Below the pieces are notes generated by a model, which ran no database searches, was not told the origin of the DNA, and saw only the letters and a list, made by a program, of their open reading frames with translations. A stretch of DNA of 64,000 nt from Blepharisma stoltei ATCC 30299 (taxonomy: Eukaryota; Protista; Ciliophora). A program made the position numbers and the translations under genes. Positions 1 through 64,000 of the stretch are shown piece by piece (position 1 is the first letter of the stretch; the number at the start of each line of letters is the position of its first letter). Where the stretch lies: positions 558,001 to 622,000 of the forward strand of contig CBFDEM010000024.1 of assembly GCA_965603825.1 (NCBI GenBank), read 5' to 3'.

Positions 1-3000
1 GAAACTTGAGAACGGCTGATTCCTTCAGATGGGATTTCTCCTAGTAATTTCTAAGCAGCTGGAAGATATAGTGGCGGCTCTTTTGGTCTTTTATCACAAG
101 ACTTATATTGTATTTTTGGAGGAATGTCGCTTACAGGACCTATAAACGATCTATGATGCTTTCAAACTAAAGGATTTTTATGGAACCAAATTACTACTTC
201 TGGAGATGCTCCTACACCAAGAATGAGGTTTGGATATACTTCTTTTTATGACAAAAACAATGTTTTGCAGTTTGTGGTTTTTGGAGGTGTAACTATATCA
301 GGGGTTGATAGTAATCTTTACATGTAAATTTCATATAGCCTTAACACCTCAACTTGAGTTTGATCTGCAATAGAAGTAGAAGGCGATACTCCTTTAAACT
401 CTGAAGAGCCATCACTAGTTTACTATAATAAAAAACTTTATACAGCTGGTGGAGGAAATACCTATGCAAAAATTTCACATAATGAGGCATTGCTTTATTT
501 TGATTTAGAATCAAGCGATAAGAAATGGCACAATATCACGTCTAGTAACACTTATACATATAGAATTTTCAATGGGAGCTTTTTAAAAGGTTCTGAATTA
601 TATTTGATGATGGGCTATTCAACTGATAGCAAATCTCATGAAAGCAGCTGATATAAAGTTGACTTAGAAGATCCGGACTATGACTGAAAAACAGTTTCCA
701 TTTCTGAAGATATAAATAGAAATTTAGAAATTGACAGTTACGGCTGAACTCTTATTGAGAACACCTTATATATTTTTGGAGGAGATAAAAATCCACCTTT
801 AATTAACCAATTAGCAATACTTGATATATCAGTCTCCCCAATAACTTTTTCAGTTTTTGAGAATTACTTATCACCTACCTCCAGAATGTATCATTCACTG
901 CAGCCAATTGGGCCTAATTTATATTTATTTGGTGGTTTAGGTGATAATGGGAATATTTATAACGATTTTTGAGCTTTTAATGTCATGAAAGAAGAATGAA
1001 GCCTAATAAATTCTCAAGGACAAGTTCCTTCTAAAAGGTACGGATATGCGTCAGCTGTAAACGCTGATATTATGCTTGTATGAGGTGGGTATAGCCAAGA
1101 AGGATATTTAAATGATGGTTATATATATGATATAACTTCAGAAAAATGATATGCTATATCTTACACAGGCACAGCTCCAAGCCCAAGGGTCGGCGCCTGT
1201 GCTGATTTTATAGGCTGATTTATTTATATATACGGCGGACTAACTGAAGGCGGTCTATCAGACGAACTGTGAGCTTATGATGTGACCACAGAAACATATA
1301 GCCTCATTACTAGTAAAAGTGGCCCAGGAGCTCTTTATTTTTCTACCTGCAGCGCTGATATACACAAAGTTTTATGGGTCCTATATGGTGAAAGTGATGA
1401 TGACACCCCAACTAACAAAATTTACGGCTTTGATACAGGAAAAAGTTCATGAATAAAATATAATGATGACACAAGTGATACAACTTATAGCAGAAGCAGG
1501 GCTGCCGTTTTTAAAACTACTGAACAATTTTTAATAGTAGGAGGGGAGTCCTGAGGGTTATATCCAAACACTGAGTTGTTTTATTTTACTACAGAAGCTT
1601 CTCAATTTACTTTGCTGGGAAATCTCGATGATGTATTTTTTGCTCCAGGCTATACTTATTTTCAGAATGATTTTTATATACATGGAGGAGGGACTTCAGC
1701 GACGACTCTTTTAAGGTTCAGTGTCCCTGATAATAAATTTTTAAAGCTTTCAAAGCATTTGTTTTGTCCTGAAAATAGTCCTTGCAATTTCACTTGCAGT
1801 TATGGAACTTATAAAACTGCATCAAACTGCGAAATTTGTCCACAAGGAACGTATTCAGATAAATTTAATTTATATGAGTGCAAAAAATGCCCATCAGGGA
1901 AATATGGACCTCATTATGGGGCGACAAGCTTAGATATGTGCTACCCTTGTTCAGAAAATTTTTATAATGATAAAGAAGGCCAAGAGCGCTGTATTAATTG
2001 TCCAGCAACTTCTATATGCAAAGTTGGAAGTAAAGCTTATACTAGCTATATAAGGAACTTTGAAGATTCCTCAGTCCAACCTCAAATATACTCTGCAAAC
2101 CAAGACGAAATTAATCAAAATACTTTAATTATTCAAATTGTTGTCGGAATTACAGGGCTTTTAGTAGTGATTTATATGATTATTTCCAAAAAAAGCAAAG
2201 AAATTTTACAAAGTTTCGACTTGTATATAGACAAGCATAACCATTTTATCAACGAGCCTATGTATTTAAAAAATACCAGTGTAGGTGGATTATTTGGAAT
2301 TATTTTTATTTTTTTAGCAATGATCATTATAGGGACTGAGCTCGTTAGTTTTGCATCAAATAATATTTATGAGATAAAAAGTTTGATCCCACTTGTGGTG
2401 CTTGAGCAAGATATTCCAAAAGTAATTTTTATTTTAGTTTGAGGCGGATTTTATAATATCAATTACTTTAATGAATTATGGAAGCTCATGTGTTTCTACT
2501 GGCAATGTATGTTCAGCTTATATATTTTCTAATATTGATGGTATTACTGGGAATTGGGAAGAATTGAGCTGTGAGCAAAAGGATAATGGTGACTGTATGG
2601 TTTATACCAAATGCCATAAATGCACAATTAACAAGCAAGGGCTATTGAAAATCATTATGGAGGACCCAAATGGGTACACTTCTGGGTATAGCGTAAACGT
2701 AACTTCTTCATCGTCGATTCCTAATAAATACAGTAGCTATAACCATACCATTCTTTCTGACACAAATTTTGTGTTTAGTGGAAGCGACCCTACTGTGATA
2801 TATTTTGATATTATACCATCAGTAATTTATAGCTAGTACTATAAAGATACCCAAGAAAGCGGAAACTATACAGGCTATCATGTATCTTTAGATAAGGCGT
2901 CACATAAAGGATCACAATTTGAGCCATACGTGTAAGGTTTATATAGGCTAGGACTGACGTTTATTAATTACTTGACTATAGAGTTTGATGTAGATAATAA

Positions 3001-3313
3001 TGGCCTCGCTACTACGAGATATTACAACCAGACGTGGATTATTTTACTAACGACACTGTTAAGCTCAATATTTGGAGTAAAAGGAGCTATTGGAGGACTC
3101 ATGAAATTTATTGAGAAAAAAATAATTTTACTTCACAAAAAGAAAAAACATATAGATATGCTAAAAGCTCTTGAAAAAAATTCCAAGTTTATAGAAAAAC
3201 TCAGAGAGCACTCAGATTTTAAAGTTACTAAAGACTTAGATTCCCCAAACATCAAACGAACCGAAGAGGGAGAAACAGAAAAAGAAAAATTAAGCCGAAA
3301 GGAGGCGGCTTAG
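1..3313 (+). CDS. Array copy 1 (subtype A, 5'-partial): kelch-repeat, Cys-rich, 3-TM membrane protein
   Basis: Reads open from base 1 (ETWERLIPSDG) with TGA=Trp. Introns 44-58, 324-338, 2422-2437 (16 nt), 2822-2836, 2932-2946. 3313-76=3237 nt, which is 1079 codons, ending TAG. Joins ORFs 1576, 2471 and 2972. Confidence 0.9.
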
Positions 3314-3387
3314 AGGCAAACTCTAGATTTAATCATGAACAAATATATTAATTTAAAATAGTACCAAATTCTATGTAAAATGAAATA

Positions 3388-6300
3388 ATGCACAAAAATG
3401 GGTTCCTGCTGTTTTATTTTAGCTTCGTAATAGGAGTAGAAATTGAGTTTCTTCCTTATACTAATCCTCCGCCTAGTTCCAGAGCTTTTCCTCTTATGGA
3501 AAGCTACCCAAGTTATGATATCATTCTTATTTACTCTGGGAACTCAAACCCAACTACTATATACAGTGACATCTGGCTGTTTAACACCACTCTATTACAA
3601 TGGGAAAGGCTTTTTCCCTCAAACGAAGACATCCCAGGTAAAACTTATTCAGTCGCAAGGTACAATGGAGGCTCTTTTATATCAGAAAGCAATCGTCTTT
3701 TTTATATATTTGGAGGAATATCTCTTGCAGGTCCTATAAATGACTTATGGAGTTTTCAAGCAGATGGATTTTTATGAACAAAAATAGAAACATATGGGGA
3801 TATTCCGTTGCCGAGGATGAGATTTGGGTATACTTCTTATAATGATGATTATGGAAATTTACAATTTGCTATATTTGGAGGAATAACAGGATATGGGACA
3901 GATAGTAATCTTTTTATGTAAAATTTTATTTAGACTTAACACAACTACCTGGACATGAACAGAAGTAAAAGCTAGTGGTGATCTTCCGCCTGCCATTGAA
4001 GGCCCATCTCTTGCTTACTACAAAAAAAGGCTTTATTTAGCAGGCGGATATGCCACTTATTTAAAAAACCCAAACATTCAAACATTTTTCTATTATGATT
4101 TATCCTCAAATGAATGAGTCAATATTACGTCGTCACAGTCATATGTTCCACGTTTGCATCAAGGAAATTTCATATATAATGACGAGTTTTATCTAATGGC
4201 AGGATATTCATTATCTCTAGGTTCTCTTGATATTTCATGATATAAAGTCAGCCTAATAGGCCCAAACTATAACTGAGTTAAAATTGAAATTACTTCAGAC
4301 GATGCAGATTCCATAAAACAAGACAGCTACGGCTTCGCTATTGCAGGCGATACAGTTTATCAATTTGGAGGCAACAAAACCCCAAAACCGACTAATCGAT
4401 TAGCGATTTTTAACTTAAAAAATTCACCTATATGTGCGCAAGTCATAGCTGAAAACCTTTCCCCATCCCCAAGAATGCACCATTCTTTATTGCAAGTAGG
4501 GAATTATTTATATACTTTTGGAGGGAGAGGAGATTATAATGAACTTTTAAATGACTTGTGGGAATTTGAGCCTGAAAATGATTATTGGCAGCTTAAAGTC
4601 CCTACTGGAGATGTCCCGTCTAAGCGACATAGCTATGCAGCAGCTTCAGAAGGAGATCATATGCTTATATGAGGAGGAATAGGCCAAGGAGGGTATTTAA
4701 ATGATGGGTATTTATATAATATAAACACAAACCTATGAAACTCATTAACTTATACTGGAATTAATCCTAGCCCAAGATTAGGTGCATGCATAGGGCTACA
4801 AGGCGAAAATGTTTACATATATGGCGGCTTAACAGATTCAGGACTCTCTGATGAGCTTTGACTCTATAGCATAAATTCAAAAACCTATACACTCCTCGAC
4901 CATGCCAACTCGTATGGCCCGGGGCCTATTTTTTACCCTACTTGTAGCCTTTTCTCGTCAAGTCCTGTACTTTATATAATTTATGGAGAATCCGATAATA
5001 ATATTCCTGCAAATAAAATTTATGGGTATAATATAAACACAGGGAAATGAAAATTATATTATGATGGGTCAGAAGACACCGAACATAGTAAAAGTAGAGC
5101 TGCTATATATAAAACTCCAAATATCACCATTTTTGCAGGCGGAGAGTCTCAAGGAACATATCCGAATAATGAAATCCTTATTTATTCAAGCTATTATAAA
5201 GAATGAGAATCCCTTGGATTTCTCCCTTATACAGCTATAGCTCCTGCGTCTATATATTATCAGGATTATTTTTATATATATGGAGGTGGGACTGCTGAAG
5301 ATACACTTATAAGATTTAGCATTCCTAGTAATAAATTTATTAGGTTAAGCTTAGCATCATTATGCAGCAATGGGACATGCCCATTCACGTGTAGCCCAGG
5401 GACTTATATGACTTCTAATGGCTGCAAGGTATGCACTCCAGGGTACTATTCTGATGAATTTGGATTAAATAATTGTTTAGCATGCCCTAAAGGGAAATAT
5501 AATCCTAATTATGGAGGGACTACTCTTGGCATGTGCTATCCTTGCCAAGAAGGGCAATTTAATGACAAAGAAGGCCAAGAACGCTGCTTAGATTGCCCTG
5601 GAGGTGCGACTTGCAATATTGGAAGTCTTAATTATGAGTATAAGATTACAGACTATAATGATTCATATATACAGCCGCCTATATATAAATCAAGCATTAG
5701 TGAGACAAGCCAAAACAATCTTATAACAGGAATTGTGGTCGGCACCGCAGGATTCTTAATTATTGCTTCTTTATCCATTATAAAGGAAAACAGAAAATAT
5801 TTATTATTTTTTGACTTATATATGAGCCTTCACAATTATGTTAAAAAACAAATTATGACTGTAAGGAAAACAAAAATCGGCGGGGTCTATGGGCTTGCAT
5901 TTTTATTTATTGCAATAGCGATCATTGAAATAGCGTTCGTAAATTATTTAGAAAAAAATATTTATGAAACAAAAAGCCTAGTCCCCTTTGTGGTTCTTGC
6001 CCAAGACGTAAGTAAAGTAATTTTTATGCAGTTTGAAGGCAATTTTGTGATTATCGTCACATTTATGAATTATGGAGGAAAATGTATTGATTATGATGAA
6101 GACAAAAATATAATATGCCCTTCATCAATTTCTCTTACAATTGAAGGCATTACAGGTCGTTGATCAGAACAAAGCTGCAGCCTCATGAGTAACGGCGACT
6201 GTTTAATAACAATTAGCTGTGCTAAATGCTCTATTTCTACACAAGGGAATATATATTATACAATGGATGACTCAACTGGGTACACATCTGGGTTTACTGC

Positions 6301-6883
6301 AAATATAACCTCATCTTCATCAATTCCTGGAAAATTAAGCAGCTATGAGACAACTGTGCTGCCTGATAGCAATTCTTTATTTTTTGGAGGAACGACTACT
6401 ATATATTATGATATGATATCATCAGTAATGGTAATTTAGTATTATGAAGATACCGTGAATAATAATAACGATACAGGATATCATGTAGATATTGACAAAA
6501 TTCCGAATAAAGGGCTACAATATCAATCTTTTGAGTAAAAAATATGCAGGTTGGGGTATGCTTTTATTAATTATTTAAAGCTGCAGCTTGATGTTGATGG
6601 GAATGGATTAACAACGAAGAAGTGGGCTACACAGACTTTTACTGTACTTATTTCTGCACTTCTAGGGTCTGTTTTTGCTGTTTTGGGAATAGTGGGAGGT
6701 GCAATGAGGCAGACAGAAAGCAGTAGAATTAAAATAAAGAAAATAATGGATCATACAAAGCTTGTTAAAGAAACTAAAAAAAATGCAAATAATATTTTTA
6801 CAGGTTATGGGAGGTGACAAAAGCATGGATATGATGGGAATGAATCTTCTGAAGAGTTTGATGAGTTTGAGGATAGAAAATAA
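3388..6883 (+). CDS. Array copy 2 (subtype B), 1139 aa
   Basis: Signal peptide MHKNGFLLFYFSFVIG. Introns 3638-3652, 3918-3933 (16 nt), 6017-6031, 6425-6439, 6535-6549. TGA at 6815 aligns with TGG in copies 4 and 6. TAA stop at 6881-6883. Spliced length 3420 nt. Confidence 0.9.
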
Positions 6884-7372
6884 ATTGATTTTATAAAAAT
6901 TAGTAGAAAATCGATTAAACTAAAAAGTTTAGGATAAATTTATTTTCATAGCTTCATTAAATTATTAGAATTTTAAATAAAAATTATTTATAATCCTTAG
7001 AAATTAAAGATCATTATTTGAGGCTTTAAACAAATTAAGCTAATGATTTGAATTTATTTTATGATAATCAGTTAGAAGCTTCTTTAATCTTTTTAATTTC
7101 CTAAAAAATAAGAATTTCATTTAAATAATAAAAATGATTATAAAGTATAATACTTCACGCTATCAATTTGAATTTTTTCCATTTTATATTTTAGAAAGTT
7201 CTAAAGAATTTAAAATATTAAAGAGCTCATAAATAGCATGAAAATTTGCTATTAAAATCTCTGCCTTAGATTTTGCAAGAGCATCCTTATTAAATGATCA
7301 CAATTTACTTTTCTCAATAACTTTCTATTTTGAAAAAATTCCAGTTATCTCAATAATTAATAGTAAAAAACT

Positions 7373-10300
7373 ATGCTCAATCTATTTCTATTACTTACAT
7401 TAGCGTTAGGATTTACCCCTGACCGAATACCCGCAACAAATCCTCCTCCAGATGCTCGTGCACATTCTCTGATGGCCAATTTTCCAGGTCTTAATCTTAT
7501 TATGATTTTTGGAGGCTATTCAGACCCAACTAATTCAATTTATAGTGATATATGGGCTTTCGATTTATTAGCGGAAACCTGAGAAAGGCTTGTTCCTTCA
7601 GATGGAAATTCACCAGGTAACTTCTAATTAGCTGGAAGATATAGTGGAGCTGCCTTTCCAGTTATAAGTCAAGCTTTGTACTGCATTTTCGGAGGAATGT
7701 CGCTAGCTGGACCTTTAAATGATTTATGGTGTTTCCAATCTCAAGGATTTTTATGAGACCAAATTGTATCTACTGGAGACGTCCCTTCCCCTAGAATGAG
7801 ATTTGGGTCAACATCATTTTATGATGAAAATAATGTCCTGCAGTTTGCTGTAATAGGAGGAGTAACTTTGTCTGGGGTGGATAATTACCTTTATATGTAA
7901 ATTTCATATAGTCTTGACACTTCTACGTGGGTTTGGACTAAAAAAGAACCGCTAGGAGATGCTCCTTCAAATTTAGAAGGATCATCACTTGTATATTACA
8001 AAAATAAAATTTTTACTGCTGGAGGGGAAAATACTTTTGATAAAATTTCTCATATAGAAACTTTGCTTTACTTTGATTTGGATCCAAGTGATAATAAATG
8101 GCATAATGTTACTTCTAGTATAACCTATACATCAAGAATTCTTGGAGGGAGTTTTTTGAAAAATTCTGAATTATACTTAATGATGGGCTATTCAATTGAG
8201 CAAAATTCTTTTGTCAGCACGTGATATAAAGTAGACCTAGACGATCCTAAATATGATTGATCCGAAGTCTCTATTGAAGAAGACCCTGATGGGTACTTAG
8301 CAATTGATAGCTATGGTTTCACATTTTTTAACGAAGCTTTATACATTTTTGGAGGTGACCAAAGGCCTCCTGTAATAAACCGTTTGGTTAAATTTGACTT
8401 GTCAGTTTTTCCATTTAAATTTGAAGTTTATGACAGCGACTATTCACCAACCCCAAGAATGTATCATTCAATGCAGCCTGTAGGGCCTAATTTATACTTA
8501 TTTGGCGGTCTAGGTGATAATGGAGCAGCTTATAACGATTTTTGGGCTTTTAATGTTATGAAAGAAAAATGAAGCCTAATAAGTCCTGAAGGCTCAGTCC
8601 CTTCTAAAAGGTACGGATATGCCTCATCTGTAAGCGCTGATGTCATGCTTGTATGAGGCGGATATGGAAATGAAGGGTATTTAAATGATGGCTATTTATA
8701 TGATATCAGCTCAGGAAAATGGTCTGCGCTAGAATATACTGGAACAGCGCCCGCTCCAAGGGTAGGGGCATGTGCTGGGCTAAGTGGCTGGCTGATTTTT
8801 ATATACGGTGGAAAAACTGAAGCAGGGCTATCTGATGAGCTATGGACTTATGACATTACAACCCAAAAATACAATTTAATTAATAGTGGTGACAATGAAG
8901 GCCCAGGGCCGGTTTGGTTCGCAACTTGTAGAGTCTCTACATCTCAAAGCAGTTTTTTGTGGGTTCTTTATGGGGAAGCAAAAGATGACACCCCGACTAA
9001 TCAAGTTTATGGATATGACGCAGACCATAATATATGATGAGAATACAACGATGAACCATCAGACACTACTTATAGCAGAAGTCGAGCAGCAGTATGCAAG
9101 CCCTTACAAAGAATTCTTGTTGCGGGAGGCGAAACATATGGTCTCTTTCCCAACTCAGACATTTTTTACTATTCTACTGAAGATTTTGAGTTTACCATGC
9201 TTGGAAATATAACTGACTCATTTTTTGCTTCTGCTAATGCATATTTTCAAAATTATTTTTATATACATGGAGGAGGGACTTCAGCTTCTAGCCTGCTAAG
9301 ATTCAGTGTGCCTAGTAATATATTTTTAAGACTCCCTATGTGGTCGTTTTGCACTGATAATACAACTTGCAATTTTGCATGCAGCTATGGGAGCTATAGG
9401 ACTTCTTCTAACTGTGAAATTTGTCCATTGGGGACGTATTCAGATGAGTTCAATATGACTGAGTGCAAGAAATGCCCTGAAGGAAAATATGGCCCACACT
9501 ATGGAGCGACAAGTCTGGATATGTGCTATCCATGCCCTGAAGGAGAATACAATAATCAAAAAGGTCAAGGCCATTGCTTGGATTGTCCTCATACGTCAAC
9601 ATGCAGAGCAGGAAGCAAAACTTCTGATTATAATTCTTATTATTACCATGACTCATATATTCAGCCTCCAATTTATTCTGCTGATGCAGGAGAAGCAAGA
9701 AGAAATAATTTGATTATTGAGGTGGTTGTAGGGGTTGTAGGTTTAATAGTTATCATTGTGATGGTATTATTAAGAAAAGTAGAAACATTTTTATTTTATT
9801 TTGATATATATTCAGATAAACACAACCATTTTATAGGTAAGCCAATGTATTTAAAACGAACAAAACTAGGAGGGGTTTTTGGAATGGCTTTTATATTCTT
9901 AGCAATTATTATCATTGGGGTGGAAATCGTAAATTATGTCTTAAATAACGTTTACGAAACAAAAAGCCTAGTCCCGCTTGTAGTGCTCGAGCAAGATACC
10001 CCAAAAGTAATTTTTAAGCAGTTTGAAGCTGAATTTTTAATAACAATTACACTGATGAATTATGGAGGGGCATGTGTTGATGGTCCTTGCGCATCCAGTA
10101 AGATTTATTCTGATATAACTGGAATTACAGGAAACTGAACAACGTCATATTGCAAAGAAGAAGAAAATGGAGACTGTGTGATTTCTACTTTATGCATTAA
10201 ATGCTCAGTTACTAAGCAAGGGAAATTCACTATTACAATGGACGATACAAGTGGGTATACATCAGGCTATGTGGTAAATTTAACAGCTTCTTCCTCTATA

Positions 10301-10888
10301 CCACGCAAATATAGCAGCTATAAGACTTACGTTTTACCTGATGACAATTATGTATTTATAGGAAGTGACCCAACCAGGATTTATTATGACATAATCCCAT
10401 CAGTAATCGATATTTAGTATTATGAAGACACCGAAGAAACTGGCAACCATACAGGATATCATGTTTCTTTAGAAAAAGCAACCCATCAAGGATCGCGATT
10501 TAAACCATATGAGTGAATTTTATTTAGGCTTGGACTGGCATATATTAACTATTTAATTATATTTTTTGATGTCGACGGTAATGGCCTTGTAACTACTCGT
10601 TATTACAGGCAAACATGAATTCTATTATTAACAGCACTTTTGGGCTCGATATTTGGAATTTTGGGGACGATTGGAGGTCTAATGAAGTTCGCGGAAAAAA
10701 ATGTGTATGTCCTTCACAAGAGAAAAAAACATAAAAAATACTTGGAACAATTAGAAAAAAATTTTAAAATCATTAAAAAACTGAGAAAGTACCCAGATTT
10801 TAAAACTTATATAGGTGAAGAATCTCCAAGGTCGAGCCGGACAGCAAATGAAGCATCGGAAAAAGATAAATTGAACGCAGAAATATAG
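7373..10888 (+). CDS. Array copy 3 (subtype A), 1146 aa
   Basis: Signal peptide MLNLFLLLTLALG. Introns 7617-7631, 7897-7911, 10007-10021, 10403-10417, 10513-10527 (GTGA donor). Spliced length 3441 nt. Confidence 0.9.
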
Positions 10889-10997
10889 AAACGCGGTGGA
10901 TTGATTATTAGTTAAAATATTTATATAAATTTAAGCAGTTTCTTGTATTATAATAAAATGAGAAAACAAAATAAATTAACACTCAAAAATTAAATAA

Positions 10998-13900
10998 ATG
11001 AGAATTATTGGACTTCTTCTTTTTATGATAGTCTATGGAATAGATATTGAACGTATTCCAACTACGAATCCTCCTCCTAGTTCCAGAATTTTTCCAATAA
11101 TGGAAAGTTTTCCAAGTTATGATTGCATTATTGTCTATTCAGGAAATTCAAACCCTTCAACTATTTATAATGACATCTGACTTTTTAACATAACACTATT
11201 TCAATGAGAAAGGCTTTCTCCTTCAAATGACGAGGCCCCAGGTAAAGTTTATTTCAGTTCCAAGATACAACGGAGGCTCTTTTAAATCAGAAAGTAAACG
11301 TCTTTTGTACATATTCGGAGGAATGTCGCAATCAGGCCCTTTAAATGATTTATGATGCTTCCAGGCTGATGGATCTTTATGAGAAAAAGTTTTAACGAAA
11401 GGAAATATTCCACCATCTAGAATGAGATTTGGGTACGATTCTTATAATGATGAATATGGGAATTCTATTTTCGCTGTATTTGGAGGAATAACAGGCTCTG
11501 GAACGGACAATAGCCTTTATTTGTAAAATATAACTTAGACTGAATATCACTACATGGACATGAAAAGCTATGAAGCCGACTAATCTTCCTCCAAAACTTG
11601 AAGGTCCGTCATTACGATATTACGATAAAAAGTTATATTTGGCTGGCGGATATGCCACTTACTTAAAAGACCCAAACATAAAAACCACTTTTTATTACGA
11701 TTTATCCACAAATGACTGGGTAAACATAACAACTTCCAAGACTTACAGCCCAAGACTCCATCAAGGCAATTTCATTTACAAAGATGAATGATATTTAATG
11801 ACAGGCTATTCACTACCAAAGAGCTCTCTAGACACTACATGGTATAAGCTCGATTTAACTAGCTCCAGCTATGACTGAGTTGAAGTCCAAATGACAGAAG
11901 ACACTGAAAACATAACAAGGCAAGACAGTTATGGCTATGGTATTTCTGGCGATATGGCTTTCACATTTGCAGGAAATAAAATTCCAGATATTTCTAACCG
12001 ATTAGTAATTTACAACTTAAAAAATGAAATTATCACATATTATGCTCTCCCAGAAGATACCTCTCCTTCTCCTAGAATGTATCATTCTTTAGAGCCAATG
12101 GGCCGACATCTTTATACATTTGGTGGTTTAAGTGATAACGGTGAGCTTTTAAATGATTTATGATTATACGACACTATAGATGATTATTGACAAATAAAAG
12201 TACCTATTGGAGACATCCCATCTAAAAGGCACAGTTATGCTTCAGCCTCTGATGGAGACCATATGCTTATATGAGGGGGAAATGGTCAGGAAGGATACTT
12301 AAATGATGGGTATTTTTATAATATAAATACAAATACATATGTGGCGCTTACGTATAAAGGAAAGAATCCAAGCCCAAGAGTAGGAGCTTGTATAGTGATG
12401 CATGAAGAAAATATTTATTTATATGGTGGCTTGACAAATGCAGGGCTATCTGATGAGTTTTGGTATTATAGCATTAACACTCAGACCTATAAACTTTTAG
12501 ACTCTGGAAATTCAAATGGCCCTGGGCCATTAATTTACCCTAGATGCAGCCTTTCTACTACTGTATCCAATTTAATATATGTTTTGTATGGAGAAAGCGA
12601 AGACCTTTACCCCACAAACGAAATTTATGGCTTCAATGCAAAATCCTTAAAATGGAAACAATTTTACAGCATCGATACAAGCATCTACGCAAAGAGTAGA
12701 GCTGCTGTATTAAAGCTCCCAAATATAGTTATAGCTGCTGGTGGAGAATCAGAAGCCACTTACCCAACTAATGGAATTTATGCATACAATATTAAGTCTG
12801 ACCAATGGACATTTTTTGGAGTTCTTCCATATTCGACTTTCGGTCCAGCATCCACATATTTTAAAAACTATTTTTATATTCACGGCGGAGGTACTGCTGA
12901 GTACACATTATTAAGATTTAGTGTGCCAAGCAATAAATTTATCAAAATTGATTTAAAATCATTATGTACAACAGCAGATGATTGTGATTTTACTTGTAGC
13001 CCAGGGACATTTAATAGTTCTTCAAGCTGCGAAGTCTGTGAAGCAGGGACATATAGTGGTGAATTTGGGAAAAGTAGCTGCACACCTTGTACAAAAGGGA
13101 AATATGGCCCTCATGATGGGACTACAACTGGAGATATGTGCTATCCTTGCCAACAAGGGCAGTTTAATGACAAAGAAGGCAAGTCTTATTGTAATGATTG
13201 CCCAGGAGGAGCTACTTGCAATATTGGTAGCCTAACTTATAATTATAATATTACAGACTATAATGATACATTTGTCCAGCCAGCAATATATAAAACAAAT
13301 CAAGAAACAGTAGCAAAAAACAACTTAATCACAGGGGTGGTCGTGGGAGCTCTAGGGTGTTTAGTTATTTTATCATTAATAATTGTAAGAAGGAACAGAA
13401 AACACCTACTTTCTTGTGATTTGTATTCTGAAATGCATAACCACTTTGAAAGAGAGCTTATGTATATAAAAAGAAGAAAAATAGGTGGAGTTTTTGGAAT
13501 TATGTTTATTTTTATAGCAATAGCCATTATAGAAATTTCATTTGTGAATTATTTGAAAAAAAATGTTTTTGAAACTAAAAGTTTGGTACCACTTGTCGTG
13601 CTGAAGCAAGATGTTTCAAAAGTAAGTTTTAGGTAGTTTGAAGGGAATTTTTATATTACAATTACACTTATGAATTATGGAGGTACTTGTGTTAACTATA
13701 ATTCTTTAAATGAGATGACATGTCCTTCATCAATTTCTCATACAATTGACGGGATTAATGGGAACTGAGAAGAGCAGGATTGCGAGCTTCTGGATAATGG
13801 AGATTGCGTAATAACAATAAATTGTGTTAAATGCTCTATTAATACACAAGGGAACATATTTTATACAATGGACGACTCAAATGGGTATACCTCAGGATTT

Positions 13901-14497
13901 ATAGTAAACGTGACCTCATCTTCATCAATTCCTGGAAAAGCCAGCAGCTATAAAACTGCAGTTTTGCCTGATAATAATTATTTATTTTTCGGTGGCACGA
14001 CTGTTATATATTATGACATGGTCCCATCTGTAATAGTAATTCAGTATTATGAAGATACAATAAACAATAATAATGATACAGGATATCACGTTGATTTAAA
14101 ACAAGTTTCAAGCACTGGCACACAGTATCAGGCTTTTGAGTAAAAACTATGCAGGTTGGGGTACGCTTTTATTAATTATTTAGAACTAGAGCTTGATCTT
14201 AATAGAAATGGGCTTGTTACAAACAAAGGAGCAAAGCAGACATTTATTATGCTTATTTCTTCACTTTTAGGGTCTGTTTTTGCTGTTTTAGGGATTTTAG
14301 GAGGCATAATGAAGCAAACAGAAGATATTTGGCTTAAGATTAATAAACTAGTAAATCACGAAAAAAAGGTTGTGAAGTCAAGAAAGAACGCAGAAAATAT
14401 TTTCAGTGCTTATGGAGGATGGATGAATAATAATGATGAAGAAGAAGGAATGTCGGCTGGGAGCTCAGGTCCAATTAACAATAATATTGAAAAATAA
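10998..14497 (+). CDS. Array copy 4 (subtype B), 1140 aa
   Basis: Signal peptide MRIIGLLLFMIVYG. Introns 11242-11257 (16 nt), 11523-11538 (16 nt), 13622-13636, 14030-14044, 14140-14154. Spliced length 3423 nt. Confidence 0.9.
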
Positions 14498-14842
14498 TTT
14501 AATTTAATAAATTTTAGATTCAAAATTCAAAAAATATAATGGTAATTTTTATTTTTAAATAAATATTTCAACCATAATTTATAGAAAATAAACATTGATC
14601 CTAAGCAAATAAAGAATCATCGATAAAATTCCTAATAAAATGTCGTACACAGTTCCATCAAATTAATAAAAGATTTTATTTTATATTGAATCTTAAAATT
14701 TCTCCTTTTTTTAAATCTGTTCAAAAAATGTCCTTTTAGTCAAATAAAGCGAAAATTGATTATTGATTTTTTCTCTAAATGAATAATCATTTATTCGTTT
14801 TAAAATTTGAATCTACATGAATCGATTAATAAATTAAAGATC

Positions 14843-17800
14843 ATGAAATATATGGTTTTATTTCTCGTTTTAGTTATTGGCTTTAACCCAGATAGAATCC
14901 CATCAACAAACCCTCCACCAAATGCCCGAGCGAATTTACTTATGGACAATTTTCCGGAGCTTCATATGATAATGGTTTATGGAGGTTTTTCTGACCCAGC
15001 TGATACTATTTATGGGGATATATGAACTTTTGATTTATTAACCGAAACATGAGACAGACTCGTTCCTTCAGATGGAATTTCTCCTAGTAATACCTAAATA
15101 GCTGGAAGATATAGTGGAGGCTCTTTTGGGATTATACATCAAGCTTTATATTGTATTTTTGGAGGAATGTCTCTCGCTGGACCTTTAAATGATTTGTGAT
15201 GTTTCCGCGCACAAGGATGACTATGAGAACAAGTTATAACGACTGGAGATATTCCTTCACCAAGAATGAGATTTGGCTATACATCCTTTTATGATGAAAA
15301 TAATACCTTACTCTTTGCAGTTTTAGGAGGTGTAACTTTAACTGGAATCGATAATACCCTTTATATGTAAATTTCATATAGCCTCGACACTTCAACTTGA
15401 ATTTGATCCAGAAAACAAGCATCCGGCGACCCTCCTAAAAACTTAGAAGGGCCAGCTCTTGTACATTACAAAAACAGACTTTATACGGCCGGTGGGGAAA
15501 ATACTTTTGCAAAAATTTCTCATATAGAAACACTGCTCTATTTTGGCTTGGACGACAATAAATGACATAATATTACTTCCGATAAGACTTATACGTCAAG
15601 AATTCTTGGAGGGAGTTTTTTGAAAAATTCTGAACTATACTTAATGATGGGTTTTTCAATAGAGAAAAATGCACACGAAAGCAGGTGATATAAAGTTGAT
15701 TTAGAAGACCCTAATCATGACTGAATAGAGGTTACTATTCAAGGAGATACTAATAAAGACTTAGAAATTGATAGTTATGGGTATACATATTTCAATGAAA
15801 CTTTATGAATTTTTGGAGGTGATGAAAATCCTCCTATAATAAACCGTTTAGTTATATTTAACTTATCAACTTCACCAATTGAATCCTCTATTTATGAAAA
15901 TGATTTATCTCCAAGTCCAAGGATGTATCACTCAATGCAGCCAATAGGTCAAAATTTATATTTATTTGGTGGGTTAGGCGACAATGGAGCACTTTATAAT
16001 GATTTATGAGCTTTTGATGTCATGAAGGAAAAATGAAGCTTAACCAATCCTACAGGTGATGTCCCACCTAAAAGGTACGGATATGCGTCTGCAGTAAATG
16101 CTGATGTTATGCTTGTATGAGGTGGATATGGCCAAGAAGGGTATTTAAATGATGGCTACTTATATGATATCAGTTCAAAACAATGATTTGCTATAGAATA
16201 CATAGGAACAGCCCCAGCTCCTAGGCTAGGGGCATGCGCAGGGTTAAGCGGATTTTTTATATATATTTATGGAGGAGAAACTGAAGTAGGACTGTCTGAC
16301 GAGCTATGGATTTATGACATGACGTCAAAAAAATACAATTTAATCAATAGTGGAGATGATGATGGCCCAGGGCCTGTTTATTATGCTACCTGCAGAACAG
16401 ACACACTTAAAAGTAATTTTCTATGAGTACTTTATGGAGAAGCAGAAGATGATACCCCTACTAATCAAATTTATGGTTATGACGCAGACCAAAGCAAATG
16501 AATTGCTTTTTATGACGATTCAACTAATACAACGTACAGCAGAAGCAGGGCAGCTGTATGCAAACCCTTGGAAAGGGTTTTAGTTGTGGGAGGTGAATCA
16601 TTTGCACTGTATCCTAATAATGATATTTTTTATTTTTCGATGGAAGACTTGGGATTTACAAAGCTTGGTAATATTGCTGATACTTTCTTTGCATCTGCTT
16701 CTGCGTATTTTCAGAATTATTTTTATATACATGGAGGAGGAACTACAGCAACTAGTCTTTTGAGGTTTAGCGTTCCAAGCAATATATTTTTAAGACTCCC
16801 AATGTGGTCATTTTGCAATGATAATGTAACTTGTAATTTTGCATGCGGATATGGAAGCTATAGGACATCTTCTAATTGTGAAATCTGCCCATTGGGGACA
16901 TATTCAGATAGATTTAACGCAACTGAATGTAAATCTTGCCCTGTAGGAAAGTATGGTCCACACTATGGAGCGACAAGTTTAGACATGTGCTATCCCTGTC
17001 CTGAAGGAGAATATAATAATCATGAAGGACAAGCCCATTGCTTGGATTGTCCTCATACGTCGACCTGTAAAGTTGGGAGCATGTCTTATAACTATACAAT
17101 AGACACTTATGAAGACTCATATAGTCAACCTGCTATTTATTCTTCCAATAATGATGATGCTGACCAAAATAGTCTTATAATTGAAATTGTTGTAGGGGCA
17201 GTAGGAGCACTAGCGTTAATTTCATTCTTTCTGTCAAGAAAATCGAGAATGTTTTTAATTCGTTTTGACTTATACCCTGCGAAACATAACCATTCTATAG
17301 GAGTGCCGATGATGCTAAAGCGTACCAAAATAGGAGGGATTTTTGGAATTATTTTTCTCTTTTTAGCAATCATTATAATAGGAGTAGAAGTTACAAATTT
17401 TGCACTTAAGAATATTTATGAAACAAAAAGTCTTGTCCCATTAGTCGTACTTGAACAAGATATTGAAAAGGTAACTTTTATTCAGTTTGAAGCATTGTTT
17501 TTAATAAAAATTACATTAATGAATTACGGCAGCAAATGTGATGAAGGGTACTGTGCAAATAATAATATATATACTGAAATTTCCGGAATTTCAGGAAATT
17601 GGACAGCTCCAAAATGTGAACATATAGAATACAGCGGAGACTGTGTAATTTCAACGACATGTATAGAATGTTCAATCTCTAAGCAGGGCACACTTACTGT
17701 CACTATGGATGACACAAATGGATACACCTCAGGATATTCAGTAAATGTTACTGCTTCTTCGTCTATCCCAAACAAATTTAGCAGCTATAAAACTTATGTT

Positions 17801-18361
17801 CTACCTGATAGCAATCATATCTTTATAGGAAGTGACCCAACTGTAATCTATTTTGACATAATTCCATCAGTAATTAATATTTAGTACTATGAAGATACTG
17901 AAGAAACTGGAAATCACACAGGATATCACATATCATTAGATAAAGTACCCCATAAAGGAGCACAATTTAAGCCTTATGAGTAAAAAATATATAGACTTGG
18001 GCTTGCATATATTAATTACTTGAAAATAGTATTCGATGTAGACAATAACGGACTTACTACTACGAGATATTATAACCAAACGTGAATAGTTTTATTAACT
18101 ACACTATTAGGCTCTGTGTTTGGAGTAATGGAGTCTGTGGGCAGTGCTATGAAATTCGTTGAAAAAAATGCATATGCCTATAACAAAAGGAGAAAACATA
18201 GAAGTCTTTTGGGGCAACTTGAAAAAAATTCAAAAACAATAGCAAAGCTAAGAGAAGATCCGTGCTTTAAGCCTCAAAAAGAACCGGATTCTTCTAATAC
18301 AGTCCAAACAGTGAATGATGCATTAGAAAAATCTAAATTAAAGCCAGACGTGTTAGGTTAG
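14843..18361 (+). CDS. Array copy 5 (subtype A), 1147 aa
   Basis: First ATG gives signal peptide MKYMVLFLVLVIG. Introns 15087-15101, 15367-15381, 17471-17485, 17870-17884, 17980-17994. Spliced length 3444 nt. Confidence 0.9.
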
Positions 18362-18531
18362 AATGATTTTATTAAAAGAAAATTATCTTTAAAATATTTT
18401 TACTTTGAAAAAACAAATAAAATAAGACCGAAATTTCTATACATAAAATTGCAAAATCGAGTTTATAATGATTTCTAGTCATTTTGAGAGTTTATCTATA
18501 CGTAGAAATAATAATATTTAAATTTGAAATA

Positions 18532-21500
18532 ATGTACATTAAGGCGTTTCTTATTTTTTGCTTCAGCGTTATCTATGGCTTAAAAATTGATCGTATTCCT
18601 ACTACTAATCCTCCTCCTAGTGCTCGAGTTTATCCTTTAATGCAAAGCTACCCAAATTATGATTGTGTTCTCGTGTATTCAGGATATCCAGACTTTAAGT
18701 CTATTTATAGTGACATCTGGCTTTTTAACACCACACTTTTCCTATGGGAGCGGCTTTTTCCTTCAAATGATGAAAAACCAGGTAAAATCTATTTAGTTTC
18801 AAGGTATAACGGAGGGTCTTTTATATCAGAAGAAAAACGTCTTTTTTATATTTTTGGTGGAATGTCGCTTTCTGGTCCTTTAAATGACTTATGGAGATTC
18901 CAAGCAGATGGATTTTTATGAACGAAAATTACAACAAAAGGACCTATTCCATCCCCTAGAATAAGATTTGGGTATACTTCTTATAATGATGACTATGGAA
19001 ATTTACAATTTGCTATATTTGGAGGGATAACAGGCTATGGAACAGATAACGGTCTTTTTATGTAAAAATTTACTTAGACTTAATACAACTACTTGGACAT
19101 GAAATAATTTGACTACAGGCCATCCGCCTAAGCTTGAGGGGCCTGCATTAAACTATCATAACAAGAAACTATATTTAGCAGGTGGATATGCCCCTTATTT
19201 AGAAAATCCATATACTCACACATTTTTTTATTATGATTTAGTATCAAATAAATGAGTAAATGCTACTTCTGAAAAAACTTATACCCCGAGAATACATCAT
19301 GGGCATTTTATATATAAGGATCAATTATTTTTGATGTCAGGGTATAATTTATTGACAAACTCTATTGATAATTCCTGATACAAAGTAAACTTGACTGATC
19401 CAAGCTATAATTGGGTTAAAGTAGAAATTATAGATAATGATTATTATACATGGCATGATAGCTATGGTTTTGCACTTTTTGAGGACAAAATTTTTACTTT
19501 TGGGGGTAATAAAATATCAGATATTACCAACAGATTGTCAATTTACAACTTAAAAACAGACCCTATTGATATGTATGCTCTTTCAGAAAATGTTTCTCCT
19601 TCGCCTAGAATGTATCATTCTTTTCAAGAAATAGGGCAATATCTTTATACATTTGGAGGAATAGGGGATAATGGTGAACTTTTAAACGATTTATGAAGAT
19701 TTGATACCATAAATGAAAGTTGAGAAATAAAGCTCCCTAATGGAGACATCCCATCTAAAAGGCACAGCTATGCTTCAGCTTCTGATGGAGACCATATGCT
19801 TATATGAGGTGGAAAAGGCCAGGAAGGCTACTTAAATGATGGGTATTTTTATAACATAAATACCAATATGTGGTATCCATTAGTATTTTCAGGAACTAAC
19901 CCAAGCCCAAGAGTAGGCGCTTGTATAGGACTAAAAGGAGAAACTGTTTATTTATACGGCGGTGAAGCAGATGCTGGGCTATCTGATGAATTTTGATATT
20001 ACAGCATTGACACACAAACTTACACACTTTTAGATTCAGATAACTTAAATGGTCCTGGCCCATTAATTTATCCTACCTGCAAACTTTCAGCTACTACCGC
20101 CACCTTATTCTATATAATGTATGGTGAAAGTGATGATAATTTTTCAACAAATAAAATATATGGATATACTGTAAATACAGGAAGATGGACAAAATACTAT
20201 GATGAAAGCACAGATACATTACACAAAAAAAGCCGAGCTGCAATTTTAAAGGTTCCAAGCATGGTTCTCATGGCTGGTGGTGAATCAGATGGAATTTACC
20301 CAGATATTATTATTTATACTTATGGGACTAAAACTGGGCAATGAGAAGATCTTGGATTTATGCTTTTTTCAGTTATAGGTCCGGCATCTACATATTTTAA
20401 GAATTATTTTTATATCCACGGAGGGGCAACTGCTGAAAGGGCTTTATTAAGATTCAGTGTGCCTTCCAATAAATTTATCCGTATGGACTTAGGAGCATTA
20501 TGCACAAGCGAAGAGTGCCCTTTTACTTGCAGCCCTGGGACCTATATAACTTCTTCAGGTTGTGAAATTTGTCCACCAGGGACATATTCTCAAGACTTTG
20601 GTCAATTTAAATGCATGCTTTGCCCTAGAGGAAAATATAACCCTCATTCTGCCGCTACAACAGGAGATATGTGCTATCCTTGTCAGCAAGGGCAATTTAG
20701 TAATAAAGAAGGCCAAAGACTTTGCAATGACTGTCCATTTGGAGCAGCTTGCAATATAGGGAGCCTAAATTATGAATTCAAAATATTAAACCTCAATGAC
20801 TCATCAATCCAGCCATCATTATACAAATCAAACCAAAGCCAAGTCAATGAAAATAATATGATCACAGGGATTGTTGTAGGCTCTTTTGGAGCCATAATTA
20901 TTGTTTTATTGGTCGCAATAAAGAGAAATAGAGTATATCTCTTGGCTTGGGATTTATATACGGAAGAGCATAATTATTTAGAAAGAACACTTATGTATAT
21001 AAGAAGAACAAGGGTTGGTGGGATATTTGGGATTGCCTTTATATTTGTAGCAATAGCCATCATTGAAATTTTGATTGTGAATTATTTGAAAAAAAATGAA
21101 TATGAGACTAAAAGCTTGGTACCACTTGTAGTGCTGAAACAAGATGTGCCAAATGTAAACTTTATGTAGTTTGAAGGGGATTTTTATATTACAATAACAC
21201 TTATGAATTATGGAGGGATTTGTGCTAATATTGATAATTATAATAATATAGTGTGCCCTTCATCTATTTCTTATAAAATTGAAGGAATTACTGGCAGCTG
21301 GGAAGAGCAGCATTGTATGCATATGGAAAATGGAGACTGCATAATAAAAATTAACTGTGCCAAATGCTCAATTGATACGCAAGGATATGTATATTATACG
21401 ATGGACGACTCAAACGGATACACTTCAGGATTTATAGTAAATGTGACTTCATCTTCATCTATTCCTGATAAATCAAGCAGCTATAAAACTGCAGTTTTGC

Positions 21501-22027
21501 CTGAAAATAATTACGTGTTCATCGGTGGAACCACGACAATATATTATGATATGATCCCATCAGTAACCAATATTTAGTACTACGAAGATACAATATATAA
21601 TAAAGATGATACCGGATACCACGTTGAAGTTAAAAATATTCCAGACAAAGGCTTGCAATATCAATCTATTGAGTAAAATTTATATAGACTGGGAAATGCA
21701 TTTATTAATTATTTAACCTTGGAGCTTGATCTTGATGGAAATGGGCTTGTTACAAGTAAAGGGGCTAAGCAAACTTTTATAAACCTTATTTCTGCACTTT
21801 TAGGATCTGTTATAGCTGTTTTAAAGATTTTAGGAACTGCAATGGGGACGACTGAGGACAGCTGGCACCAGATAAAGAAAACTTCAGTGCATCGGAAATT
21901 GGTAAAAGAAACAAAAAGAAATGCAGAAAATATCCATAGTTCTTATGGAAAATGGCAAAAGAACGGCTATGATGATGCTATGTCTTCTGAAGGAATGGAA
22001 GAGCTAGATTTTAATTATGAAAAATAA
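18532..22027 (+). CDS. Array copy 6 (subtype B), 1139 aa
   Basis: Signal peptide MYIKAFLIFCFSVIYG. Introns 18782-18796, 19062-19077 (16 nt), 21155-21169, 21563-21577, 21673-21687. Spliced length 3420 nt. Confidence 0.9.
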
Positions 22028-22529
22028 AACTAGAATTTATTTAAATAAATAATATTTACAAGAAATAAGAAAAAGATAGATATGCATTTTTGAGTCCTTT
22101 GATAAATGTCGCTTATTAGAAACAATAATTTCTGGCTAATGATCATTTTCATTGTTAACAAAAATTATACTGCCAAAATAAAGTTATTAGCTCTATCAGG
22201 TTTTTAAATAAAAACCTTTATTATTTTGATATAATAATAAAATTATCTTATAAGTGTTATATAAAATTAGGGTAAAATTAAAATTGATAATCAACGGAAT
22301 ATACCGAAATATTGATTAAAATAATGATTAATTATAAATGTCTAACAGAAAAGATGGGGAAGTCCATCTTAAGAATTATTTATGATTATTTCAAGTTTTT
22401 CATAACAGCAATATTTTTTAATATCATAAAAATTAATTCTAATATTTCTAGTTTAATATCTAATATTTAGGCAATTTTATTATTAATAATATGATCAGAA
22501 TAATGAAATATAAAGGATAGTAAATAATA

Positions 22530-25500
22530 ATGGTTTCCTCAGTACTTTTATACTATCTACTTCTCAGGGTTCATAGCTTGCTAATCGAAAGAATTCCATC
22601 CACAGGCACTCCTCCAGAGGCAAGAGCTTTATGTATTATGGAAACCTTTGAAGATCTTAACGTTACATTAGTTTTTGGAGGATACTCAGATCCCAGAAAT
22701 GCTTTTAATGACCTATGGAGTTTTGATTTACAAAGAAATATATGAAGCAGACTTTCAGCTTCAGATGGAATTTATCCAGGTAAAGCCTAATTTAGTTTCT
22801 AGATATAATGGTGGATCATTTATTTCATCAAAAGATTTTTATTTATATATATTCGGAGGGATGTCTGTATCAGGACCATTAAATGATTTATGAAGGTTCC
22901 AAGTGGACGGATTTTTGTGAACACAAATAGTTACATCGGGAGGCATCCCATCTCCAAGGCTAAAGTTTGGATATTGCTCATTTACTCAAAATAATATTTT
23001 AAAATTCGCTGTTTTTGGAGGCTTGACTATGAAAGGAGATGATAATAATCTTTTTTTGTAAAATTCATATAGACTTGATACTTCAACTTGAACATGAGAA
23101 AAACTGCAACAAAATGGGGATATTCCGCCTGCAATTGAAGGAGCAAGCCTGGTTTATTATAATAATTGCTTATTTATAGCAGGAGGTGAAGCATCGAATA
23201 CTACAAATATGTATTTGCAGACATTTTATTTATATGATTTAAGCAATAATAAATGAAAAAATATAACTTCATCGAATACTTATTCACCAAGGATTTTCTA
23301 TGGAAGTTTACTATATAATGAAGAACTGTATTTATTGCACGGCTATTCTAATTTACTTAAGAAAAATAACCCAGATTGATACAAAGTTAATTTATTAGAC
23401 AGTAATTATGAGTGAAGCCAAGTTCAATTAGATGATAATACAAATGGAGTATTATCAGTAAATAGTTATGGCTCTACTTTATATAATTCGAAAATCCTTG
23501 TATTTGGTGGAAATCAAAATCCCCCAATAGTAAATCAATTAGTTATTTTTGACTTAGAGTTTTCTCCAATCAAATATCAAGTTTATGATAGGTATAAGTC
23601 TCCAAGTCCAAGAATGTATCATTCAATGCAAGCAATGAACCACAATTTATATTTATTTGGTGGGTTGGGTGCTAATGAAGAGCTTTATAACGATTTATGG
23701 ACTTTTAATTGCATTGATGATACTTGAAATAACATTGATGCAACTGGAGACATTCCTTCCAAACGATACGGATATGCATCAGCTGCAAATGCAGGATTAA
23801 TGGTTGTATGAGGAGGCTATGGAGCTAATGGGTATTTAAATGATGGCTATATCCTTGACATTACTGCAAATTCATGGCATAGTATGGATTATTTTGGTGA
23901 TGCTCCAAGTCCAAGAGTAGGTGCATGCGGTGCACAAATGGGATCAAAAATAGCCATATATGGAGGATTAACTGAATCAGGACTTTCTGATGAACTCTGG
24001 GTCTATGATTTTACTACATCTCAATATACTCTTCTTGACTATAACAATACTAAAGGTCCTGGGAAATTATATTATGCTACTTGTAGGATGTCTACATCAA
24101 CACCTAACTTTGTGTATGTGTTATATGGAGAAGGCGAAGATGAAGTCCCTCTTAATGGAGTTTTCACTTTTAATATGTCAAGCAAAATTTGGATTGCAAA
24201 TTATACAGATAAAGTTGATCTTACTTGAGCTAGAGCTAAAAGCTCAGTTTATAAGCTAAAAACAAGGATTTTGGTCATAGGAGGAGAATCATTTGGAAGT
24301 TATCCTAATAGTGAAATTTTTTATTTAGATACCTCAAAAAATACACATGTGCAAATCGGATCTTTAGACTCTGCCATATTTGCTGCAGCTTTTGCATACT
24401 TTCAAAATTATGTTTATATACATGGAGGAGGTACAGCAGTTGGCTCCTTATTAAGATTTAATGTCCCTTCTAATAAATTCATTAGAGTTCATCTATGATC
24501 TGACTGTGCTGACAATACCACTTGTTTTTGGGCTTGCAGCCCAGGGACTTATAGAACTAATAATTGTTTTGTATGCCCACCTGGGACTTATTCAGATGGA
24601 TTTAATCACACATTTTGCGATAAATGCCTAGAAGGCAAATATAACGCTGAATATGGCGCCACATCTAAAGATTTATGCTACCCATGCCAAGAAGGCACTT
24701 ATAATGATCAAAAAGGGACTGCACGTTGTCTATGGTGTCCATATGGCTCAAATTGTGATGTAGGAAGTGTAGACTATAACTACCAGCTCCTTGTCTATGA
24801 CGATAAATCAATTCAACCAGCAATTTATATCTCAGATACGAACCAAATCGACGAAACAACTTTTATTATCCAAAGTACCGTTGGTTTTGCAGGATTGCTC
24901 GTCATTATTTTATTTATTTTTGTTAAAAAAGGCAGAGAATTTTTAGAAGACGCAGATTTGTATACAAATGGCCATAATCATTTAGCAGGCCAAGCGATGT
25001 ATTTAAAGAAGACTAAAATAGGTGGGCTTTTTAGTATTATTTTCATATTTATAGCTATTATAGCAGTTGGTACAGCTCTGGTGAATTATTCATTAAATAA
25101 TGTATACGAAGTTAAAAGCTTGGTGCCGTTGGTAGTACTCAAGCAGGATGTCCCTGAGGTAAATTTTATATAGTTTATTGGAGATTTCATAATAACAGTT
25201 ACTTTGATACATTATGGAGGTACTTGCACATCGAAAAACGATTGCTCATCAGAATTGTCTCATATAATTACAGGAATTAATGGCTCTTTCAGCAAATCTT
25301 CATGTAGGTCTTATGATAATGGAAACTGTGACATCACTATTTTATGCAAGAGCTGTGAAGTATTAAGCTACGCACAAATTTCATACTCCATGAATAATCA
25401 AAATGGCTACGTTTCAGGTTTTACTGTAAATGTAACCTTTTCCTCATCAATCCCCAATGAAAAAAGCAGCTACGAAATGACCCTTGAGCCATCTGAAAAT

Positions 25501-26019
25501 CATGTGTTTTCTGGGAACACCCCATCTGAGGTTTATTTTTATACAATTCCTTCAGTAAATTTTATTTAGCTTTATTCAGAAACTTGAACTAAAAAAAATC
25601 AGACAGGATATCATGTTTCATTAAAACAGCCCTCTGATAAAGGCTCAGAGTATCAGGCATTTGAGTAAAACTTATATAGGCTTGCCTTAGCATTTAACTC
25701 GTATTTAAATATAAAATTCGATATCGGAACAAATGGACTTGTGACTACTAGAAATGTTAGCCAAACATTTATCATTTTAATAACTACGCTTTTAGGGTCT
25801 GTTTTTGGGATTATGGGGAGTATTGGAGGGATAATGAAGCTTGTTGAAGAAAAGTGGATTAATATTGAAAAGAAATTAAAAGAAAAATCATCTTATGAAA
25901 AATCACTAGAAAACGTTGAAATGATTTCGGGCACATATGAGCGCTCCAATGGCTTGGGTTTAAATGAGCCTGATTTTTCTGAAAAACTCGTAATATCTGA
26001 CAAAATTTTTATGATATAG
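22530..26019 (+). CDS. Array copy 7 (subtype C), 1137 aa
   Basis: Signal peptide MVSSVLLYYLLLRVHS. Introns 22780-22795 (16 nt), 23058-23072, 25159-25173, 25555-25569, 25665-25679. Spliced length 3414 nt. Confidence 0.9.
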
Positions 26020-26623
26020 ATGAAAATTTTCCTGTGCTTTTTTTTAAAGTCAAGCGTCAAGGTAAATTGCGTCAAGATTAGAATTGTTTTTTTTGATGAA
26101 TAATTAAGCATTTGTGTACTTATATAATTTTATTTAATTAAATTTTCTGTTATAAATAACATAAAAATTAGTTATAAATTTTCTTTATAGTAAAACAAAA
26201 AGATTAATTTATAAGGTATTTTGCTTAGATATAAAGTTTTGTTTGAAATAAAACAAATCGGTTCCTTGAATTTTGCAATCATATTCAAATCAATAAATAA
26301 ATATAATTTAATATTAAATTTACGTTTAAATTGAGCTTTGCATAGTCAAACTCTATGAGAAAAAGAAACACAACAAAAATATCAAATAATTGATTTAAAT
26401 AGATCTGGCACTTAAGAGAAATTCAGATATTTAAGCTTTGTGAAGTAGAAAATCGGAATATATCAGGGAAATAATTTTTGCAGCTATTTGGGGTCATATA
26501 CTTAAATTTATAAAAATTCTTCAAAAATAGATTTTTTTTAATCTCAAATTTCTGCTCAATTAGCAGTAAAAATTTAAAAAGTTACGATGATAAAAGTCAT
26601 ATTTAAAAGGCTTTATATAATTA

Positions 26624-29600
26624 ATGGCTTTCCTTTCATTTCTGTTCTGCTTTCTATTTCAAGTCAATAGCTTGCTAATAGAAAGAATCCCTTCCACGAG
26701 TACACCTCCAGTAGCGAGATCTTTATGTGCTATGGAAGCTTTTCCAGATCTTAACGTAACTATAGTGTTTGGAGGCTACACAGATCCTAGAAATGCGGTT
26801 AGTGATTTATGAAGTTTTGACTTGGAAAGAAAAATTTGAAGTCGACTTGCAGCTTCAAATGATATTTACCCTAGTAACTTTAATTTAGCAGCACGATATA
26901 ATGGAGCTTCTTTTACAAGTTCAAGTGACTTGTATTTTTATATATTTGGTGGAATGTCAGTATCTGGCCCTTTAAATGACTTATGAAGATTTCAAGTTGA
27001 AGGCTTTTTATGAACCCAAATCATCACATCAGGGGATATTCCTACTCCTCGGCTCAAATTTGGCTATTCTGCCTTCACCCAAGACGATAATATTTTAAAA
27101 TTCGCAGTGTTCGGAGGTTTGACAATGAAAGGTGACGACAATAATCTTTATTTGTAAAATATATTCAGACTTGACACTTCGACTTGAAAATGAAAAAAAC
27201 TGCCTAAAAGTGGTGATATTCCGCCCGCAATTGAAGGAGCAACGCTAGACTATTATAACGGCTGTTTATTTATATCAGGCGGTGAGTCCAGAGGAGCAGC
27301 AAATCCATCAATACAAACTTTTTATTTATATAATTTGACTAGCCAAAAATGGACAAATATAACGTTAGCTTCTACATATACTTCAAGGACGTTACATGGG
27401 AGCGCATTAATTAATGATGAACTCTATTTAATGAACGGCTATTCAAGTGTAACTAAAAAAAACGTGCCTGAATGATATAAAGTAAGCTTATCTGACCCTA
27501 GTTATAATTGAAGCAAAGTTCAGTTTGATACCAATACGAGCAGCTTATTGTCATGGGACAGTTATGGGTATGCATATTTTAAATCAAATATCTTTATTTT
27601 TGCAGGTGATTTAAATCCGCCTATAGTTAACAGTTTTGTCATTTTTGATTTGCAATCCTCTATCATTAAATATGATGCTTATGACAGTTATCATTCTCCT
27701 AGTCCAAGAATGTACCATTCAATGCAAGCAATGAGCAATAATTTATATTTGTTTGGAGGGTTAGGAGTTGATGAAGAGCTTTATAATGATTTATGGACTT
27801 TTAATTGTGTTGATGAGACGTGAAAAGCTATTGACACAACTGGGAATATACCTTCTAAACGATATGGATATGCATCGGCAGCGAATGCAGATTTAATGCT
27901 TGTGTGAGGAGGATATGGTGTAAATGGGTATTTAAATGATGGGTACTTACTTGATATTACGTCAAATGCATGACATACTCTAACCTATTCTGGAGATGTC
28001 CCAAGTCCAAGAGTAGGAGCATGCGGCGCTCAGATGGGATCAAAAATCGTTATATATGGTGGATTAACAGAATCAGGACTTTCTGATGAGCTATGGGTTT
28101 ATGATTTGTCAACTTATCAATACACACTTTTAGACTATAGCAATACTAAAGGGCCTGGAAAATTATATTATGCTACTTGCAGAATGTCTACATCAACTCC
28201 GAATTTTGTATATGTACTGTATGGAGAAACTGAAGATGAAAAGCCACTGAATGGAGTTTTTACTTTTAACATGTCAAGTAAAGCCTGAATCGCTAATTAT
28301 ACAGATACAGTAGATCTTACATGGGCAAGAGCCAAAAGCTCAGTTTATAAGCTAAAAACAAGAATTTTGATCATAGGAGGAGAATCTTTCGGAAGTGAGC
28401 CAAATAATGAAATTTTTTATTTAGACACAAATAGTAATAAGCATGTACAGATCGGGAAATTAGAAAGTTCTATCTATGCAGCAGCTTTTGCTTATTTTCA
28501 AAATTACGTATATATACATGGTGGAGGAACTGCAGTTGGCTCTGTATTGAGATTTAACGTGCCTTCTAATAAATTCATAAGAATCCACTTATGATCTGAT
28601 TGCACTGACAATACAACATGTTTTTGGGCATGCAGCCCAGGGACTTATAGAAGTGATAACTGCATTATATGCCCGCCTGGGACTTATTCTGATGGCTTTA
28701 ATCATACTTTTTGTGATAAATGCCCTCAAGGGAAATATAATGGCCATCATGGAGCAACTTCTAAAGACTTATGCTATCCCTGCCAAGAAGGTACTTATAA
28801 TAAGCTAAAAGGAGCTGCAGCCTGCTTAAAATGCCCATATGGATCTAAATGTGATGTAGGCAGTGTTGACTTTAGTTTCGTTTCCAAAACTTATGACGAT
28901 AAATCAGATCAGCCAGCACTTTATACACCAGACACTGACCGGGTAAAAAATGATACGTTTATTATTCAAAGCCTTGTTGGGTTTATAGGACTATGTGTTA
29001 TTCTTCTATTAATTTTTGTAAAAAAAGGAAGGGAACTGCTTGAAGACGTTGACTTGTACACAAATTTTCATAATCATATTATAGGAAGAGTGATGTATTT
29101 GAAGCAGACTTGGCTTGGAGGAGTTTTCAGTATCATTTTCATATTTCTTGCAATTATGGCTGTCGGTACAGCTTTAGTTAATTACGCTTTGAATAACACA
29201 TATGAAGTAAAAAGCTTAGTACCACTAGTCGTCCTTGAGCAAGACGTGTCTAACGTAAATTCTACATAGTATATTGGTGATTTCACAATAATCGTTACAT
29301 TAATCCACTATGGAGGAACTTGCATGGCAACTAACGAATGCTCATCTGAGCTCACACAAACTATTACTGGGATTAATGGCTCTTTAACTAAATCTACATG
29401 TCAAGCATATGATAATGGGAATTGCGAAATTACGATTAAATGCAAAAACTGTGAAATATTGAGTTATGCCCAAATTTCATATGCCATGAATAACCAAAAC
29501 GGCTATGTTTCAGGTTTCACTGTAAATGTCACAGCTTCTTCATCTATTCCTAATGAAAAAAGCAGCTATGAGACAACTATTGAGCCATCTAAAAATTTTG

Positions 29601-30112
29601 TGTTTATGGGAACAGTTCCATCAGTGGTTTATTTTTATGCTATTCCTTCAGTAATTTTTATTTAGTATTATTCTGAAACACAAACTGATAAAAATCAGAC
29701 AGGATATCATATATCCTTGAAACAAGCATCAGAAAAAGGATCAGAGTATCAAGCATTTGAGTAAAATTTATATAGACTTGGTATAGCGTTTAATTCATAC
29801 TTAAATATCAAATTTGACACAGGAACAAATGGGCTTGTGACAACGAGAAATGTCCGCCAAACGTGGATTATTTTAATTACTACACTTTTAGGGTCTGTTT
29901 TTGGAATTATGGGAAGTATTGGTGGGATAATGAAGCTAGTGGAGAAAAGATGGACAAAAATCAAAAAAATGTTAAAGAAAAAGTCTGCATACTTGAAGGC
30001 TGAGGAAAATGCTGACATTATCACAAGTTCATATGAAATCCCACACTTTTATGAAGAACCATCTTCATCGCCCAAGGAAAGTCAGCCAGCATTTAAATTG
30101 TTTATTATATAA
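26624..30112 (+). CDS. Array copy 8 (subtype C), 1137 aa
   Basis: Signal peptide MAFLSFLFCFLFQVNS. Introns 26874-26888, 27154-27168, 29255-29269, 29651-29665, 29761-29775. Spliced length 3414 nt. Confidence 0.9.
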
Positions 30113-30436
30113 ATTAGAGTACTTTTTACAAAATAATAAATCTAATAGATAAACTTATAATAATATCATTTGCGATATGACTCTAGGAATAAATAATTTA
30201 ATCAATAATTGATAATTATAAAATTGAAAATGGAAATCATTTAAAAGAGGTTTATTATTGTACTCAGAGCATGCAGAAATTATTAGGCAAAAAATATTTT
30301 CTATTATTTTTTACCATATAAATCAAATAAGAAAATTTCTTAAAATTAACTAGTTTTATAATAAATTTCCTTATAAGTAGAATTAAAAGTAACAATATCG
30401 TAATATGACGATATTGGAAAATCATGATAATAATTA

Positions 30437-33400
30437 ATGGTCTTTTATGCATTACTATGGTACTTTCTACTTAAAGTCAACAGCTTGACGATGGAAAGAA
30501 TTCCTTCCACAAGTACTCCTCCAGAAGCAAGATCTTTATGTGTCATGGAAACTTTTCCAGACCTTAACGTAACTATTGTTTTTGGTGGCTACTCAGATCC
30601 CAGGAATGCTTTTAATGACCTATGAAGCTTCGACTTGCAAAGAAAAGCCTGAAGCCAGCTTGCTGCTTCCAATGATATTTACCCTAGTAACTTTTATTTA
30701 GCTTCTCGCTATAACGGAGGCTCATTCACAAGTTGAAGTGAGCAGTACTTCTATATTTTTGGTGGAATGTCTGTATCTGGCCCATTAAATGACTTGTGAA
30801 GATTCCAAGTAGATGGGTTTTTATGAACCCAAATAATCACATATGGGGATATTCCTTCTCCTCGTCTAAAATTTGGATATACAGCTTTCACTCAAGATGA
30901 TATTTTAAAATTCGCAGTATTCGGAGGGTTGACTATGAAAGGAGATGACAATGGTCTTTATTTGTAAAATATAATTTAGGCTTGATACATCAACTTGAAA
31001 ATGGAGAAAACTCCCTCAAAATGGTAGTTATCCGCCTGCAATTGAAGGAGCGACGCTTGATTATTATGAAGGATACTTTTTTTTGGCAGGCGGTGAAACT
31101 AGAGAAGCTGCAAACCCATCAATACAAACTTTTTATTTATATGATCTGAATAATGAAAAATGGAAAAATATAACATCAGCGCATACGTATTCTCCAAGGA
31201 CGCTTTGTGGAAGTGCTTTAATTAACGATGAGTTATATCTACTGAATGGTTATTCAAGTGTAACTAAGAAAAATGTACCTGAATGATATAAAGTCAGTTT
31301 ATCAGACCCTAATTATGAATGAAGCCAAGTTCAATTCGACACTGCTACAAATAACTTATTAACTTTAGATAGTTATGGGTATGCGTATTTCAAGTCAATT
31401 CTCCTTATTTTTGCAGGCGATCGAAATCCACCTATAACAAACCAATTAATGATTTTTGATTTGGGGACATCTCCCATCAAATCCGATGCCTATGACAGCT
31501 ACAATTCTCCAAGTCCAAGAATGTACCATTCAATGCAAGCAATGAATAATAATTTATATTTGTTTGGTGGGCTGGGCTCTAATCAAGAGCTTTATAATGA
31601 TTTATGGACTTTTGACTGTGTTGATGAAACTTGAAAAACGATTGATGCAATTGGAAATATCCCTCCCAAACGCTATGGCTATGCATCAGCGGCTAGTGCA
31701 GATTTAATGCTCGTGTGGGGAGGATATGGAGTAAACGGGTATTTAAATGATGGGTACTTACTTGATATTACGTCAAATGCATGGCATACCATGACATATT
31801 CAGGAGATGTTCCAAGTCCAAGAGTAGGTGCATGTGGTGCCCAGATGGGATCAAAAATCGTTATATATGGTGGATTAACAGAATCAGGGCTTTCTGATGA
31901 GCTATGGGTCTATGATTTGACGACTTATCAGTATACACTTTTAGATTATAACAATACGAAAGGGCCTGGAAAATTATATTATGCTACTTGCAGAATGTCT
32001 ACATCAACTCCGAATTTTGTATATGTGCTGTATGGAGAAACTGAAGATGAAAAGCCACTGAATGGAGTTTTTACTTTTAATATGTCAAGTAAAGCCTGAA
32101 TCGCTAATTATACAGATACAGTAGATCTTACATGGGCAAGGGCCAAAAGCTCAGTTTATAAGCTAAAAACTAGAATTCTAGTTATAGGAGGAGAATCGTT
32201 TGGAAATGAGCCAAAAAACGAAATTTTTTACTTAGACACAAACAATAACGAGCATTCTCAAATTGGAAAACTAGAAAGTTCTATTTATGCAGCAGCTTTT
32301 GCATATTTTCAAAACTATGTGTATATACATGGTGGAGGAACAGCAGTTGGCTCAATATTAAGGTTTAATGTGCCTTCTAATAAATTCATAAGAATTCACT
32401 TATGATCCGATTGCACTGACAATACAACTTGCTTTTGGGCCTGCAGTCCAGGGACTTATAGAAGTGATAACTGCATTATATGTCCTCCCGGGACTTATTC
32501 TGATGGATTTAACCATACTTTTTGTGATAAATGCCCTCAAGGGAAGTATAATGGCCATTATGGCGGAACATCAAAAGACTTATGCTACCCATGCCAAGAA
32601 GGCACTTATAGCAGTCAAAAAGGAGCTGCTGCTTGTTTGGACTGTCCATATGGATCAATTTGTGACGTGGGGAGTGTAAATTACACCTATCAATTAAAAA
32701 CCTACGACGATAAATCAATACAGCCAGCTCTTTACTCTCCAAATACAGACCAAATACATAATGATACCCTAATTATTCAAAGCACAGTTGGTTTTTCAGG
32801 CTTGATCGTTATTTTAGTATTAATTTTTGTAAAAAAAGGGCAAAGCTTGCTAGAAAGTATTGACTTGTACACAACGAATCATAATCATTTAGTCGGACAA
32901 GTTATGTATTTAAAGCAGACTTGGCTTGGAGGAGCTTTTAGCATAATTTTTATATTTCTCGCAATTATAGCAGTTGGGACAGCTTTGGTAAATTATTCTC
33001 TGAATAATGTATATGAGTCTAAAAGTTTAGTTCCATTAGTAGTGCTTGAGCAAGATGTTTCAAATGTGAGGTATATATAGTTTATTGGAGACTTTACAAT
33101 AGCAGTTACCTTAATTCATTACGGAGGGACTTGTGTGTCAGCTAATGCTTGTTCATCTGAGCTCTCCCAAACTATTACTGGGATTAATGGAATTTTCAGT
33201 AAATCTGTATGTAAAGCTTATGACAATGGAGATTGTGACATCTCTTTTAGGTGCAAAAATTGTGAAGTGTTAAGCTACGCACAAATTTCATATGCCATGA
33301 ATAACCAAAACGGTTATGTCTCAGGTTTTTCTGTCAATGTAACAGCTTCTTCTTCAATTCCTAATGAAAAAAGCAGCTACAAGACAACTATTGAGCCATC

Positions 33401-33929
33401 TAAAAATTTTGTGTTTATGGGAACAGTCCCATCTGTAGTTTATTTTTATACAATTCCTTCGGTAGCATTTATTTAGTATTACTCAGAACCCCAAACTGAT
33501 AAAAATCAGACAGGATATCATATGTCCTTAAAGCAAGCATCAGAAAAAGGATCAGAGTATCAAGCATTTGAGTAAAATTTACGCAGGCTTGGTTTAGCAT
33601 TTAATTCATACTTAAATATTAAGTTTGACATCGGAACGAATGGACTTGTGACAACGAGAAATGTCCGCCAAACATGGATTATTTTAATTACTACACTTTT
33701 AGGGTCTGTTTTTGGAATTATGGGAAGTATTGGAGGGATAATGAAGCTAGCTGAGAAGAGATGGACTGAAATTAAAAATAAAGTGAACAATAAAGCAGCT
33801 TTAATAAAAGCTGAAGAAAACTCAAATGCCATATCTAGCTCATATGAAAGTCCATACAGCTTTGAAGATATTTCACCTTTGCCATCAACTCCTGAAAAAT
33901 CTCCATCAATGAAGTATTTGATAATTTAA
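30437..33929 (+). CDS. Array copy 9 (subtype C), 1138 aa
   Basis: Signal peptide MVFYALLWYFLLKVNS. Introns 30687-30701, 30964-30979 (16 nt), 33066-33080 (GTGAG donor), 33462-33476, 33572-33586. Spliced length 3417 nt. Confidence 0.9.
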
Positions 33930-34101
33930 TAACTAATCAATAATATGGTAAAAGAAATATGTGAAATTTCAAATAGAAGAAATTGAGATTTGTTTCATTA
34001 TTTTATTTATGCAAAATTATGTCTTTAAAAGTTAATATTTAAATTTATTAAAATTTTTAAAAATCAAAGCTTTGGCAATAAATTAAAATTAATCAAAATC
34101 G

Positions 34102-34947
34102 TTATTCAAATCCAATTGGCCTTAAATACATCAAAAAATCACTTTTAGATCTTGTGTGCCCATATGATTTTCACAGCATTGAATTTTTCAAAGGATTTTG
34201 CAGCACTTTTTTGCTGTTCTCCATTGTTTTTCTTATTTCATCGTTTAATTCTTCGATCTTTTTGTCAGCATATTTCTCGTTTTCTCTATCCTTATCCTTA
34301 TGCTTTAATACAGACCCAAGCTCACAGCAACTTTCAAAAAAACTATTTCCAGCTGAAATTTCAGATGCTTGCAGATCTGAGCCTCGAGTTATTTCATAGG
34401 TATTTAATGTATCATATTCTGTTTGTGTGCTTTTAACAGAATTTAGATTTTTTGTATGATAAAGAATCAAAAAATCGTTAATGAACTCTAGTAAAGAATT
34501 GAAGGCTTCTTCATACTTGTAATTTCTAATTAATTCGGTGTATAGTGTATAGGCTCCTATTCGTTTCAGGAACAATTGATTTAAATTGTGCTCGTTCCTG
34601 ATCTGCTTTATGAGTGTACCAACATTTTCTTGGATTTTTTCATTGAATTTGGGAAGGTTTTGGCTTTTCTTTAAATGCTTCTATGTAAATTTTACTGAAA
34701 GCTCGGTGCACTCTTTTATAGCATTTTCTAGGTTTTTTGTTAAGTTTTGGTTTTCTGCCATAAAGGCATCTCTAAATAATGGATACTTTTCTTTCAATAG
34801 CTCACGGACGGCTTTTTTCAGCTGTGAATTTTGTATTGTTAGCTCTTCTATTTTTAATTTTTTCAGCTTTATTTCATTTGAAAAATGTTTTAGCTTGCTT
34901 TCTTGCAATTCGTAAGCTTTAAGCAATGTTTCTATCTTATTTTCCAT
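34102..34947 (-). CDS. Hypothetical coiled-coil protein
   Basis: Starts MENKIETLLKAYELQ at 34947. A 15-nt intron at 34681-34695 (gtaaaatttacatag on the minus strand) removes an in-frame TAG and joins ORFs 34681 and 34171. TGA at 34171 is read as Trp; TAA stop at 34102-34104. K/E/L-rich heptads. Confidence 0.7.
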
Positions 34948-35239
34948 GATTTTATCGGAAACAAAATAATAAATAATTTTAAAATGGAAATTAATAGGTA
35001 AATTAGGCTCAATTAAGCTATTAAAAGCGATGTGATATTGGCTTTGGACGTTTATTTCATAATATTTATAATTCTCAATCACTTTATTATTTATGTTTAG
35101 CATACTTAGCTGATTTTTTTGCATTTAAACTAAGAATTTATTCCAAAAATGAAAAATACACCTTCTTTAGCTTTGAAGGATCAATGCCAATCCAATTAAG
35201 CTCAAATGCAAAATCTCATAATTTTATTTATTTATAAAT

Positions 35240-35665
35240 ATGGGTGATAATTCTATGAAATATATCGCGTTCGCTGGAATAGTCACAGCACTAATTATAG
35301 CTAATGAAGAAATTATCAGGAAAAAGCTTAAAGGTTTAATTGGGTGGCTGAAAGAAAAAATGAGTAAAGAAAAAGTATATGTTCCTAATGATATAAGGGA
35401 AAATCCAGAAAATGACATAGAAGTAGAAGGGATGGAGGCATTATTATGCCCGATATCGCATGAGCTGATGAGAAATCCTGTGATTACTCCATATGGGCAT
35501 TGTTTTGAAAAATCACAAATAGAAGCTTGGCTGGACTTACATAATTACTGCCCACTAACCCGACAAAAATTAACAAAAAAGCAGCTAAGGCCTTGCTATA
35601 CGTTGAAATATGCGGTTGAGCAGTATATTCGCCTACAAGAAAAGCTAAACTTGAACAATAATTAA
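35240..35665 (+). CDS. Small U-box domain protein (putative E3 ubiquitin ligase) with N-terminal hydrophobic anchor
   Basis: LCPISHELMRNPVITPYGHCFEKSQIEAWL...CPLTRQKLT...LRPCYTLK is a U-box consensus. YIAFAGIVTALIIA is a hydrophobic segment. Confidence 0.88.
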   Translation: MGDNSMKYIAFAGIVTALIIANEEIIRKKLKGLIGWLKEKMSKEKVYVPNDIRENPENDIEVEGMEALLCPISHELMRNPVITPYGHCFEKSQIEAWLDLHNYCPLTRQKLTKKQLRPCYTLKYAVEQYIRLQEKLNLNNN

Positions 35666-35876
35666 CCTTCTATAATAGCTAAAATCATTGACATTTTAAT
35701 AAATTTTAAAGAATAAAATCTATTTTATTTAATTTATTATATTTTTAAATAATTATATCTATTAATGCTATTTTATATATTTAGTAATGACTACACTGCT
35801 AAAATCTCTAATTTAAATTTCATTGCATTTAGAAGCATATTAATTTTAAGGTTTTTGTAAACGGAAACTATCATAA

Positions 35877-36755
35877 ATGTCAAAAAATTACCAAAATCCA
35901 TCAACAGCTTCTAACCAAAAACAGTCAAAAATTCTATTTTCTGATAGTGAATCCAGCTCATCTCCTGGTGATTCTTTTATCCACGAAGAATCCTCAATTT
36001 CTCATCAGTTATCCCCAAAGTTCCAGCAAAGCGAAATCGGTGAAGAAATTCAAAGATCGATAACCCTAATTGCCTCAGCCCTTAAAAAAAGCAAAGTTCC
36101 CTATTCACAGCCTGATTTGTATGATGGTGACATTCGAAAAACCCTTAACTCGCTGAATTATTTTGTATCAACTATATGTAGTGAATACCTATATGCAATA
36201 AACAAAATTAATGCTGAGGCCTCATTAAATAAAATTGACTCATATAAGCAGCCGAAAATTGAAGAATTAAGGATCGCTAATGACAAGGTAAAAGACAAAG
36301 ACAAAATTGATGAAGTTGGCGTGACTGTTGTTAAAAAAGGCCAGTCAGATATTATGGCGAGACTATTTAAATTGCCAAAACAAGGATTAATGCTGACACA
36401 TGAAGACTGTAAAGAATTTTCCTCACTTATTATAGGCGCTATGAGGGACTCTGGAACTGCTGAGTTGCGAGAACAAATTGTGTATTTACAAGAAAAAGCT
36501 GTGAAATTTGGGAAATTGCTAAGTTTGACTAGAGCACAGCTTAGGAAAAAAGAAGATCAAGTCGATCAACTTTTACAGGCAAATAAAAATTTAAATCAGA
36601 TGTAAATCATATATAGAATTTCAAATCTCCAAGACAAAGTAGATGATAGATATTCCCCAGACCAAGAAATCTTCATAACTGATTTATCACCAAATAAGCA
36701 GCATTCTCACGAGACTTCAAGCACCCAGAGTGAAGCAGTCTTTATAAACCCTTAA
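35877..36755 (+). CDS. Hypothetical protein, Ser-rich N-terminus and C-terminal coiled coil
   Basis: 242-aa ORF whose TAA lies inside a canonical 15-nt intron at 36602-36616 (gtaaatcatatatag). Splicing extends the frame to TAA at 36753-36755. Confidence 0.7.
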
Positions 36756-36796
36756 TATTAATGAAATTAATACAATTTTTCCAAGAAATTAAAATT

Positions 36797-37663
36797 TTAT
36801 AAAGTCCTTCTCTTTTTAGCTGTGTTCATATAAGGTCTTGATACCCATTCGACTTGTGCTTGAGGCAAATCGACAGTTCCTAATGAAATTTGGTACAATT
36901 TCATTATAAATCTCGGCCCAATTTCTTCTAAAGCTACTGTCTTATAATCTTCTTTGTTATAAACGTGATTTCTAAAGATAATATAGTCTTCTTGGTTCAC
37001 AAAGCTTATAACTCTTTTACTGTCTAGCTTAGGCACTGGAAATAAGTATTTTAGTACATCAGAAACCCTATCCCCTATATTGCTTTGAAAATTATGAAAA
37101 ATCAAATGTGGGTACTCCTCCGACATCGTGTCCAGTTGTGTCTTCAAATCATGCCGAAGCACCACATTAGCCAATGCAAAATAAGCAGTAGGGCCACTTG
37201 GCATATGCGAAATAATCATCCCATCAGGCTTTCCTCTGTGCTCGTGTAGTATAATTAAATCAGTGAAATTATATTTTTGAGCAATTTCTACCAAATCTTT
37301 TATCACATAATTTCCACGATTTGTACGGGTGGTATTCGGGATCACGATTTTTAGCTCTTTTAAAAACTGCATAAGGCGAGAACTTGGCCTTCTTGATGTG
37401 GTCATCAGGATTTTAGGCTCAATTGCCCCTGCGTCTGCGTATTCGTCGTCCATATGGTTTCGAGGAATTGCAGTATTGATGTCTTCAAGCTCGATTTCGT
37501 TGCGCAGTTTGGCTTCTTCGTGGCGGAGCTCTGTGGGGATTGATTTGTGTTCTTCAAATGCTTCTTTTATTTTTTGCTTTTTGAGAGACTTGGATTGTTC
37601 TTGGTGCTCAAGACTTTTCTTATAGAGATACTCTTTTCTTAGTCTCACATTTTTTCGAAGCAT
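36797..37663 (-). CDS. IMP4: U3 snoRNP protein IMP4 (Brix domain)
   Basis: MLRKNVRLRKEYLYKKS, DDEY, TTSRRPSSRLMQFLKEL, HEHRGKPDGMIISHMPSGPTAYF, LEEIGPRF, EWVSRPYMNTAKKR. Confidence 0.95.
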   Translation of the reverse strand: MLRKNVRLRKEYLYKKSLEHQEQSKSLKKQKIKEAFEEHKSIPTELRHEEAKLRNEIELEDINTAIPRNHMDDEYADAGAIEPKILMTTSRRPSSRLMQFLKELKIVIPNTTRTNRGNYVIKDLVEIAQKYNFTDLIILHEHRGKPDGMIISHMPSGPTAYFALANVVLRHDLKTQLDTMSEEYPHLIFHNFQSNIGDRVSDVLKYLFPVPKLDSKRVISFVNQEDYIIFRNHVYNKEDYKTVALEEIGPRFIMKLYQISLGTVDLPQAQVEWVSRPYMNTAKKRRTL

Positions 37664-37764
37664 TTTATGATAATTAAGTTAAGTTATAATTTTTAAGGGA
37701 AATTGTAATAAATTTAATTGGAAAATATCAAAAATTAATTAGAGGGATTATTTAATTAAGTTAA

Positions 37765-39171
37765 TTAGCAAAATCTAAAGTCTCTGAAATCACTTTTCCC
37801 GAGTGCGATTACCCGAAATCCAATTTCTCTTAATGCGGAGTGGTTTAATAGGTTTCTCCCATCAAAAATATATGCAGGTTTCAGCATATCTTGGAACATC
37901 CTAGTATAATCAAAGTCTTTAAAACAATCCCACTCAGTAAGCACTAAAATTGCACTTGAGTTTTTTACTGCTTCATATGGGTTGGTTTCAGTAATTAAGT
38001 GTTTATCAGCTGATATAAAATCTAAAAATTTGTGTAAATTCATCTCATTTAGCATCATTTGTCTAGTGACCTTTGGGTCATACACATGGATTATCGCTCC
38101 TTCTTCTAATAAAGTACTTGCCACATAGCAGGCAGCAGTTTCCCTTGTATCACCAGTATTTTTCTTATAAGCGAACCCAAACATCGCTATATGTTTATTT
38201 TTCAATGTATTATTCATCGAGGTAATAATGCATTTGGTGAACCTATTCCTCTGAAACTCATTCATTATAATTACTTGTCTTCAGTAATTAGCTACATCAG
38301 TAAGCCCAATGCTTTCACAGATATATACTAAACACAGCACGTCTTTGGTAAAGCATGATCCTCCAAATCCTACACTTGTCCTGAGGAATTTGTTTCCTAT
38401 TCTTTCATCTGTTCCTATTACTGTTGAAACTTCGTCTATATCTGCTCCAACTCTTTCACAAACAGCGCTTATGCTGTTTATAGAAGAAATTCTTTGGGCT
38501 AGCATAGCATTACTACAAAGTTTGGATAATTCAGAAGACCATAAGCTTGTAGTCAAAATTTTAGTCCTTGGGACCCATCTTGCATAGAGATTTGCCAAGG
38601 TTTCGATGGCTTCTTCGTTTTTTCCACCTATAAGAACTCTGCTTGGGTTTAATAAATCGTTAACAGCAGTACCTTCAGCGAGAAATTCGGGGTTCGAAAG
38701 AACTGAAAAATCAAGTCCAGGGGCATTATGGGTCAAAATCTGTTCAATAATTTCAGCAGTTCTTACAGCGACTGTGGATTTTTCTACGATGATTTTTTTA
38801 TCTGTGCAATCCTTTAATACTGATGCAATTGATCTCACTGAGCTTTCTAAATAAGTCAAATCAAAAGCGCAGCCTGCACCTTCTCCGTAAGTCTTTGTAG
38901 GAGTATTAACGCAGATAAAAATTATGTTGGAATTTTTGATTTCGTTAGAAACATCGTTTGAAAAAGATAAATTTCGGCCACGACAATTTTGAACTATTTC
39001 AAGGAGGCATGATTCATAAATTGGAAGTTCATTAGAATTTCAACGAGAAATTTTCTCGGGATCGAGATCAAGGCAGGATATTTGAAGATCTGGGCATTTA
39101 TAAGCAAAAACAGCCATAGTGGGACCACCTACAAACCCTGCTCCTATGCATGAAATTTTATGAACTTCCAT
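37765..39171 (-). CDS. UGDH: UDP-glucose 6-dehydrogenase
   Basis: Single frame with TGA=Trp (39040, 38281): [73 protein letters not shown]. Confidence 0.96.
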
Positions 39172-39490
39172 TTATATTTAAAATGAAAAAAATTAGAAAT
39201 CGTATGGATTTGAGTCAATTAAGGCAAAATATTCAGAATTAATTGAAATTTATAATAAAAGCCTATCTAATTTTTTTATAAAATAAATTTATTTAGTCAT
39301 ATAATTAAGAAAATAAAGTTAAAACATTAAAACATATGTTGAAAACTGTATTATTCATAAACATTTCGCATATTTATAAATTATTTCTTCAATTAATTTA
39401 TATTCTTTTAGTATCTATGTGAATTTAAACACTTATAGCAGCAATTTATATTATGAATTTATATCCATTAATTGAAATTATCTGATAATT

Positions 39491-39832
39491 ATGAATTTTT
39501 TTAAGCTTCGCAGATTTTTTGGAGCTGCTAAAGATTATTCTTCCGTCATTTCAGGGCATTCAAAAGCTCATCCTATTTTGCTATACTCACGTTCAGATTC
39601 TCAGCAAAGTGCTAGAGCAAAATCTTTGTTATCTGAACATAAATTATCACCATTTGTGATTGAAATAGATAAGGAAGAAGATCCAAAATCTTTTAGAGAA
39701 GCTCTTAAAGAAGCAACAAACTTAACAAGAATTCCGATAATTTTTGTTCGAGGAAAGCCAATTGGTGGCTTAGGAGATCTTCGGAAAAAATTGAAGAATG
39801 GAGAGATACAGTCTGAACTGAAAGACAAATAA
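39491..39832 (+). CDS. Glutaredoxin-like protein lacking active-site cysteines, probable mitochondrial presequence
   Basis: Grx pattern PILLYSRS...RAKSLL...VIEID...LKEAT..TRIPIIFVRGKPIGGLGDL..KLKNGE. SQQS occupies the CPYC position. N-terminus MNFFKLRRFFG. Confidence 0.8.
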   Translation: MNFFKLRRFFGAAKDYSSVISGHSKAHPILLYSRSDSQQSARAKSLLSEHKLSPFVIEIDKEEDPKSFREALKEATNLTRIPIIFVRGKPIGGLGDLRKKLKNGEIQSELKDK

Positions 39833-40584
39833 TTAAATCAAAAATTGAGGTATGCTAAAGAGTGTAATTTTAAGTATATGCAGTTCTGAAAAGCTTAATT
39901 AACACTTGAAATAATTTCCATTGCTATATTTATAGATAAATCCGAATTTGCCTTAGTAATGGCCTTTTAGTTTTGTCCTATAAAAATTGTGTTATTAACG
40001 TGCATTTTTTATTATAAAATAAGTCAAAAAATCCAGTAAATTTCTAAATTAAATCATCTCTCATTCATATAAATCTTAAAACATTTTTATAATTTGTAAA
40101 GCTGAATAGTTTACTCTCAAGATATAAAATTCACTTCCACACATACCTCAAATTAAACTATTTATATTTATTTAGTATAATTTTATAGTTTATAATAATT
40201 TTAATATTTCCTGGATCTGATATAGCATAGCTCGATAATTAGTCTAATTCTAATTCTGCAGTTTAAATATAAAGAGGTCTTTATTTTTTGATTTTAGTCG
40301 TCTTGTTGCAATATGTTTTGCTTATAAAGAGCTATTTTGCCAAAATATCCAATTGAGATAATGCTAAAAACATTGGAAATAATCAGAAAACCCTGCAAGA
40401 TCCCAAAAAAATGAAGAAAATATTCTCATCACTGACTAAATTCTATCAGATATCGCTTCTTTGTCCATTTTTAATTTAACTTCGTTTATAAAACTTTTCG
40501 TTAATTTTCCAGTAGAGATGAATATTTATGCAGATTTCAACAGCAATTTAGTATTAAATATCCATTAATTACTACATAGTTTAT

Positions 40585-42465
40585 ATGAGTAACCAAGATC
40601 TCAATGAACAATACAAGGAGATGCTAGGCAATATAGCATTAAGTGGAAAGGTTTTCTTAAAAGTCCTGGGAAATGCTGCACGTTTGACCTTCAATACTGC
40701 AGTTTTTCTTTTGAGTTGTGGATCTCTGGTTCGATGGAAACAGCCTCAAGCAAGAAATCCTCCTGAAAAAGCTCCAATTCAGAAGAATAAGAGCAAATCT
40801 CCACAAGTGAACCCAGATTCAACTGATAGCAGTGGAAATTCTGCTGTGGATGATACTGAAGATGCATTGAGATATCAAGTTCGACAGGAGCTTCAAACAT
40901 CAATTCCAAGAACCGCATCAAGAGATATGTTAAACAGGCTCATTCAAAGTCATGAATTCAGCCAAAGAGAAAGCTGGGTTGACAATCGACAGCAAGAAGA
41001 AGACATAATCGTCATCCCGTCTTTATCTATAGATCAAGGCGAACTCCAAAAAATCACAGCAGTCGGGTGCTATGAAGAAAGGCAGCTATGCACACTATTT
41101 TACTTAAAAAACCCAAGGTGTAGGCTGGTTTATGTTACAAGTATGCCAGTCGATAAAGCTATTGTCGATTATTATCTAAATCTACTTGAAGAAAACTCGA
41201 TAGTTACCGCAAACCAAGCGTCAAAAAGGCTTCTATTGCTCAGTTGTAACGACAGTTCTCCAATCCCACTAACCTCAAAAATCCTAAGAAGGCCTAAACT
41301 TATCCAAAAAATAAAAAATTTCATCAACCCTATCAAATCCCATATGATTTGCTTTATCAGCTCAAACCTCGAAAGAGATTTAGCCTTACAGCTAAGCGTC
41401 CCACTTTTCGCTAATGACCCTTCACTAACCTATTGGGGAACCAAAATTGGGTCCAGAAAAGCCTTTGAAAAAGCTGGCATAAAATTGCCAAGAGGGACAC
41501 AGCTAGTCCACTCAGCTGAAAATTTGGCTAATGAAATAGCAAAACTTTATAAGGAAAGAAATTTTGAGGTACAAAAATTCGTAGTAAAGCTTAATATTGG
41601 CTTTTCTGGGGAAGGAAATGCTATCATAAGAAGCAAATTTTTTGATAAAAATGATTTGGAGACGTCAATTTTGGAAGCTTTATGCACACATTTGGAATAT
41701 GTTTATAAGAAAGAAACATGGCAAACTTTTGTCCAGAAAATAATCCGTTTAGGAGTGCTAGCGGAGGAATGGATAGAAAATGCAGTGGAATCGCCATCAT
41801 GCCAAGCTTTGATAAACCCGAAAGGAAAAATTGAAGTTTTATCAACCCATGAGCAGTTATTAGCTGATGGGCTTACTTATATGGGCTGTGTTTTCCCTGC
41901 TTCTGAGGAGTATAGAAAGATTATTATGGAAAATACTTTGAAAATTGGACAAGTTTTAGCCAAAAAAGGATGCAAAGAACGCTTTGCTGTTGATTATGTA
42001 GTAAGACAAGAAGAAGGGGTTTGGGCAGCTTATGCTATAGAAATCAATTTAAGGTGGGGTGGGACTAGCCATCCTATGATTACAGCAAAAAATTTAACTG
42101 ATGCCCAGCTGACTGAAGATGGCATATTATTAGGAGCCGATGACCAAGCGAAATTTTATATAGCCACAGATACTGTTCAGAATGACGTCTATACAGGACT
42201 TACCCCAGCCGATTTCTTAGACTTCGTTAATTCTAACAAAGAGCTACAATTTGACAACGAAAATGCGGCTGGCGTTGTTTTCCATTTACTATCTGCAATT
42301 TCTGTATATGGAAAATTCGGGTTTACAGCAATTGGAAATTCTGCTGAAGAAGCGAAGGCTATTTTTGATAGAGCGCTGCAAGTATTGGAAAGAGAAGCAA
42401 ACCAAATCAGCTCACAGAAAAAGTTCACAGAGCTAGACCAAGTTATCCAGACACCAGATGATTAA
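40585..42465 (+). CDS. ATP-grasp amino-acid/peptide ligase, PGM1/BesA-related family
   Basis: IVIPSLSID..EL.KI.....YEER.L, NPRCRLVYVTSMP, IVDYYL.LL, RLLLLS..DSS..PL..KIL.RP, YWGTK.GSR, VVKLN.GFSGEGNA, SPSCQ, LSTHEQLL, IEINLRWGGTSHP, GVVFHL...S.YGKFG.TAIGNS. Recalled match to bacterial PGM1-related ligases. Confidence 0.8.
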   Translation: MSNQDLNEQYKEMLGNIALSGKVFLKVLGNAARLTFNTAVFLLSCGSLVRWKQPQARNPPEKAPIQKNKSKSPQVNPDSTDSSGNSAVDDTEDALRYQVRQELQTSIPRTASRDMLNRLIQSHEFSQRESWVDNRQQEEDIIVIPSLSIDQGELQKITAVGCYEERQLCTLFYLKNPRCRLVYVTSMPVDKAIVDYYLNLLEENSIVTANQASKRLLLLSCNDSSPIPLTSKILRRPKLIQKIKNFINPIKSHMICFISSNLERDLALQLSVPLFANDPSLTYWGTKIGSRKAFEKAGIKLPRGTQLVHSAENLANEIAKLYKERNFEVQKFVVKLNIGFSGEGNAIIRSKFFDKNDLETSILEALCTHLEYVYKKETWQTFVQKIIRLGVLAEEWIENAVESPSCQALINPKGKIEVLSTHEQLLADGLTYMGCVFPASEEYRKIIMENTLKIGQVLAKKGCKERFAVDYVVRQEEGVWAAYAIEINLRWGGTSHPMITAKNLTDAQLTEDGILLGADDQAKFYIATDTVQNDVYTGLTPADFLDFVNSNKELQFDNENAAGVVFHLLSAISVYGKFGFTAIGNSAEEAKAIFDRALQVLEREANQISSQKKFTELDQVIQTPDD

Positions 42466-43990
42466 TTATATGATTTAAACAAATATTTTTAGAAAATAAC
42501 TTTTTTAGGTTATTACTTTTTAATTAGAGTGTAGAATTTTGAATTTTCTTATGGATTGCAGTAGCAGTCCTTCAAAAATAAATCTAGCATTAATCCTCTT
42601 GCTGCATGCTTTATTTGATTCCAAAATGAGTCTTGTAAAACTACATTATTGAAATATCTGTACTCTCTTCTTAAAATATCTCAAATAGGCAATAAGCCAA
42701 TTCTAAATTATCTTTTTAAAAGAATTGTTGAAAGCATTTTTTGTAATGTTGAGTGACTACTCACTATGGGTGAAGCAACTGAAAGGATTGGGAGTCTTTA
42801 TGATAAAATTTTGTAATAATAAATACTTGAGGATGCTTTCACATAATTAGCACTTTTACTTAAGAATCGCTGCGTCCATTAACAACATTATGATCTTTCA
42901 TGTATATTTCCTGATAAATACATAAGACTTTTAAAAGCAGTCTCTAATAAGTCCTCTCCAAAGACTTGGTATGAAAGGCCATAATCTTGATAACAGCATA
43001 GGACTACTTACCTAATTGCATTGCTTCAAAAAGAATTGATTTCCTCCTACAATTTTCATTTAGCAATAAACTGCCAAAACTTTTAATCACTAATCAGCTT
43101 GCAGCTATGATGGATTTTTTATCAATAAGAGTCAAGCAATGCTAGCCTTTACAATTCAATTCTTTTGAAAATGTCATGGTGGCTAATCCAAAAATTTTCA
43201 GCTGCCTCCCACATCATAATAAATAATATAATCTTGAACCAGTTTTTCACCAAGTTGCAATAAGCCTTAAAACTATAGCAATTTCCTTGTGATAGCTTTT
43301 TTTTCTTTCATTTCACAAATCAAAAAATAGATTGTTGCGTAAACAAATTATGAGAAACTTTATCAATAATACCCAGATAAGAAAGATTGCTTATGAAGAT
43401 AGAGAAGACTCAAAAACAGTGCTTCAACTGGTAAAAATAGTGGACCATCAAAAAATGATTAAAATGATGGCTTAATAGCAAAAATGATGGATCAATCTCC
43501 TAACAAAATCTATCAGCCACTTGTTAGAGTATTATTATTTGAATATTTTGTGTCAATAAGAACATTAGGTAAAGCTAAATAAAAATTTGCAAAACTTATC
43601 AAAACAAATTTTTAGCATTTTATATCATATTTCTAATAAATAAAAGACCTTTAGACGCAAGATCAGTTTGAAATTGTTATCCCGTATTCCAATCTTCTCA
43701 TGGAGACACAAATACTATTGCAGGTTTTTTCAAATCTTTGTAATATCCATGCAATATAAATTCATCCAGCTGACGATGGGCTTTGAGAACAATTTTACCT
43801 GAGAGCATATTACACAGAAACCACCTTAAGTTGAGCTTAAAATTACTTATTCTAAAAAATTATTACTTACTATTTATCAATTATCAAAGCCAGTTTTTAT
43901 TAATTTTCCCGGGCTCTAATTCATTGAGATGATGCATATCTATTAAAAACAGTGATTACATAATCTTCAGCTTTATAGATATTAAGCTTT

Positions 43991-44345
43991 CTATGGCTCA
44001 TTCAAAATAGAATCGCTATCAAATATTGAAGGATCAACTGGGATATCAGTTGAGGCTGATGGCATCAAAAATCGACATTCTTCTAATGTCGAGCATAGCT
44101 CACTGGCAGAGTTTGTATCTATATCATATTGCGTGCTCGCATCTTTTCTAATATAAAATTTACTGTTGGGGTGATTCCTTACTTCTCTTTAATCTCATCT
44201 TTTGATGGTGCGATAAACATTGCTCAGGAGTTCTGGTGCCTACCTTCGTTGAAATTTCTTTTCAGGTTTTGCAAGATTTATAAGCTTCTTTATAACGTTG
44301 GTGCTCAGCTAGCGTTCATCGTCCTTTGCCTCGGTTTTTGCCCAT
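43991..44345 (-). CDS. Small single-repeat Myb/SANT protein (SHAQKYF-like class), ~112 aa; not in ORF track
   Basis: MGKNRGKGRWTLAEHQRYKEAYKSCKTWKEISTKVGTRTPEQCLSHHQK; both signature Trp are TGA. A 16-nt intron at 44148-44163 removes a TAA, and the frame continues to TAG at 43991-43993 (339 nt spliced). Confidence 0.85.
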
Positions 44346-45756
44346 GTTAAGTTCAGCTGAAAAAGAGTTTTTATAAATGGTTTAAAATTATAATTCAATA
44401 AATGGTCAAACTAACTTTATTGAATGTTCTGGTAAAAAATGGGTTGGATTATTAATCTGGGCAACTTAAAAGAAAGGGTAATAATGAAAATTTTGTGAAT
44501 TGGGAATTGTTTTAAGCCATCATTTTTTGAATAAAAATAGGCAGAATTCTTGGAAATCCAAAGAATAAATAATACAAATTACAATTTAGGTAAATTAAGA
44601 GATAAGCTTATAGAGATTTTATTAAACTGAATAAGAAAATAATTTGTGAGATAGGCTTGGTAGATTGATTTGATTATTTTCCTCTCTATTGTGTTTATGC
44701 TTTCATTTAAAATCTTTAAAATCCCAATAGTGTAATTCATAGACAAATTTTCCACCTTTGCTTCTTTCTCTCTCAAGAGCTAATGTTATATCGGTTGCGT
44801 GCTATTTGGTTTGAGCGTTTTTGATGGAAAGATATTTCTTCAAGTGTTTTTTGTCACATTTTTTTCCTTTTTATAAATTTGATAAATATTAACTATTTTT
44901 AACCGAGTCTGCATCTGCGATATTATGAATCGAATTGGTGAGCAGGCAGAAGATAGTATTTATAGAAACAGAGCGAGCTTTTGTATAAGCGTTAATAGCA
45001 TAAAATAGCAATTTTCCTCCTTTAAAAATCTATTCTTTAGGCTCTAGACGTTGAGGATCTTCTTTAACCTGCAAAATAATGTAGCATCAGCATATTTAAA
45101 GTTTTCCATCTAAGACGTCGTTAATAATAAAAAATTCGATCTTCGATTATTTGGTGCATTTCAAATAAAAAGGCTATTGTCTACAAATGAATCACTATTA
45201 ATCACGATTGCTTTAAAATAATAGAAACTTAGGGGAAGAGGAATTTTCTCTTATCCCCCTCCTAAGACAAAATTTCTTTTCAGATTAATTTATTTTGAAG
45301 AAGATCTATAATGCTGATTAAGTGATATAGAATTGCATTTTGTAATATAAGAATTTTTAAAAAACCTGCCAATGCTTTATCTGATTCCAATCTATTTTTG
45401 AATAATATTCGATAATTGGATGGACTCTTATATCTGCGAAGCAAGGATCTATAAAAAATAGACTCAAATTCCATTTCGTGGTTGCTCAGATAACTCTTGG
45501 GAATATAACTAGTCCTTGCCAGTGACATTTTTTGGACATAAAGCATTTACTTTTTTCTAAAAAATAGTGCAGTTGATCATGGCAATTGCTGGCTTATCCA
45601 ATCCTCTTGACATCGAAATTATATCCTCTATTATTTCCATAAGGTATATTGACCGCAATTCTTTCTAGGGTATTTTATCGATATTTGTTAAGCAATAAAT
45701 ATATCATAGCATTTAAATTAATACTTTTCATATTCTAACCTGATATAAAATCAAAA

Positions 45757-46761
45757 TTAATGTTTGTTATGCAATCTATTAAACCCAAAAGCCACTTTCT
45801 TTACTTCAGGTCGAATTATCTGTATTGTTGTATGACAAATTTTAAACTTTTCTTTACAAACCTGTGTAGCTGCTTCTAACGAAATTTCCGGGGAATTAGA
45901 AATCAAATGGCAGGATAGCGAAGTATTGCCTGCGCTTAAGCTTCATACATGTAAATCGTCTAAATTAATAACTCCTTCAACCTATTTATATAATACTTTT
46001 TTAAGAGCCTCTTTTATTTCTTTTATTTTTACCCCTTTAGGGGTTGCCTCCAGCAATATTCCTATGCATTCTTTAATTATCGGGAATGTTGTAAAAGTTA
46101 CAATAATAGAAAATAATAAAGTGCATAAAGGGTCTGCTAGGCTTCAGGTAGGCTCGATAAAAATAATTATTGATGCTATTATAACTCCTATGCTTTGTAA
46201 AATATCGCCAAGAATATGTAGAGCTGCAGCTCGGATATTGAGGTCTCCATGCTCGTGATGATGATGATGATGATGATGATCGTGATGGGAATGAGAACTG
46301 TGAAGGACTTTTCCCATTATTATATTGCAAAGGAGCCCAACAATTGCAGTGATCAGCATAATAAACCCGTCTACCTTTTCTGGGACGATTATTCTATAGA
46401 TAGCTTCATATAGCAAAAAGGAGGTTAATATCAATATTAAAATGATGCTCATCAAGGCACCTATGACTTCTGCTCTGTGATATCCAAATGACATTGTCCT
46501 TGAAGCTGGTCTTGCTGCTAATAAAAGAGAAAATACGCTTATCCCAAATCCCAAAAGGTCTGATAGCATATGGGCTGCATCAGTCAAGATTGCCAAAGAA
46601 TTGGCTAAAACTCCACCTATGACTTCAGAAATCATGAAAAGTGTGCATATTGCAGAGACGACATAAAGCTTTTTAAGTGATGCTGTTTTATTATTTCGCC
46701 TTATCAAAATTTTGGTTTCGTCATCAAAAACTAAAGGGTCAAATAAAACATTTTCTTTCAT
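45757..46761 (-). CDS. Cation diffusion facilitator zinc transporter (SLC30/ZnT2-like)
   Basis: SLAILTDAAHMLSD, MSFGYHRAEVIGA, His-rich loop, NIRAAALHILGD, DPLCT, LLEATP, DLHVWSLS (W=TGA), HTTIQ. 15-nt intron at 45982-45996; TAA stop at 45757-45759. Confidence 0.93.
46256..46280. repeat. (TGA/CAT)n microsatellite encoding the poly-His loop of the zinc transporter
   Basis: About 8 tandem TGA units on +, read as His codons on -. Confidence 0.85.
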
Positions 46762-46869
46762 TTAATTTAAACTTTATAGGTTCTTCAATATTTTGATATG
46801 GAAATTGCATTTATAATAGATACCATTTAATCAATTTACAAATTAAAAAAATTTAAAAATCGCAAATCT

Positions 46870-48390
46870 TTAAGATTGATTACTCAAAAGCTTCATTTTT
46901 GCTCTTACCGACTCAATTAGCATATCGTTAACTTGCTCTTCAAGATTAATTGCTTGTGAGTACAAAGGTGTAATTGATTTGGCGATAATTTCCCTTTTTC
47001 TTGCTAATTTTTCTATATGACTCGCTTGGTCTTGGATATTTTTTATTCCTTTTTCCATCTCATAATCCCAATTTATATTAGCTTTTTCTCCAATAGGATA
47101 CTCCACACTTATATTTGATCTATATTTTCTCCTTTCAGCCAGATAGTCCACGATTTTTGCTTTATTCTTTATCTCAGGCACCACACTTTTTGCTTGGGAA
47201 TGCCTCTTTTGGCTATGAATTTCTGTATCTTGTCTTATGACAGATAAACTTCTATTTACCTTCAGCTTTTCCTGCTTTATGATATTTCCCTTCTTTCTTT
47301 TTTCTATTTTCATCAATAATTCATATCTTTTTTTCATATCAATAACTGGTGTGAACATTTCTTTTACAATTTCTGCATAGTTTCTTTGTTTTTGGCTCAT
47401 TATTTTTTTCTCATAAGCTTCTCTATCTTTTTCTAACTTTTCCTTTTTTTGCTGTTCTATGGCTTTGATTAATGATGTTGTTTGTAGCTGTGCAATCGTG
47501 GCTGCGTCGATTTTTTCGTCAGTTTTTTTCTCTGATTTTTCTTTTTCACGTCTTTTTTCAGCTTCTTTATGAATTTCTTCAAGTTTTTGTGCATGGCATT
47601 CTAGATCATCATGACTTAAAGGTCTATATAACAGATGAATTTTCGCAAGCTCAGTTTTTCGCTTTTCCAGTTCTGGAAGCTCGATATTTGTTTTGAATTT
47701 TTCTTCTAAAACTTGAAAAGTTGGTTTCTCAAAGGATTTTTGTGAGGATTCTTTGAGAAATTTTCGCATTTCTTTTATATTTTCTTTTCTTTCCTGAGCT
47801 TTTATTTTCAATTCTTCTAGCTTTTTCTGCTTCAAAATTCTTGCTTCTTCTTCCATTTCTTGTTTTGCCAGCATCAATTCTTCTGCCTCTTTAATTAGTT
47901 TTTCCTGTCTTTGTGCTTCTAACTTTTCTATCACAATTTTTCGTTTTAATTTTTCTTCGTTGAGCCTTTTTGTCAATTCTTTGAATTTTTTTACTTTTTG
48001 TTGGTGCTCTTCTTCAGACTCATTTATTAATTTTTTATGACTTTGATGACTTGGCAATGATTGTTCAAGGAAGGAGATTGAGTCATCTAAAAGCTTTAAT
48101 TGGCTTTTTAGATGTTTTTTTTTAGTCTTTGCTTCTTCAAGCTTTCTATGCTGCAACCTAAATGATACATCTTCTGATAACAAATTTTCAGATTGAGATT
48201 GCTGATGATCAGGCGTAACAATTCGATATTTTCTGGTTAAAATAGTAATACGCTTCGTAGCATTATGTTTAGCTTGTTCAAGTCTTGCTGCTAAAGCCTG
48301 CATAAATGTTACTCTATAAACGGGCTGTTCGAGATTTAAAACTTTAAGAGAATTTGTTAAAACTTGCAATGGAGTTTTGGGTTTTTGCAT
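46870..48390 (-). CDS. Hypothetical K/E-rich coiled-coil protein, 506 aa
   Basis: Uninterrupted ORF with long charged helical tracts; no recognised domain. Confidence 0.8.
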   Translation of the reverse strand: MQKPKTPLQVLTNSLKVLNLEQPVYRVTFMQALAARLEQAKHNATKRITILTRKYRIVTPDHQQSQSENLLSEDVSFRLQHRKLEEAKTKKKHLKSQLKLLDDSISFLEQSLPSHQSHKKLINESEEEHQQKVKKFKELTKRLNEEKLKRKIVIEKLEAQRQEKLIKEAEELMLAKQEMEEEARILKQKKLEELKIKAQERKENIKEMRKFLKESSQKSFEKPTFQVLEEKFKTNIELPELEKRKTELAKIHLLYRPLSHDDLECHAQKLEEIHKEAEKRREKEKSEKKTDEKIDAATIAQLQTTSLIKAIEQQKKEKLEKDREAYEKKIMSQKQRNYAEIVKEMFTPVIDMKKRYELLMKIEKRKKGNIIKQEKLKVNRSLSVIRQDTEIHSQKRHSQAKSVVPEIKNKAKIVDYLAERRKYRSNISVEYPIGEKANINWDYEMEKGIKNIQDQASHIEKLARKREIIAKSITPLYSQAINLEEQVNDMLIESVRAKMKLLSNQS

Positions 48391-48600
48391 TTATGTCATA
48401 AATTTATCTTCTTAAATTTTCACATCAGCCCTAATATATATATATGGTTTAAATGAAATAGAATGATATTAAGACTTAGAAAAAAAAACTTAAGCCAGAA
48501 ATTCTCATTCAATTGCCTTCACATTTCTTAATAAGATATTAAGCGAGACTAAACGGTTAGTATGGCGACATAAGCTTGTAATAAAACGGGTAATAAAAAA

Positions 48601-49104
48601 ATGAAAACCAGCGAGTTCTTTTCTAATACCTTTTCTTATAAAGAAGCTTCATTTAGTAGCTCTCACTATATTTCGGCTGACGAGCTACTGCATGGTCATG
48701 AATATTATCTAACTTTATCACTGCAGTGAATCGCACTCAACAATGGTTTCAATCTAAATCCAAATTTTATTAAAAGTTTACTACTAGAAATCTGCAGCAC
48801 TTTTAACCAGAAAATTATGATCCCTGAATTCTCAATCGATTTCCCAATCGAAGACTTCGATGATCATCTCAGAATAAATTTTCAAAATATTCATTTTGAT
48901 TTCCCCAAAAGGAATTGCATAATGCTTCCGATCATCAGCACCACTTGTGAAGAGCTATCAAAATATTTTAGTAGAATAATCTTAGAAAGATTCTACCAAG
49001 AATTTAAAAGCAATCTAAGAATTGACAATTTGAGGGTAACAGTGGCGGAACTCTATCAACAACAAGAAGGCACAACGGGGATTTGTATTAAATCTTGCAA
49101 TTAA
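48601..49104 (+). CDS. 6-pyruvoyl-tetrahydropterin synthase family protein (PTPS-III-type E-x2-HGH motif), 167 aa
   Basis: Reading TGA 48727 as Trp extends ORF 48817 back to ATG 48601: FSSSH...DELLHGHEY, then LPIISTTCEELSKYF and RVTVAE, the T-fold PTPS/QueD motifs. Confidence 0.8.
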
Positions 49105-50254
49105 TTTTAATAGAAACTTAAAGGTAATGATGTCATCGATTTATTGTTGGCTTATATGAAAATTAGCTGGTGAAAAAATATGAGAGCGCTTATTTCTTCA
49201 ATAACTAAAGTTTTTTATAATAGCATGAGTTCAATATTTATAGATTAAAACAGAAAGGCTTAGGCAAGTATTATATATGATTATCCGCAATATAAAATAT
49301 TTCTTAAAAACTATAAGACTGCCATTAGTCAGGTGAGAATGTTTATCTTTATTTTCTCTTGATTAGGAGTGAGAGAGTCGATAATTTTTCTTCGAAATCA
49401 TAAATCTTTGTCGATAAAATTGATTTTTAAATAATCTTAGCTTGAATCCATTTATCCATATTTATGACATCATAAGTCTTATGCCAACTTTAAGCTAGTT
49501 TTTATTTATGAATAAAATAGGGAATTTGAAATTTCTAATACTTTTCCTCAATATACTCAATCTCTCTTTTATATACTCGCATTTATTTCCTTATCAAATG
49601 GACATATACTTTATTATAATAACAAAGGTGTGATAGTAAGAAAAAACTATATAAATAATAAACTTAAAAATTCTTTGGCATTTTTTGCTACCAAAACGAG
49701 ACTTTAAAATATTGTTAATTCGATTCCACTCAAGAAAGACAAAAATGTATTTCACCAAATTTAATGAGTTAGCTAAAAAAACTCTATTTTTTTTGTATTC
49801 AATATTCTCATGTTGGATGCTTAGGATTAGTTAAATCTAAATTTTGTTATGAGCCATCGTAATGAGGATTGCAAGTCTCAAAAGCTATTTCCTGCATCTA
49901 ATAATAGGTAGGAGATAAAGCATATAAAATACAAATAGAGTACCTTTAGTTCGAAATCATTTTTATATAGCTGCACTAGAAAATCTCATAGCTCTCCATT
50001 TAATTATATTTTATCATAATATTTTAAAATAAATTATAAAAACTGAAAGAAAGCTAAAAGTATTGCATAAAAAATATAAAAAGTTAATTTGCTTCCTTCC
50101 CTGGAAGCTCACAAAACCTTATCAATTCCTATTTTCCCAAAAATTCAAAAAATTCTATCCAAATCCCCTAAAAACCCCAATTACTCAAACTCTCCTCAAA
50201 AACCCCTTTAACTTATTCACTTCTTTAAATTTGCTTAATCTCTCCTTTATAAAT

Positions 50255-53200
50255 ATGGTTTCAAGGCATGAAGAACTCATGAAAGCTCTTGGAGACGATG
50301 ATTTCGATCCAAACTTACTTTCAGACCCTAACTACGTTGACACCATCCTAAAAGGTGACGAAGAAATCGCAAAAATCCTTAAAAAAAATGAAATGACATC
50401 TCAGTCACCAAAAACTTCATATTCCCATAGGTTCACACAAGATCGACCGGAAGACCCATCCTCGAATAAAGAAAAGCTAGAGTCGCTACTGCAGGGTGAT
50501 CGGTCTACTCAACAAGTGCCTATTGAGACTGTTGACCCATTAGATTTGATACATAAAAAGGAGCTAGAAGATGCATCAAAAACAGAAAAAATCTTGACTA
50601 ATTCTTTAGATGTAAAGAGGCAATATACAGCAAGCAAGCTCCCTGTCATAAAATTCGAAGAGCTCACCCTAGTCTCCAAAAAAATTGCCCCGACTGCAGG
50701 CTACAGTACAGGTCTCCCAACCGCCTTAACAGCTTCAAAACATTTAATAGTAGTCGGTAACACCCATGGAATAATGATGTCTTTTTCCCACGACGGCCAA
50801 GAGCTAAAATCAATGCGCCCAGGCAAAGAAAACTTCGGCGCCGTGACCTGCATCGACATCACAGAAGATGAACAATACGCTATCGCTGGCTACCACCTCG
50901 GCCAAGTCGCTTTATGGGACTTACGCTCTGGAAACTGCATAAAAGCCTCCAACAACTTCCACAAATCCCCAATTTTATCAATAAAATTTTGAAAAAAAGT
51001 AAAAACATATGCAATTTCAGCTGATGCCACAGGAAAAGTCAACCTTTTAGAGTACGGGAAATCGTTCCTATCGACAAAAGTAAACGCCCATACACTATTT
51101 ACTAATGAAATAGGGGTTTGTGTGACCATAGAAGTGCTTTATTCTGATCCTTACTTGCCTCACCCATGTGACCAAGCTACAATTATTGCTATAGGCAGCA
51201 TGAATTTTGTAGTAATTTATTCTATTGAGCCTGAGCTGAATTGTATTTTTAGGATGGCAAGACCTGATAATGTAGTCCTAGGTGCTGTGCCTTGTGTAAG
51301 CTGAAAAGTAGCAATAGGTCCTGACGATGAACAGCCAACTGACCCAATTTTGGCAATTGCATGGGGACAAAAAATTGTCCTTTACAAATTAAGGCTCCCT
51401 ACAAAAGAAGGGATCCAAATTTCAGGGTTTTTAGATATGGACACAGAAATAAAAAGCCTTATTTGGCTGAGCCATGATATGCTATTTGTGATGGGAAATT
51501 CTAGAGAAATAAGAATTGCTAACACCAAAGGGTTTTCTAGGAGGGAAAAAGAACCGAGTAGAAATGCGATACTAGAAGATACATATGTGAATAGAGATTT
51601 AGCAATCCAGGCTTATATAAGAGACGAGAGTGGCAAAGAAAGATATACGTTCCATAACTCAGTTAAGGCATTTGAAAGGGTTGTTTTTATATTGGGAAAC
51701 AGACAGTTCCATAAAGGGAGACTTTTAAATTGGAAAGAATGCATAGAAACGCTGACCTCGAAAGGGGAATGGCTTGATGTGCTATCTCTAGGGCTGGATG
51801 TGTATCAAGGGAAAGGAAAAAAATTGTATGGAGTTCCAAGTAATAAAAATGAGTTGAGGAAATCATTGGAAAAAGTTATAACAGACTATGTGAAGCTAGG
51901 AACTGTATCTTGGGAATTCAAAATTTCTAATTCAATAGAATTCTGCATTGGAATTGAAGCATTTGAATTACTTTTTAACCAATTATTCGACTTTTTTGTA
52001 GGCCAAGGGACACAGCAAGAAAACCAAAGGTTCTTTATGGACACTCTAGAGCCATTTATCTTGAATCATTATATAAAATCTATACCTATCAGCGTATTAG
52101 GTAAAATCATTGCGTATTACATAAACATGCAAAAGCCTGACACTGTAGAAAAAATTTTATTAAACCTAGACCCCACAACTATTGATCCCCGCCAAGTAAT
52201 TCCAGTCTGTGAAGAATACAACTTATTAACAGCCTACATATTCATCAACACAAATTCCACTCTACAATCCTTCGTCAACCCCTTAAAAAAAATCTATAAA
52301 ACCTTAACCAAACAGGAAGACCCCAAATCCAAAAGATATTTTGCTTATAAATTAATATGGTATTTACGACTTTGTCTTAAAGGAGAAACTTTTCCATCAG
52401 GAAAAATCCTTAATGATATATGGGGAAAAGTTATTATTGGAGTAATCGGCTGACTATTAAAAAGAAAACATTTACAAACTTTAATAGACATCGACGCCCC
52501 GACCACACTAAATGTCTTATGGATGGCTTTTTCTGAAAAATTCCCGTCAAATTTACTATCACAAAAACGTGATAATAATATTACTCATAGAGAAATCCTG
52601 GATAGGCTTGAACAGGTCTGTCTCCCGAATTCCCCAACTTTTCAGCATTTTACACTTTTTATAGCAAAAGCTGCATCTATCAATCAATCAATTATTTCTA
52701 AACAAATTTGTGTAAAAACAGCGAAATACCTAATGCAGCCTTTACAAGCCCGCAGACCACAGGCAGCAATTCCTATGACATCTTCAATTGATAATTATTT
52801 GACTGTGACTTCGTTAAATGAAGGCAGCGAGTTTCAGCTCAACACTGAGTACACAATTGAAGAAAAAGGATCTTTGATCTTAAAAATGCTGAAAACATGC
52901 GGAGAACTTACTAGTGACGAAATTGATGACCTGTTTAGGGTCGCTGTGAATTCGCCTTATATAGAAGTGCTTGTATATTTGCAAGAGCTTAAAAAAGAAT
53001 ACGCAAATTGTTTAAGCGCATTTATCCATTCAGAAAAAATTGAAATAAAGAGAAAAGTGTTTGATTGGCTCGCTGATGCTTTTGCAAAGCTAAATGAAAG
53101 TGAGCTAGAAGTTCTGAAAACAAGAGTTATGGACTGGCTTAATATTTTGGTCGAAATTGATAGTGATAGGACTGCAAAAATTGTAAGAGATTGGTTTAGT

Positions 53201-54199
53201 AATGAACAGCAAAATATTATACATAAACTTGATAGTGCTCCACAGCTGCAGATGAAATATCTAGGAGAGCTAGTTAAAGGGTCTGCAAAGGATACCTTGG
53301 ACCATAATTTAATTATTCAGTACATCAGATTGTTATGTGAGTTGCAGCCTGATCAAGTTTTAGAATTTCTAATGGTAAGAGAAGACTATTCACTGGACGA
53401 CGCCCTTGATATTTGTATGAACTACAAGGTAGCAGACGCAGCTGCATTTTTACACGAAAGATTAGGCTCAGTTCGAGACGCCCTCGACATCATGCTTGAA
53501 CTAGTCCACAAAAAGCAGACAAGTTTGCTTAATAAAATTAGCAGCAAAGACCATGTATCTGATACATCAATTCAAGAACTTAATAAAGACTTTGATGAAG
53601 CTATAAAGCTTTGTATGAGAAGCTCAAAAAGAGAAGACGCTGTAGATATGGAAGAGCATTGGTTCAGTCTCCTAAACAAAGCCTTGGTCTCTTATAAGCA
53701 ATTTTTACCTTACTTTAAAAACCATCAAAAACTAGAAATTATGGTGCAGTCAAGCATCAAAGAAATTTTAGATAATATGATGGACATAGTAGATTTTGAT
53801 AAAATTATCGCCCACATCGTCACAAACTTCGGGGATATTCCATTCAGATACTTCAAGGAAAACATTGTAGGGGTCTTATCAAGATATTCATACCAAAAAA
53901 ACATTGTAAGAAAAGCTACAAATTTGCTTAATAATGATATAAGAAATATGACTCAAGAGCTATTGCTATTAAGAAGCAAAGGAGTTTGCAGTAAAGATTT
54001 TACATGCTCATACTGTGGCTTGACTATTCAGTCTGAAGACCTATTAAAAGGCCACGATGAAAAACTCCTTCTATTTATCTGCGGGCACACCTATCATGGC
54101 CGGTGCTCCAAAAGAAGAGAATGTGAAGCTTGCCGCAAAGAAGAAAACCGAAAAGGAAAATTCATGAGTGCCACAGCTGCCCAGTCAAGAAATAAATAA
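50255..54199 (+). CDS. VPS8: Vacuolar protein sorting 8-like (CORVET subunit): WD40, alpha-solenoid/CHCR, C-terminal RING; 1314 aa
   Basis: ORFs 50063, 51122, 51350 and 52523 share one frame joined by TGA (50990, 51302, 52451). Motifs GAVTCIDI..GQVALWDL, AIAWG, IEFCI..FMDTLEPFIL..EKILLNLDP, AAFLHERLG, C-x2-C...CGHTYH..C...C-x2-C. Confidence 0.88.
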
Positions 54200-54246
54200 T
54201 AATCCCTTTGCAATATGGTAAAATTCTTAAATTAAAAAATTTATAA

Positions 54247-55155
54247 ATGAAGAAAAATGGGCTTGATCGGCCGTATCACCCTTTGCAGGTTTTATCATGA
54301 ATTGGCATGACTTTTTCCTCAGTTCTTTTTTACACTGTATATTTGCCTTATCTCCCTAGTGACTCATTAATAATCATCATTATCCTATACACTTTTACAC
54401 TAATTGGAACTCTTTATAGTGGAATTCGCTGTACCATTAGCAACCCTACAGATCCATATGTCCAGAAAAGCAAGTCTGGGGAATGGGTTCAGCCTTCAAG
54501 TCAAAGATGCTCACTATGCAATGCATATACAATGATAAAAAGCAAGCATTGTGCAAGGTGCTGCCGTTGTGTAAACGGCTTCGACCATCATTGCAAGTGG
54601 CTTAATAATTGTATTGGCAGCAAAAATTATAAGTGATTTTTTAATTTAATTGCCTTTTGCACGATGATGTCACTTACACAGGCAGGCTCTGGAGTATATA
54701 TATTTATTGATGTTTTAACGAGTGGAGATACAGGAAAAATGATTAAAAATAGATACAATGCGGATGATATTGGAAAATATAGCTTAATTGGACTAATTTT
54801 TGTGGCTTCTTTATTATGTCTCCTCGTGAGCATATTTTTGGCACACCTTTTTATTTTTCATGTTTATTTGCATTATTTAGGGCTTACCACTTATGATTAT
54901 ATTTTGATGAAAAAAGAAAAAACCGCAGGAAAAGTGCAAGTGAATAGCGTTAATATGACAATGGATACTTCATTTGGAGAAGAACACCAGAGAAAAGTTG
55001 TCGTTATGGAGGAATCTCCTATAATAAAACGCATAATGCAAAGCAAAGCAAAAAAAGCAAGAATTACACCCTTCAAGCATCTTGATATCAAATGTGTTAC
55101 CCACCGAATTATAGATTTCAAAGAACAGGATGTGGATTCTTTTAGATCTGTGTAA
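54247..55155 (+). CDS. DHHC protein S-acyltransferase (ZDHHC1/11-like N-terminus)
   Basis: [52 protein letters not shown]...[11 protein letters not shown]=Trp at 54298 and 54634 joins two ORFs. Confidence 0.92.
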
Positions 55156-55188
55156 TATTGTAACTAATTTAGAAAAATTTCAAATAAA

Positions 55189-55746
55189 ATGGAAAATCGT
55201 TTTCTTCTGAGATACCCTGAAAAAGAGCAGTTCAACCAGTACTGGTATTCAGACAGAACCTTAAAAGCACTTGTTGACGAAGCTGACGAGCTATTTTCAC
55301 AAGGATTTACAAGGATTGCATGCTTGTCGACTCCTTCACTATACTTTTCAATGACAGAAAAATCAAGAGAGAATTCTTATCTGTTTGACATTGACCGGGC
55401 ATTTCAAAGAGATAAAGGATTTGTTTATTATGATTTCAATTTCCCCGAAAATCTTGGCCCAGCTTTGGAAAAGACCTTTGATGCTATCGTTGTAGATCCT
55501 CCTTTTATTACTCGGGATGTATGGGAGAAGTATGCAAGAGCTGTCAAATTTTTACTTAAGGATGGAGGAAGAATTATTGTAAGCTCTATTGATGAAAATG
55601 CTCAGATGCTAAACGAATTGTTAAACATAGAAAAACAAGTTTTTCAGCCCTCAATTCCACATTTGGTTTACCAGTATTCATTTTTCACTAATTACAACTC
55701 GCCAAGATTTCAAGAAAAAAATCCTGAAATTCCAGATGATTATTAG
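55189..55746 (+). CDS. EEF1AKMT1: EEF1A lysine methyltransferase 1 (N6AMT2/Efm5 family)
   Basis: QFNQYWYSDRT, RIACLSTPSLY, LFDIDRAF, FVYYDFN.P, FDAIVVDPPF, Y..FTNY. Confidence 0.85.
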   Translation: MENRFLLRYPEKEQFNQYWYSDRTLKALVDEADELFSQGFTRIACLSTPSLYFSMTEKSRENSYLFDIDRAFQRDKGFVYYDFNFPENLGPALEKTFDAIVVDPPFITRDVWEKYARAVKFLLKDGGRIIVSSIDENAQMLNELLNIEKQVFQPSIPHLVYQYSFFTNYNSPRFQEKNPEIPDDY

Positions 55747-55756
55747 ATAAAAATAG

Positions 55757-56380
55757 TTATAAATAAAGACTTATAAAACTCTTTCTTACATCCTTCACGA
55801 ATCTCGCAAAATCATTTGTTTGGTTCAAGTTGTGGAGAAGAGGATAGATTTGAGGCAAATTAGGGGTACATTTTACTATTTCATAAGCATTAGTTGAGTC
55901 ACTGATATGGAGTGTCACACTATGCTCGACTTCGTCGAGCTCTCTCTTGATGAATTCATAAGAAATTCTCAAACTAGAGTTAGGAAGCCGCTTTAACGAG
56001 AGCCCAAATCTGAATTGATAATAATTCAAAGCTTTTCCTAATTCTTTAGTAATATGTTCCGCTTCCTTTATTTTTTGTCTCAAATTATTCTTCGTCTGTG
56101 CTTTATTTTCTTGCCCAGATGAATCAGTGGAATTTACTGGGAATTCTTTTTCCATATCTTTGATTTGCCCTTTAAGGAAGCTTATTGCTGCTTCTTCGCC
56201 TTCTATATTAGCTTTAAGCCTTTCTAGCTGGTTTGTTAAAGAATCAATATCAGCTTCATATGCGGCTAAGCGGTTTTCGTTATAGAGAAGCACACTTTCT
56301 CTATAAATTTGAAGGACTGTTTCGACTTCTGGAAGTATTGATTCCCGAAGTCTTTGGGAGGCTCCTGACACCGTTTCCAT
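55757..56380 (-). CDS. SPC25: Kinetochore NDC80-complex subunit Spc25-like
   Basis: N-terminal coiled coil followed by an RWD-like domain: YYQFRFGLSL...LRISYEFI...YEIVKCTPNL...LLHNLNQTNDFARFVKDVRKSF. Confidence 0.8.
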   Translation of the reverse strand: METVSGASQRLRESILPEVETVLQIYRESVLLYNENRLAAYEADIDSLTNQLERLKANIEGEEAAISFLKGQIKDMEKEFPVNSTDSSGQENKAQTKNNLRQKIKEAEHITKELGKALNYYQFRFGLSLKRLPNSSLRISYEFIKRELDEVEHSVTLHISDSTNAYEIVKCTPNLPQIYPLLHNLNQTNDFARFVKDVRKSFISLYL

Positions 56381-56488
56381 TTGAATTTGAATTATGAAAA
56401 TTTCATCATTTTTCTTATAATTTTAAGTTGAGATATTTTATAAAAAATAAAAGCGCTTATATATTAATAATAAATTTTATATAAACAA

Positions 56489-58300
56489 TTAGGTTTTCAA
56501 AGGGCTGTCTATGGCCGCTGCTGATTTTATCATTCCAATAACATCTTCTTGGCTTGGCATATAATTTATCTTTACACGGGTTCCGTACCTTGAAGAAGTT
56601 CTAGAATGCTGTGCAGTATTTTTTCCTGAAGTTTTTTCAATAATTTTCTCTTCTACAGCTGTAGGTTCTCTCATAGTCTCAATATAATTTTTCATCGCAT
56701 TTTGCAGATATATAGAAATTAATGATTTTTTTGATTCTTGTGGAATATTAATGAGTTTGTTTATAATAGTTTTCGATTTTTTAGTTTTTCGCTTACGATT
56801 CATTACTTTCTTTACGATATTGTCTATTGTTTTGTTTCACAGATGATTTATTTTATTTAATCTTTTATTTTTGGTTTTCTGATAAGTTTTTCAAGAGCTT
56901 TGTATAAATAAAATTTTTGAAAGAAAATTAATAAAATAGGCTGGAAGCTTAAAATTGATGGAACTGTGGTAATTCGCTATTAAAATTTGCCGCTTTACTT
57001 TAGCAAGCAGAAAAGTTCTGGCATGGGCTCCATAAAATAATAGAGCATTTCGAGCTCTTCTCATATTGAGGTCTTGAACTGGGACTTGCTTAATGTATTT
57101 TTTCCAAGCATTTTGAAAAGTAATGACGGCAAATAATGATTTTAAATTAGTTTTTGCTATTGATTTCCTTTTTTCTAGTTTTTCTTTGAAAATAATAATA
57201 GATTTACAGAAATGCATCAAGCTTAGTCATCTCTTGCCAAATTCATGCTTTACATGGTGAATTTTATATACTTTTTCAACCTGATTATATAATGTTTTCC
57301 TTATTTCGCTCTTTTTTATCAAAATTTCCCCTCGAATTTTTCGTTCAGCTAAAATTTCATGGTGTCTGGAAACCACATTTCTCCGTCGGCTTTCTGAAAT
57401 GTCCCTTCTTTCTGTTACAAAATCGTTTAGCCTTTGGCAAGACTGTGCTCTTTGTATATTTCGTTTTACAAAATTAATAGAATGCATAGCACTTTCTTGT
57501 TTTTTGAATTTCCTATCAAGAGAATCTTCTTCTAAATATACAGGAGTTTGCTTATTAGTTTGGTTTAAATATTCTTCCTCTTTATCTCTTCTTTTAAATA
57601 ATTCGCAGGCGTCTTTAGAAATTATTCTTCCGAAATTGATACCAATTATAAAGCTGCAAGTCTCGCTTGATGTAATATTCAAGCAAATTCTTTGTGTAGC
57701 GAAATTTAATTCACGCAATCCAGAATCGCTAATCTCAAACTCATCCCGTGTATAAACTGCATCATGCTGGTCAGAGTCAGGAAATTGCACTTTTCTTGAA
57801 ATGTAAGTTGTTAGCATTTTCTTCCCAATTTTTCGTTCAATTTTGATTTTCAGCGGGATTGGCTTATTTTCTGAAAATATCGTAAAAAGTTGGGATTCAC
57901 CTTCTTCTAGGTGAATATAATTTAGTCGTCCTTCTTCTAAGATAACCCTTCTTTGTCCGTAATTTGCATTGTTTATGATTTTGTCTAGCTCTTTTATGAT
58001 TTTATTGAACTCAAGAGGCTTAAGGGATATGGTGCCGGGGTCTTTTATTGTTTTTAAGCTCATCCTGCTGATGCTTTCACTTTTCCTTAATGCTTTTCGG
58101 TTTTCTCTTTCAGAAATGCTTGCCGAATCATCATTTAATTTTTCAAGAATTGAATTATCGAATTTTACATTTGATAAGGTCCTTCTTGTAACTGGAATGG
58201 GCTTTATGATTTCTTTTTCTGTAATAAACGTGCTAAAAGTATCTGATTTGTGATGGAACCAGGGACTGCTGGAATACATAACATGTGAATATTTATTCAT
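56489..58300 (-). CDS. Hypothetical protein, 603 aa, with IQ-like motifs
   Basis: Three ORFs in one frame, separated only by TGA (checked by hand). FQNAWKKY and IQSSWKTY resemble IQ motifs. Confidence 0.75.
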
Positions 58301-58855
58301 AAAATTTCATAATTAAATATTTTATGTTAACCTTATTCGAAGCTGCTACTTAGATATATATATTTTTTATTAAAACAATTTAAAATGAAAAATTTGGTTC
58401 AAACTTTATAGTCTGAAATTTTTCTTTCTTTTAAAAACAAGATAGATACCTTACAAATGTTTTAATTAATATTATAATTGTAAACATTAAGAATAGTAAG
58501 CATGATAAAATATCTTTGGCTAACTTTAAATTGAAATAATATAATAGAAGAAAGTTTAGTTTTTTATTAACTGCTATTTCTCGCACTATCTATCAATTTT
58601 AAGATGAATAAAGTAAGATATCATTGCTAAAAATCATGAATAGAAGCCATTTCCTTTAATTTATAATTTATTTGGAATTTAGATAGCCGTTTTCAGATAC
58701 TTTCTAACACTTTTCCAGTCAGCAGACACTGTACACTTATAAGATATAAAAGAATAGTCAGCTAATATAATGTATCAATGTTTGTAAATAAGTAAAACAG
58801 TAGCTAATAAGTGCTAAAAATAATTCATTGGTCTTTCATTATATATTTATTTTAG

Positions 58856-61800
58856 ATGAAGGCAGTATTTGCTTACGACAAGGCTAATATATTTCAAGAC
58901 CTTTTTATGTCCTGGGCTTACCAGCCACTTCAATTCTGAACTAAAAACAAGCCAAATCCTTCAAATGTTGTTGAAATCCCTGAAAGGATCAAGTTTGAAT
59001 CGTCAGCAGAAAGGCTTGAAAAAGAATGGGAAAAAGAATCCAAAAATAAAAACCCAAGCTTTTATAGAGCTTTATGGCAAGCAGTAGGCTGGGATTATAC
59101 AAAATATTCACTAGTAGGGATAATTGGCTTTAATTTGGGACTGATCCAAGCAATTATACTTATTTACATCGTAGATTATATCCACGATGATAACGCAGAT
59201 ATAGTAGATGGACTTATCCTTGCAGCAATTTTTACGATTGTGACGCTGCTATGCTTTTATATATTCCATTGGGGTCATTTTTCTGTCCGCATGCTAATCT
59301 CCAGAATAAAAGCAATAGTTCCTTATGTGATTTATAAAAAAGTGCTGAAAACTTCTTTTTGGGAGATTTCAAAAGGAGACTATAAAGGGATGATCCCAAA
59401 TTTAATAGCAGCTGAGCTAGAATTTCTGCATGGCCTAGTCCCTACAATGATGATTTTAGCAGCTCCAACCTTCTGCATTGGTTCCTTTGTGATCATTGGA
59501 CTCTTAATAGGATGGGAAGGCATGCTAGGCTTGGTCATTGTGATTCTTCATTTTCCTATTATTTTACTATACTCAGACGCAGCTGGGAAATACAGGGCAA
59601 AAGTTACAGCCCATACAGATAGAAGGCTAAAAATGATCACAAATTTAATAGAAGGAATCAGAGTGGTCAAGCTTTATGGGATGGAAGACCAATATTTAGA
59701 GCTTATAAAGAAAGAGCGCAGAGAGGAAATTAAGGAAAAGTTCAATATTTATAGCGTTTATGCTGTAAATACCACAATTGGGTTCGCTGGTATCGCTTTG
59801 GTGTTTTTGGTCACTTTTTCGCTTTATGTACATTTTGGGAATACGCTGGAAGCTGACACACTATTTTGTGTCGTCACTTTGCTTATATTAAATTACAATT
59901 TATCATGCAAAATGAGCGTTTTAGCATTTTACACCTTAATAATGATCAAAATGACTATGGAAAGAGCCACAAAAGTACTATTATTGACTGACAAGACTTA
60001 TTTCCCTAATCTTGATAGCAGTAAAGAGCTTGCGGTTTCAGTCAAAAATGCAACTTTTGCTTACTCAGACAAAATCCCAGAAGACGACTTATCAGAGCCT
60101 ACCGATAATTTGCTGAAAAAAGAGAAAACACAAGTAACAGCTATAAATGACTTGAATTTTGAATTAAAACCTGGAGAATTAATGATTGTTATTGGTTCTG
60201 TTGGGAGCGGAAAAAGCAGCTTATTACTAGGTCTACTCCAAGAAATATATATCCTTAAAGGAAGTGTTAATTATAGCGGAAAATTCGCATACACCGGCCA
60301 AAGTCCTTGGATTATATCAGGCACAATAAAAGAAAACGTCATCATGGACAACCCTTTCAACGAAGAATTTTATAATGCCGTCCTCAAGGCTTGTGGACTA
60401 GAAATGGATTTAGCCCAACTCTCCTCAGGCGATGAAACTCTTATAGGCGACAATGGTGCTACCTTAAGTGGAGGCCAAAAAGCCAGAATCAGCTTAGCCA
60501 GGGCTGTATACTCCAACAAAGATATTATCCTTCTTGATGACCCCCTCAGTGCTGTTGATGCCAAAGTATCCTCCCACATTTTCACACAGTGTATTAAAGA
60601 CTTCCTCAAAGGCAAAACCGTCATTTTGGTCACCCATCAAGTCCACACCATTTCTCAAGCTGACAAAATCCTGGTCCTCTACCAAGGCAAGCAGCTGTTT
60701 TTCGGGACAAATGAAGAACTTAATGACAGAGATGACTTAAAGCTAATCCTAAAAGAGCTAGGAAAGCTCCAAGAAATAGAGCCGGACAAAGAGCTTGTAG
60801 AAGCCAAAGTAATAAAGCACGTGGACAAAGGAGAAAAAGCTGTGAGCTTGCAAGAGGACGAAAAGTCACTGAAAGATATTTCAGCCAAAACTTATTATGA
60901 ATTTCTAAGATATGGGTATACGACCATATGGAGTTTTTCACTTTTGGTGATAGTGCTGCTTTTGACACAGGCAGTTTCCTCAGCCCCAGTTATATGGCTT
61001 GTGATATGGACTAATGAATCTGAGGAAGACCAAGAAGAAATGATAAATATCTGGATTTTTTGCGCAATTGTGCTTATTGTGTATATTTTTACATATATTA
61101 GGTATTGGATATTGGTGTATGGGATAACGATAGGAGGCGAAAAATTGCACAATAAAGCACTTGAAGGCATTGCTAAGACTGAGTCGGTTTATTTTGATAA
61201 AAACCAGTCAGGGAGGATGATGAATAGGTTTTCGAAAGACACGTTTTTGATGGATGAGTGCTTTCCGTTTTTCTTTTATGAATTTTTGTTTGGGCTAATT
61301 GAGTTTGTAGCAGTGCTGATTATTATTAGCATTTTTATCCTACCGAATATAGCTGTGGTGCTGCTGTATGCTATATATGTGTATTGACTGTCAAGACTAA
61401 TTGTTCCTATCACTAAAATCCTTAGAGAAATTGAGCTAGCGTCAAAAAGTCCAATTTTAACATTATCTTCAGCTACAATAAATGGGATTGCTACTATCAG
61501 ATCTTTAAATTTGCAAAACAAATTCACTGCAGATATGAAAGCAGCAATTGAGTACAACCTTAAATGCAATATTAGTGTCGAGCTCGTACTAAGGTTTTAT
61601 ACAATTCATATGGCTCTTGGAGCGGCTATGATATGCATTCTTAATGGATTTATAGTAGTCACTTACAAAGATTATATAGATGAAAGCCTAGCCGCTATGT
61701 GCATTTGCTTACTTATAAGCTGGGCTACCTATTGTTTCTGGTCTGAATGTCTAATTGAGTCCAACAATCTGATGGCTTCACCTCAAAGACTTATGGAATA

Positions 61801-62620
61801 TGCTGAACTGCCACCAGAAGGCGAATTCGACAATGATGTTCCTTTTGTAGTCAGCAAAGGAAAAATCGAAATTAAGGATTTATTTATGAAATACCAAGAA
61901 AATTTGTCTTATGCGCTGCACGATTTAAATATCACTATAAATCCTGGACAAAAAGTAGGCATCGTAGGTAGGACTGGGTCAGGCAAAACTTCTATTATGC
62001 AAGTATTGTTTAGGCTCATAAATCCATCATCTGGTACTATTTATATTGACGACCAAGACTATAGGATGGTTGGACTGCACAAATTGCGCAAGCAGATGTC
62101 AGTGATACCTCAGAATCCTATTATTTTTATATCAAGTTTCCGAGACAATATCGATCCTTTCCACGAATACTCTGAAGAAGATATCATAAAAGCCTGCAAG
62201 CAGGCTAGTTTAGGAGATCTAATCAATTCTTTACCAAATGGTCTCGAAACAATGTTTACTGGCGATAGCGTCAATTTATCAGAAGGAGAAAAACAGCTAG
62301 TCTGCCTCGCAAGAGCTTTTATAAGGAACAATAAAATTGTCGTCATGGATGAGGCAACGGCCAATGTTGACCAGAAAACAGACAAAATAATCCACGACAA
62401 AATAAAAAGCACTTTTATTAGTAGCACATTGCTAATAATTGCGCATAGACTAAGGACTATCATTGATAGTGATATGATCATTGTGATGGAAGATGGGACT
62501 TGTAAAGAAAAGGGGACGCCAAAAGAGCTTGGAGAGAATCAAGATTCGCTGTTTAGAAGCTTGATTCTGCATACTGGGCCTGAAGAATCACAACATTTGC
62601 TTGGAAGCTTAGGGGTTTAA
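58856..62620 (+). CDS. ABC transporter, ABCC/MRP4-like short form (TMD-NBD-TMD-NBD), 1254 aa
   Basis: Single frame from ATG 58856 (YDKANIFQDLFMSW lasso-like motif) with TGA=Trp. GSVGSGKSS, LSGGQKARI, LLDDPLSAVD; GRTGSGKTS, LSEGEKQL, MDEATANVD, IAHRL. Confidence 0.95.
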
Positions 62621-62914
62621 ATTTAAATTAATATTTTTTGCTAGTAATTTTGGAAGTTAATATTGGGGATAATAGAAAGTTAAAAAGGCAATAATAAAGG
62701 CTAAGAAATTTCTTAACTAAAATGCCAGAAATATTTAAAGCGCTTGATTGATGGAAGATTCGAACCATTCTTATCAGATAATAATTTTTATCTAGAATAT
62801 TTTTTCAAATATTTAGTAAAATTTGCAGTTGTATAGTAGTATTCAAATTGCAGATTAGCTACATTAGTCGAATAAATCATTATTATAGCTTTAAATAAAT
62901 TTAATATTATTAAA

Positions 62915-63991
62915 TTAGTAAAAAAGTACTTTGGTATTTTTATGCACCTCTATCTCACACCCATATGCATTCCCACCAATAAACACTTTTCCTAGCTGAG
63001 GCATTTTCACAAATTTTTTCGATAAATATGCGATTCCTCCCTTCCCTAAATAATTATCAGACAAATTAAGAGAGCCTAAGTTGCTCAGTTTATCCAAGGA
63101 TTTAGACAAACAGATAGCTCCATTAACAGTAATCATGTTGGCACTAAGAGATAGCTCATTTAAACATAAAAGACTTGGAAAAGCCTTAATTAAATGAGAA
63201 ACACCTTCATCTCCTAATGAATTTGCAGTCAAATACAATGACTTTAAATTTTCAAGAGCGCTTAAAGCAGCTGATAAATGAGCAGCTCCATCTGGACCAA
63301 TGTTATTTGACCTTAAATTCAATAATTCTAGTGTAGTGCAATCTTTAAGCCCTTTAGCTAAATGCAAAACTCCACTTGGTCCAATATTTTTACTATCCAA
63401 ATTCAAAATTTTTAAATTTGATGTATATGATAATAGAAATCCTAAATGTTGACAGTCAAGTGGCTTAGGGTTATTATTTAAGGTCAAATTGTTAAGCTCT
63501 CCACGGCTTTCTAAAACTTGTTTATATATTTGTCTGACTTCTGAGTTCATAGTCTGCTCAGTCCTTCTGTAGTAATTACTAACAGGCTTTAAATTTTCAG
63601 GCAAAGTTACGTCAGCAGAAGACTGCACAAATCCGACTGTGAGATGCATCAAATTATTTATGTCAAATTTAAAATTCAACACTTCAAGATGGGCTCGGAA
63701 AATTGATGATGAAGGCATATGAATAGGAAAATTCAAGGCATCTGGGAGCTGGCTGCCAAATTCTATTAGCTTTATAGCCTCTTCAATTAAAAATATTTTA
63801 GATTCAACCATACTTGTTGCTGCCGAATGAAACGAGTCTGCTTGAGCCCTAATTTTAGATATAAGCTCATTTACAGCCTGGTCTATTTGCTGAGGAAGCT
63901 CATCATTCATAAAATCATGCAAACGTTTGTGCTCTGAGATAAGCAGAGATTGCATGTCAATTACACCTTGAAGACTTGATAAAGATGCCAT
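62915..63991 (-). CDS. Leucine-rich repeat protein (RNI-like, 28-aa repeats)
   Basis: Repeated L..L.L..N.IG..G...L...L units in the C-terminal half, e.g. LELLNLRSNNIGPDGAAHLSAAL. Confidence 0.88.
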   Translation of the reverse strand: MASLSSLQGVIDMQSLLISEHKRLHDFMNDELPQQIDQAVNELISKIRAQADSFHSAATSMVESKIFLIEEAIKLIEFGSQLPDALNFPIHMPSSSIFRAHLEVLNFKFDINNLMHLTVGFVQSSADVTLPENLKPVSNYYRRTEQTMNSEVRQIYKQVLESRGELNNLTLNNNPKPLDCQHLGFLLSYTSNLKILNLDSKNIGPSGVLHLAKGLKDCTTLELLNLRSNNIGPDGAAHLSAALSALENLKSLYLTANSLGDEGVSHLIKAFPSLLCLNELSLSANMITVNGAICLSKSLDKLSNLGSLNLSDNYLGKGGIAYLSKKFVKMPQLGKVFIGGNAYGCEIEVHKNTKVLFY

Positions 63992-64000
63992 TTAAGAATA

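Follow-up and report, generated by a model that had tools for sequence, protein, structure and literature searches.

What kind of protein arises when an extracellular kelch ectodomain is joined to a second membrane module, and what could such a protein do? The question is raised by a 64,000-nt stretch of Blepharisma stoltei ATCC 30299 (GCA_965603825.1, CBFDEM010000024.1:558,001-622,000, + strand), called the window here, to which all coordinates refer. Positions 1-33929 (+) hold nine head-to-tail units of ~3.5 kb each, with TAA and TAG as the only stops. Alignment of the units at the DNA level revealed 15- or 16-nt GT..AG elements at five identical alignment columns in 9/9 copies. These introns number 45 (38 of 15 nt and seven of 16 nt); 42/45 start with GTAA, and 45/45 end in TAG or CAG. 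Once spliced, the coding sequences of all nine copies are divisible by 3 in length and free of internal TAA and TAG, and the eight complete copies give products of 1137-1147 aa. The first copy shows 1078 aa because its 5' end falls left of the window; its public record is 1145 aa. Each gene carries 9-18 in-frame TGA codons, opposite which other paralogues have Trp at 85% of residues, and TGA and TGG are swapped at 14 conserved Trp columns. Judged from this alignment, TGA in the array genes is evidently read as Trp. The nine-gene array proposed in a preliminary description was thus confirmed, with nine intact frames after intron removal under this reading of TGA. The array comprises exactly nine genes, tandem paralogues of one B. 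stoltei family, g1 being incomplete in the window.

The genes, all on the + strand, fall into three subfamilies. Subfamily A contains g1 (1..3313, 5'-truncated by the window edge; exons 1-43, 59-323, 339-2421, 2438-2821, 2837-2931, 2947-3313), g3 (7373..10888, 1146 aa; exons 7373-7616, 7632-7896, 7912-10006, 10022-10402, 10418-10512, 10528-10888) and g5 (14843..18361, 1147 aa; exons 14843-15086, 15102-15366, 15382-17470, 17486-17869, 17885-17979, 17995-18361). Subfamily B contains g2 (3388..6883, 1139 aa; exons 3388-3637, 3653-3917, 3934-6016, 6032-6424, 6440-6534, 6550-6883), g4 (10998..14497, 1140 aa; exons 10998-11241, 11258-11522, 11539-13621, 13637-14029, 14045-14139, 14155-14497) and g6 (18532..22027, 1139 aa; exons 18532-18781, 18797-19061, 19078-21154, 21170-21562, 21578-21672, 21688-22027). 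Subfamily C is formed by g7 (22530..26019, 1137 aa; exons 22530-22779, 22796-23057, 23073-25158, 25174-25554, 25570-25664, 25680-26019), g8 (26624..30112, 1137 aa; exons 26624-26873, 26889-27153, 27169-29254, 29270-29650, 29666-29760, 29776-30112) and g9 (30437..33929, 1138 aa; exons 30437-30686, 30702-30963, 30980-33065, 33081-33461, 33477-33571, 33587-33929).

Comparison with public B. stoltei proteins bears on whether these models could be artefacts, the two halves being separate genes, the copies decaying pseudogenes, or the frames chance openings or repeats. P0002 (CAG9320199.1, 1139 aa) and P0162 (1140 aa) match the g2 and g4 models from end to end at 100% identity, and each is a single gene in the RNA-seq-guided public annotation, so that the possibility of two separate genes, which the preliminary description had offered for checking, was not borne out. 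Four further models have N-terminally shorter annotated counterparts at 99.8-100% identity: P0164 equals g3 residues 260-1146, P0165 equals g5 residues 137-1147, P0001 equals g8 residues 260-1137, and P0163 is 99.8% identical to g6. The short N-terminal pieces detached in this annotation might speak for an artefact, but the splits fall within the kelch region and not between ectodomain and module. The open frames in 9/9 copies also argue against it, as do the dN/dS values of 0.06-0.35 in each region of six paralogue pairs (Nei-Gojobori; dS 0.7 to saturated) and the identical architecture of proteins from environmental contigs, from a Climacostomum transcriptome and from Stentor, whose genes are read with the standard code. 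An artefact is already contradicted by this evidence and is extremely improbable, and the nine paralogues are intact and maintained by selection.

The layout claimed in the preliminary description was borne out by hydropathy, Pfam and alignment. It runs from a leader through 12 kelch blades, ephrin-receptor-like Cys repeats, TM1, a ~30-aa loop, TM2 and a ~210-aa domain with Cys and sequons to TM3 and a basic tail. Besides the N-terminal hydrophobic leader, hydropathy found three strong hydrophobic segments at about 768-787, 822-841 and 1057-1075 in 9/9 copies, in keeping with the expected signal peptide plus three TM helices, and the products are predicted to be three-pass membrane glycoproteins. 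In g2, a putative signal-peptide-like leader (aa 1-17, 3388..3438, from hydropathy and alignment) precedes the kelch region (aa ~25-640, 3460..5338, spanning introns 1 and 2), which was delimited by Pfam matches on P0002 and by blade spacing. Twelve GG-type blades, spaced about 50 aa apart, are read as two six-bladed propellers. P0002 matches Kelch_KLHDC2_KLHL20_DRC7 (1e-77) and Beta-prop_ATRN-LZTR1 (6e-59), above threshold for membership among kelch proteins, and exon pieces of g3, g4 and g9 match too. The Cys-rich stalk (aa 649-732, 5363..5614) consists of CxxCxxG(T/K)Y repeats of Ephrin_rec_like or TNFR-like type (PF07699, 33-50 bits against a cut-off of 23.1 in window pieces and P0002). 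It leads into TM1 (aa 760-787, 5696..5779; helix 21-48 in the AF2 model), a tether helix with a mean conservation of 1.28 bits and no consensus residue.

The remainder of g2 is built differently. A cytosolic loop (aa 788-818, 5780..5872) carries a D-x-Y...H-N...K-T-x-x-G-G motif whose D60 and H66 are invariant among 53 relatives. It is followed by TM2 (aa 819-846, 5873..5956, from hydropathy and the AF2 model), the first helix of the conserved core, with 2.04 bits of conservation clustered on a single helix face (p=0.015). An elongated beta-sandwich (aa 847-1057, 5957..6634, spanning introns 3-5; AF2 pLDDT 93.8, pTM 0.88) follows; between TM2 and TM3 it carries conserved sequons as well as six conserved Cys, a CxxC among them. 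The Gly-rich TM3 (aa 1058-1084, 6635..6715) has the consensus L-L-G-S-V-F-G...G-x-x-M and then an invariant Glu; no other segment of the module is as conserved (2.25 bits), and G329 and E346 are invariant in the 53 relatives. The basic cytosolic tail (aa 1085-1139 plus stop codon, 6716..6883; alignment and AF2 model) is poorly conserved at 0.97 bits, and its first ~35 residues prolong the TM3 helix in the model. Across the family the tail is 55-75 aa long and variable, and no di-lysine, hydrophobic end or other C-terminal motif is conserved family-wide. The C termini of subfamily C are hydrophobic (..MI, ..II).

Each protein fuses two units, in line with the lack of conservation in TM1 beside the conserved TM2 and TM3. 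The first is a type-I-like ectodomain with its anchor, made of the leader, two six-bladed kelch propellers, two ephrin-receptor/TNFR-like Cys repeats and TM1. The second is a conserved two-TM core, made of the cytosolic D-x-Y...K-T-x-x-G-G motif, TM2, a disulphide-bonded beta-sandwich placed outside or in the lumen, TM3 and the basic helical tail.

In public data the family forms 312 clusters at 50% identity, the named ones only from the heterotrichs Blepharisma, Stentor and Climacostomum, and further tandem arrays occur in an environmental relative and elsewhere in B. stoltei, on a second contig. The preliminary description had likened the module to a separate two-TM protein class; all 20/20 relatives checked carry kelch, Cys repeats and module together, the module never being free-standing there, and a separable class newly attached in this array is not supported. 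The family is old and large. Its description as undescribed holds insofar as no member is characterised, and no characterised protein of this architecture was found in the literature and databases searched, but public databases already hold unnamed predictions from the three genera. To date, heterotrich ciliates are the only organisms in which the combination of kelch with an ERGIC/PAC-like module has been seen. This defines for Blepharisma, Stentor and Climacostomum a large and uncharacterised family of membrane proteins, whose conserved C-terminal half is invisible to Pfam: no domain was assigned to the module, nor to the beta-sandwich scanned alone. Stentor and Blepharisma are established experimental organisms.

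To what does the core belong? An AlphaFold model of the module (pLDDT 90.7) was compared by Foldseek. The top 20 matches were PAC/TMEM206 (E 3e-9 to 2e-6, probability 1.0, TMt 0.28-0.45), followed by P2X7 (6e-6; P2X TM-scores 0.09-0.17), Erv41p (1e-5) and ASIC1a (3e-4; TMq 0.30). Erv41p 3zlc matched at E 1.1e-5 to 2.4e-5 with probability 1.0 and TMt 0.36-0.43, a weak global superposition (TM<0.5). With the beta-sandwich alone, PAC and Erv41p were the sole matches at probability 1.0, PAC filling the top 14 (E 1e-7, TMq 0.30-0.41). Besides these two, no family combined high probability with TM>0.25 for module or beta-sandwich. Since TM-scores are only 0.30-0.45, the match is topological and not a rigid superposition. 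As modelled, the core shares its topology and fold with the Erv41/Erv46-ERGIC cargo receptors and the PAC/TMEM206 channel.

The leading rank of PAC, with ASIC1a and P2X also appearing, invites a receptor-channel reading, as proposed in the preliminary description, with the core as a PAC/ASIC-like trimeric pore, lined by TM3 and gated by a ligand of the kelch propellers or by pH at the beta-sandwich. We regard this as rather unlikely, though TM3 is the most conserved segment beside an unconserved tail, and Pfam scans found no cytosolic enzymatic or adaptor domain as an alternative signal carrier. Residues G339-x-x-M342-x-x-x-E346 of TM3 are spaced like G313 and M316, which line the pore of pufferfish PAC, and its selectivity residue K320, and K319E confers cation selectivity on human PAC (PMC11059273). 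Given the invariant Glu at its cytosolic end, a pore lined by TM3 would be cation-selective. This correspondence comes from spacing alone, however, and the TM-scores lie below 0.5. Profile similarity to TMEM206, ASC and P2X is limited to single chance-level matches, and the sole recurrent sequence signal is ERGIC. To our knowledge, ERGIC proteins do not conduct ions.

That signal is ERGIC_N (PF13850), matched in register in 31/53 relatives, with loop and TM2 on profile positions 1-64. All matches are sub-threshold (best 17.2 bits, below the gathering score of 27). It is the sole Pfam family recurrent for the module, the next reaching 8/53, and no family recurred when the TM3 region or the beta-sandwich alone was scanned as a control. 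COPIIcoated_ERV (PF07970) appeared in 1/53 relatives at E 0.13, the chance level, and in none of the module or beta-sandwich scans. In place of the Erv-type plan of two TMs with short signal-bearing cytosolic ends, there are three TMs and a ~750-aa N-terminal ectodomain. Profile searches of the PDB up to E 10 retrieved no PAC chain; of 71 Pfam families listed for the module, the 25 recurring most often do not include TMEM206, which is also absent from the complete lists for the TM3 region and beta-sandwich. The ASC profile matched 1/53 relatives at E 0.011, also chance level, and the profiles assign the family to neither ENaC/ASIC nor P2X. The label of an ERGIC/ENaC-like two-TM module in the preliminary description is thus supported structurally, because TM2 to TM3 match PAC and Erv41p and sub-threshold ERGIC_N recurs. 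We infer an origin of the core in the ERGIC/Erv lineage, which is pan-eukaryotic, and not in the animal PAC family.

Such ancestry, with the Erv41p fold match, could also mean that the proteins are cargo receptors of the early secretory pathway or granules, cycling like Erv41-Erv46 or ERGIC2-3, with the kelch region as an added lectin-like cargo-binding head. They might, for example, sort extrusome or pigment-granule glycoproteins with pH- or redox-dependent release. The conserved CxxC of the beta-sandwich recalls Erv46, in which a Cys-rich region with a CXXC is required to retrieve cargo, the ends of subfamily C resemble the hydrophobic C-terminus through which Erv41 binds COPII (PMC7001479), and the PDI-C hybrid offers an Erv-type precedent (PMC4729789). 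We nevertheless judge this quite unlikely: the variable tail has no family-wide di-lysine or hydrophobic signal, and COPIIcoated_ERV went undetected in the Pfam scans. Housekeeping cargo receptors are usually few, against hundreds of diverged tandem paralogues here.

Our preference, tentative and short of an even chance, is that the ERGIC-derived core is an assembly and trafficking scaffold and the kelch propellers a ligand-binding ectodomain. The core would oligomerise, probably as a trimer like characterised members of its fold, and take the protein from the ER to the surface or a late compartment, with TM1 as a passive tether. The propellers would bind extracellular or luminal ligands, e.g. 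prey, bacteria, or partner-cell or matrix glycans, and the output would be adhesion, uptake or sorting, not ion flow. Diverged paralogues, A/B gene pairs included, may give differing ligand specificities and perhaps hetero-oligomers. This scaffold view draws on the constrained genes with their conserved introns and annotated counterparts, the ectodomain Pfam matches, the core fold shared with PAC and Erv41p, and the in-register ERGIC_N signal. Oligomeric precedents are the Erv41-Erv46 hetero-oligomer (PMC7001479) and the PAC homotrimer (PMC11059273); the absence of a conserved C-terminal motif speaks against an ER-resident cycler, and the many clusters in tandem arrays resemble surface-receptor genomics. 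Against it stand an ERGIC_N score below the Pfam cut-off throughout, the missing COPIIcoated_ERV, the rank of PAC above Erv41p and the low TM-scores. TM3 and the membrane-proximal charged D60, H66 and E346 are also conserved beyond the need of a scaffold, which a pore or gating role fits at least equally.

A bolder form of the channel idea, which we hold to be unlikely, sees in the family trimeric channels of a new class, ligand-gated and probably cation-conducting, with an ERGIC/Erv-derived PAC/ASIC-like pore and a helix-linked double kelch-propeller sensor. If true, heterotrichs would own hundreds of chemosensory or contact-sensing receptor-channels, and ERGIC-type cargo receptors and PAC-type channels would form one superfamily. 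The literature searched draws no link between TMEM206 and Erv41; since one query ties ERGIC/Erv41-46 to PAC/ASIC-type two-TM channels, a common origin becomes testable. Should the core conduct ions, receptor-channels with a kelch propeller as sensor would be on record for the first time, as candidate sensors of prey, mates or contact in giant ciliates; should it not, a housekeeping sorting module would have been co-opted as a surface-receptor scaffold.

Among known systems, attractin and MEGF8 share the extracellular Beta-prop_ATRN-LZTR1-type kelch propeller adjoining Cys-rich repeats. They cross the membrane once and also contain CUB, C-type lectin, PSI and laminin-EGF domains, whereas the Pfam scan of P0002 gave only kelch and Ephrin_rec_like and none of these four, and the Blepharisma family has two more TM helices and the beta-sandwich. 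ENaC/ASIC and P2X share the general plan of two TMs and a large Cys-containing ectodomain, but theirs is larger and differently built. PAC (TMEM206, ASOR), the proton-activated chloride channel, is the best structural match to module and beta-sandwich. Its ~350-aa chain, which has no added ectodomain, occurs in animals, chiefly vertebrates. Both have TM, beta-sandwich (~210 aa) and TM with cytosolic ends, and a second helix with equally spaced G-x-x-M-x-x-x-charged, the charged residue being Glu here and Lys in PAC; unlike PAC, to which no sequence similarity was found, the Blepharisma proteins add an ectodomain and a third TM. The Erv41/Erv46-ERGIC proteins (ERGIC_N plus COPIIcoated_ERV), which act as cargo receptors early in the secretory pathway, show the same order of cytosolic motif, TM, luminal twisted beta-sandwich with structural disulphides, TM and cytosolic C-terminus. 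They are oligomeric, as the Blepharisma family probably is, Erv41-Erv46 being an obligate hetero-oligomer, probably 1:2 (PMC7001479). Unlike them, the Blepharisma family has an extra N-terminal TM helix bearing the kelch/Cys-repeat ectodomain, sub-threshold ERGIC_N with no COPIIcoated_ERV in the scans, a long variable tail lacking conserved COPI/COPII signals, and an expansion to hundreds of paralogues in tandem arrays. A precedent for fusing an Erv41/46-type two-TM module to another luminal domain, there through exon shuffling, is PDI-C, a hybrid of protein disulphide isomerase and Erv41-46-like cargo receptor in plants and several protist groups, reported absent from alveolates; it adds a thioredoxin domain and has two predicted TMs against the three found here (PMC4729789).

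The window derives from the macronuclear B. stoltei genome, and the + strand of positions 1-33929 is filled by nine head-to-tail units of ~3.5 kb each, with TAA and TAG as sole stops. When the nine units are aligned with MAFFT, GT..AG elements of 15 or 16 nt fall in five alignment columns that all nine copies share. These introns (n=45) measure 15 nt in 38 cases and 16 nt in 7; GTAA is the start of 42, and all 45 end in TAG or CAG. Once they are removed, the second to ninth genes (g2-g9) encode 1137-1147 aa with zero internal TAA/TAG. The first gene, g1, gives only 1078 aa because its start lies outside the window, and it extends to 1145 aa in the public record CAJZBQ010000024.1. Each gene carries 9-18 in-frame TGA codons; the residues opposite TGA in other paralogues are Trp in 85%, and TGA and TGG are swapped at 14 conserved Trp columns. 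UGA=Trp and tiny 15/16-bp introns are published traits of B. stoltei (PMC9942806).

Two models coincide with public proteins at every residue: g2 with CAG9320199.1 (P0002, 1139 aa) and g4 with P0162 (1140 aa). Four further models match annotated proteins at 99.8-100%, the latter being shorter at the N-terminus: 887 aa for g3 (7373-10888), 1011 aa for g5 (14843-18361), 981 aa for g6 (18532-22027) and 878 aa for g8 (26624-30112). Small separate 'galactose oxidase'-type fragments are annotated upstream of these shortened proteins. With introns 1 and 2 taken out, each of the four genes has a complete frame comparable to that of g2 or g4. For the window itself, individual exons and the stretches between TGA codons served as search queries, joined translations were used for alignment, hydropathy and dN/dS, and full-length search and fold steps were run on the public proteins P0002 and P0162 rather than on the joined window models.

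Comparison of window 1-15234 with locus L003 of the same public record (CAJZBQ010000024.1: 756992-781716) revealed 13 extra blocks of 71-1314 bp in the latter, both inside and between g1-g5, at window positions 55, 311, 816, 2510, 4021, 4418, 5764, 10216, 10911, 13289, 13644, 14605 and 15097. Most are flanked by short TA-containing repeats. L003 looks like a germline-type (MAC+IES) version, in which these genes would contain sequences that are eliminated. With its terminal inverted repeats, the 1314-bp block at 2510 resembles a transposon. The blocks at 55 and 15097 fall at homologous places, within the 15-nt intron 1 of g1 (44-58) and of g5 (15087-15101); in the same comparison, g3, the remaining copy of subfamily A, has no extra block in intron 1. 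An eliminated sequence nested inside a tiny intron would be an odd arrangement. The remainder of the window (34000-64000) holds ordinary genes on both strands that are unrelated to the array, encoding a Brix-domain protein, UDP-glucose dehydrogenase, an IQCH-like ATP-grasp protein, a cation-efflux transporter, a Vps41-like TPR protein, an ABC transporter and an LRR protein; no tRNA genes were found there.

All nine proteins show by hydropathy a leader at the N-terminus and strong hydrophobic segments at residues ~768-787 (TM1), 822-841 (TM2) and 1057-1075 (TM3). The Pfam matches above cut-off are kelch/Beta-prop_ATRN-LZTR1 and Ephrin_rec_like, and no Pfam domain exceeds threshold from TM1 to the C-terminus. 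There are 12 kelch blades spaced ~50 aa apart, and the TM2-TM3 interval carries six conserved Cys, including a CxxC, together with conserved sequons. Hydropathy, Pfam, blade spacing and the Cys/sequon alignment bear out every element of the anatomy given in the preliminary description, namely a signal peptide, a double kelch propeller and Cys-rich repeats, then TM1, a ~30-aa loop, TM2, a ~210-aa Cys- and sequon-bearing domain, TM3 and a basic tail. Each protein is a kelch/Cys-repeat ectodomain, type-I-like with its own anchor helix, fused to a conserved 2-TM beta-sandwich core.

The array falls into three subfamilies, A (g1, g3, g5), B (g2, g4, g6) and C (g7, g8, g9), with protein identities of 62-83% inside and 42-49% across subfamilies. 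In CAJZBQ010000024.1, a RING-finger gene and two small genes precede g1, and the array therefore comprises exactly nine genes. Their order along 1-33929, A-B-A-B-A-B-C-C-C, implies that an A-B gene pair was duplicated repeatedly, with the C triplet after it. Nei-Gojobori dN/dS lies between 0.06 and 0.35 throughout (kelch region, Cys repeats, TM1-TM2, TM2-TM3 domain and tail), a range that contradicts pseudogene decay, and dS between paralogues ranges from 0.7 up to saturation. By these measures the genes are old and constrained.

A profile built on that part of the TM2-TM3 domain which exon 4 encodes was searched against 1.84 billion representative proteins; 312 clusters passed E<=1e-3 and 184 passed E<=1e-10. 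Full-length matches keep the TM1/TM2/TM3 spacing and form two size classes, ~1140 aa with two propellers and ~950 aa with one. Kelch, Ephrin_rec_like and the C-terminal module (TM1 onwards) occur together in 20/20 relatives examined, so the module is no mobile domain, and its reading as a promiscuous one is rejected. Named members, which bear automatic names only, come solely from B. stoltei (at least 8 contigs), Stentor coeruleus and Climacostomum virens. Two environmental loci are compatible with heterotrichs, one with TGA=Trp and the other with the standard code. Further tandem arrays lie on an ENA metagenome scaffold (L001, 1-10649; GC 28%, TGA read as Trp) and on another contig of B. stoltei (CAG9314114-CAG9314118). 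Word-seeded searches with P0002 740-1139, an alignment of 53 modules (A2) and a beta-sandwich alignment (A3) returned 7, 1 and 1 family members and are uninformative on breadth. Literature searches found no papers on this protein family or its Stentor gene identifiers.

The AlphaFold model of A2 (pLDDT 90.7, pTM 0.79) runs from TM1 through a short helix, TM2 and a ~208-residue beta-sandwich to TM3, which is extended as a long helix. In Foldseek, the best 20 PDB matches of the module are all PAC/TMEM206/ASOR (E 3e-9 to 2e-6, probability 1.0, TMt 0.28-0.45), followed by P2X7, Erv41p 3zlc (1.1e-5, TMt 0.40-0.43) and ASIC1a (3e-4). For the A3 beta-sandwich alone (pLDDT 93.8), PAC (1e-7) and Erv41p (1.4e-5) are the sole matches at probability 1.0. 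All Foldseek TM-scores are <0.5, and the predicted structures resemble PAC and Erv41p in topology and local geometry but do not superpose on them rigidly. The models show the core to carry the Erv41/ERGIC-PAC fold as predicted, and the structural proposal of an ERGIC/ENaC-like two-TM module proved right.

When the PDB was searched with sequence profiles of A2 and A3, all matches were at chance level (TMEM9 E 0.7; an exosome protein E 0.7-1.1). In the best of them, with TMEM9 (9dnx, a V-ATPase assembly regulator), the TM helix and juxtamembrane D-A-Y...H-N align to module residues 24-83, counted along P0002 740-1139 (TM1 and loop with conserved D-x-Y...H-N; g2 ~5705-5884). Lenient Pfam scans matched ERGIC_N in 31/53 modules (best E 0.0016; 17 bits, below the cut-off of 27), always in the same register: the cytosolic D-x-Y...K-T-x-x-G-G motif, TM2 and the first strand correspond to profile 1-64. 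As controls for chance recurrence, the TM3 region and the beta-sandwich were scanned separately, and no Pfam family matched recurrently in either. Matches of DUF3169 (5/53, best 4e-5) and DUF4064 (8/53) over TM1-loop-TM2 were taken to reflect hydrophobic composition. Because ERGIC_N is the sole recurrent sequence signal and PAC is an animal family, we infer that the pan-eukaryotic ERGIC/Erv lineage gave rise to the core.

Among the 53 modules, conservation is highest in TM3 (2.25 bits) and TM2 (2.04) and poor in TM1 (1.28). Four residues, D60, H66, G82 and E346, never vary, and G83 almost never does. TM3 ends in G-x-x-M-x-x-x-E (module 339-346; g2 ~6695-6718), with a nearly invariant M and the invariant E. 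This motif is spaced like G313/M316, pore residues of pufferfish PAC, and its selectivity residue K320 (PMC11059273), a lead that matches by spacing alone. Together with the first rank of PAC in Foldseek and the strong conservation of TM3, it lends support to a PAC-like receptor-channel, a function that is hypothetical and somewhat less likely than the reading preferred below. An Erv-like cargo receptor is improbable: no di-lysine or other terminal sorting signal is conserved across the family, and a family this large speaks against a housekeeping function between ER and Golgi. By analogy, the core probably oligomerises, since Erv41 and Erv46 form an obligate hetero-oligomer, probably at 1:2 (PMC7001479), and PAC is a homotrimer (PMC11059273). 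The order of the genes raises the question of whether adjoining A and B products form hetero-oligomers. Our preferred, though tentative, reading is that the proteins may be oligomeric ligand-binding receptors or adhesins, in which the core would serve as an assembly and trafficking scaffold.

The closest known systems are Erv41/46-ERGIC and PAC/TMEM206, and the precedent for the fusion is provided by the plant/protist PDI-C hybrid proteins (PMC4729789). No literature linking TMEM206 with Erv41 was found in our searches. The array family does not reach membership by sequence in any of the three groups, and it differs from them in having an extra helix and the ectodomain. With Attractin/MEGF8, the array family has only the type of kelch propeller in common.
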